Assembly: GCA_964016885.1 (NCBI GenBank)
Contig: OZ024748.1
Coordinates: 17,050,001 to 17,114,000, forward strand
DNA from: Eledone cirrhosa
Taxonomy: Eukaryota
Length of the DNA stretch: 64,000 nt
Reading direction: 5' to 3'
The position numbers and the translations under genes were made by a program. Positions 1-64,000 of the stretch are shown one piece after another. How positions within the stretch are numbered: the first letter of the stretch is position 1; each line of letters opens with the position of its first letter. The notes under the pieces were generated by a model. That model made no database searches, was not told the origin of the DNA, and was given only the letters and a program-made list of their open reading frames with translations.

Positions 1-721
1 GAGCCCCATAAAATAACATTCAATGCCATCCATTAGTGTTATGTATGCTCAACATACAACTGATTCAGAAACACAAAAATCTCTGAGTAAACAGGTTGAT
101 GGATTTCAACAGGTACAAGCTGTGTGTGTCTTTGATTGTAAGTGTGCAGTCTGGAAAGTGATATCCTCCAAGCATGAACAACCACCAGCAGGAAGTGTTA
201 CTTTACTAGAAATAGAGCATTCCTGACAGTTAGTTATAGTGTTCAAGTTATAAAGTCGATTAAACCATCTTAGCTTCCTCTTTCTCGTGTTTTTTATTAT
301 ATTAAGCTTCATTATCTCAATATTATCCTTGCAATATAATGTTTTCACAGTTCTTCCCAATAAATTTCATTACTAAGTAACACAGCGGTTTTTTTTTTAT
401 TAAATTAGGGACCAGATATACATAAGTTAAAAATCTTTTAGAATATTTCCACCAATAAATTATTTTTCAGCTCACATTTATGTATGTTTATTATCTCATT
501 TTATACACACACACACACATATATATATACATATTTACATATACATAAGCACACACACACTCTCACACGCACATTGATTTTTGTCTGTTTTTTACTATAT
601 ATGTTCTTTATCCTATTTCATACACACATATATATATACACACATAAATATACAGATACATCCACACACACACACATAAATATACACATAAATATGCACA
701 CACACAGTCACCCACCCACAA

Positions 722-763
<42 letters not shown>

Positions 764-1059
764 TATTTAACACTTAAAATTTGTTATCTTATTTCATACA
801 TTTACATAATATACATAAACATATGTACATACATACGTACATACATATGTATATACATATGTGTATATATATATATATATAGCTTCCTTTCAATTTACTC
901 TTAATTAAGTGGTCATAGAATGACACATTTTTCACATTTCTTACTATACAGTAATTCATTTATTATTTATATATTTATAACATTGTTCCTATATACACTC
1001 TTGTTTTTTTATTTTCTTATTGATATCATCTCTTTTAGACTTTAGTTTATACATACACA

Positions 1060-1329
1060 CACTTGTCTGTGCGTGTGTGTGTGTATATATATATGTATAT
1101 ATATATATATGTATATATGTATATATACACACACATATACATATGTATGTGTAGATATGTTTGTGTATATATGTATGTATGTATATGAATGTATGTATAT
1201 GAATGTATGTATGTGTATATGTATGAATATGTGTATGTATGTATGTAAATTTATGTATATGTATGTATATATATGTATATATATGTATATATATGTATGT
1301 ATATGTATATATATGTATATATATGTATA

Positions 1330-1422
<93 letters not shown>

Positions 1423-2157
1423 GTATATATGTATATGTATGTATGTATGTATATATATATGTATGTATGTATATATGTATATGTATGTATGTATGTATAT
1501 ATATATGTATGTATGTATATATGTATATGTATGTATGTATATGTATATATATCTGTATGTATATATATCTGTATGTATATATATATGTATGTATATATAT
1601 ATATGTATGTAAATTTATGTATATGTATGTATATATATGTATATATATATATGTATATGTATGTATATATATGTATATATGTATATGTATGTATGTATAT
1701 ATGTATGTATGTATATGTATATATGTATGTATGTATATGTATGTATGTATATATGTATGTATGTATATATGTATGTATGTATATGTATGTATGTATATAT
1801 GTATGTATGTATATATGTATGTATGTATATGTATATATGTATGTATGTATATGTATGTATGTATATATGTATGTATGTATATGTATGTATGTATATGTAT
1901 GTATGTATGTATATATATATATATATGTATGTATGTATATATATATATATGTATGCATGTATATATATATATATGTATGCATGTATATATATGTATGTAT
2001 ATATATATGTATGTATATGTATATATATGTATGTATATATATATGTATGTATATGTCTGTATATGTATATGTATGTATATATATATGTATGTATATATAT
2101 ATATATACATACATATATGTATGTATATATATATATATATGTATGTATATATATATG
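1060..2157. repeat. (TA)n/(TATG)n compound microsatellite
   Basis: Directly visible; abuts the 3' end of the R4-like element. Confidence 0.95.
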
Positions 2158-3983
2158 TTTTCTCTTTCTCTTAATTTTGAGTATATTTTTTGACCGGCCA
2201 CCTTCCTGGTGGCAAGGTTGTAAAAGAAAAGAAATTGTCATCCCTTGAATCGCAAGAATGTTTTGCAAATTTTGAAGGTGCCAGCTATCGCAGCCATTTG
2301 TAGACTATGAATTAGGGAGCTGCGCTTTTTGTCCGCAAATCCAAGTTCAGTCATACTTTGGTCCAAGCGGGTTGGTATATAACCCGTAGCACCAATAATG
2401 ATGGGTATGAAGCTAAAGGTGTATCTTGGATACTGGATTTGTAAACTCCTCATCAATGGTCCGTAGATGTCCTCCTTCTCCTGTATTTTTCTGACAACGT
2501 TTACATCAAGTGGGCAGCTGATCTCCACAACAGAACACATTTTCAATGTGTGGTCCCAAACTACAATATCAGGCCGGTTGTGCTTTAATTTGGTGGCAGT
2601 TTTTATTTTCAGGTTCCACCAGTATTCCTTAGTGCCATCTGTCTCAATATATTCTTCCTCGTTTGTTGTTGATTTTGTTTTCCGAAGTGCGTTCCAGATG
2701 GTTCTAGCTATCCCATCGTGTCTCATGGGGAGGTAGTAGCGAGATGACATTCTTTCGCAGCTGGCAACAATGTGGCTTACATCCTCGATCTTTGTTTTAC
2801 ATAGCCTACATTTATTGTCAGCTGCTGGCCCTCCTCTTTTGTGCAGCAGATATTTGGTAGGGAGTTCTTGTTCCTGTATTGCATAGAGATATCACTCAAG
2901 GTGTGATGTCATAAACTTGTCGGAACTCCATGCCAGGCTTTTTGAGTGGTTTATCCCCTCTATGGTCTGTGTTTTACGCCTCAAGTATCCATGCACAACT
3001 TTTTCTGTAAATTGGTCAATTTTTTTTTCTTGTTTGAACATTGAATAGGATCTTCCGATTTCTCTGGGTGAGAGATTTATATCGGGCTTTATTCCATATC
3101 TCTCCTCCAGATCAGTCGCTATTCTAATGATATTTCTTTTTTCATGGTCATAAACCTGGGCAAGATGGTTGCCAACCTTTTTCCTCTGTTGAAGGTGTTG
3201 CTTCAGTGTCACTATCCGGGTCTCATATGTTGTTAATATTGATTTTAGACCCCGGCCACCTTCCTTGCGTGAGAAGTATAGCCTATCCACATCACCATTG
3301 ATGTTAAAGTTCCCAGTAACACTGAGAAGTTTTCGAGTTCTAACATCCATCTCACTTAGTTCTTGCAATGACCAGTTCAGTAGGCCAAATGTTGGCGTTA
3401 GAATTGGCACAGCATAAGTATTGTGGGCAATGTATTTGTTGTATGCTGACAGTTCTGATGACCATATTTTCTTTACTCTTCTGAGGTATTCAGTTCTGGT
3501 TCTCTCCTTATTTATGGGTCCATCATATCTGACATTCTCATCCTGTCCAAGATATCTGTAGTTGTCACCTGACTGCAGAGGTTGTATTGTCAGGCCGTTC
3601 ATCTCTAGATTTCTAGAGGAGGGCACAGCTCTTCCACGTTTTACTGCCAAATATGCACACTTGGACTCACCAAATTTCATTTTGATGTCGGTTGAAAATT
3701 GTGTAATGAGGTCCAATTGTTTCTTGATGTCATTGATATTTGGCCCATACAACTTCAGGTCATCAACAAAGAAAAGATGGGAGATACTTCTGGTCCCACT
3801 TCTTTGTCGACCTTGTTTCCTGAGTAGGTAAGATAGTGGATTCAGTGAGAGAACGAAGAGTAGCACTGACAAGCTATCACCCTGAAAGATGCCCTTCTGG
3901 TAATGTATCTTATCAGTCTTAACCTGCTCCTTCTCACCTCTAAGGATCAAACTGGTGTACCAGTTCTTGGTCAGGTGTTCAAC
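2158..3983 (-). mobile_element. 5'-truncated RLE-type non-LTR retrotransposon (R4/Dong-like): RT C-half, CCHC knuckle, PD-(D/E)xK endonuclease, ~80 nt 3' UTR
   Basis: Translation gives [45 protein letters not shown]-x7-H-x4-C, RHD, RPDIVVWD..VVEISCP. ORFs 2892..(3983) and 2238..2750 are in the same frame, separated only by one TGA at 2892-2894 (HLE*YLYAIQEQ). Confidence 0.92.
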
Positions 3984-4097
3984 ATGTATGTATATATATA
4001 TATATGTATGTATATATGTATGTATGTATATATATATGTATGTATGTATATATATATGTATGTATGTATATATGTATGTATATATATATGTATGTAT

Positions 4098-4152
<55 letters not shown>

Positions 4153-4195
4153 TGTATGTATATATATATATGTATGTATATATATATATGTATGT

Positions 4196-4236
<41 letters not shown>

Positions 4237-4289
4237 TATATGTATGTATATATATATATGTATGTATATATATATATGTATGTATATAT

Positions 4290-4330
<41 letters not shown>

Positions 4331-4362
4331 TATGTATATATATATATATGTATATATATATG

Positions 4363-4393
<31 letters not shown>

Positions 4394-4462
4394 GTATATA
4401 TATATGTATATATATATATATGTATATATATATGTATATATATATATATGTATATATATATG

Positions 4463-4515
<53 letters not shown>

Positions 4516-4580
4516 GTATATATATATGTATATATATATATATGTATATATATATGTATATATATATGTATATATATATG

Positions 4581-4613
<33 letters not shown>

Positions 4614-4905
4614 GTATATATATATGTATATATATATGTATATATATATGTATATATATATGTATATATATATATATATGTATGTATATATATATATATG
4701 TATGTATATATATATATGTATGTATATATATATATGTATGTATATATATATGTATATATATATATATATGTATGTATATATATATATATGTATGTATATA
4801 TATATATGTATGTATATATATATATGTATGTATATATATATATGTATGTATATATATATATATGTATGTATATATATATATGTATGTATATATATATATG
4901 TATGT

Positions 4906-4946
<41 letters not shown>

Positions 4947-5038
4947 TATATGTATGTATATATATATATATGTATGTATATATATATATATGTATATATA
5001 TATGTATGTATATATATATATGTATATATATATGTATG

Positions 5039-5078
<40 letters not shown>

Positions 5079-6248
5079 TGTATGTATATATATATGTATG
5101 TATATATATATGTATGTATATATATATGTATGTATATATATATATATATTGGCCTGGGCCAATACTGGCCAAAACATTTCAAAGTTATTCAAAGTTATGT
5201 ATGTATATATATATGTATGTATATATATATGTATGTATATATATATATATGTATGTATATATGTATGTATGTATGTATATATATATGTATGTATATGTAT
5301 GTATGTATATGTATGTATACGTATGTGTATGTATGTATATGGATGTATCTATGTATCTATATCTATGTATGCATATATATATATATATATATGTATATGT
5401 ATGTATGTATATATGTATATGTATGTATCTATATATATATATGAATTTTTTTAGTATTTTATGATAACATAATTTGAAAATAAAATGAAAAAAAAACCTG
5501 CAAAAACAATCTCTGTTTAGTGAAGTTATATTTGGAAACTGTTCAGTTGATAGTTTCAATAAAACACCCTTTCTTTCACATTTTACCATTCCTTTTGTTA
5601 GGCTCTATTGTTCCACAAAGCTTATTCTTTCATTTTGTGTTTCCTAGTGAACTCTTGTATATACATATATATTGTATATACACATATATATATATCTTTC
5701 TCTCTCGCTACCCTCCCCTTTCTTTCTCTCTCTCTCTATACATGTGTGTGCATATATATGTGTGTATATTTATGTATATTTATGTGTATTTATGTGTATA
5801 TGTGTGTAGGTATATATATGTGTATGTGTATATGTGTATAAATGTATGTGTATCTATGTGTATATGTATATATGTGTATCTATGTGTATATGTATATATG
5901 TGTATATGTATATACATATATGTATGTATATATATATATGTGTATATATATATATATATGTATGTGTAGATGTATATATGTAGATGTGTATATATATATA
6001 TATATATGTGTATATATGTATATATATATATGTGTATATATGCATATATGAATATGTATATATGTGTATATGTATATATGTGTGTATATATGTGTGTATA
6101 TATATGTGTGTATGTATATATATGTGTGTGTATATGTATATATATATGTGTGTATATATGTATATATATATGTGTATATGTATATATATATATGTGTATA
6201 TATATATATGTGTATATATATGTGTATATGTATATATATGTGTATATA

Positions 6249-6279
<31 letters not shown>

Positions 6280-6689
6280 GTGTGTATATATATATATATA
6301 TATGTGTGTATATATATATATATATATGTGTATATGTATATATGTGTATATGTATATATGTGTATATGTATATATGTATATGTGTATATGTATATATGTA
6401 TATATGTATATGTGTATATATGTATATGTGTATATATATGTATATGTGTATATATATGTATATGTGTATATATATGTATATGTGTATATATATGTATATG
6501 TGTATATATATGTATATATGTATGTGTATATATATGTATATATGTATATGTATGCATTTGTGTATATATGTATGTATATATATATATGCATGTAGGTATA
6601 TGTATGCATGTATGTGTATATATATGTATGTATATATATATATGTATATATATGCATGTATGTATGTATATATATGTATTTATAGGTAT

Positions 6690-6730
<41 letters not shown>

Positions 6731-7103
6731 CATCATCATCATATCTATGTACATATATGTATAAGTGTATTTATATATATGTGTACTTATATGTATGTGT
6801 ATATATATATATATATGTACATATATGTATGTGTATATATATATATGTACATATATGTATGTGTATATATATATATGTACATATATGTATGTATATATAT
6901 ATATATATATGTATAAGTGTCTATATGTACATATATGTATGTGTATATATATATATGTGTGGATATATGTGTATATATATATGTGTGTATATATGTATAT
7001 ATATGTTTTTATATGTATATATATATGTGTATATATGTGTAGGTATATATATATGTATATGTATGTATATGTGTATATAAATATATATATGTATGTATAT
7101 GTG

Positions 7104-7142
<39 letters not shown>

Positions 7143-7185
7143 GTATATTGATGTATGTGTATGTATGTATGTATATGTATGTATA
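3984..7185. repeat. Large (TA)n/(TATG)n/(TATGTG)n microsatellite field with short unique islands
   Basis: Directly visible; source of the YIYI/MYVY ORFs. Confidence 0.95.
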
Positions 7186-7398
7186 CGTTATTTTATGAAA
7201 TTCCAAGGAGAGTTAATTTGCTAAAATCTTATCTTTTCATCTATCACAAAAAAAAAAAGTTTTCTCATTTTCTTTAAACAATTTTTCCCAGAAGTTTTAC
7301 CGTATCTTTGATTTTCTTGTTATGTATACATAAATTGTATATGTATATGTGTCCCGGTCCTTTTATGTCCTCTCTTTGCTTGTACGTGTTCGATACAT

Positions 7399-7426
<28 letters not shown>

Positions 7427-7435
<9 letters not shown>

Positions 7436-7997
7436 AATTAGTCCCTCATCAGTGATTTGCCAACGATCATTGGTATTTCACCGCATTAAAAATCATATAC
7501 CTCACGTTGGTGCGAGCAGTAACTAAGATAAGCTATTGGGACAAATGAAACGCATAAAGCGAGTGAGACAAATAAACAACATCGAAGAAAGGCTAACCGA
7601 AGATGGGAAGAAAACAAGCAACATGGTTATTCGATCAGCGTAAGCTGGGTGAATTCATGAGCGCTTAGCAAACAGATTTTTCGCTGTGAATGGGATGTGA
7701 GAAAGAAAGATCCGACTCCTAGCGAACGGGAGGAAGTGAGAAGGGGAGAAACAGAGAGTGAGTGAGTGGAAGTGCGAGGAAGAGGTCAGTCGAGAGAAAG
7801 TGTTACTTGTTTTCTTCCCATCTTCGGTTAGCCTTTCTTCAATGTTGTTTACTTGTCTCACTCGCTTTACGTGTTTCACTTGTCCCAATACCTTATTTTA
7901 GTTATTGCTCGCACCAACGTGAGGTATATGATTTTTAACGCGATGAAATACCAATGATCGTTGGCAAATCACTGATGAGGGACTAATTTTATAATAT
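7427..7997. repeat. ~197 bp inverted repeat (7427-7623 / 7801-7997) with ~177 bp spacer; probable Penelope-like fragment
   Basis: Arms read as reverse complements (TATAAAATTAGTCCCTCATCAG...AAAACAAGCAACA); related single copy at ~8690-8800; left arm flanked by (TA)n. Confidence 0.85.
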
Positions 7998-8505
7998 GTA
8001 ATCCATGTGCAACCATGTAGTATTCTTCTCCCCATATTTTTCATATATATATATATATTATTAGTACATAAGGACAGACACTGGTCTCTGGGAGACGCAG
8101 GACATAGCAGCAATGATTAAGACAAGACCGCTGGAGAGAACTTATACATGGATCTTGGGAATTTTACTTTCCCTAAATAGATTGCTTAAAATTTAATCTC
8201 TAATAATAATCTAAATGTTTCTGCTTTCATCCTTTTACAAGATCTTCTGAGTCAATCTGTTTATGCCGGAGTAAATATTGAAATATTTACTCCAGAATCT
8301 GAAGATTTTAAGTATATATAATTGATTGAGTTTTCTCAGTTTCAGAAGAACCTGTAATAGTGTGAAAGCAAAAATTCTTCGTTTAACCTTCAATCTGTAA
8401 TAATAATAAATATTTGCTCACTGGATTTATATACATGTTTTATATATATATATATATATATACAATATATTAACAAATGGAAACTATATTTATAAAACCA
8501 TATTT

Positions 8506-8569
8506 ATTTTATTATACATATTTCAAGGGCCACCAAGGCAAATAATGGTGCGCTTTCATCAGATAAAAT
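8506..8569 (-). ncRNA. Type-I hammerhead ribozyme motif, family A
   Basis: ATTTTAT-CTGATGA-[AAGCGCACCA..TGGTGGCCCTT]-GAA-ATATGTAT-A-ATAAAAT: core intact, perfect 7-bp stem I. Confidence 0.75.
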
Positions 8570-8647
8570 ACAATACAGATTAGTTTTATAAATAAATAAA
8601 TATTGACATACCCTGAAAATAGACAACCTTAATGGTTGGAGCTTCCT

Positions 8648-8682
<35 letters not shown>

Positions 8683-8802
8683 AGAAACGGGACTGTCCAT
8701 CATCAATGATCTACTGACTTTCATTAGTATTTCCTCGCATTAAAGACCAGATACCTCAAAATCAGTGCGAGCAATAACTAAAATAAGTTATTGGGACAGA
8801 GC

Positions 8803-8853
<51 letters not shown>

Positions 8854-9202
8854 GGAGGCACATGGCTTAGTGGTTAGAGCATTGGCCTTGCAATCGAAAG
8901 GTTGTGAGTTCAATTCTCAGACCGGGTGATGTGTTGTGTCCTTGAGCAAGACACTTTATTTCACATTGCTCCAGTTTATTCAGCTGTAGAAATGAGATGA
9001 TAGGGACTGGGGTCTCTATCATTCCACTGCAAAGTGGTCGTGGAGGTGCCACGGCAAAAAAGCACCCAGCACTCACTGTAAATGAGGTTGGTGTTAGGAA
9101 GGGCATCCAGCTGTAGAAATCAAGCCAAAAATCAGTTCCCGTCCCACCCTTGCAAGCAGGGAAAAGCGGACGTAAAAATGAAATGAAAATGAATGAAATG
9201 AA
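8854..9202 (+). mobile_element. tRNA-derived SINE family 1 with RTE-derived tail
   Basis: A box TGGCTTAGTGG, B box GAGTTCAATTC, tail CCCACCCTTGCAAGCAGGGAAAAGCGGACGTAAAA(TGA)n. Confidence 0.9.
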
Positions 9203-9226
9203 TATATATATATATATATATATATA

Positions 9227-9390
9227 TTTTATAGAAGGAGCTTCTACAGGACTAGTACTGTTTCATCTGAATGAAACAGTACTAGTCCTGTAGAAGCTCC
9301 TTCTATAAAATAAAAAAATTTTACTCTGCCATGTATTGAGTACCTTACTTACTGTGGTTATCCCCGACTCAACCCGGGACCTACGTATAT
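9227..9390 (+). mobile_element. Penelope-like 3' fragment beginning with a perfect 40-bp-stem hairpin (9227-9310)
   Basis: TTTTATAGAAGGAGCTTCTACAGGACTAGTACTGTTTCAT-ctga-exact reverse complement; GTATTGAGTAC motif shared with family C. Confidence 0.6.
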
Positions 9391-9780
9391 ATATATATAT
9401 ATATATATACAATCCTTATTGAGCCCTCTTCGGATTTTAGTCTTATCATTATTGGTCTAATTATTATTACTATGTTATCATCATCACTGTTTAACATCCA
9501 CCTTCCATGCTAGCATGGGTGAGACGGGTTATCCCATTTGAGGCAGGTTGGGTCAGGTGACCATATCCTGCTCATACACAATTGTTTCTGGCTATGTGTA
9601 TGTGTGTATATGTTTATATATATATTTAGTTATATATGTACATTTACTTCTGTGTATATGTTTATATATATATATATGTATTTATATAACCAAAGATTAA
9701 TATGGTTCATTGATTACTCAACGAATACAGTTTTACAATAGACTAGAAGCAGTCAACAGTAGAGTTTTCCTGGAGTTATT

Positions 9781-10121
9781 AATATTATTCAAAATATTAA
9801 GAAATGAAAAATATTCACATAATCAAAATATATACTTTATTATATATATTTCAAAGGTACTGTGCTGTTTTTTCAGTACGTCCTCATCAAACAAAATATA
9901 TGATTTGATTTATGACATACCGCTACGGTCTTGATTATTCAATTCCCGTATTGAATAATTCCAGGAATTGAATAATCAAGACCGTAGCGGTATGTCATAT
10001 ATCAAATCATATATTTTGTCTGATGAGGATGTACTGAAAAAAACAGCTTTGAAATATATATAATAAAGTATATATTTTGATTATGCGAATATTTTTCATT
10101 TGTTAACATTTTTAATAATAT
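9781..10121. mobile_element. Fold-back element with two inverted hammerhead motifs (9834-9897 minus; 10013-10069 plus), diverged family A
   Basis: Arms ~9781-9946 / 9964-10121; ATTTTGT-(C/T)TGATGA-stemII-GAA-ATATATAT-A-ATAAAGT. Confidence 0.75.
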
Positions 10122-10744
10122 GTATTTATATACATATATAGATACATATCATGTAGATCAACAACACAAAGTTTCATTGATCTACATGATATACGTACTC
10201 TGGCCACACTGTAAAGTGGTTGGTGGTATGACATTTCTTGGGTGTTTTAACGTTAGAGACCCAATCCTATCATAAAACACTATGTGAAATGAATTTTTCT
10301 TCAGAACACAACACGTTGCCCTGTCCCGAAATCAAATCCAAGACTTTATGACCACGAGCCCAACAGTTTAACCTCTTGTCCATATCTATGCAAACCCTCT
10401 GCAGCTTATTCTAAAAGTCATTTTTTTCTCTGGAGATTTCTCAATCAGAATTTGTTAGAAACTTCTTGCAACTGACACAAGAATCATTTCAGTTAGACCT
10501 TTCCTCAACCATATTTCTCTTCAAAATCTAAGATTTTAAAATAATTTTGCGAAATAATCAAGAATTTGGAGGGTTTTAGTAACATAACTATAGCTGATGT
10601 TTGAACTATTATTTAACCATTTCACTTCCATATTTCTGAGGAATGACGACACCTATAGGGTTTTTGAATAATTTTGAAAATAATTAAGAATTTAAATGAC
10701 TTTAGTAATACAACTAATTTTCTCATTATTAAGCTGGTGTTTAA

Positions 10745-10965
10745 CCCTTTAGCATTTAAACCGTCCATATCCGGCCAGAATTCTCTCACCTCTTTCTGTT
10801 CAAACTGGCCATAACTGGTCGCTTATACTGATGTTAAGGTATTGTTCTTAAAATAAATAACATCAAAATCTTGTAGATTCGATATTATGTGAGATAATTT
10901 TGCAAGATAAAGGCTTTACCACAAAAATACAATACTATGTATAGAGTAAGGTAACTCCTAAAGGG
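10745..10965. mobile_element. piggyBac-type MITE
   Basis: TTAA|CCCTTTAG...CTAAAGGG|TTAA; homologous copy at 61945-62385. Confidence 0.8.
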
Positions 10966-11209
10966 TTAAAACAAAAACTGCTTTGTATCTTAGAGATGAG
11001 GGTAATTTTGGGATCAGCTTGGTATCAAAAAGGTTAACCAAATATAATGGCTTTCAAAGACTGCACAAACACCTCTTTTTATTTTTAAGATTGGTTCAGT
11101 GCAGTGCAGTGCATAGGGTATCAACTTATTTGAAACCTGTTATAAACAAAGCTATTATTTACAGATATCTAACATAAAAAAAATTCAAAATTTCAAATAT
11201 CCATATACA

Positions 11210-11241
<32 letters not shown>

Positions 11242-11248
11242 TATATAC

Positions 11249-11301
<53 letters not shown>

Positions 11302-11368
11302 TTGGTTTGATATTTCTATTTAGTATTTATATATGTATATATATACATATACACACTCAGAGAGATAG

Positions 11369-11412
<44 letters not shown>

Positions 11413-12228
11413 ATGTATGTACCTGAATGATTACAAAATAATCAAGCAACTATTACAGTTGAATATATAAACAGTATTTGGTTTGCCAGCAATCTCAAAG
11501 AGTTCTGTAAACACTTTTAAAGTGAAGAAAAAAATCGAAAAACAAAGGACAAAGTAAAGGAGAACTCCAGTGCAGAATGTGACAGTAAAACACAACCGTT
11601 GTTAACACAAGTGTCTTTAATACAGAAACAATATATACAAACTCCATTTACAAATGGACTTGCAAATGATAGGTGTGTGCAATTCAGATCAACACATGCA
11701 TTAAGATAACTAGATAGACAAATATATTATTGTAAATATCAGACAGTGGAGAGAGGGAGAAGGAGTAAAAAAAAAAAACAGACACAGGCAAAATAGATAA
11801 TCTATCTAAAACTAAAACTAACAAGAGAGAATTCGTACATTAACCATGTTTTTTTTACCAAAACACAACTGACATTAAAATCACTGATACTAATACTAAC
11901 CATTTTCAAGCCATACATAAAAAAAAAGCCTGAACAAATATTTACATCACACTATATTTTTTCTTCCTTGAATTGTATTGTTTAAATAGTTTTCTAGGAT
12001 TAGGATTAGACTGTGGCCATGCTGAAGCAAGGTCAGTAATTGAATCAAGAGCCTCAACACCTCAAGCAGATGTTCTTAAATAATTGCAAGGCATCTCATT
12101 CAGGCTGATACCATTTTTACCACTCAACTTTGTTTTCTCTCACCTACCACTGGAACAAAAGGATGGCGTTGGTCATCTAACATGTGGTATTTATGAGGCT
12201 GTTTACATGCAAACAAACCGAATATTAA

Positions 12229-12335
12229 TAATTGTTTCTACATTAGGCACAAGGCCAGCAATTACTCAGTGTATTACTGGTACTTTATTTTATCGACCCC
12301 GTAAGGATGAAAGGCAAAGTTAACCTCGGCGGGAT
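12229..12335 (-). mobile_element. SINE family 2, 3' half
   Basis: Reverse complement of GCCTTTCATCCTTACGGGGTCGATAAAATAAAGTACCAG...GGCCTTGTGCCTAA. Confidence 0.85.
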
Positions 12336-12520
12336 ATAAACCGAATATTAATAATATTATGATATTATAATATTATTATTCATTCACGAATACATTTAGG
12401 TATCCACCATGTTAAGAGCGAAAACATTTTGATTTTTAGTTTTCGGCAAAGCCGGTTGTGAAATGGCTCAGTATGTAAATGAGGTTAACTATCCACTCTA
12501 CAGATTTGTGAATACTATAT

Positions 12521-12706
12521 ATTGGATTGGCAGTATCGGTAGAGGGTCGGACGCCATGCTTTCCAGCATAGTTACGTCCCTTTATGATCTGAGTTCAAAT
12601 CCCGCCGAGGTTGACTTTGCCTTTCATCCTTACGGGGTCGATAAAATAAAGTACCAGTAATGCACTGGTTAATTGCTGGCCTTGTGCCTAAAGTAGAAAC
12701 AATTAT
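12521..12706 (+). mobile_element. tRNA-derived SINE family 2 (central domain resembles Nin/Deu-type SINEs)
   Basis: TTGGCAGTATCGG A box, GAGTTCAAATCCC B box, GCCTTTCATCCTTACGGGGTCGATAAAATAAAGTACCAG core. Confidence 0.88.
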
Positions 12707-12958
12707 ATATTCTGAGCAGTTCCAGTGTTTAGCAGTGAGGAAAATACACAATGTTGATATGGAGCAAGACACTGGAAAACAATTGTCGATTATGTTCTCT
12801 CAGCTACTGCTGGAACAAAAGGATGACGTTATCATCTAACACGTGTTTATGAGGCTGTTTGCTTGCAAACAAACACAATATTATAATTGTTTCTACTTTA
12901 GGCACAAGGCCAGCAATTACCCAGTGCATTACTTAATATTATGATATTATTCACATAT

Positions 12959-13150
12959 GGTGGATTGGCAGTATCGGTAGAAGGTTGGAAGCCATGCTTT
13001 GCAGCAATGAGTTACACCTCTTTACAGTCTGAGTTCAAATCCTGCTGAGCTTAACTTTGCCTTTCATCCTTACGGGGTCAATAAAATAAAGCACCAGTAA
13101 TGTACTGGGATAATTGCTGGCTCTGTACCAAAAGTAGAAACAATTATTAT
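12959..13150 (+). mobile_element. SINE family 2
   Basis: Same motifs as 12521-12706. Confidence 0.85.
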
Positions 13151-13156
13151 TCACAT

Positions 13157-13441
13157 TTCTCAGTCTGGGTGATGTGTTGTTTCCTTGAGCAAGACACTTT
13201 ATTTCACATTGCTCCAGTTTACTCAGCTGTAGAAATGAGATGATAGGGACTGGGGTCCATATCATTCCACTGCAAAGTGGTCGTGCAGGTGCCACGGCAA
13301 AAAAGCACCCAGCACTCACTGTAAATGAGGTTGGTGTTAGGAAGGGCATTCAGCTGTAAAAATCAAGCCAGAATCAGTTCCTGTCCCACCCTTGCAAGCA
13401 GGGAAAAGCGGACGTAAAATGAAATGATGATGAATGATGAT
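13157..13441 (+). mobile_element. SINE family 1, 5'-truncated
   Basis: Matches 8854-9202 from the B box onward. Confidence 0.88.
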
Positions 13442-14164
13442 ATGGTTTTCGATATTCGTGTTCTGATATTCAACTCATTTTTACAAACTTAACTTAACTT
13501 TGTCTTTGGACAAGAATTGAACCAAGAACTCTAGAACCTGAAGAGGTTGTCATTAAATACTAAATATTTGCAAGATGTCTCATCTACCACGCAACTATAT
13601 TTACCACTCAACTCGTCTATAATGAGTTGCTGAATTTAATGAATGACAATTAACTCGTAATATTAGAATTCGTTTCACTAATTAGTAAAACAAAATATAT
13701 TTTCACTTTAATGACTAGTACCATTTAGTGGCAGAGAGTCTTTGAGAGTTTCCTTGCAACATTATTTACTGCTCTGAAATATGAGTTTTATCCAATTAAT
13801 TTTGATATTATGTAAATTTTATACCAATTTAATTTTTCCTCATTTTTTTTAAAGCTTCCTTTGTAATTGAAATATGAATATATTATAGTATGAAAAAAAA
13901 ATTTCAATTTTAAATTAATATGGTATTTAAATGTTTAAAAAAAAAATGTTTCTTAATTCTCTGCTTGTATTAATATACCATTGACTAATGAATTATTCAC
14001 AGATGGTTTTGTGAATAATAATAATAATAATAATGATGTATGGTTGAGAGAAAATATGAAAATAAATAAAAAAATAATGTAGAAATATTTTTGAATTGGG
14101 TGAATGTATGTTTGATCTGAATAGTTTTTATGGTTTTCTTACTTTGTCTGTCTCTACCCACCTC

Positions 14165-14199
<35 letters not shown>

Positions 14200-14769
14200 C
14201 TCTCTCTCTCTCTCTGCCAGTTTATCTGACCCTCCTTCTTTCTCTGTCATCTGTCTCTCTCCCTCTCTCTCTGTCATCTGTCTCTCTCCCTCTCTCTCTG
14301 TCATTTGTCTCTCTTTCTCTCTCCCTCCCTCTCTCTGTCATCTCTCTCTGTCAGTTTGTATGTTTCTCTTTGCCAGTTTCACTCTCTTTCTATCAGTTTA
14401 TATGTATCTCTCTGCCAGTTTGTCTCTCTCTCCTCCCCTCTCCCTCTCTCCCCCTATCACTTCCATATATGGCAAACTTTCTAATTATTCATCATTGTAT
14501 TGTACAGTGCAATTGTAGATGAGTTTGGGAATGTATTTAGATGCACTTAATACCAATAGACTTAGTTCTCTGTGAAATTAGAAAGTGTGGTTAAATCCCA
14601 GGGCTTTATCTAATTAATAAGGGTCTCTAAATTTTAGGCACAAGACCAGCAAGTTGATAGGGGGTGGGCGGAGTAAATTAACTTCAGTATTTTTCTGATA
14701 CTTTAATATTTTCATGATCATATTTTAATGAAATACACTATTTCAATTCAGCACTATATCTCTCTATAT

Positions 14770-14892
14770 ATATTCTGATGAAGGACTAGTGTCCGATACG
14801 TTCAGAAACTCTTCCTGCTATTTCAAGCGTTAAACTAATATATTCCCCTCCATATACTGTACCGTTTGTGTTATTATTTCTGTTTACCTTTT
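14770..14892 (+). mobile_element. Penelope-like fragment with degenerate minimal hammerhead (family D)
   Basis: CTGATGA-A-GGAC-TAGT-GTCC-GATAC(GAAAC)GT; homologue at 56379. Confidence 0.5.
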
Positions 14893-14944
14893 AAGCACGC
14901 ATGCACGCATGTACACGTACACGCACACACACATATATATATAT

Positions 14945-15080
14945 AAATGGATGCAGTAAAAACATAGTTAGACCATTACTCACCAGAATACTCAATACTT
15001 GGGTTAGTAGAGTGTGGTAATATGAAAGAGTCATTGAAATGGTAAGAGCTCAGCCGTCGGGATCCCGACTCTTTCATATA
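14945..15080 (-). mobile_element. Family C short element with inverted end (degenerate)
   Basis: TACTCAATACTTGGG..AGTAGAGTG motif; ATATGAAAGAGTC / GACTCTTTCATAT inverted ends. Confidence 0.65.
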
Positions 15081-15087
15081 TGTGTGT

Positions 15088-15330
15088 CATCATCATCATC
15101 ATCATCGTTTAACATCTATCTTCCACGCTAGCATGGGTTAGACGGGAGTTGTCCCACTTGAGGCAAGCTTGGTCGGGTGACCATGTCCCACTCATATAAG
15201 ACTATCTGGCAGGTTTTCTACGGCTGGATGCCCTTCCTAACACCAACCACATTTACAGTGTGAAACTGGGAACTTTTTACCGTGTTACCCACACGACCAA
15301 AAAAGACTTTCCCAAGCGTGGAAACAGACC
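15088..15330 (-). mobile_element. 3' part of SINE with RTE-like tail (AACCCATGCTAGCGTGGAAG..GTTAAAC(GAT)n)
   Basis: GGTTGGTGTTAGGAAGGGCATCCAGC core; other copies at ~9475, 24165-24458, 28085-28340, 32905-33085, 39105-39270, 59590-59755. Confidence 0.8.
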
Positions 15331-16002
15331 GCGTGTGTGTGTAAAAGATAAATGCATATCTGTACATATACAAAATATATATATATATATATATGTTATT
15401 CCATTCCAACCACCTTTATAATTTGCTCTCCGTCCATCTCAAACTTGCTCTTTTAATTTCACTTTCTTTTTTTTTTCTTCTGTTTTCTTTTGCTTTTTCG
15501 GTGTATTTTTTCTTACCATTTTCTGTCACTTCTATAGAATTATAGTTCTCTATTTTCTTAGCACTAAGCTCTCTCCGAAGGTATTAAATCAGATCACAGT
15601 CAAGTGAAACTTTCTCTGCTTCCACTTTGCAAGTCTTTTAAAATGGCATCATTTTCAGAAAATCTATTTTACATAATCTTCTATATATATATATATATAT
15701 ATATAACACACATATATATGTATGTATATTTATATATATATATATAAAATACACACGCACATATATGTATGTGCAAATATATATATATATAACACGCACA
15801 TATATATAGATGTGTGAATTTTTTAGATTTGACTTTATTTTATTTATTTTCAGGTGTGTTTTATTTATTTTTATCTTTGGTGCTTTGTGAGTGTGTGTTA
15901 GTGTGTGTTTGTGTGTGTTTGTGTGTGTGAGTGCATGTTGATATGTTTCTCGGTGTGAATGTGTGTGTGTGCATAACATTTGATTTCTTTGTTTTTAATG
16001 TA

Positions 16003-16035
<33 letters not shown>

Positions 16036-16241
16036 GGGTGTGTATGTATATGAATACGTGTGTGTGTATGCATGTGTATATATGTGATGTGTATGGGTTT
16101 TTATGTATAAATATATATGTATGTACACATATATGTACATATATAATTAAAAAGGATATACAACATATACATATATATATTCATGTGTGTATATATATAT
16201 ACATATATATATATACATATATATATATACGTATATATAAT

Positions 16242-16272
<31 letters not shown>

Positions 16273-16968
16273 AATCTAAAATTATATATATATATATACA
16301 CACATATACATAAGCATGATTTATATTTTTTTTTTTTTATTTTTTTTTTTTTTTACATTTCAAATAATCAATTTGTGATACTTAAGAAATTCTTGTGCAA
16401 TTTATTTAAATTTTTTTATACTCTTTGAAATTTCAATCTTTACTTTAAGTTCAGAATGACTTCAATGGTTATTCAAACAACTCCGTCAGCAGTTTCCACT
16501 TGGGCATGTCTGAAAGCTAATAAAATGAGAATTGGTAACAATGGCGCTGATTTCAAAGCAGGACAGATTCACTGGATGTGCACAAATAACTTTTTCAAGA
16601 GAATGACGACCTAAGCAAACACAAAGACACACAGACGCTCATGTATATATATATATATATGTTTGTGTGTGTGTATTTATATTTACATGTATGTGTGTGT
16701 GTGAGTATGTATGTATGAGTATATATGTGTATATGTATGTATATATATGTATATATGTGTATGTATGTGTATATGTATGTATATGTATGTATTTGTATAT
16801 ATATATATATATATATGTATGTATGCGCATATATATGTATATATTTGTATATATATATATATGCGTGTCTATGTATGTATGCATATATATATATATGTAT
16901 ATGTGTATGTATATATTTGTAAATCTATCTGTGTGTATATATGTGTGTATGTATGTGATATGTATGAT

Positions 16969-16999
<31 letters not shown>

Positions 17000-17026
17000 G
17001 TGTGTGTATATGTGTGTGTGCGTGTG

Positions 17027-17071
<45 letters not shown>

Positions 17072-17823
17072 GTATATGTGTATATCTATTCATATATGTG
17101 CGTCTGTATGTATATCTACCATTATCATCGTTTGACGTTGATGATGGTGATATACATACAGAGGCACATATATAAATAGATATACATACATACATATCTA
17201 GATATATACATTGCCACACACACACATATGTGTTTGTATGTACATATATGTATGTCTGTGTGTATGTATACATATGTTAGTGTATGTGCGTATATATATA
17301 TTTGTGGGTGGTGTATGTTTGTGTTTAGTTTCTTTTTAATAGAGAAGCAAAACATGATTAGGAAACTATAATTAAATGATGGGAATATCTCGAAAACAAC
17401 ACAACTGGTACTAGAGAGAAAGAGGGAGATAGTGAGAGGTAGATATAATAGCAGAGAGAGGGGGGGGGGATACTAAGAGATAGATAGAAATACTGGCAGT
17501 GGGAGAGAGAGAGAGAGAATCAGAGAGAAGGAAATATATATGGATATATATAATAGAGAGAGGGGGTTAGTGAAGGCAGACATAGTGAAAAGGGGGAAAT
17601 ACTGATGGGGGAGAGAAAGATAATGACAGAAAGAGTAAAGGAGAGAAAGAGAGGTAGGTAGGTGAAGGTAGATATGAAAGAGAGAGAGAGAGATTGTGAT
17701 AAAGACAGATAGTATGAGAAAGAAAGAATGATTGGCTGAAAGAAACAGATATATATATATATATTACGTTTGAGTTGTGACACGTGTTTCACAATTGATC
17801 AGCTCAAGGGTCGATCTGTATCG

Positions 17824-17877
<54 letters not shown>

Positions 17878-18370
17878 TAAGATAGTAATATGGTCGTAAA
17901 CAAGAAGAGAAGAAACCCTTCATCAGCTGTTAACTGCGATGTTTCGGCACTTAAAACAGGACATTGAAATCGATCAGCAGCGCGCCCAAGGCCTTTTATC
18001 AATTAAAAGGCCTTGAGGGAAAGAAAAGAAAAAATAGTGAGGAGAGAGGAAGAAAGAGGGAAAAACGAAGCAAACAAACCGAATGGAGGGGGGGGGGCAG
18101 GACAATGCCACATGCAAGCGAGTAACCGAGGAGAAAATAGAATAAGTTACAATGAAACAATTAGACTTGAGTTTGGTGGTCAAATAACTGCAGAGCGATG
18201 TTTCTCTGCAATCTCAGCAAAGTGAGTGCAGAGAGAGAGGGAGAGACGGCGGAGAAACCGGAAGTGAGAGGGAGAAGGGAAAGGGAGACAATCCAAAAGG
18301 GCTCTACGACATGGTTGAAACACGGTCGAAAACGATCCGATGGATAGAGAATATATATATATGTATTTAA

Positions 18371-18600
18371 TTTGAAAGTGAACAACACAATATATAACTA
18401 ATCCATTACCAAAGGTTTCAGGACCCTAGACAATATTAACATATGTCTGGATCATTCATCAGACAGAGATGTTATGAATAGAAAATATGAAATGAGATTT
18501 AAAATCTGTTAAACATTGGAAGTGAGGCTGGAAAAATAACGGAAAATATACATAGAGCACTCTTTTTTCCTTTGCTTTTTCTTCGGAATTACCTAACATA
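18371..18600. mobile_element. Family B short element: inverted hammerhead segment (18402-18467, minus) joined to plus-strand 3' end
   Basis: TCTGT-CTGATGA-[ATGATCCAGACATAT..ATATTGTCTAGGGTCCT]-GAA-ACCTTTGGT-A-ATGGA; 3' end CATAGAGCACTCTTTTTTCC..CGGAATTACCTAAC. Confidence 0.75.
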
Positions 18601-18612
18601 TATATATATATA

Positions 18613-19810
18613 TCATTATCATCATTTTATGTCTGCTATTCCTGCTTGCAAGGGTGGGATGGGTCTTATTCAGCACAGCATCTCTCCACTTGTCACGGTC
18701 CTTCGTCATCTCCACCGTGAGCTTCAGCGATCTGAGGTCTGTTCTCACCACCTCCGCCCATGTTTTTCGTGGTCTACCTCTACCACGTCTTCCTTCAACT
18801 GGTATTTCCTGGCACTTCTTCACCCATCGGTCAACCTCCATGCGCATCACATGTCCATACCACCTCAGTCTCCTCTCCTCTCCTGTACACTACATTCTAT
18901 CCCTCTCAGACACAGTTTCTCTCTCAACACATTCATGCTGGGTCGTTCACACACATTTACACTGCACATCTCCAGCCGTCGCATATCCTCTGCGGTTGCT
19001 GCCCATGTCTCACTACCATGCAGCATCGCGCTCCTCACACAGGCATCATATAACCGGCCTTTCGTACGCAGGGAGAAACCCTTCTTCATCAGCAGAGGAA
19101 GCAGCTCCCTAAACTTCTTCCAACCCGTCCTTATTCTAGATACTATGGCCTCGGAACACCCCCCCCCCGCCTCCCATGCTAATCTGATCTCCTAGGTACC
19201 GGAAGCTATCCACCACTTCTATAGCACCCGCCTGCATTTGAAAAATGTGTCTATAAATGCGACTTCTATTGTCTAATTTCCCTGTACATCTACTGCATAC
19301 GTATTTCTCCCTACCTGTTAGTTTGCCTGCTATCCCGCTACATCTCTTGTGTACCCAGGATCTGCTTGTGTGCATTTTATAGAATTTATGCCAGTTCCTT
19401 TTCTGCATATCGAACATGCCCATTTCCCTGACGGAATCAGGGTTTTGTCCTCTTTTCTACTCATCAACACTTTTGTCTTAGCTAGGTTCACTCTCAGTCC
19501 TCTTAATTCCAACTGCTGTTTCCATAGCCAGAATTTATTCTCTAGCTCCTCTACTGATTCTGCTATAAGAGCCAGATCGTCAGCATAGAGAAGTTCCCAT
19601 GGACAGCCAGTCTTAAACTCCCCTGTTATGGCTTGGAGGACTATAATGAACAAGAGCGGGCTGAGGACCGAACCTTGATGTACCCCTACTTGTATCTGGA
19701 ATTCTTCACTAAACACCATTCCTACCCTGACTTTACTGACAGCACCTCAGTACAAAGTTTGCACTGTCCTCACAAGCCATTCCTCAACACCTAGTGTCCT
19801 TGGGGACCAC
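18613..19810 (-). mobile_element. RTE-clade LINE 3' fragment (RT C-half, Cys-rich insert, tail), frameshifted
   Basis: GVHQGSVLSPLLF, LLYADDLAL, GLRVNLAKTK, FRYLGD, MLHGSETW, RGRPRKTW; ends in (TGA)n tail. Confidence 0.92.
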
Positions 19811-19818
19811 CTAATATA

Positions 19819-19998
19819 TATATTAACAATATTAATAAATGGAAAATATCTTTATAATACCATATTGTAAAGATATTTTCCATTTATTAATATTGTTAAT
19901 ATTAATAATACTGCAGATAAATCTTGTCGAGTGCTTCAAATCTGTTATAAAATTAACTTTGTTGAATGATAATCAACAAACCATATAACTCATTGTTT
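19819..19998 (+). mobile_element. Family A-related 3' end with terminal hairpin (~19819-19902)
   Basis: ATATTAACAATATTAATAAATGGAAAATATCTTTA and its reverse complement; TTGTCGAGTGCTT motif shared with 24483 and 36339 copies. Confidence 0.65.
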
Positions 19999-20420
19999 AT
20001 ATATATATATATATATAATGTATATAGGGCTAGCTAAAGACAGATAGTTTAAGAAAAAACGGAAGAGTGAATTAGAAAGAATGAGGGAGAGAGACAGGAG
20101 AAAAGGATAGTGGTAACGAGGAATAGTATGAGAGAGGGGGAGTTGGGGTAAATAGAGAATAATAATAAACATGTGTGTGTGAGAGAGAGAGAGGGGAGAG
20201 AATCAGAGAGAGACTTGAAGAGAAAGATAGTTATAAAGAGAGATAGTGTGAAACATATAGAGAGGGAGAGAGCCAGGGATAAATAGAGATACTAATAATC
20301 TGTATGAGAGAGAGAGAGAGATGGAGAGAGAACCAGAGGTAAATAGAAATACTAATAAACTGTATAATAGTGAAAGAGTGAGAGAAAGATTGAGGAAGAC
20401 AGAGTAAGGATATTTCCAGA

Positions 20421-20609
20421 TAATTGTTTCTAATTTTGGCACAAGGCCAGCAATAACCCAGTACATTACTGGTACTTTATTTTATCGACCCCGTAAGGAT
20501 GAAAGGCAAAATTAACCTCGATGGGATTTGAACTCAGACCGTAAAGAAACATAACTATGCTAGAAAGCATAGCGTCCAGCCCTATACCGATACTGCCAAT
20601 GCACCGCCC
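20421..20609 (-). mobile_element. SINE family 2
   Basis: Full-length reverse complement. Confidence 0.88.
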
Positions 20610-21027
20610 TTATAAAATTTCAAGATAATGAGACACAGTGAGTGAAAGAGTGAGAGGTGGAGGTAAATATAGACACTAATAAAGAGAGAGGTTGAGAGAG
20701 ATGGGAAAGAGAGAGAAAGGGATGGAGACGGAGAGAGAGAGTCATAGAGAGAGAGAGAGAGAGATTGAGAAAGCAAGAAGGAAAGCGAGAGAGAGACTAT
20801 GGATATTTCCAGCAGGATATAAGGTCATGTGGAACTATTATTCACTGAGTATTTTCTATGGAAGTTAGGAATTGATCAGTGACAAAAGATCCATAAGAAA
20901 AGAAGAACAATAAATGAAATATCAAGGAAAAAAAGAAGACATTTAAAATATATTGTGTTACTACAAATTAGTTTAAAGAATGCCATTACAGCTGAAGTGT
21001 GTGTGTGTATATATGCATATATATATG

Positions 21028-21218
21028 TGGAGGCACATTGGCCTTGCAATCAAAAGGTTGTGTGTTCAATTCTCAGACCGGGTTATGTGTTGTTTCCTTG
21101 AGCAAGACACTTTATTTCACACTGCTCCAGTTTACTCAGCTGTAGAAATCAAGCCAGAATCAGTTCCCGTCCCACCCTTGCAAGCAGGGAAAAGCGGACG
21201 TAAAAATGAAATGAATGA
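21028..21218 (+). mobile_element. SINE family 1 with internal deletion
   Basis: Head joined to tail at the repeated CAGCTGTAGAAAT. Confidence 0.85.
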
Positions 21219-21247
21219 TATGTATATATGCATATATGTATATATGC

Positions 21248-21280
<33 letters not shown>

Positions 21281-21288
21281 TGTATATA

Positions 21289-21327
<39 letters not shown>

Positions 21328-21582
21328 GCATATGTATATATATATGTATATATGTATATATATATATATATATATGTATATATGCATATATATATATATA
21401 TGTATATATATACATAATGTGTGTCTGTAGGTATGTAAGCATGCACACACATATATATATGCATATATATATGGATATATATATGTATATATGTATGTTT
21501 ATATATACATAATGAGTGTCTGTAGGACACACACACACATATATATATATGTATATATATATGTGTGTATATATATGCAAGC

Positions 21583-21615
<33 letters not shown>

Positions 21616-21857
21616 ACTATATATATATATATATGGAGGTGGTAGTGATGTTGGTTGTTGTGTATTTGGTTAAATTCCTTCATGGTATGTTGACCAGAAT
21701 CAAATTTACAAATCAGGTCTCTGATTTGATAAAATTTATATGTCAAATACTATGGTTGATTGAATCAACTACTTCATACGCATACACACTCTTTAATACA
21801 TCCCATATACACTCCTCTATACAAAAAAACCTCTTCTATATGCACACGGAAATCTCT

Positions 21858-21908
<51 letters not shown>

Positions 21909-22574
21909 TACACAGGCACACATATACATGCTCCTCTTTATACACACGCTCTTCTAAACACACACATGCACGTTCTTCTTTACACACACACACCCTCATC
22001 TAGACACACACACTCTTCTAGACACACACACACAAACACACTCTTCTAGACACACACACACAAACACACTCTTCTAGACACACACACACAAACACACTCT
22101 TCTAGACACACACACACACACAAACGCACTCTTCTAGACACACACACAAACACACTCTTCTAGATACACAAACACATACTCTTCTAGAAACACACACACT
22201 CTTCTATGTACACATGCACACATGCACATTCTTTACACATGCACACACGCACACACACACCCTCATCTATATATACACACACACACACAGTCTCCTCTAT
22301 ACACACATACACAGCCACACATCAAAATGTGTTGTCTTGAACCTATTATGTAAGAAACTGCCATTATATTTGTGTGCTGTAGATGGCAGAATCAATATGG
22401 CACAGGGCAAAGTGCTTTGAAGATTTCAACAAATCTTAGCTAAGCTAAAAGTGTGCGAACAACGAAGCTTAGATGAGATTAGAGGAAAGCTGACTACACG
22501 AGGAATAAAATGCTGTGGAGTTTCACCTACGTCTTTTCTGCATATTTAGCACGGCCATTTCTCTGAAGGTGCGA

Positions 22575-23075
22575 CTTATGATCATAATGTCATGGGTGTG
22601 ATTGTGTGTTGTGTTCTTGAGCAAAACATTACATGTCACTCAAGTGGTTGAGTTGTTTGATTTATGATCATAATGTCATGGGGTTGATTCCAAGACTGGG
22701 TTGTGTGTTGTGTTCTTGAGCAAAACATTACATTTCACATCACTCTAGGGGGTTAAATTGTTGGACTTATGATAATAATGTGAGGGGTTCAATTCCAAGA
22801 CTGGGTTGTGTGTTGTGTTCTTGAGCAAAACATTACATTTCACATCACTCTAGGGGGTTAAATTGTTGGACTTATGATAATAATGTGAGGGGTTCAATTC
22901 CAAGACTGGGTTGTGTGTTGTGTTCTTGAGCAAAACATTACATTTCACATTACTCTAGGGGTTAAGTTGTTGGACTTATGATAATAATGTGAGGAGTTCA
23001 ATTCCAAGACTGGGTTGTGTGTTGTGTTCTTGAGCAAAACATTTCATTTCATGTTGCTCCAGTATACTCAGCTGA
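22575..23075 (+). repeat. ~4.5 tandem copies of a 105-bp SINE-head-derived unit
   Basis: CACTCTAGGG-like at 22741, 22846, 22951; complete units contain GGTTCAATTCC-type B box and TTCTTGAGCAAAACA. Confidence 0.85.
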
Positions 23076-23424
23076 AAATCTGAATACAAAAGTAAAAAAT
23101 TGCAGTAGAGTTACTACCTACTTCTTTTCTGCATATTTAGCACGGTCATTTACCTGTAGGCCCGTGGCGTAGTGGTAGGGGTGTTGGACTTGAGCAACAC
23201 ACTTGATATTTTTATTTTATATATGTAAATTTTCAGTACACAATGACTGATTTCAGTGTATGACAGCCCTGTGAGTACACTGGAGAAACTCCAGTGTAAC
23301 AGAGTACAAGCTTGACTTAATAATATATATATATATACCAACATAACTTTACATAGAACGGGGTGGTGTGGATGGGGTGGGGGTGGTGGCGGGACGGGGT
23401 GTATTTTGTTAGAGATGCCTACTG

Positions 23425-24165
23425 GCAAGGCGGGTCTTCTCTGTTACTGAGTACCGCCAAAGGTCTCGGTCCAGTGACATTGTCTTGGAGAGGTGTAGGT
23501 GTGTGAGGTCGGAGTTTATCAGCTCATCCCAGGTTTTTCTAGGTCTGCCTATTCCGTGGCTACCGTCTATCTTTATTGCCCTGCACTTTGTTATACAGCT
23601 ATCGACTTTCATGCGCATCACGTGTCCATACCAACGCAGCCTTCTCTCGAGTAAACAACATCTGATCCCTCTTATCTCTAATTTTTTCCTTAGTTCGTTT
23701 ATGCTTTGCCGTTCACGTATATTACTGTTACACATCCAGCGGAGCATGCAAGCTTCGTTCCTCTCTAGTCTGCGTATATCCTCTGCACACAATGCCCAGG
23801 TCTCACTGCCATGCAACATTGCTGTTCGTATGCAGGCATCGTACAACCTGCCTTTCATTTTTAGGGAGAACCCTTTAGCAGCTAATAGTGGTATAAGCTC
23901 TCTGAACTTTTTCCAACCAGTTCTGACTCTAGCTACAGTACTTTCAGAGCACCCTCCCCCACTGCTGATTTTATCGCCCAGGTAACGGAAGCTGTCCACT
24001 ATTTCTATAGAACCCTCTGCGCAATTGAAAGAGCTAGTATTTTGTGGGCACTTGCTGCTACTTATTGCACCAGATCACCGGCCACATGTAAAATCTATGT
24101 TCTTAGTTAGCTTACCTGTGATCCCACTACATCTTTTATGCACCCATACTTTGCATTTAGGACAT
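23425..24165 (-). mobile_element. RTE-clade LINE 3' fragment (second subfamily)
   Basis: CKVWVHKRCSGI..CGR, FRYLGDKISSGGG, RRLRWYGHVMR, GRPRKTW. Confidence 0.9.
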
Positions 24166-24428
24166 AAAATGGAGTACCAGGCCGAAACAAATGAGATCGT
24201 GTAGGTGTCACGACAAAAAAACACACAGTCCACGCTGTAATGTGGCCGTGTAGGCAACACGGTAAAAACCTCCCAGACCCACACTGTAAATGTGGTTGGT
24301 GTTAGGAAGGGCATCCAACTGTAGAAAACCTGCCAGACAGTCCTATGCAAGCAAGACAATCACTCTTGCCTCAAGTGGGACTACCCCCGTCCAAACCCAT
24401 GCAAGCGTGGAACACGGACGTTAAACGT

Positions 24429-24459
<31 letters not shown>

Positions 24460-24613
24460 ATATATATATATATATATATATGCAAAAGTTTTATTTAAAA
24501 TTGTTGGGTTACAACAAGTAAATATTTTATAACTGATATAAAGCACTCGACAAGTTTTTGGAGTAGATATACGATATTAAACAAATGGAAACTATATTTA
24601 TAAAACCATATTT

Positions 24614-24677
24614 ATTTCATTATACATATTTCAGGGATACCATATTAAAAATATGGCATGCCTTCGTCAGATAAAAT
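24614..24677 (-). ncRNA. Type-I hammerhead ribozyme motif
   Basis: ATTTTAT-CTGACGA-AGGCATGCCATAT-TTTTA-ATATGGTATCCCT-GAA-ATATGTAT-A-ATGAAAT. Confidence 0.8.
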
Positions 24678-24773
24678 ACAATATATAAACAGTTTTATAA
24701 ATAATTTTGACGTACCATATTATAAGCGACCATTATATTATGAAAATTATTTATAAAACTGTTTATATATTGT

Positions 24774-24837
24774 ATTTTATCTGACGAAGGCATGCCATAT
24801 TTTTAATATGGTATCCCTGAAATACGTATAATGAAAT
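24774..24837 (+). ncRNA. Type-I hammerhead ribozyme motif; predicted cleavage after 24830
   Basis: Intact core CUGACGA/GAAA/UA, 13-bp stem II with one mismatch, palindromic stem III AUACGUAU, 7-bp stem I. Confidence 0.82.
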
Positions 24838-25173
24838 AAATATGGTTTTATAAATATAGTTTCCATTTGTTTAATATCGTATAGATATATATATATATAT
24901 GTGTGTGTGGTTAGAGCATTGGCCTTGCAATCAAAAGGTTGTGAGTTCAATTCTCAGACTGGGTGATGTATTGTTTCCTTGAGCAAGTTACTTTATTTCA
25001 CATTGTTGCAAATATAGGCGTTTGTTTATGTGACAATGCATATATTTATCCTTATATACATATATATGTGTGTGTGTTTATAAATATATATATATATATG
25101 ATCATGTGTGTTTATGGGGCAACACATATTTAACATTCTCTTCTCTCTCTGTATACATACATTATATATATAG

Positions 25174-25518
25174 AGAGGCACATGGCTTAGTGGTTAGAGC
25201 ATTGGCCTTGCAATCGAAAGGTTGTGAGTTCAATTCTCAGACCGGGTGATGTGTTGTTTCCTTGAGCAAGACACTTTATTTCACATTGCTCCAAGTTTAC
25301 TCAGCTGTAGAAATGAGATGATAGGGACTGGGGTCCCTATCATTCCACTGCAAAGTGGTCGTGGAGGTGCCACGGGAAAAAAAAAAAGCACCCAGCACTC
25401 ACTGTAAATGAGGTTGGTGTTAGGAAGGGAATCCAGCTGTAGAAATCAAGCCAGCATCAGTTCCCGTCTCACCCTTGCAAGCAGGGAAAAGCGGACGAAA
25501 AATGATGATGATGATGAT
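25174..25518 (+). mobile_element. SINE family 1, full length
   Basis: As 8854-9202; partial head also at 24908-25006. Confidence 0.9.
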
Positions 25519-25639
25519 ATAGTTGTTGTATGGTTGCAATAAATGCGTCCGTAGGCGGTATATGTATGTAGGGTCCCATAACTCCTGATAGAGTTGTAGG
25601 GACGCAGTATTGACATATGGCATTACTTGGACATTTCAA

Positions 25640-25805
25640 GAGTTGTACGTGTATTTCAAAGAATTGGCCCTGTCATATATTGTGTCACACTGAATCTTGC
25701 TGAGAGTTAAATTAAAGGTACACGTGTCTGTGAAATGCTTAGCCACTTACATGTCAGTTTCATTTCTTGAGTAGGATGTTCTGTTGTTTAAACAACTGGA
25801 ACAGT
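25640..25805 (+). mobile_element. Degenerate SINE fragment (family 4)
   Basis: AAAGGTACACGTGTCTGTG..GCTTAGCCACTT; relatives at 55520-55610 (minus) and 55850-56180. Confidence 0.6.
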
Positions 25806-26751
25806 AATGTGCCAAAAATGGCAGAGGTCAAACAAGTTACAGGGAAAGAGAGTGCGAGAGAGAGATGGGTGACAGAGTGAGAGAGAGAGATGGGTGACAG
25901 AGTGAGAGAGAGAGATGGGTGACAGAGAGAGAGACACGAAGGGTGAGAGGGGAAAGGTGGAGAGAGAGAGATAGAGGGGACAGATATAGAGGGAGTAGGG
26001 ACAGTGAGAGAAGGGGAAGAGAGGGGGGACTTATATAGAGGGAGAAGGGAGTGAGTGAGAGAGAGAGGGAGAGAGCAAAGAGAGAGAGACCCCCATTTGC
26101 ATTAGTCACTGTCAAATTGTTAAAATAAAATGAAAAATATAAAAACAACAATGACAACAACAACATAAGTCTGAATCGAGGCACCATATTTAGATGTTTG
26201 TTTCTATAGAAACTGCTACATTAAGTGTAGATGACGGCTGAAGACAAAAAAAAAAGAGAAAACAAAGAAGAAAAACAAGAAAGAGAAGAAACCAAAAAAA
26301 AAACGTGTGCTTTTCATGTTTTTCATGTATCATTACAGTTTAATGTAAGACATAATTGAATTGCAGAATTCTTAATGTCCATTGTTAGCAGACTTATGCC
26401 ATAACATTAGAATAATAAAAGACTTTTACAATGTCAAAATGAATGCTTCAGGTAGGAATTACGTCTGATGTTTTGGAACAATTCGATGTTGGCATCAGAT
26501 ATATAAAAAAAAAAAAATAATAATAATAATAATAAACTGAAAAATAAATAAGGAAATAAATAAATAAATAAATTTAAAAAAATGCATACATACAAACAAA
26601 CAAATCCAATAAAATCGATTTTAAAACTGTTGCCCGAAGGAGAGTGAGAGGAACTCTTTGTGAATAAATGATAATAAAAATAAAATAAAATAAAATAAAA
26701 TAAAAATTAAATTAAATAAAAATAAAGTAAAATAAATAAAAAATAAAATAA

Positions 26752-26782
<31 letters not shown>

Positions 26783-27139
26783 AAAAATTCATATGAAATA
26801 TATAAAATATAAAAAATTTTTTTTTAAATATATTTTATTTTTAATTGTGCTATTTATCAATAGTATAGAAAAACAAAACCAAAAGAAATTCAGTTAGAGA
26901 ATTGAAAGAAAAATAGAGAAAGTGAGGGAGAGGAAATTAAATAGTGTAAGAAAGGGAGGGGGAAAGAGAGGAGAGTGTATGTGTGTGGGGGGTAATAGTG
27001 GGTGGGAATATTGGTGAAATATGGTAATTGATGAAGAGTCTTTCTGTCTGTGAAACAATAATTCAGGATCAGGTTTTGTAAGGAAGTGACTTGTATTTGA
27101 GCCAAAATACTACTACTACTACTACGACTAATAATAATA

Positions 27140-28052
27140 ATAATAATAATTGTTTCTACTTTTTGGCACAAGGCCAGCAATTACCCAGTGCATTACTGGT
27201 ACTTTATTTTATCGACCCCGTAAGGATGAAAGGCAAAGTCAACCTCAGCGGGATTTGAACTCAGATCGTTAAGGGACGTAACTATGCTGGAAAGCATGGC
27301 ATCCGACCCTCTACCGATACTGCCAATAATAATAATGATAATAATGATTTCTTTATTGGCCACAAGGGCTGACATCAAGAAAAACATCACAGACGGAACA
27401 GGACGGTACGATGTGGGTTTTCTGCGTGTAAATATTTTTATTATTTATATAAGAAAAGAAAAAAAAATACATAAAACATATATATATATAAACAATAAAA
27501 TGAAAATTGAAACAATGAAAAATTCCCCAATAGGGGGGAAACCTCCGAGGGTTACTCGTGGCGAAGACCACGAGTAACCCTGACTACCAGGGCAAGCGCC
27601 CTCTCTCAATGATTTCTAGTATAGGCACAAGGCCAGTAATTTGGGGGAGGGGGGTAAAGTTGATTAAATCAACCTCAGTACGTGATCGACCCTGAAAGAA
27701 TGAAAGGCAAAGTTCAACCTCAGCAGAATTTGAACTCAGAACGCAAAGGGCCACAACTCTCTGCTGCAAAGCATGGTGACTGACTCTCTACCGATACTGC
27801 CAATCCACAGCCCTAATACTACTACTACTACTAAGGATTTCTAGTATAGGCACAAGGCTAGTAATTTGGGGGGAAGGGAAAGTCGATTAAATCGACCCCA
27901 GTACATTACTGGTACTTTATTTTATCGACCCCGTAAGAATGAAAGACAAAGTTAATCTCTGAGGGATTTGAACTTAGACCGTAAAGGGCCGAAACTCCAT
28001 ACCGCAAAGAATGGTGTCTGACTTTCTACCAATTCTGCCAATCCACCACCCT
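27140..28052 (-). mobile_element. Cluster of three SINE family 2 copies (27140-27326, 27608-27813, 27836-28052)
   Basis: Repeated GGCACAAGGC..GATGAAAGGCAAAGT..CTGCCAAT. Confidence 0.85.
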
Positions 28053-28715
28053 AATACTTCTACAACTAATAATAATAATATATATATCGTCATCATAATC
28101 GATTAATGTCTATCTTTAGACGGGTTTGTCCCACTTGAGGCAAGTTGGGTTGGGTGACCGTGTCTCGCTCATTTAGAACTGTTTCTGGCAGGTTCTCTAC
28201 AGCCGGATGCGCTTCCTAATGTCAACCACATTTACAGTGTGTGCTTGGTGTTATTTATCGTGTATCCTACATGACCGCTTTACAGTGTAGACTAGGTGCT
28301 TTTTTTGTCGTGACACCTACACAACCACCTGACAGAGTGGGTTGGATGTTCTGTGGTACCAACATAACTTTACAGGTGGTGTGGGCGGAAGTGGGAGGAT
28401 GGAGTAGGGATGTGGGGGTGGGATGTATATTGGGTTAAGAGGTGCCTACTGACTGTAGGTTTAATTTTGTACGTAAGGGAAGGCGGGTCTTCTGCATAGC
28501 GCCAAAGATCTCGATCCAGTGACATTGTCTTAGAGAGGTGTGTGTAATACACACACACACACACACACACAATAGCTTACAAAATGGCGTGAAGACCACC
28601 AAAAATGGAAAAAGTAGCCATCATCATCATCTTTTTTCGAAGGGGTGGGGGCAGGGTCTTTGCCCTATTTTGCAAACTATTTTATAGCATGTATGCATTT
28701 GAGCACATCATCCTT

Positions 28716-28752
<37 letters not shown>

Positions 28753-28774
28753 TAAGTATTTCTGTAGGAAAGGT

Positions 28775-28916
28775 AAAGGAAAGAAGAGTGCTCTATATAT
28801 TGTACAGAGCTATTTAATTACATAATAAATAACACAATTTAATTATTTTATTACCAAAGGTTTCAAGAAACTAGATGAGTCTTGCAAGGAACATCCAGCT
28901 CGTTTGTCAGACAAAA
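28775..28916 (-). mobile_element. Degenerate family B element with mutated hammerhead (28846-28916)
   Basis: TTTTGT-CTGACAA-stemII-GAA-ACCTTTGGT-A-ATAAAA; core G8 lost. Confidence 0.6.
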
Positions 28917-30194
28917 GAATTATTATAGCTTTTCCATGTTGACAACTATCTTATGACGCACTTCAAATCAGGTTTTGTTCCTATTATAGTCTCTTGCTTT
29001 CTTGTTTTCAATTTGAAAACACATCACATAGATAAATAGATAGAGAGATAGATAGACAGATAGAGTGAGAGAGAATAACAACATAAGAGAAAATACGTCT
29101 ATCAATGAAATTCTAGGAAATTAAACAAAGTGTGTGTGTGTGTATATATACATATATGCACATGTGTGTGTGTGTGTGTGTGTGTGCATAAATATATATA
29201 TATATACACACTTTCAAAAATATATAAAATGCTTCAAAAATATTTGAATATTAAAAATGTATTTAAAAAAAGCGTCAGATATTAAAAATATGGGGGAAAC
29301 TCTCTCATTTTCTCTCTCTTCCTCCATTCCTCCTTTCTTTCTGCCTCTTCCCCTCTCTCTGTCTCTCCCTCCCTTCCTCCCTGCCTCTCCCTCCCTTCCT
29401 CCCTGCCTCTCCCTCCCTTCCTCCCTGCCTCTCCCTCCCTTCCTCCCTGCCTCTCCCTCCCTTCCTCCCTGCCTCTCCCTCCCTTCCTCCCTGCTCTCTA
29501 TCTCTTCCTCCCTAGCTCTCTGTCTCTTCACCCTCTCCCACCCTAGCTCTCTGTCTCTTCACCCTCTCTCCCACCCTAGCTCTCTGCCTCCCTCCCCCGT
29601 CTCTACACACATATTACAATAAATAAAGGTGAATGTAAGAAAACATGTATTTTTGTTAATTAACAAAAGCAAAGAATACAAGAATACCCATGAAGTCATA
29701 CCTTTCATTTTGTGCAGGAATTAGCTGTCATGTGACAGGAAGTGCAAGTAAAAATAGAAGATATTATTTATTCTTCCTTAGATTTACAAAATTAATATGT
29801 TTTTATATGTTGGAAAGTCATTGTTATTTCAACATTGATCACATGAATTTCACTAACCAAACCAAAAAATACATAAATCAATAAATTTAAGAATAGATAA
29901 AAAATAAAAACTGAAAAACTATATTAAATGAATCCATAGTGTTCTGTACATTCATCTTAAATTCTTTCTTTTAGTTTCCTTAAGTAGGGGGCAAGTATTT
30001 CACATTATGTACTAAACCTTTCAATTCAAAACATCTCTCTGCCAGTTTATCAGGTTTTTAAACCAAACCACTTCATATGAGCTGGAATGGCTCTTCCAGC
30101 GTGTGTCTCTCAGCATCCTCTGGAGTAACACCTTTTCTATTATGTCTGCTGGGGCCATGGGGTGACCAGCGTGTGGGCCCACATTTGCTCATGC

Positions 30195-30939
30195 TAGTGA
30201 GAGATGGGGAGAGCAGGAGAAGCAGTGACAGTAGGAGTTTAGTTATTTTGTGTTCGGTCCTGGTGTATATCAGAAAGTGGGGGAGACGAAGGCAGTGACA
30301 GTGGGAGTTTGGTTATTTTGTTTGGTCCTGGTGTATATGAGAGATGGGTTGAGTGGGAGTGATGAAGGTAGTGACAGTGGGAGTTTGGTTCCTTTGTGTT
30401 TGGACATGGTGTATATGAGAGATGGGGAGAACAGGATAGATGGAGGCAGTGACAGTGGGAGTTTGGTTCCTTTGTGTTCGGACATGGTGTATATGAGAGA
30501 TGGGGAGAACAGGATAGATGGAGGCAGTGACAGTGGGAATTTGGTTCCTTTGTGTTCGGACATGGTGTATATGAGAGATGGGGAGAACAGGATAGATGGA
30601 AGCAGTGACAGTGGGAGTTTGGTTCCTTTGTGTTCGGACATGGTGTATATGAGAGATGGGGAGAACAGGATAGATGGAGGCAGTGACAGTGGGAATTTGG
30701 TTCCTTTGTGTTCGGACCTCGTGTATATGAGAGATGGGGAGAGTGGGAGAGACGGAGGCAGTGGGAGTTTAGTTCCTTTGTGTTCAGACCTGGTATATAT
30801 GAGAGATGGGGAGAACAGGATAGATGGAGGCAGTGACAGTGGGAGTTTGGCTCCTTTGTGTTCAGACCTCATGTGTATATGAGAGATGGGGGAGAGTGGG
30901 AGAGACAGTGGGAGTTTGGTTCCTTTGTGTTTGGACCTG

Positions 30940-30945
<6 letters not shown>
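30195..30945. repeat. 78-bp minisatellite, ~9.5 copies
   Basis: GGACATGG-like at 30402, 30480, 30558, 30636, 30714. Confidence 0.92.
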
Positions 30946-30996
<51 letters not shown>

Positions 30997-32015
30997 TCAC
31001 GGATAGATAGATTCTGTATAAGTTGTTTTGTCAACCACTTCATGATACACAGGAATATGTTTATATATGTTCAACTTGCCTCAAAAATTCCCGTTCACCC
31101 TTGTGATGTGTGGCCAATTATTGCACTTGGTGGTGAATTGGTCGTTTTTGTTTTTGCTTCCTATTTTTCTTTCTCTCCGTTTTTTTTTTCCTCTTTGATC
31201 ATGTAGTTTGGTGTGTTGTATTTGCAAGGTTCCTAGAAATAGTTAATTGTATTTATTATATGTGTTTATATTTTCATTCTGAAAGAATTGTTAACAACTG
31301 TGAACCTAAGATTTTAGTAATAAAATGTTCAACTTTCTCTGCCACTGATTTCTGTAATATTCTCTTTTGATATCAAACTTATGGAAACAGCTCCTGGTTT
31401 TATGATACAAAATAGTGTATTCTTAAGTGTTTATATTATTCATTTTATTCTTCTACTGGTTTCAGTCATTAGACTAACTTGATTTAGGTGGCCATATTTA
31501 ATCCTGTACTTATTTTTTTTCTTCAAGTCTGGTACTTATTTTATTGATCTAGTTTTTGTTGAGCTGCTAAACTGCAAAACATAAACACAGACACATACCT
31601 AGCCATAGTCATGGATACACACATACATTATACATACACACACATAAATATATATATATATATATATATGAATAGAAAATCCAAGGCCATGTTCATTTGC
31701 TTTAGGTTTATTAAAATCCATAATCTACATTTTGCTGAGGATTGTCGTTTATGACAGCCTGAGCTCCTCAGATGGTAAACCTATAAATCAATGAAATATT
31801 ATTAAAAAAAAACCTTTAAATTTGGAAAAGGTTTACTTTTCTTGATACAAGGGACCAACTGGACATGTGATGTTATTTCTTTGGCCCCTATATTATATAA
31901 GAATTTAGACTTCCATAAAATTTTAACGTTTTCCCAACTGTATTTAAATTTGTTTACATTTTTGGACTTGTGATCATCTTATAGACTTGTTGGTAAACAT
32001 TAATGTTACTGAATA

Positions 32016-32082
32016 GATTCTGATGAGATTAACATAACAGGAATGAATATTCCTGGTATGTTAATCAAAACATTCATTAATC
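32016..32082 (+). ncRNA. Degenerate hammerhead motif with long stem II (family E)
   Basis: GATT-CTGATGA-GATTAACATA.CAGGAAT-GAAT-ATTCCTG.TATGTTAATC-AAAAC(GAAAC)..T-T-AATC. Confidence 0.55.
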
Positions 32083-32346
32083 AATTAAATAATTTAATTT
32101 AATTTAATCATGGCTATTTTTATTCGTATATCTCGATAGGTCGAGAAATAAAATTCTAATTTTATTTTTAATATTCAGCAAGGCCAACCAACCGTAACTC
32201 ACTCGGTATGCAAATGAGGCTACTCAGCCGATATGTACTTAAGAAAATACTATATATATATATATATATATATACTATATATATACTATATACATATACA
32301 CTATATAAATACTATATATATAATATCTATACACACACACTAGCTG

Positions 32347-32545
32347 AAGGCGTGTGGCTGAGTGGTTATCAGGTTGTGAATTTGATTCCTAGACCAGGTG
32401 ATGTGTTATGTCCTTGAGCAAGACACTTTATTTCATGTTGCTCCTTCTACCTGGAGTTGCGACTGATAGATAATATTAACTATAGGAATGACCAACAGAA
32501 ATATTGTTTCCTTGGTACAATTTGATGAAAGTCGATTGACTGTCA
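32347..32545 (+). mobile_element. tRNA-derived SINE family 3
   Basis: GGCGTGTGGCTGAGTGG head, CCTTGAGCAAGACACTT, body CTTCTACCTGGAGTTGCGAC. Confidence 0.8.
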
Positions 32546-32551
32546 CATATA

Positions 32552-32899
32552 CGGAGACACATGGCTTAGTGGTTAGAGCATTGGGCTTGCAATCGAAAGG
32601 TTGTGAGTTCAATTCTCGGACCGGGTGATGTGTTGTTTCCTTGAGCAAGACACTTTATTTCACATTGCTCCAGTTTACTCAGCTGTAGAAATGAGATGAT
32701 AGGGACTGGGGTCCCTATCATTCCACTGTAAAGTGGACGTGTAGGCGCCACGGAAAAAAAGCACCCAGCACTCACTGTAAATGAGGTTGGTGTTAGGAAG
32801 GGCATCCAGCTGTAGAAATCATGCCAGAATCAGTTCCCGTCCCACCCTTGCAAGCAGGGAAAAGCGGACGTAAAATGAAATGATGATGATGATGATGAT
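32552..32899 (+). mobile_element. SINE family 1
   Basis: Full length. Confidence 0.9.
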
Positions 32900-33132
32900 A
32901 TACATATCATCACTGTTTAGCATCTATTTTTCCATGCTTAGTCGGGTCAGCCACACTGGGAGGCAAGTCTGGCTAGAGTTGGCCATGCCATAACTCACTC
33001 CTATGAGGAATGTATATTTGGTCGAGTAATTAACTGCTGGATGCCCTTCCTAACAACAACCACATTTACAGTGTGGAACTGGTTGGCTCCTTTATGAAGA
33101 GGGATATATATATATATATACATATGTATATA

Positions 33133-33468
33133 TCATCATCATTTCATTTTACGTCCGCTTTTTCCCTGCTTGCAAGGGTGAGACGGGAACTGGTTCTGGC
33201 TTGATTTCTACAGCTGGATGCCCTTCCTAACACCAACCTCATTTACAGTGAGTGCTGGGTGCTTTTTTGCCGTGGCACCTCCACGACCACTTTGCAGTGG
33301 AATGATAGGGACCCCAGTCCCTATCATCTCATTTCTACAGCTGAGTAAACTGGAGCAATGTGAAATAAAGTGCCTTACTCAAAGAAACAACACATCACCC
33401 GGTCTAAGATTTGAACTCACAACCTTTCAATTGCAAGGCCAATACTCTAACCACTAAGCCATGTGCCT
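33133..33468 (-). mobile_element. SINE family 1, tail-to-tail with the 32552 copy
   Basis: Full-length reverse complement. Confidence 0.9.
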
Positions 33469-33475
33469 ACTACTA

Positions 33476-33552
<77 letters not shown>

Positions 33553-33556
<4 letters not shown>

Positions 33557-33743
33557 GAAGGAAATGTGGTAAGGAACCAGGTGGACCATAACGCACCAAA
33601 GTACTCAATACTTGGGGTAGTAGAGTGGGTAATAGGAACCAGTAAGACCCCGACGGCTGAGCTCAAGCCGTTTCGACGGCTAATTCTGGAATTAGCCGTC
33701 GAAACGGCTTGAGCTCAGCCGTCGGGGTCTTACTGGTTCCTAT
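33553..33743 (-). mobile_element. Family C short element ending in a perfect 55-bp-stem hairpin (33632-33743)
   Basis: ATAGGAACC..GCTAATTC-tg-GAATTAGC..GGTTCCTAT; contains GAAACGGCT..AGCCGTC (hammerhead 3' half with GUC). Confidence 0.75.
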
Positions 33744-34644
33744 ATATATATATATATATATATAGTAGTGAAGAATGACATGGTCAGCTGTACAAAAATG
33801 GTTTTATTTATAGTATTAATGATTGTTTCATTGATCAGGTGAGTCTAAAGGCCGCTAATCACTTGAAGTTATGTCACTCGACCTTAAATACAGTGTGTGT
33901 CTCTGATGAAATCATCGGAATATATATATATATATATACATATCTATATATAATCTTGCATCCTAATTTTATGTTAAAACATTTATGTTTTTGATACCAG
34001 AATAATAATGAAAAAATATAGATTTGAAATCATAGGCAGTCTTTTATTAAAAATCTGGAAAAGGAAATGTTAAATGTTTATATTTATCTAAGAAATTTTC
34101 AGAGCCTTTAAGTTCCAAACATCAACTTTGTAATGAGAAAGTTAACTTACTAAATCCTGACAAATTTTTGTTTATTTTCAAAATGAATTTCAAATGCAAA
34201 ACAGTTTCTTCCTTTAGAAATTTGGTAGAGAAAGGGTTAAATAGATGTGAGACAGAATTTCTTAGAGGATTTGAATGGAGAAAGCCAAGAGCTGGAACTC
34301 TTTACTAAAAAAACATTTGACCGACACTTTAATGATTCTGGCAATTTATTATAATCAGGATGTCATCAATGGTCAGATTCTTGTTGCTTTGAAACCAATA
34401 CGAACGCTCTGATATTTGTGTTTGGATATTTGATGCTAAGTGGAAACCATTCAATGTGCACATTGGACTCCCACAACACAAGAACAGATATTGTCAACAC
34501 TGACCTCAAGACCCTTGCAGGAATAAGTGGAGGGGCAAAGAAGAGGAAAACAAACAAGAAGCAGAAGAAAAAGAAGGAAAAATGAAGAACAAAAAATGGA
34601 AGATGTAATTAAAGATAGAAGACAGAAAGTCAAATAAGTTGAAA

Positions 34645-35108
34645 AGCATCATCATCACGATCGTCATCATCATCACTATCATCATCATCATCACCACCAT
34701 CACCATCGCCACCACCATCACCATCGCCACCACCATCACCATCGCCACCATCGCCATCACCATTCCCACCATCATCACCACGATCATCATCACCACGACC
34801 ATCATCACCACCATCATCACCACCATCATCACCACCATCATCACCACCATCATCATCACCACCATCATCATCACCACCATCACCACCACCACCACCACCA
34901 CCGTCACCATCACCATGACCATCACCATGACCATCACCACCACCATGACCATCATCACCATCATCATGGCAACATCACCATCATCACCACCACCACCACC
35001 ACCATGACCACCATGACCATCACCACCATCACCACCACCACCACCACCATCACCACCACCACCATCACCACCATCACGACCATCACTACCATGACCATCA
35101 CCATCATC
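34645..35108. repeat. (CAT/CAC)n trinucleotide repeat
   Basis: Directly visible. Confidence 0.95.
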
Positions 35109-35411
35109 AGCAGTAGATATTGCCAATTATACTAAATATGATGTCTGTGAAATTAGATAGTGGGATAGAGATTTGGAAATCAGAAGTGAGGCATTTATTT
35201 TGAGCTAACGAGAAGTTATGGCATTATTCTATTGGATTTTATAGCTGGATAATATAACAGAGCTACATTGCTATGGTATGGTAAGAGGAGATTGGCTCTC
35301 ACTTTATTGCAATACAAGATTTCTAAAGGAAAATTAATGTTCATTTGTAATTACTTATAAAATCCTTATAGAGTTTCTATTGGTGGTGGAGAATACACAA
35401 TAAATTGTGGG

Positions 35412-35446
<35 letters not shown>

Positions 35447-35670
35447 AAATATATAATATGTATGTATGTATATATGTGTATATACGTAATGTGTATGTAT
35501 GTAATATATATATATATATGTGTGTATATATATATATAGGTGTGTGAGCTGTGTTTATGTATGTATTTATTTATATATGTGTATATATGTATATGCATAT
35601 GTGTGTGTGTGTGAAATTGTATATATGTGTAGATGAGTTGGATATATTTATATCTACATACATGAAGATG

Positions 35671-35705
<35 letters not shown>

Positions 35706-35794
35706 CCCACACACACATGATGTGTGTGTGTATATCACACACACACACATATATATATGATTGTAAGTATGTGTCACACACATGAACACACACA

Positions 35795-35837
<43 letters not shown>

Positions 35838-36337
35838 TGTGTATGGAACACATTCATGTTTTCTCTCTCTTGCTGCTTAGATACACTCATATACATACAC
35901 ACACTGACATACATACACACACTGACATACATACACACACTCATATACATACACACACTGACACACATACACACACTGACACACATACACACAACTGTGA
36001 ATTGGCAGTCATCAGTCCAGAGCGTTAAATGTCATTGTAAGGCTGACTGTGGTCTGAGTTCAAATCTCAAAGAACTCCACTTTGCCTATCACCCGTTTGG
36101 TGTTGATCCAAATATTACAATCTAGCGGCAGTCGGGGAATTGATGAAAATGTCAGGAGGAAAGCTTTGCACTACCTGATCCTGCTTTGTATATTTTGATT
36201 TCAAAGACTGTCTCCTTCTTCCAGGAGTTGAGAATGACAGATAATATCCCCCAATGGAAAGTCTAATGGAAGCAATTTCATTAGCTTACTCTGACAATTG
36301 GCACCTTTCATTTTCTGATATATATATATATATATAT

Positions 36338-36770
36338 ACAATATTAAATAAATGGAAACTATATTTATAAAACCATATTTATTTCATTATATATATTTCA
36401 GGGATATCATATTAACAATATGCTATGCCTTCCTCAGACAAAATACAATATAAACAGTTTTATAGATAAATAGATTCGACATACCGTAACAACATCGACT
36501 TGCATTTGAAGAGGTTGATGGTCATGTTGTTACGGTATGTCGAATCTATTTATCTATAAAACTGTTTATATTGTATTTTGTCTGAGGAAGGTATAACATA
36601 TTGTTAATATGATATCCCTGAAATATATATAATGAAATAAATATGGTTTTATAAATATAGTTTCCATTTATTTAATACTGTAAATATACTCCAAATATTT
36701 GTCGAGTGCTTTTATATCAGTTATAAATATTTACTAGTTGTAACCCAACAATTTTAAATATAACTTTCCA
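36338..36770 (+). mobile_element. Family A fold-back element with hammerheads at 36381-36444 (minus) and 36575-36638 (plus)
   Basis: Arms ~36338-36495 / 36524-36682; ATTTTGT-CTGAGGA-stemII-GAA-ATATATAT-A-ATGAAAT; 3' end AACCCAACAATTTTAAATA.AACTTT then (TA)n. Confidence 0.83.
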
Positions 36771-36784
36771 TATATATATATATA

Positions 36785-37003
36785 TTCTAACGATCGACTT
36801 TCGTCAAATCGGACCGAGGAAACAGTGTTTCCATTGGTCTTTCCAATTGCTAATACTATCTATCGGTCGCAACTCCAGGTAGAAGGAGCAACGTGAAATA
36901 AAGTGTCTTGCTCAAGGACATAACGCATCGCCCGGTCCAGGAATCGAACTCACAACCTCACGATTGCGAATCCAGTTCTATAACCACTCAGCCACACGCC
37001 TTC
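36785..37003 (-). mobile_element. SINE family 3, full length
   Basis: B box GAGTTCGATTCC; body GGAAAGACCAATGGAAACACTGTTTCC. Confidence 0.85.
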
Positions 37004-37070
37004 ACTATCATCATCATCATCATCATCATCATCAGGTTTAGCGTCCGTGTTCCACGCTTGCATGGGTTTG

Positions 37071-37107
<37 letters not shown>

Positions 37108-37110
<3 letters not shown>

Positions 37111-37296
37111 CAAAGGAGTTTCGGTAAGGAACCAGATGGACCATAACGCACCAGAGTACTCAATACTTAGGGTAGTAGAGTGGGTAATAGGAGAAAGTAT
37201 AACCCCGACGGCAGAGCTGAAGCCGTTTCAACAGCTATTTCAGTAATAGCCGTCAAAATGGCTTGAGCTCTGCCGTTGGGGTCATCCTTTCTCATA
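37108..37296 (-). mobile_element. Family C short element with imperfect terminal hairpin
   Basis: Homologous to 33553-33743. Confidence 0.75.
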
Positions 37297-37540
37297 TATA
37301 TATATAAACATATCTGAGGACCTTGAGAATGCAGAGTCGGGTTCGATCTATAATAGATCCTGCCTTGAGCTGATTGTCGGAGAAACATATGGAATATGTT
37401 AATAAATTGTGTTTTGATGCATCACTGATTCCTTGTTATCTATAATAATATACTCTGCTCTGCATGAACATCGAGTGTTCAAATGGCATACTGCCTACAG
37501 ACGCATTTATTGAAACCTTACGACAACTATATATATATAG

Positions 37541-37845
37541 GAAATTTGCTTTCAGTCATCAGAATGAAAAAATCCTGATGTATTTATTGACAGTGGATTT
37601 TAAAAACAAAAATATAATCTATATCTATAGATATAGATTATATTTTTGTTTTTAAAATCCACTGTCATATTGACATCAGGATTTTTTCATTCTGATGACT
37701 GAAAGCAAATTTCTTTTGCTTTCAAGAAACCACTGGTAAATGAAATAATTATCTTATGTTGTTTATTACATAACTATTAAGCTCTGTAACCTACATAGAA
37801 CACTCTTTTTTCCTGGACTTTTCCAACGGAATTACTTCATTTACA
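37541..37845 (+). mobile_element. Family B element: palindrome 37541-37713 overlapping a hammerhead at 37685-37745
   Basis: TTTCATT-CTGATGA-CTGAAAGCAAA-TTTCT-TTTGCTTTCAA-GAA-ACCACTGGT-A-AATGAAA. Confidence 0.8.
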
Positions 37846-38469
37846 CACATGTATGTATATATATATATATATACGTATATATATATTGTTGTTTTGTTGT
37901 ATGTATAGTTTGTGCCTTCAGTCGGTTCTCTTGGTGTCATATTTAATGGTGTTTAACTCTGGACTTAATGATTGTTTTTAACTTTTGATCCTTTGAGTGC
38001 TGTGATGGCCTCAAAACAAATCGAATTGTACATGCTGTTCTGCAGCTGATGTTCGATTTACAAATATTATATATACGTATAATTATATATATTTGAAAAG
38101 GCAAGTAAGGTTCTATACAAAACAGCGGTTATAGAGAAAAGGTGAAATTGGAAATAGCATGGAAAATATATTTAAGGGTCTGATTTTTTTTTTTTTTCTT
38201 TCCTTTCTTTGATTTAAAAAAGAGTTTTATATTGTATGTAAAGTATATAGAGTATAACCGGTTTTGATGTATTAGTAAAATTCATATAATCAAATGTTGA
38301 GTATTACAATTAAAAAGAATTAATAAGAATTAATAAGAATTAAAAACAAAAAATTAAAGATTTAAAATTAAGTGTTGAGGTAAATTTTTTTGATCGTCCT
38401 TGTTGAGAAGGGGACTCGAAAATGAACTCATATAAAGAGAGAGGTGTGTAGTTATGATAGTAGCAGCAG

Positions 38470-38498
<29 letters not shown>

Positions 38499-38505
<7 letters not shown>

Positions 38506-38995
38506 TAAATCATGTCTTTAGAATCATCAGATAATAAAATATATACTATTTCTTCTTCTAATTAGCATAATTAACCATATAAAAATTCAATCAGAACAAG
38601 CTATAAGAATAAATGCTCTTATGGGGAAATCTCCGACAAATAACCGAACTCAGGACATTCCTATTATTTGGATGTCCAAAATAAGGAAGAAACCATGGTA
38701 GAGATATAATTACGGCATGTGCGCATTTCTTCTAAGTTTAATTTTACAACTGATTGTGTATGGTTGATGGTATATTTAGTCAGTTTCTACATGCTGTCGA
38801 AATGTTGGATAAATACTCGACTGGGGCCGCCGCGAAGAGGCTACGTTCGGTTATTTGTCGGAGATTTCCCCCAAGAGCATTTATTCTTATAGCTTGTTCT
38901 GATTGATTTTTTTATATGGTTAATTATGCTAATTAGAAGAAGAAATAGTATATATTTTATTATCTGATGATTCTAAAGACATGATTTATGATATA
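38499..38995. repeat. ~150 bp inverted repeat (38499-38649 / 38845-38995); probable Penelope-like fragment
   Basis: Arms nearly exact reverse complements; (TA)n flank. Confidence 0.85.
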
Positions 38996-39827
38996 ATGCT
39001 CTGATTTTTTAATTTATTAATTCTTCATAGAGCTTAAAAGTGAACAGTTGCAACATATATATATCTATAACTTTATGTATATGTTAACCTTTATATATAT
39101 ATATCATCATCATCATCGTTTAATGTCCATCTTCCATGTTAGATGGTTTTGTTCCATTTGATGTGGGAATGGTCAGGAGACCATGTCTTGCTCTCATGAA
39201 AGCGTCTCTGGCAGGTTTTTTTTACAGCTGGATGCCCTTCCTAACATCAACCACATTTACAGTGTGGGCTATATATATACATATATATATAACGTGTGTA
39301 TGTGTGTGTGTAAGACTTTGTCTTGTGGTCACACCCACCGATAGCTAGATCTTCAGATGTAAACCACAAGGAGAAATTGAGATCTAGAATTTTTAAAGGT
39401 AGTTGACATTGTTTTCAATTTCATTTTAGCAAACGTGTAATGTATAAATTTCTTTTTATCAAAAGCTAATTTATTTTTCAGGAATAGTTTTCCCAGAGAA
39501 AATCGGGTGGTTGGTTAAATATATATATATATTTCTTCTTCTTCTTACTGTTATTGTTAGTGTAGAATTGCAAAGGAAAGAGATGAGAATATTGATGAGG
39601 CATACAACTATTTAAACAAGCAAAGAAAAATCTAATTTGTATATTTTCCTATCTTCGTTCTCGGGTCCTTTCTGATATGGATCGAAGTTAGATATTCCAA
39701 TAAATAATTTGGTTTTCTTGTTGCTATTGTTGTTCTTGCTACTTCTCTTTATCATTTGGAAGTAATTTCAAATGAAATTATATATCTATATAAATATATA
39801 TATATATATATATGCGCGTACACACAC

Positions 39828-39861
<34 letters not shown>

Positions 39862-40149
39862 GTATACACAAACACACACACACACACACACATATCTATA
39901 TATGATTTATTTCTCTTTTTTCTGTATCTTTTCTCAATTTAGAATTTGGTTGTTATCAAATTTTTAAATATAAGAATAAAGAATTTTGGATTAAATTTCT
40001 AAAGAAAATCCATTATCTCTTTTATTAATTAATGATATTTGTATATTTGAGAATTATAACTCTGGCTTTACAAAAGAAGATTACGTCAGTGTTGTTTAAA
40101 GCAAGAAAATATCTGAAATATCTAAATATATAGAGACCAATTGTAATTT

Positions 40150-41248
40150 CTGTTGTGCAATAGCTTTGAAATATTACTGTGCAGTAGCTTTCTAATGTTG
40201 CCAATATTGCTGCTCAGTTGCTTTGAAATGTTGCCACTCTTTTGCTTTGAAATGTTGCTGTGCAGTTGCTTTGAAAAGTTCCTATGCAATAGCTTTGAAA
40301 TGGCAATCTATTGCTTTGAAATATTGCTACACAGTAGCTTTGAAATGTTTCTACTCTATTGCTTTGAAATGTTGCTACTCTATTGCTTTGAAATGTTGCT
40401 ACTCTATTGCTTTGAAATGTTGCTACTCTATTGCTTTGAAATGTTGCTCTGCAGTAGATTTGAAATGTTGCTACTCAGTAGCTTTGAAATATTGCTACTC
40501 AGTAGCTTTGAAATATTGCTACTCAGTAGCTTTGAAATATTGCTGCTCAGTTGCTTTGAAATGTTGCCGCTCTTTTGCTTTGAAATGTTTTCCGCTCTTT
40601 TGCTTTGAAATGTTGCCGCTCTTTTGCTTTGAAATGTTGCTACTCGATAGCTTTGACATGTTGCTATTCAGTTGCTTTGAAATTGCTTTGAAATTGCTTT
40701 GAAAAGTTCCTGTGCAATAGCTTTGAAGCGTTGCTACTCAGTAGCTTTGAAATGTTGCTCTGCAGTAGCTTTGAAATATTGCCACTTGATAGCTTTGAAA
40801 TATTGCCACTTGATAGCTTTGAAATGTTGCCACTTGATAGCTTTGAAATGTTGCTATTTGGTAGCTTTGAAATGTTGCTATTCGGTTGCTTTGGAATGTT
40901 GCTATTTGGTAGCTTTGAAATGTTGCTATTTGGTAGATTTGGAATGTTGCTATTCGGTAGCTTTGGAATGTTGCTATTTGGTAGTTTTGGAATGTTGCTA
41001 TTTGGTAGTTTTGGAATGTTGCTATTCGGTTGGATTGGAAAGTTGCTATTTGGTAGCTTAGAAATGTTGCTATTTGGTAGCTTAGACATGTTGCTATTTG
41101 GTAGCTTTGAAATGTTGCTATTTGGTAGCTTTGGAATGTTGCTATTCGGTTGCTTTGGAATGTTGCTATTCGGTTGCTTTGGAATGTTGTTATTCGGTTG
41201 CTTTGGAATGTTGTTATTCAGTTGCTTTGGAATGTTGCTACACAGTAT
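40150..41248. repeat. 24-bp minisatellite (GCTTTGAAATGTTGCTACTCAGTA-like), ~45 copies
   Basis: Directly visible periodicity. Confidence 0.93.
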
Positions 41249-41983
41249 CTTTAAATTTTAAATATTTGAGTTTCAGTCATAAAACATTCTTCTCAGATTG
41301 TACACACGTTTGTGTTGTGGATGTACACATACATTTGTGTACATTGAAGATACATTATAAAACACATGCACTCACACACATGCACACACGCACACAGTTT
41401 TTTCTTTTCATGTGTGTGCATGTGTGTAAGTGCACGTGTGTGTGTGACTGTACATACATTTATGTACATACATTTACGAAACACATGCACACAGACATGT
41501 TCACACACACACTCATACATATAGTTTCCTCTTTTCATGTGCAAAAGTGTGTGTGTGTGTGTATGTTCAGGTGTGTATGTACTCAGGTGTGTGTGTGCAG
41601 GAGTGTACATGTTTCATAATGTATCTGTCAATATACAAATATATGAAAAAAGAAAGCTATATTTTTGACATGCAAATAATAGAAGCTCAAACTCACATAT
41701 TTTCTTGTGGATTTTTAATTTAATATAATGTTTAATCCCTAAAAATTGGTGACACTGTCCCCTCCACCTAGCAAATTCATTAATCAAAGATGACATATGA
41801 ATCAGTAATTAGCAGAGACTTGATTGAATCAGTTTAGTACAGCATCTTTAATAAAATTCAATAAGCTGCACTGGTTTTCAAATAAAACAGTTTATTTTTT
41901 AGTTGACTCTCAGCTACTCCGTAGCATGTATTGAAGGAGTTACACACGAGTGAATCATTTATAGTTAAACAGTATTTTATATA

Positions 41984-42258
41984 TACTCTTTTACTCTTTT
42001 ACCTGTTTCAGCCATCCGGTTGAGGCCATGCTGGGGCACCGCCCTTGTTGCTATACATTTTATCTCCAGCTTGTATAGGTTGGCCACTGGTGTAAGAGGG
42101 AGTTTGTTGCTGCTGCCCTTACGTTTCCCTCATGTCTTGCTGTGGGCTCATCCGGGATCCTGGATAACAAGGTGTCGAGATGTTTCTTGAAGACATCCAC
42201 CTCCACGTCATGCAAGTCTCTCAGATCCCTCAGCAGCCTGTTGAAGAGTTGAGGGCCC
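41984..42258 (-). mobile_element. CR1/L2-group LINE 3' end
   Basis: GPQLFNRL..FKKHLDTLLSRIPDEP..AAATNSL..stop at 42060; 3' UTR GGTGCCCCAGCATGGCC then (AAAAGAGT)n. Confidence 0.8.
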
Positions 42259-42332
42259 TATATATATATATATATTACTATATATATATATATATATAGT
42301 AATAATAATAATTATATATATATATATATATA

Positions 42333-42628
42333 TCATCATCATCATTTCATTTTACATCCGCTCTTCCCTGCTTGCGAAGGTGGGATGGGAACTGATTCTG
42401 GCTTGATTTCTACTGGTGGATGCCCTTCCTAACACCAACCTCATTTACAGTGAGTGGTGGGTGCTTTTTTGCCATGGCACCATGGCACCTCCACGACCAC
42501 TTGCAATGGAATGATAGGGACCCCAGTCCCTATCATCTCATTTCTACAGCTGAGCAAACTGGAGCAATGTGAAATAAAGTGTCTTGCTCAAGGAAACAAC
42601 ACATCACCCAGTCTTAGAATTGAATTAC
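42333..42628 (-). mobile_element. SINE family 1, 5'-truncated
   Basis: Reverse complement match. Confidence 0.88.
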
Positions 42629-42831
42629 TATATATATATATATAGTAATAAAAATAATTATATATATATATATATATAGTGTTGGTAGTACGGGCGGAGG
42701 AGCAGATTGATACCGGAGTCAGATCCATAGCTCCTATGGGTCACCTTGAGCCAATCCTCTGCAAAACACGTGTAACAGGTCGATACTCAATAAATATTTT
42801 TATATGTAAATGAAACTTCCTCGTTTTTTTC

Positions 42832-42894
<63 letters not shown>

Positions 42895-42901
42895 TGTATA
42901 T

Positions 42902-43059
42902 ATTTCTACTTTTGGCACAAGGCCAGCAATTATCCCAGTGCATTACTGCTATTTTATTTTATTGACCCCCGTAAGGATGAAAGGCAAAGTTAACCTCGGT
43001 GGGATTTGAACTCAGATCATATAGGACCGTAACTCTGTTACAAACCATGATGCAAATCC

Positions 43060-43060
<1 letters not shown>
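42902..43060 (-). mobile_element. SINE family 2
   Basis: Reverse complement match. Confidence 0.82.
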
Positions 43061-43097
<37 letters not shown>

Positions 43098-43274
43098 GGT
43101 TTGAGGTTCACCACTGTATAGAGCTGGTCTATTCCGTATGGTCAATCGTAATGTAATAATATAGAGAGTACTCAACGTAAAACAACGGAACCCGGTCATT
43201 GAAATGATCATAGTATAATAAACCTTTCAAGGATTTACACAAATCCAGCCTCCTGTCATTTCATTATAATATAT

Positions 43275-43312
<38 letters not shown>

Positions 43313-43598
43313 ATTCGTTCTTGAATTTGTTTTGCAAGATTTCTTATCTGAAAACGTGTGTTGAAACAGATATTGTTATACTTTGGGAGAGTCATGTTGT
43401 CAATAAAACAAGGAGATAGACACAAAATAAAATCCTATTCACTGAGTAGGTCAGAATGTGTGACGAAAGCGCTTTGACAATATATAAACAACCTTCTGGT
43501 TATCAAACCAATCAACCAACCAGAAACTTGTAATAAATTGAAGTGAAATCCAACAGGTGCATGTGTTTTTATTGGCAACATGACCCTTCCAAAGTATA

Positions 43599-43645
<47 letters not shown>

Positions 43646-43647
<2 letters not shown>

Positions 43648-43793
43648 CGAAGGAAGTTTGGTAAGGAACCAGGTGGACCATAATGCACCAGAGTACTTGA
43701 TACCTTGGGTAGTAGAGTGGGTAATAGGATAAGAGTCAGGACCCCGATGGCTGAGCCAGAACTCAGCCATCGGAGTCCTGACTCTTTTCCTAT
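43646..43793 (-). mobile_element. Family C short element with terminal hairpin
   Basis: ATAGGA.AAGAGTCAGGACCCCGATGGCTGAG / CTCAGCCATCGGAGTCCTGACTCTT.TCCTAT. Confidence 0.75.
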
Positions 43794-44084
43794 ATATATG
43801 TATATATATAAGTTTCTCTCCTATGGTTGAGCTCATGGTCTTTTAACTGTGAGTGGGTTACCCATACTTACTCACTGTCAAAATAGCAAGAACTCATACC
43901 TGTCATGATGGGAGAACAATACAATCTTGTAATAAGATATTTCATTTTGGGATTTATTTATTTTATACTGAAGTACAATACTTATCAAGATCAGCTTTTG
44001 TCTGTCATCCATTCGAGGTAAATAAGAAAAGTACCAGTCTAGTACTGGGGTCGATTCATTCTATATATTTCTTTCTTACTTCCT

Positions 44085-44698
44085 TTCTCTCTCTTTCTCT
44101 GCCTCTCTATCTCTCTCTCTGCCTCTCTCTCTCTCTCTCCTTGTCTCTCACTATCTCTCTCTCTCGGACCCTGCCTCTCACTTGCTCTCTCTCTCTCATT
44201 CTCCCTCGCTCTCCCTCACTCTCGCTCTCCCTCACTCTCGCACTCCCTCACTCTCGCACTCCCTCACTCTCGCTCTCCCTCGCTCTCCCTCACTCTCGCT
44301 CTCCCTCAATCTCGCTCTCCCTCACTCTCGCTCTCCCTCACTCTCCCTCACTCTCGCTCTCCCTCACTCTCCCTCACTCTCGCTCTCCCTCACTCTCTCT
44401 CGCTCTCCCTCTCTCTCGCTCTCCCTCTCTCTCGCTCTCCCTCTCTCTCGCTCTCCCTCACTCTCGCTCTCTCTCGCTCTCTCGCTCTCTCGCTCTCTCT
44501 CGCTCTCTCTCGCTCCTCCTCTCTCTGCCTCTCTCTTTCTCCCCCTCTCTCTTCCCCTCTGCCCCTCTCTCTTTCTCTGTCTCTCTCTCCCTCTCTCTGC
44601 CTCTGTCTCTCTCTCCCTCTTTGCCTCTCTGCTCCTCTCTCCCTCTCTCTTCCCCTCTGCTCCTCTCTCCCTCTCTCTGCCCCTCTCTGCCTCTCTCC
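44085..44698. repeat. CT-rich low-complexity/minisatellite (CTCCCTCACTCTCG)
   Basis: Directly visible. Confidence 0.9.
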
Positions 44699-45753
44699 AT
44701 AGAAGAAGTATGCTGTATCCTTTTAGCTCCCTCTGGAATTACAGAAACCATATATGGATGCACAACACACATATTTGTCAATGCCAGAAAGCCATGTCTG
44801 AATTCAGACCGGGAGAGGAGATGGGCTCCACCAGGTCTTAAAAAAGATTGCGCTAGAAATGCTGTATAGCAATACAACATCATTTCAGCTCCCTTCTGGA
44901 GTTACAGTACCATGCATGGATGCACAATACATATATTAACTGATGCCAGAAAGCCCCCCCCCCCCCCCCACACACACACACCACACACACACACACACAC
45001 CACACACACACACACACACCACACACACACACACACACCACACACCACACACCACACATACACACAGACATTTGCATTTATTATTCGAGAATTAGAGCAT
45101 TAAAAAAAAGAAGAGAAATAAATATACACAATGGAAGCAAGAAAAAAATTGGTCAATGTCTAATAATAATTTGATATTTCTATCAAGTTCATGAGATTTG
45201 TCTTAAACTGACATGTTCAGCAAAGCATTACCTCCCTTTATGGTACTTGCCAAAATAGTGATGATTGAAATACTAAGTAAATCTACAAGATTCTCCATTT
45301 GTTGGACTAACTCACCCAATGTCTTGTCATACAACCAGCATCTATGTAGAATTTAATTATATTTTAGTTCTTTAGATTCTTTTATTCTTTTACTGGTTTC
45401 AGTCATTAGGATGCAGCCACGAGAGAGGGCACCACCTTGATTTAGTCAATCATATCAACTCCGCTACTCTACTGTGGTGCTGTACTATATTTAATTTTAT
45501 TCAAGTCTGGTACATAATTTCTGAATCTTTTTTTTTTTATTTTCTTTATCAATCCAGTAAGTTAGAGGTCATAGACACACACGGATACACACACAGACAC
45601 AGACACACACAGATACACACACACATACACACACATACACACACACACACACCACACACACACACATGGACACACACACACACACACGGACATGGACACA
45701 CATACATGGACACACACACACACACACACATACATACACACACACACGCACAC

Positions 45754-45792
<39 letters not shown>

Positions 45793-45882
45793 TGGACACA
45801 CACAGACACACAAAGTAAACAGACGTGGACATACACAGACACACATTAACATATATACATACAAATATATATATATACATAT

Positions 45883-46080
45883 ATTAGAAAGTGAACAACA
45901 CAATATATAACTAATCCATTACTAAAGGTTTCAAGACCCTAGACAATATTAACATATGTCTGGATCATTCATCAGACAGAGATGTTATATATTGTGTTGT
46001 TCACTTTCTAATTAAATAGCTCTGTTCTAGACATAGAGCACTCTTTTTTCCTTTGCTTTTTCTTCGGAATTACCTAACAT
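45883..46080. mobile_element. Family B element: inverted hammerhead (45915-45980, minus) inside a 29-bp inverted repeat
   Basis: Near-identical to 18371-18475; IR 45883-45911 / 45984-46012. Confidence 0.78.
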
Positions 46081-46094
46081 ATATACATATATAT

Positions 46095-46716
46095 CATCAT
46101 CATCATCATTTTATGTCCGCTTCTCTCTAATTCCCTCAAAATGAAAGGCAGACTGTATGATGCATGTATACGAACAGCAATGTTACATGGTAGTGAGACC
46201 TGGGCGCTGTCTTGCTCATACAGGAACTGATTTTGGCTTGATTCCTACAGCTGGATGCCCTTCCTAACACCAACCTCATTTACAGTGAGTGCTACACGTC
46301 CACTTATAAGTGTGGGCTGGGTGCTTTTTTTGCCATGGCACCTCCACGACCACTTTGCAGTGGGAGGGAGTGAGGGAATATTGTCTATATGCTTCAGCTT
46401 CGGCTTGTACCCGTGGGGGGTTGGGTCTTCTGTATTACTGCATGACACCACAGGTCACAGTCCTGTGTCATTGCCTTTGAGAGGTGCAATTGGGTAAGGT
46501 CGGCTTTTATCACTTCATCCCAGGTCTTCTTGGGTCTCCCCACTCTGCGGCTTCCATTGATTTCTAGTGCTCTGCACCTTTTTATGCAGCTGTCATCCTT
46601 CATACGCATCACATGTCCATACCAACGCAACCTCCTCTCCTGCACACAGCATTTCATTCCTCTTATGCTCAGTCTCTCTCTCAATTCATTTAGGCTTTGC
46701 CGTTTGCGTATATTAC
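46095..46716. mobile_element. Rearranged RTE fragments (~46130-46210 plus; 46420-46716 minus) with a SINE1 piece between
   Basis: MKGRLYDACIRTAMLHGSETW (plus); RRLRWYGHVMR..GRPKKTW (minus). Confidence 0.82.
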
Positions 46717-47138
46717 TATATATATATATATATATACATTTCATTTCTGATCAGACCAGGGAAGCAGTCTTTCCATTACTGATAAATGACTGCAAATCAA
46801 GAACATACCCAGTATATATGAAGTTTCAGAGTTGGTATAGATATAAGTAGTCCTAATGGAGGACCTGTCTCCATTTTGACTCACTATCAAACCACTGGAC
46901 CTAAATGAGTCTTGCTAGCAAGCCAAAATGGAGAGGGGCCTCTGTTGAGATTATATCTTATATCTATCTATCCTTTTATCTTTGTGTGTGTGTCTAAATA
47001 AAAAGAATTATATTTGGAACGTGGTAAGCGAATCAGTTTATATATGTAGACATATATATATATATATATATATGTATATAGACATGTATATGTATATAGA
47101 CATATATATCTATGTATATATATATGCTCATATATATA

Positions 47139-47346
47139 GACATCATCATCATCATCATTTTACGTCCACTTTTCCCTGCTTGCAAGGGTGGGACGGGTCT
47201 TATTCAGCACAGCATCTCTCCACTCGTCACGGTCCCTCGTCATCTCCACCGTGAGCTTCAATGATCTGAGGTCTGTTCTCACCACCTCCGCCCATGTTTT
47301 TCGTGGTCTACTTCTACCACGTCTTCCCTCAACTGGCATTTCCTGG

Positions 47347-47350
<4 letters not shown>
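47139..47350 (-). mobile_element. RTE LINE extreme 3' end
   Basis: RPRKTWAEVVRTDL; tail near-identical to SINE family 1 tail. Confidence 0.9.
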
Positions 47351-47387
<37 letters not shown>

Positions 47388-47397
47388 TCATATATAT

Positions 47398-47575
47398 AAG
47401 TATAGTTATGACCCTTTGCGTTCTGAGTTCAAATCCCACTGAGGTTAGCTTTGCCTTTCATCCTTACGGGGTTGATAAAATAAAGCACCAGTAACATACT
47501 GGTGTCAATTTAATCGACTTTCCCCTCCCATTCAAATTGTTGGCCTTGTGCCTAGAGTAGAATCAATTATTACTA
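47398..47575 (+). mobile_element. SINE family 2, 5'-truncated
   Basis: Near-identical to 48772-48949. Confidence 0.88.
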
Positions 47576-47611
47576 TATATATATATATATATATATATGC
47601 TCATATATATA

Positions 47612-47660
<49 letters not shown>

Positions 47661-47671
47661 TCATATATATA

Positions 47672-47722
<51 letters not shown>

Positions 47723-47819
47723 TCATATATATAGACATATATATATAGACACATACACACACTCATATATCATCATTGTGGTTTTAACGTCCGCTTTCCC
47801 TGCTAGCAAGGGTGTGTGT

Positions 47820-47860
<41 letters not shown>

Positions 47861-48723
47861 CAGCTGCAATTATATCATTTTGCTGTTTTATAGGATGATA
47901 AGAGATTAACATTTATTTTCTTTCAGCAATATGTTGCAACAGAGAGAGAGAAAAAAAAACTATTTATGTGCGGCCGTAAACTAAAAAGATACTTTAATGG
48001 CATTTATAGTCCGAAACAAAAAAGACAAGAAAAACATGTTTTCACTAATCTTATGGCTCCCTCGATGATAATATATTTACCAATATTTTTTAAATTCTTT
48101 CTTTCATTTTTTTCTTTCCAATTATCTCCCCTTCCTCCTTCTCCATCTTGACGTCTCTAAATTTTGAAAATTAAAAAGAATATATATTAAAAAGAATAAA
48201 TATATGTATATTTTTTTTAAATGCTGTTGATGACAGAAACAATAATATGAATTGTCATTCTCAGCACAAATAGGGAATAAAACAATAGAAATATTTGAAA
48301 TGATTTCAAGAAATTAATAATGACATGTTAAAAAAAGAATATGAAATATGAATAATGTCAAATTGGGAGAAAAAAACACAATATGAGTGTGAGTATAGTC
48401 AGGATTGTCGCTGTCATTAAGTTCAACTAGGCAGCTGCTGTTACCTAGAATACTCAACTCAGAGAAGTGCATTATGGAACCTTAGAAGATCACAGTATTA
48501 TGCTAATCTTTTTTTTATGAAAACAACAAAATTAATATTCAATTCTATATGGCTTTTGATTCATATTGGGGAATTTTCATTGTTGTATTTTTCTTGTTTA
48601 TTGTTATTGTTTTCCTATTTTTTACTTGAATTTTGTGGAAAACCCTCACTGTCCCCCATCTATTGTATTGTCTCCTATATGTCGCCCCTTGGGGCCAATA
48701 AATGAAATGATTATTATTATTAT

Positions 48724-48949
48724 GGGCGTTGGATTGGCAGTATCAGTATAGCATCAGGCACTATGCTTTACAGTATAGTTATGACCCTTTGCGTTCTGAG
48801 TTCAAATCCCACTGAGGTTAGCTTTGCCTTTCATCCTTACGGGGTTGATAAAATAAAGCACCAGTAACATACTGGTGTCAATTTAATCGACTTTCCCCTC
48901 CCATTCAAATTGTTGGCCTTGTGCCTAGAGTAGAAACAATTATTACTAT
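48724..48949 (+). mobile_element. SINE family 2
   Basis: Full length. Confidence 0.88.
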
Positions 48950-49019
48950 TGAATTTATGTATGAGGGTGATGAATTAGTAGTATCAGTAGAGCATTAGAC
49001 AATATGGGTGAGCAGAGAC

Positions 49020-50108
49020 ACTTCTACCAGGAGTTGTGACTGGCAGATAATATCAGTAATGGAAAGACTGCTTCCCTGGTCTGATCTGACAATCGTCTCT
49101 CTCTCTCTGTTTCTACCAGGAGTTATGACTGACAGATAATATCAGTAATGGAAAGACTGCTTCCCTGGTCTGATCTGACAATCGTCTCTCTCTCTGTTTC
49201 TACCAGGAGTTATGACTGACAGATAATATCAGTAATGGAAAGACTGCTTCCCTGGCCTGATCTGACAATCGTCTTTCTCTCTCTGTTTCTACCAGGAGTT
49301 ATGACTGGCAGATAATATCAGTAATGGAAAGACTGCTTCCCTGGTCTGATCTGACAATCATCTCTCTCTCTCTGTTTCTACCAGGAGTTATGACTGGCAG
49401 ATAATATCAGTAATGGAAAGACTGCTTCCCTGGCCTGATCTGACAATCATCTCTCTCTCTCTCTGTTTCTACCAGGAGTTATGACTGGCAGATAATATCA
49501 GTAATGGAAAGACTGCTTCCCTGGCCTGATCTGACAATCATCTCTCTCTCTCTGTTTCTACCAGGAGTTATGACTGGCAGATAATATCAGTAATGGAAAG
49601 ACTGCTTCCCTGGCCTGATCTGACAATCGTCCCTCTCTCTCTGTTTCTACCAGGAGTTATGACTGACAGATAATATCAGCAATGGAAAGACCAATGGAAA
49701 TACAGTTTCCTTGGTTTGATCTTAAAATAAGCTCTCTGTTTCTATCAGGAGTTGTGACTGACAGATAATATCAGCAATGGAAAGACCAATGGAAATACAG
49801 TTTCCTTGGTTTGATCTTAAAATAAGCTCTCTGTTTCTATCAGGAGTTGTGACTGACAGATAATATCAGCAATGGAAAGACCAATGGAAATACAGTTTCC
49901 TTGGTTTGATCTTAAAATAAGCTCTCTGTTTCTATCAGGAGTTGTGACTGACAGATAATATCAGCAATGGAAAGACCAATGGAAATACAGTTTCCTTGGT
50001 TTGATCTTAAAATAAGCTCTCTGTTTCTATCAGGAGTTGTGACTGGCAGATAATATCAGCAATGGAATGATCAATGGAAACATTGTTTCCTCTGTCTGAT
50101 CTGACAAC
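49020..50108 (+). repeat. Two-phase tandem array (~89-bp units, then 95-bp units) derived from the SINE family 3 body
   Basis: TTCTACCAGGAGTT at 49022, 49111, 49198...; TCTATCAGGAG at 49741, 49836, 49931, 50026. Confidence 0.88.
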
Positions 50109-53100
50109 TGGTTCATTTCCTTTTTTTTAAAATGTTATTAGCATTGAAACAATTTAATAACATGATTCAAAGTAGCAAGACACTAACTCCAGCTAAAATG
50201 TTCAGTTATATTACTGTAAAGGTAAGTTAGAGCCAGACAGATGTTTCACAATATTTTTCCTAACTCTGTGTATTCAAGAAAAGTTCAAATTCTTTTCAAA
50301 TCCTGCTGCCACATGTCACAGGAAAAGAGCTGTTACACTTCTGTCAGGGGTTCCAGATGACAAAAGGTATCAGTAATGGGAACAGTTGTTTTATTTTTCC
50401 AACCTGACAATAGTCTCCTTACAGTTTTCTGGGGGGTTTTAAATTCTAGATGTTGAAATCTATTTCTATGCAGGTGTGTTTTTTTTTTTTTTTTTTGTTT
50501 TCTCTTTTCTGTGAAAGACACTGTAAATTCTGACTATTGATCACCTGCTTTAGTATTTGAGAGGAGCTTAATATATTAATGCAAATAACTTTACAAAATA
50601 TACATATAGATTACAGTGGATGTTTTCAGGAAGCACAAGGACAACAGAACAGGTGATAATGATAAAAGTAAAAAAATAAAAATAATAATGAATAAATAAA
50701 AAAATAAATAAAAATAACCAAAAAAATAAAATAAAATAAATAAAAATAAATAAAATAAAAAAGATAAAAATAAAAATCAAATAAAAATAATGGGTTGAAA
50801 TGACAGAGGGGCGTGTATGAAGAAAACAAAGAAAGAGAAAACACACAAAAAACATAGGGTAGAAAAAACTGTAGTGTTCAGAGGATATAAAATAAACTTC
50901 AAACAAAGTGTTATCTATTCAGCTATTGTAATATATTCTACTTTCTTTTTTGTCTTCAGTTTCCCATTTTGCATTCTTTTATTGCCATTAGATTCACATA
51001 AATATTCTTCAAATAAATATCAAGGAACTTCAAATAAGAAGAAAATAGTCTTGCAAGAAATAAGTTTTTTTTTTTTTGTTGTTGTTGATTTAGTTAAGGT
51101 CTCTTGTCACTTTACACTTCAACATTGTTGTTCCATTGTTGTTCCATTGTAAGGAGTGTTTTTTTTTTTTTTTTTTGAGGGGGGGGGGGGGTTATTTTTT
51201 TAACCATTTTTTTCCCCATTTTTTTTATTGATATTTTTGTTAAAGAACTACATATTTTAAAGTTTTCTTGTCATTCTTTTCTAAAACTATGTTTTAGTAG
51301 TCATCGTCAACATCATCGTCGTCATCAACATCATCATCATCTTCATCTTCATCATGATCATCGTCATCATTGCTGTTATTGTTACTCATCCCCAGGTCAA
51401 ACTGATCACTTATCAAGCTGACCTATCATCCAATGTATTTTCGTTGCTACCCCACCCTCCCATTTTTTTTTCTCAAGGCAATGTATGATATCTAGAATTG
51501 AATTATCTTTTGTCTTGGTTTATTTTACCATTTTGATACCATGCCAACCAAAACCAGTTCTGGTTCTATGAAAGTAAACCACCTACTTTAAAGAGTTCTT
51601 ATATAAATTAAAATCTTCCCCCATAATTTTTATATAACTATTTGTTATATTACTTCGTAATGAAATAATTAATTTTTACTCCTGGCCAAAACCATCTCCA
51701 ATTCTATGTAAGAAAACCACCTATTTTAAAGAATTCCTATATCAATTAAAATCTTCCACCTTATATTTTATATAACAACTGTTTATGTTACTATCTTAAT
51801 GAAAAAAATTAATAATTTTAGTAAATCCTTCAAATTTTTAATTAATGTTATCACAATTTCTATTCTGATAGTTTCTTCCCTCGCTCATCTCACCTATAAA
51901 GTTCTCTTTTTGTTTTCCTTGCATTTTAGTGTCTTTATTGACTTAATTAATTGAAATTAATTAGGCTGTATTTCATTAGAGATAAGGTCACAAAAGAGTT
52001 AAGACAATAAGTTGTGATTTGAGAGAGCTTTGGTTTCTATTTCTAGCATGTCAAACGACCCTGAAAAGGTTCCTTCACTGACTCACCAGAAGTGTTCAGC
52101 TTCTACCTGGTGTTTAAAACTTGCCAAAAATGTTCAGCTCCAAAGTGTTTCGGATGTTACATATACATGCTTATTGTAAGAGGTGACTAATATGGTTGGC
52201 ACCGAGAAGGGCCATAATACTTAGCCCGCAAAAGTTCCCATGATGCGTGTGATATAAGTACTAAGCTTTTGTGGTTAGAGCATTGGGCTTGCAATTGTGA
52301 GGTTGCGAGTTCGATTCTCAGGCCGGGTGATGCATTGTGTACTTGAGCAAGACACTTTATTTTAGCGTCATTGGTGCCAAGCTGTATCGGCCATTGCCTT
52401 TCCCTTTGACAATATCGGTGGTGTGAATAGGGGAGACCGGTATGCATGGTTGACTGCTGATCTTCCACAAACAACCTTGCCCAGACTTCTCTATCTCTGA
52501 GAACTTTCTTGGTGCAAATCCCATGGTCATTTGTGACCAAGGGTTTCTTTATCCTATGGAACCAACGAAGCTAATCTCTGCTTTTGTAAGGAAAATTACT
52601 TTGAAATACTTATATTGTGTTATTTCCATTTCTGATGCTTTACATGAGAAGTTAAAATCCTGTCAATGTCAGCTGTGACTTTCATCCATTTGGGGTTTGA
52701 TAAAATAAATTACAAGTCGATTACTGGGGTCGATTTAAGTGTCTTTGCCATCCTGCCCATATTGCTGGCCTTGTGCCTAAATTAAAAAAACAATTATTTC
52801 CATGATTTGAACATGAATGTAAGAATTCTAAAACCTTGTTCCAGTTCCGAGAAGCTGAGAAGTGTTCTAGAACAATCCAAGCACGTACCACACATCAGAA
52901 GAACATTAAAACGATAACAAAAAGCTTGGCATACATGAATTATTTGCATTAAATGTCCACATTTACCAATTTTCCCCCCTTTAACAAATTTAATAACAAT
53001 ATAATTCTTTATTGAATTACAGAGCTGATAAGTCTTGCAGTGAAAGAGAGTCAGGTTTAATAGATAATTTATGGTACGTAATTGCATTTGTTGTTTATAG

Positions 53101-53743
53101 ATGTATTAACTGCACTAGAAATAGGTGCTTATTGGCTTAAATAAATAATCAGCTAACATGTTAGAGTTAGATACAGAAACACAGATTAGAAAGGACTCAG
53201 GAGAGAGAGGTGCTGCTGCTGGTACTGCAGGTGGTACTGCTGCTGGTACTGCTGCTGGAGCTGCTAGTGCTGTTTTTCTACCAATGGTATAGAACAACAG
53301 AACAATACTATTCCTAAGTAGCTATACTTTTATTCAGTCATTAGACCTTGGCCATGCTGGGGCATTCTCAAGTAAATATTCTTTTATTCCTTTAACTTGT
53401 TTCAGTCAAGAGATTGTGGCCATGCTGGAGTATTCCTAAATATATTTTTATTCCTTTAAATTGTTTTAGTCCTTTTATTGATTTTAGTCATTAGACAGTG
53501 GCCATGCTGGGGTATTCATTATTTATAATGCCAACCACATTTGCAGTGTTTGCTGGGTGCTTTTTGTCATGATATCTACCATATATATGTGTGTGTGTGT
53601 ATATATTGATATTTAACACTTGATGGTTGTTTCTAATTAGATCGTTGATATCCATAGAGTCAGCTATTTTGAATTAATAGAATTGTCCTTTGAACTGTTT
53701 CACCAATTTATGCAAATTACCTTTTCTCGTAACGATCTGTTGA

Positions 53744-54086
53744 ATCATCACCATCATTATCATTTTATGTCCGCTTTTCCCTGCTTGCAAGGGTGGGACG
53801 AGAACTGATTCTGGCTTGATTTCTACAGCTGGATGCCCTTCCTAACACCAACCTCATTTACAGTGAGTGCTGAGTGCTTTTTTGCCATGGCACCTCCACG
53901 ACCACTTTGCAGTGGAATGATAGGGACCCCAGTCCCTATCATCTCATTTCTACAGCTGAGTAAACTGGAGCAATGTGAAATAAAGTGTCTTGCTCAAGGA
54001 AACAACACATCACCTGGTCTGAGAATTGAACTCACAACCTTTCGATTGCAAGGCCAATGCTCTAACCACTAAGCCATGTGCCTCCA
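53744..54086 (-). mobile_element. SINE family 1, full length
   Basis: Reverse complement match. Confidence 0.9.
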
Positions 54087-54849
54087 TTAATATGAATATA
54101 ATTAACATGAATATAATTAGAAATACTTTTACAATACATCAAATTCAACACATTTAAAATTTTACGTTATATTTTATCTGAAAGACTCTTTTTTTTTTAA
54201 ATAATAAAAAATGTAGGGGTTTAGTAATATAACTTTTTAATTAAACTGGTGTTTTGAACATAACTTAACAGTTTCTTAGATAAAAATTATCATGGAAGTT
54301 TTTATTTTAGACACATATCTAAAATTCTTAGCAAATGCATAGTAATATAGACTACCAAGTCATACTTGATTATGAGGGTTTAAGATTTTAATTCTGAAGT
54401 AGTGATTAAAGAAACCTAATGACATTTACATAATATAATTTAGTTTGATATGTTTTTTTTTAAACTTGCTGACAGAAATGTTTCTGTGATAGTCAGAAAT
54501 TACTAAGAATTAATGACTTTAGATTCCCAACCGATATAATGACTCTCTTAAGATATTTACTACTAAACAAGTCATAGCTAGTTCTCTATAGATACTAATT
54601 AAAATATTGATGATGTTAAATACCAAGAGCAATAGACTGTTCTAATTTTCAAAGCTGCTGGGGATTAACATGGCTTTCTAGACTCCCACCGGGGTCATAT
54701 ATACAAAATACCACCAATAATAAACTGTAATTGAATATATTATTATAGTTGTTCTGATACTAATTTGGTACCATGCCAAGTCAAATGAACTTATCATCAT
54801 CATCACCAACATCTTAATTGTTGTTGATATGTAACCCTTCTGATACTAT

Positions 54850-55092
54850 ATGTCTGAAACCACCCTGGTTCTTCGACATACCAAAATACCTGAAACCACC
54901 CTGGTTCTACTTCATACCAAAATGTCTGAAACCACCCTGGTTCTACTTCATACCAAAATTTCTGAAACACCTCTGGTTCTTCAACATAACAAAATGTTTG
55001 AAACTACCCTGGTTCTATAACATACCAACATTTCTTAAACACCCTGATTCTACAACATACAGAAATGCCTGAACCCACCCTGGTTCTACAAC
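54850..55092. repeat. 36-bp minisatellite, ~6.5 copies
   Basis: CTGAAAC(C)ACC at 54854, 54890, 54926, 54962. Confidence 0.88.
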
Positions 55093-55614
55093 GCAAAGTT
55101 GTTTGATTCAAAATGTTTAAATTTACACCTGCCATTATAATTTTATGTAAGGACATTTTCATAAGGTACATTCCAAACTCTAGCCTAAAACTAAAACAAA
55201 GTTATGTTTTACTAAATTCTTCCAAATCCTTGATAATTTTTTCAAAATTAATTAAACATCAAAGGCAGTGACTTGCATTAAAAATATAAAGAGTTTAAAG
55301 GGTTAATTCTTGTTTACCTCACAGTGTGTGAGAGTTTCTTATCTCCTGCATGGATATGAGTCAGCTGAAAAATTAAGGCCCTGAAGGTTCTTTAGTATCC
55401 AGATTCTTCAGAAGATTCTATCAGCCCCCATTTGGTATTACATAGTAATCCTTCATTGAACATAAACCACATGAACTGTCTCTACTCTGTTGTTAGTGTT
55501 GTGAGACTTCTGTCACTTCTCACAACCTGTATTACAGCAATTTGATCAACGAAACAGCCTTCTCATGAAATTAATGTGCAAATGGCTGAGTATTCCCATA
55601 ACACATATATACTC

Positions 55615-55808
55615 CAGACCTGTCAACTCTCCCCATCTGAAGGGGAGATCTCCCACCTACTTTGTGGTGGGTGAGAGATGTCTTTTCTTGTAAAAATGGG
55701 TATAATTTTCATTATATAAAATCTCATCATTTTTGCCTCATTTCTCTGTTTGGAGGCACTTTTATTCATAGTACTCCCTGTTCGGGTTTTTAGAGGTTGG
55801 CAGGTCTG
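55615..55808. mobile_element. hAT-like MITE with ~6-bp TSD
   Basis: TIR CAGACCTGTCAAC / GTTGGCAGGTCTG; flanks ATACTC and ATACCC. Confidence 0.65.
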
Positions 55809-56371
55809 ATACCCTAAACTAATTCAGTCAATATATTAGGGCAAATGTTAAAGAAGGTTGCTTCACTAACATAAGATCTTAGTTTCAATCCTATAGTGTA
55901 AGTATTTTGAACAAGTGTCATTTACCATAGCCCCAGCTTGACCTGTCTCTTGTCAGTGAAATTGGGTAGACAGAAACTGTTTCGAAGCCTGTCATAAGGA
56001 CTCTAGCTGTAATTCAAAGTGACAGACTTGTCACACAGCATCATGTTGACTCTCCCGGAGAATGATATTAAAGGTACATGTGCAATGCTCAGAGATTTAC
56101 ACATAATTTCAAGAACATGCTGCTCCACTGATTAAACAACTGGAATATTCATAGTTGAAACCAATGGCTGTTCATTCCATACACTTGCACGCATGCATGC
56201 ACACACACACACACGCACGCACGCACACACGTACACACACATACAGAGAGAGAGAGAGAGAGATGTATAGAGGTATAACACGGGCGTCTTTGCTCAAATC
56301 TTTTTTTCACGCTCCTTCCTCTTCTGACACTCTTTCTATTTCACATTTTATTTCTCATTTTATTTCTCATT

Positions 56372-56497
56372 CTATCTCCTGATGAAGGACTAGTGTCTGA
56401 AACATGAAGACTCTTTTCCTACTATATCAAGCATTAAACTAATACACTTCTTCATTGTACTGTGTTGTTTGCTTTGTTGTTTCGATTTACATCTTGC
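56372..56497 (+). mobile_element. Family D Penelope-like fragment with minimal hammerhead-like core
   Basis: CTGATGA-A-GGAC-TAGT-GTCT-GAAAC; downstream AAGCATTAAACTAATA shared with 14770 and 60655. Confidence 0.5.
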
Positions 56498-56525
56498 ATA
56501 CACAGACACACACACACACATATAT

Positions 56526-56923
56526 ATGGCTTAGTGGTTAGTGGGTAGAACATTGGCTTTGCAATCGAAAGGTTGTGAGTTCAATTCTCAGACTGGGTGA
56601 TGTGTTGTTTCCTTGAGCAAGACACTTTATTTCACATTGCTCCAGTTTACTCAGCTGTAGAAATGAGATGATAGGGACTGGGGTCCATATCATTCCACTG
56701 CAAAGTGGTTGCGGGGGTGCCACGGCAAAAAAGCACCCAGTACTCACGGTAAATGAGGTTGGTGTTAGGAAGGGCATCCAGCTGTAGAAATCAAGCCAAA
56801 AATCAGTTCCTGTATGAGCAAGACAAGGTCAACCGACCAGTCACTCCCCACCACAGTACAACCCGTCTAACCCATGCTAGCGTGGAAGAACGGATGTAAA
56901 ATGGTGATAATGATGGTGATGAT
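56526..56923 (+). mobile_element. SINE family 1 with alternative RTE-like tail
   Basis: Family 1 sequence to 56810, then AACCCATGCTAGCGTGGAAG tail. Confidence 0.85.
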
Positions 56924-57339
56924 ATATATATATAGTAACACGACTGAATACATTTTTTTCACCAAAATCCTTAAACTCTGAGCTAAACACATAATAGCAT
57001 CTGTAATCACTGAAGCATGAAATCATAATACACAAATATGGGTTGTGTGCAATACACATTGTGTCTATACATCTGTGGCTGTGTGTGAAAGCATGCATGT
57101 GTGTGGTGCATATATATACCTGGGTCTGAAAGTGTGTGTGTGTGTGTGTATATATATATATGTGTGTGAGTGTGTGTGTGTACATACACACACACACTCT
57201 TTATATCTGTTTCCTATGCTTGCATGAGTTACACACACAGACATACATATGTAAGTAAACACACTCACACATATATAGCCACCTACATATTTATGCATAC
57301 ACACACATATATAAAAATACAAGTGGGTATATATATAAA

Positions 57340-58600
<1,261 letters not shown>

Positions 58601-59812
58601 TAACTAATGCCCAAAAGTAAAATAAATAACAACTACAAATCTAATGTTTACGATAGTACTACCTACATAAACTAAGCTAAACTATCTTCTAGAAAGATCT
58701 AGAATAGAAATAAAAGGATGCTTTTGCTTAGAGGCTATTTTGAAATAAATGTAGTGAGATCAAGAAAGAATAATTCTATATGTTTTTTGCTTAGTTAGCT
58801 ATTTCCTGGTGAGAAAATTTTCTGGATAAATATGAGAAAGAGAAAATATTTTATTCCTGTCTTACTGTATGTATTTATCTTAGGTAATCTGTTTGTTTTA
58901 TTTTTTTATTTGGTTTTCTCTTATTTTTTTTTTTGTTTTTTGGGGGGGTTTTTACTATTATTTTTTTTTTTATATATATATTTTTTTATATATATATTTT
59001 TTTATTTTACTTTGTTTTTCTATTATTCATATATAGATTCACGTGTTTTCTTTTTATTTACACAACTAAATATTAACGTAACTAAATATTAAGGCAACTA
59101 TATCTCTTCTTTTTATTTATATTATATATTGCATTGCTGTTGATTATTTTGAAAATATATCAGCATTTGGCTATTGCTTTACACGCACGCACACACACGC
59201 ACACATATATATATTTATCTGTGTGTGTGAGATATTATGTGAACCATAGTCTTAGAGCTGAAATTCCTCATTTCATTCAACTATCAAGTTCCATATTTCA
59301 AGAATATTGGCTATTTTCATTTATTTGAGGAACCTTTTCTACCATTCTCTGGTGATTAAACAGAAATAAATGTCTGCTAAGAAAATATGAAAATAAAAGG
59401 GTTTAAAATGTATTTGGTTACACTATCTTCTAAAACAAAGACCAGAAACATCAAAAACGTTAACTAGTTTTAAAGTGATAGGACTATCGTCCTTTTTATC
59501 ATTGTAATGACGTCATAGTCTACGTTTGATGCTCATGTTTCTGTTTCATAAATTTTGTAGTTATTTGCAGCTAAGCAATAAATAGTTCTCATCATCATCA
59601 TCACTGTTTAACATCCATTTTTCCATGGTAGCATGGGTTAGACAAGTTGTTCCATTGTGAGACAAGTCAGATCGAGTGACCGTGTCTTGCTTATACAGAA
59701 CTGTTTCTGGCTTAGATTCTACAGCTGGATGCTTTTCCTAACGCTGACAGCATTTAAAAGAATTGTTTAGTTTCTAGCATTTAGTCTACCTTTTAATATT
59801 AGTCTAACTTAA

Positions 59813-60380
59813 CGGCAGTGGATTGGCAGTATTGGAAGAACCTCAGACAGCATGCCTTATGGCATAGTTACTTCCCTTTACGATCAGATTTTGAATTCTG
59901 CCTCTCATCCTGACGGGGTCGATAAAATAAAGTACCAGTAATGCACTGGGGTCAATTTAATCGACTTTTCCCACCCCCAGAAATGTTGGCCTTGTGCCTA
60001 AATAAGAGACTGATATTACACCAACTTGAGTCAGGTGGATTAGCAGTTTTGTAGAAAGTCAGACATGTTTTACAACATGTAAAAAAATTAAAAAATTTGG
60101 GGGTTCGGCTTATATATGCCATCTAAACAATGTATTGATTAGCAGCCTCGATCTATAAATGGGGTTTGGACTTTTTATTGGTAGAGCATCAAACACCATG
60201 CTTTGCAGCATAGAGTTACAGCCCTTTACGTTCTGAGTTCAAATCTCACCGATGTTAGCTTTGCTTTTTATCCTTACAGGATCAATAGAATAAAGTACCA
60301 GTAACACACTAGGGGTCAATTTACTTGACTTTCTCCACTACCCCAAATTGCTAGCCTTGTACCTAAATCAGAAACCAATA
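59813..60380 (+). mobile_element. Two older SINE family 2 copies (59813-60010, 60180-60380)
   Basis: Core and tail motifs. Confidence 0.78.
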
Positions 60381-60734
60381 TTAGAAACTTTTTTATCATA
60401 GACTTGTCTAGATATCTCCTTCCTTTCTTTATATTATATATATTCTCGCTGTTCTGAAATATTTTGTAAAAGTGAATCTCTTCCTATTCTGTTATTTCAG
60501 CATTTCTTTCTATTTTTTTCCTCTGGAGTTTACATTATTCTTTGTTTCAGCTATAGTTTGGCAACAAATAATTCATAAAGCTCTGTAACTATATATCCAC
60601 ACACGTTGGTGTGTGTGGGTGAGGTGTGTGTATGTATATGCATGTATATGTATTTAAAGCATTAAACTAATATATTTCTTCCATGCACTGTGCCATATGT
60701 TTTGTTATTTCTGTTTACCTTTTACATACATAAT

Positions 60735-61628
<894 letters not shown>

Positions 61629-61944
61629 AAACGTGTGCATGCCTGAAATATTCATTTGTAATGACAAATCAGTTAGAAGATGTCAAAAGGAAATGTGAAG
61701 AACATAAAAAAAATTATCCTTATATCCATTTTATCTTGAATCATCATTTGCTAAATATCTACATGTAACAACAATGGATCTTCTAACACATCCTATTGAG
61801 ACACAAATCTATATAATATATTATATACACAATACTCTATCAAAATCATGTTATACCTACAGCAGCTCAGCTATATTAAAATTAGGATATCATTTTCTTT
61901 TAAATGTCAATGTTTTTGAGTAACCTCCGGTTACTCTTGATTAA

Positions 61945-62385
61945 CTCTTTAGCACTTAAACTGGACAAATCCGGTCAGAATTCTTTCACCTCGTTCTGTT
62001 CAAACCAGCTGTAATCGGCCACACATACTGATGTTAAGGTATTATTCTCAAAATAAATAATATCAAAATCTCATAGATTAGATATTATGTCAGATAATCA
62101 TGTGAGGTAAAGACTTTACCATGAAAATATAATAATAAATATAGAGTAATATAAATTGGCAGTATCGGTAGAGGGTCGGACGCCATGCTTTCCAGCATAG
62201 TTACGTCCCTTTACGATCTGAGTTCAAATCCTGCCGAGGTTGACTTTGCCTTTCATCCTTACGGGGTCGATAAAATAAAGTACCAGTAATGAACTGGGTT
62301 ATTGCTGCCCTTGTGCCTAAAGTAGAAACAAATATAAATGCCATGAAAATATAATAGTTTATAGAGTAATATAAATGCTAAAGAG
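61945..62385. mobile_element. piggyBac-type MITE with nested SINE family 2 (62155-62330)
   Basis: TTAA|CTCTTTAGCA...TGCTAAAGAG|TTAA; homologous to 10745-10965. Confidence 0.8.
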
Positions 62386-64000
62386 TTAAAGGTGATGTAT
62401 TGGGTGAGTAAGGCAGTGAATTGGCAGAGTCATTAGATAATCTTATATTCATTTTCCCTTAAAAAAAAGGCACTAGAGCTTATTTTGGGGCGTAGGGTTT
62501 ATATTTTTACACAAAATATAGCAGCTCAAGAGTTTGATAAAATTGGCAAATTGGCAGGGTTGTTAGAATGTCAGATGAAATGCGTTGCAGTATTCGTTCT
62601 GGCTCTCTGCTCTCTGAGTCCAAATCCTACTGAGGTTAACTTTGTCTTTCATCAATTCAAGGTCGATAAAAAAAGTACCAGTCAAATACTAGGATGGATT
62701 CTTCCTCTGTATGTCTTTTTCATTTGCATTCTTTCATTCACTCTCTCTCTCTTTATACTTTTCTGGAAGAAATCTACTATCTTCAGGCCTGGAAAGGAGA
62801 TGGACTCTGCCAGGTTTAAAAATGCCATATGTCAATGTGGTGCTCCTAAGACTTCCACAGGAGTTACAGGACCATGCAGGCATTGGGTGAGTCATTAGGG
62901 CATTGGATTAAAAATATCTCAACTTGTTTTGGCTCACCGCTATTTGAGTTCAAATCCTGCCATGATCAATTTTGTTTTTTTAAATTTTATCCTATTGAGG
63001 CCAATAAATAAAATACCAGTTATATACTGGGGTTCTGACGGGGTTAATTCTTTTATATTTCTTTTGCTCTCTCCTTTTATCTCTTTCTCTCTGTGCTTAG
63101 ACATCTGGTTTAAGGTCTTTACTTGTCACAAATATTAGATGTTTCAATAGTCTCTTTTGAAGCATCTCATCAGAGTGTTCGTTCCAGGGATAGGTTTTGG
63201 TCCAGGTTCCAGGGATAGGTTTTGGTCCAGGTTCCAGGAATTAACAAATTAAATATTTTCTGCTTTTTGCCTTGGTATCCAGCAATTGGAGATGGTTGTT
63301 TCTAATAGGAACCACTAGGAGTGTTTGAGGACTCTGGCCCTCACGACCCTCTCAGGAATGTGGGTGAAGAATAAGAATAAAACTAAAGAATTACAGGATA
63401 TAAAGAGTTAAGCAGCTTGAAAGATTTACTTCCAACAGGGAATTGCAATGCTGATCTATGTCCTGATTTCTCAAGAGTTTACTGTCTATACAATAATCTT
63501 TATATTCTATGTCTAATAGTGAATATTTTCAGTGTTAAATATTTAATAAGTAAACTTGTGAGTTTTATTTTACTACTAAATAATTAACGTCTTAATGTGT
63601 TAGCCAAATTCTTCTGCTAATACCTGCCAGATTCCTTTAAAGTGGTTTTCAATAGCTAATATATGGCTTATTATTCTTTTATAATCTGCCTAGTAAGAAT
63701 TAAAAATGTTCTTAGGAAACTTTGGATGGTGAAGTCTCCTCGCTGAAAGTTTGATTGCTGGTGATGTTTAAAAAAAAATAATAAAGAAATAAATTTTCAG
63801 TGAAAAAATATAATTCTCACCCTGGGGTCATTTCTCAGCTTAAAGGAATGTAAACCTATGGATTCATGCATGGTTCTGTAACTCCTGAGGAAGTCGTAGA
63901 GGTCCCGTATTGACATACAGTGTTTCTTAGGCATTTTTTAAAACCTGGCAGAATCCTTCCCTCTCCAGGTTTAAATACAGAAGATTTCTTTCAGAGAATG

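Follow-up and report, generated by a model that had tools for sequence, protein, structure and literature searches.

The window analysed here is a 64,000-nucleotide stretch of the Eledone cirrhosa genome (contig OZ024748.1, positions 17,050,001 to 17,114,000 of the forward strand). It contains the elements below, given in window coordinates; numbers preceded by L denote loci elsewhere in the same genome. A2, B2, B3, D-like, G, F and other TA-flanked pieces were either grouped by similarity or have a parent ORF that was not traced.

8455..8650, minus strand: single short-end arm of the A group, hammerhead core at 8562, predicted cleavage after 8513; 80% to the family A parent region; its upstream part is found again in L169
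9228..9385, both strands: family G pair joined in stem II; the full core is present in other G copies
9692..10121: A2 head-to-head pair, long arm on the minus strand (core 9890, TTGATGA), short arm on the plus strand (core 10020, stem II deletion), putatively placed with A by 74% similarity
14757..14893, plus strand: 3' end of family E, a Neptune-type Penelope-like element (PLE), with a minimal hammerhead carrying GATA for GAAA; 85% to the L390 3' end
14946..15075, both strands: short C-related palindrome, cut within stem III and without the 5' core
17766..17824, minus strand: D-like fragment retaining only a hammerhead's 3' half
18364..18598: family B pair whose non-overlapping arms are a short one on the minus strand (core 18462, from -147 to about +43) and a tail-only long one on the plus strand (+55 onward)
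19817..20000, both strands: A-group pair without a hammerhead, being cut 3' of the ribozyme
24485..24887: family A-group pair, long arm on the minus strand (core 24670), short arm on the plus strand (core 24781); 89-90% to L021
28739..28930, minus strand: B3 long arm, core CTGACAA
31975..32250, plus strand: candidate given no family, with CTGATGA and a long hairpin but no GAAA; the 482-bp tandem unit of array L326 has 81% similarity to 32195-32247
33559..33743, both strands: family C pair lacking the 5' core, junction in stem II
36331..36769: family A pair, 96-98% to the intact parent L021, with core 36437 in the short arm (minus strand) and core 36582 in the long arm (plus strand)
37110..37293, both strands: family C pair, junction in stem II
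37304..37527, plus strand: family D long arm, core CTGAGGA, long branched stem II, mutated cleavage triplet
37540..37830, both strands: B2 pair, complete hammerhead at 37692 (plus), placed by 72-77% similarity to B/B3
42680..42835, plus strand: degenerate D-like copy
43647..43790, both strands: family C pair, junction in stem III
45883..46087: family B pair, short arm on the minus strand (core 45975), long arm on the plus strand from +9
56357..56524, plus strand: family E 3' end of an older subfamily, 76% to L390
60657..60755, plus strand: family E fragment 3' of the ribozyme, 83% to L390

An earlier, sequence-only reading had named 16 hammerhead positions in the window, and for every one of them a hammerhead-like core lies no more than about 60 nt away. 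Nine of the ten motifs it called complete have the exact CTGANGA...GAAA core (8562, 18462, 24670, 36437 and 45975 on the minus strand; 10020, 24781, 36582 and 37692 on the plus strand), whereas the tenth, at 9890 on the minus strand, reads TTGATGA. A strict type-I descriptor accepted eight of the ten and added one weak unlisted match at 10636; the motif at 45975 failed by the stem III rule only, and part of stem II is gone from that at 10020. No descriptor match was obtained in any of 30 locally shuffled windows, and the hammerhead motifs of the window are far above chance. A stricter descriptor barring stem mismatches, which gave no match in the window and 28 in a genome sample of 91 evenly spaced 10-kb regions, was replaced by a single descriptor for both. 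The six sites described as degenerate (14774, 28846, 32016, 37315, 42695 and 56379) each have a core lesion relative to their family, and no second copy of the 32016 hairpin was found among the genomic loci examined. Fragments overlooked in that reading comprise four of family C and those at 9228-9385, 17766-17824, 19817-20000 and 60657-60755.

The type-I core is conserved and its stems covary, so that the absence of both, by which the ribozymes might have been discounted, was not observed. Among 41 distinct variants of the A-type stem II, positions 2, 3, 5, 6 and 9 were paired in 38 to 40, with A-U/G-C swaps, and pairs 5-9 were formed in 179 of 205 cases, against 140 on average and at most 155 after permutation, a count drawn from related sequences in which the events are not independent. 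Loop III is mostly palindromic (TATATA, TGCGCA, TACGTA), with TATGTA in 16/55. Rfam, proposed as a check, yielded no hammerhead family among the best 150 of 335 window matches and no hammerhead at the gathering score in a scan of five loci; its models miss these variants. Self-cleavage of the hammerheads is predicted, and PLE minimal hammerheads of the published type cleave weakly (PMC4209133).

The window elements had been taken for an ORF-less, undescribed ribozyme system. This is not supported, because PLEs with an ORF could be identified as the source of each of the groups A to E, which are collinear with PLE ORFs in copies elsewhere in the genome. The accompanying suggestion of Penelope-type hammerheads was borne out. 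The linked RT-GIY-YIG ORFs were thus found outside the window, and none lies within it by profile search, as previously noted; a single tblastn match at 28-264 (E=0.003) was not recovered by the profile. The copies come close to being ordinary pLTR ends of catalogued Penelope families, in that the clades are known. The family A parent, L021, is 97.6% identical to window positions 36525-36775 and is ordered as inverted arm, pLTR, intact 737-aa ORF, 1.5-kb UTR and pLTR, which is a PLE layout with pLTRs, a partial tandem plus an inverted 5'-truncated copy, and a tail at one end. A structure model of its ORF (pLDDT 86) had TERT as top match (E 2.5e-10); Pfam assigned no family to the family A ORF and gave only a weak GIY-YIG match at its end (E 0.068). 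With these fold matches, weak Pfam matches to GIY-YIG and the RVT_1 match in L390, the elements have the single ORF with telomerase-like RT and GIY-YIG endonuclease that marks EN+ PLEs. All 150 endonuclease matches scored were 99-100% identical, with open frames of 162-1206 aa.

The ORF links of families B, C and D come from broken, older copies: the ORF end and UTR are collinear with B sequence in L170, L171 and L176, the order ORF end-UTR-C is found in L307 and L278, the family C tail runs into the ORF N-terminus in L271, and an ORF end lies upstream of D on the same strand in L203, L211 and L213. Two candidate D-ORF links, L149/L197 and L214/L350, were rejected, one being an inverted fragment and the other a TA-separated neighbour. 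The CTGANGA pattern was likewise dropped as the family C core, since its 24 matches were heterogeneous and the natural core is a U3-A8 variant further upstream. Family E is joined to a Neptune-type RT-GIY-YIG ORF in L363 and L390 (RVT_1 E 6e-4 in L390; hhalign 91% to the Hydra alignment), whose translations contain the CX2-5CxxC linker and the CCHH of the endonuclease. It is older, its best endonuclease matches being 84-93% to the query, and its 5' truncations form a ladder from -39 to -429, up to an ORF; a fixed 5' end for this family was abandoned given these varied ends. A homolog search with an 86-aa E fragment found none, and PDB sequence searches gave nothing useful. Protein query P0028 detected two further intact Hydra-type families, neither matching the window.

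On protein motifs and element layout, families A-D can be assigned to the Hydra clade. Its description (PMC8557442) lists a C-terminal GIY-YIG without CCHH, a CxCX5C linker, DKT, RW(K/R), CxxC and CxH around conserved E and N, (TA)n targets and a type-I hammerhead about 100 nt from the 3' end. Family A has the linker and the endonuclease signature complete, together with RWR and SDKTNN (DKT replacing DKG); RWR is also found in C, the linker in B (L351), the linker and CxH in D, and the C-terminal motifs of C in matches to L307/L278. Insertion into (TA)n and a hammerhead near the 3' end were found here as well. The pLTR-to-pLTR unit of family A is about 4.1 kb and the clade usually under 3 kb, a size that the paper presents as a tendency rather than a diagnostic trait. 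Compared with the families described there, the 3' UTRs are longer, at about 1.2 kb for family C and 1.5 kb for family A, the tails measure 73-81 nt instead of 30-40 bp, several hammerhead designs occur (dimer-type, branched stem II, U3-A8 core with a stable stem III) and abundance is very high. Hydra-clade PLEs with hammerheads and (TA)n preference already include Hydra-1_Obim of Octopus bimaculoides, whose listed hammerhead differs from those found here, and Penelope-13_HM was noted with an inverted 5'-truncated copy (PMC8557442).

The claimed high density held for the A-D arms, of which the window has 20 against 6.4 per 64 kb in the sample (about 3-fold), but much less for hammerheads (6 against 4.85); the window density is only moderately high. 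The association with TA was confirmed, 65 of 76 sampled arm ends abutting (TA)3 against a background of 10.8%. A first look for protein candidates in the genome returned 54,380 and 61,417. The retrozyme idea did not hold in the window, where no tandem ORF-less hammerhead units (the non-LTR retrozyme criterion) were found, but did elsewhere: five such arrays, with units of 310, 467, 482 or 556 bp, occur among the 91 sampled regions (L264, L294, L296, L323 and L326). These match the metazoan non-LTR retrozymes, which carry type-I hammerheads in 150-450-bp units and for which a PLE origin and mobilisation have been proposed (PMC7229834; bioRxiv 10.64898/2026.07.22.740005). The elements of the window differ in having no tandem arrangement and in being collinear with the ORFs of longer copies. 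Extrapolation from the sample gives an estimated 1-2 x 10^5 motifs genome-wide. For comparison, PMC4209133 gives about 2,000 minimal motifs for Schistosoma and 9,000 for Xenopus, and PMC7229834 gives 120,000 retrozyme copies for axolotl.

A defined 3' end had been reported for A and B; it exists, except that each Hydra family (A-D) has two fixed 3' ends, 73-81 nt apart, and not one. Relative to the cleavage site they lie at +55/+135 nt in A, +40/+100-120 in B, +20/+95 in C and +55/+130 in D, and the short ends fall on TA within the element; a C-to-T change at the short end of A was apparent only and not systematic. Inverted arm pairs, in keeping with the inverted 5' ends suggested earlier, are present (e.g. 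in A, B and C) and combine the two ends. In the evenly spaced sample 24 of 25 pairs were long+short and one was unclassified; over all loci, most of which outside the sample were chosen by similarity to palindromic queries that inflate pair counts, 114 of 125 were long+short, two long+long, none short+short and nine unclassified or cross-family. Unpaired arms made up 41 of the 91 sampled (20 long, 8 short, 13 unclassified). Family E has one 3' end, and no inverted E arm was seen at the junction in 30 pattern-picked copies. This strict long+short geometry is what is new here: a literature search, mostly outside subscription journals, returned no account of these families or of twin priming in PLEs.

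The PLE ends could be real and the inversion nevertheless due to self-priming or fold-back, on cDNA or on an antisense template, rather than to two primings; self-priming is the published reading of PLE palindromes, and PMC3846280 reads inverted ends and one-sided tails as antisense self-priming. It would agree with the near-identity of the arms within an insertion, with the overlap at 57 of 114 junctions and with the clustering of junctions in hairpins. A second end at a fixed 73-81 nt within the first is, however, left unexplained by fold-back. Moreover, in 34 of 114 pairs the 5' reach of the short arm exceeds that of the long arm by over 15 nt, and the long arm consists of the tail only in 14 of 114, so neither arm is a fold-back copy of the other, and we regard this explanation as unlikely.

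Whether the two arms derive from one RNA was addressed by their divergence, which amounted within an insertion to 1.1, 1.5, 3.0 and 6.5% in A, B, C and D against 6.1, 7.8, 7.2 and 9.3% after permutation, and for each of the four families was smaller than the lowest value among 300 permutations, by a narrow margin for D. Our initial idea that the arms of a pair come from different RNAs was mostly rejected on these values. Cross-family pairs were also just 2 of 125, one of them merely adjacent insertions. Among the 54 C pairs there were 6, and among the 8 D pairs 4, whose short arm was closer to that of another insertion, and L093 appears to combine two subfamilies; some pairs may therefore derive from two RNAs. 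That both strands are primed and the arms usually come from different RNA molecules held by a dimer, for which one direct C-like/D join in L166 also speaks, seems unlikely to us. Arm likeness could in addition come from shared source loci or gene conversion.

We consider improbable the earlier proposal that the short units propagate themselves as non-autonomous elements, either monomeric retrozymes or SINE-like, with borrowed PLE proteins: the many near-identical 193-bp palindromes of family C with the same junction in 30/30 loci, the 3,435 exact copies of a 30-nt core in E, the clustered 5' ends of that family and the true tandem ORF-less arrays of the genome would suit it, but the C loci were picked with a junction-containing query while sampled C junctions vary, the C palindromes are without the 5' catalytic core, the E 5' ladder reaches an ORF, and the window has no tandem hammerhead array.

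It is highly probable, in our judgement, that most window elements are 5'-truncated copies of autonomous PLEs (Hydra A-D, Neptune-type E) with a predicted hammerhead just before the 3' end. The Hydra-clade pairs likely arise by twin priming, in which a single RNA is used at two fixed sites. The GIY-YIG domain would nick both strands of a (TA)n target, and both would prime reverse transcription, one at the long and one at the short site; the two RTs would usually halt before having copied more than about 150 nt, in family C most often at stem II of the ribozyme, and the cDNA ends would be joined through short overlaps or filler. The template may, more tentatively, be RNA that was either never cleaved or ligated again, since copies extend across the cleavage site, and the partial-tandem parent and tandem arrays would fit a circular template. 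Family E, with its (CA)n/(TA)n flanks, would use single priming because it has one 3' end and no inverted arm in the 30 pattern-picked copies.

In LINE-1 twin priming, two primers on one RNA produce a 5' inversion; here the internal site is fixed, and the arms usually overlap, which would need strand displacement.

Another parallel is the Anolis PLE Poseidon, for which PMC11167929 reports that both target strands are cleaved and extended in vitro and that RT starts at two adjacent internal sites bounding the tail, on AT-rich targets. Those start sites lie inside the ORF, 30-40 nt apart, whereas in families A and C both are upstream of the ORF start, and the portions of that paper covered here contain no count of long+short pairing of inverted insertions.

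We give about even chances to a broader scheme in which Hydra PLEs carry out programmed twin priming by a dimeric RT-endonuclease at two fixed UA-starting sites about 75-80 nt apart on one RNA, one per nicked strand of the (TA)n target. Programmed twin priming would then account for the long-open inverted-pLTR and one-sided-tail structures, whose origin PMC8557442 names as unresolved. On this scheme the machinery would also travel round circular hammerhead RNAs, writing the 310-556-bp tandem arrays, and would have left some 10^5 ribozyme motifs in this single animal genome. The genome has young families whose ORFs are intact, together with short insertions in the thousands, and its long+short rule, almost free of exceptions, opens the question to a direct biochemical test. 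The clade, described from 27 listed families, can be a dominant repeat class, and its short palindromic copies are easily mislabelled as MITEs or SINEs.

The window is 33% GC and holds many microsatellites. The sequence-only reading had listed 16 hammerhead positions in it, ten of them as complete. A hammerhead-like core was recovered at all 16, and nine of the ten sites called complete carry the exact core, the tenth having a single core change. Eight of these ten pass a strict descriptor that returned nothing in shuffled windows (0/30). Across 41 variants of the A group, stem II covaries, its mismatch at position 4 being invariant, and loop III is palindromic in most, which is the pattern expected of the dimer-type hammerheads of Penelope-like elements (PLEs) described in PMC4209133. 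The predicted hammerhead motifs of the window are real.

The elements that bear them had been called ORF-less. A search of the 64-kb window found no PLE ORF; nevertheless, the description does not hold for the families, as A, B, C, D and E are each joined to an ORF in copies elsewhere in the genome. A genome search with window 36500-36770 as query led to locus L021, which is 97.6% identical to window 36525-36775 and in which an inverted 5'-truncated arm precedes two pLTRs, between which lie an uninterrupted 737-aa ORF and then a UTR of 1.5 kb. The best structural matches of the modelled ORF product were telomerase reverse transcriptases (RTs). This protein displays RWR, DKT, a CxCX5C linker and CxxC/CxH around E and N, and lacks CCHH, all of which are Hydra-clade diagnostics in section 11 of PMC8557442. 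With a family A endonuclease-end query, 150 of 150 scored matches were 99-100% identical, with open frames of 162-1206 aa; judged from their sequences, these matches are the truncation ladder of a young family.

Among the other families, B is joined to the ORF end via a long repetitive UTR (loci L170, L171 and L176), C connects to the ORF end at L307 and L278, with its tail continuing into the ORF start at L271, and D lies downstream of the ORF end at L203, L211 and L213. In family C the predicted ribozyme shows a core variant, U3-A8, that PMC4209133 also describes. Family E has a single 3' end, 90-95 nt downstream of the predicted cleavage site, and 5' ends spread from -39 to -429; its upstream ORF encodes an RT, a CX4CxxC linker and a CCHH endonuclease, the latter two matching the definition of the Neptune pattern in PMC8557442. 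Assignment of A2, B2 and B3 rests on similarity to the A and B groups, and tracing among the compared loci found no linkage to a parent ORF for the D-like pieces, group G and site 32016. At three family E loci (L363, L377 and L390), a pyrimidine tract ending in CAG lies about 230 nt upstream of the predicted ribozyme; it resembles a 3' splice site and is reminiscent of the intron that adjoins the Penelope hammerhead of D. virilis.

The window and a sample of 91 evenly spaced 10-kb regions were scored with one common descriptor. The window gave 6 matches and the sample 69, or 4.85 per 64 kb (0-1 in shuffles), so that the high density first attributed to the window is not special to it. The window has 20 arms of families A-D (5'-truncated copies), the sample 6.4 per 64 kb, and long TA runs number 285 versus 153. 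By these comparisons, the window is TA-rich but ordinary for this genome. About 30 of the 69 sample matches fall in five tandem arrays, and Hydra-type ORF pieces occur in 17 of the 91 regions. Extrapolation from the sample gives about 1.3 x 10^5 dispersed motifs, and 2.3 x 10^5 in total, for the 3.0-Gb genome.

The 3' ends of families A-D are bimodal, 73-81 nt apart, and every short (inner) end sits on TA in the element. Inverted pairs associate one long with one short arm in 24 of the 25 sampled cases (one unclassified). Over all loci, most of them picked by similarity and overlapping ones collapsed by sequence, we counted 114 long+short, 2 long+long, 0 short+short and 9 unclassified or cross-family pairs, the two long+long cases being an internal pLTR and two separate copies. 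Divergence between the arms of one insertion is far below that of permuted arms. The short arm reaches further 5' than the long arm in 34 of the 114 pairs, and the long arm is reduced to its tail in 14, one of which lies in the window:

18364-18598: pair with a tail-only long arm

The simplest account of the A-D pairs, in which we infer every step from genomic structure, is that each target strand would prime reverse transcription once, both on the same RNA. The two-strand, two-site behaviour of an Anolis element in vitro (PMC11167929) fits these two primings. That 41 of the 91 sampled arms are unpaired counts against the one-RNA account, and two RNAs would better fit a minority of pairs. Two primings on one RNA differ from the antisense self-priming by which PMC3846280 explains inverted arms. 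About 40 of the 59 sampled family C arms end 29-45 nt upstream of the predicted cleavage site, in stem II, which suggests that the predicted ribozyme fold stalls the RT. Since copies run through the predicted cleavage site, the template would be uncleaved or re-ligated RNA; cleavage was dispensable in vitro for the Anolis element (PMC11167929). The clean structural long+short rule makes an open mechanistic question testable. The long end of family B (e.g. L025, L029 and L051) is often followed by (AC)n and then (TA)n, unlike the short end; this (AC)n may be templated or reflect a target preference.

Hydra-clade PLEs with hammerheads and a (TA)n preference are already published, one octopus family included (PMC8557442 File S1/S2), as are inverted pLTRs in which one side bears a tail of 30-40 bp, and retrozymes and their PLE origin (PMC7229834; bioRxiv 2026.07.22.740005). 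The word 'octopus' is absent from the text of this preprint, and the main text of the 2026 Octopus vulgaris repeat annotation, which reports 30 recently active Penelope families, contains neither 'hammerhead' nor 'ribozyme'. The literature searched held no account of the present families, nor of twin priming in PLEs. The repeat landscape and the sole named homolog, an Argonauta protein, suggest that the host is an octopod. The elements are of a known kind, their families new relative to the literature searched and their abundance unusual.

Tandem ORF-less arrays were found elsewhere in the genome, at the following loci:

L264 and L323: unit of 310-311 bp
L294: unit of 467 bp
L326: unit of 482 bp
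L296: unit of 556 bp

Their units are 98-100% identical, with one hammerhead each, and the arrays end at (TA)n. L323 has two tandem arms, inverted, with different ends, and L264 a family C fragment at the inversion junction. On sequence grounds, these arrays resemble non-LTR retrozymes that would depend on the machinery of PLEs. Loci L053-L082 hold two more Hydra-type families with intact 830-aa frames, absent from the window and likely very young given the near-identical scores of most of the 71 scored copies. At L022 (G000:C4:268669000-268678000), a 4.2-kb inverted duplication (99.6%) runs past the element ends; it is either a genuine product of fold-back or the result of misassembly.

Other repeats in the window are:

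7424-8045: TA-flanked repeat
8680-8804: TA-flanked repeat
17875-18340: TA-flanked repeat
38500-39040: TA-flanked repeat
43095-43262: TA-flanked repeat
43313-43602: TA-flanked repeat
2157-3983, minus strand: broken LINE 3' part (zf-RVT, E 1.4e-5; PDIV-type endonuclease motif)
23412-24074, minus strand: fragment of another non-LTR element
18600-19200: fragment of the same kind
46400-46700: fragment of the same kind
8854-9200: 350-bp SINE-like repeat
25175-25518: SINE-like copy
32553-32893: SINE-like copy
33132-33468: SINE-like copy
53747-54085: SINE-like copy
56538-56813: SINE-like copy

Several of the TA-flanked repeats are head-to-head with unequal ends, and they have relatives at other loci; the family of 43313-43602 carries a full hammerhead in copies elsewhere. 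The LINE, presumably R4/Dong-like, is inserted in a long TA-rich satellite. The non-LTR fragments, which we take to be RTE-like, include a 221-aa frame that gave no Pfam match. The SINE-like copies are 92-96% identical and often adjoin (ATG)n and (TA)n.
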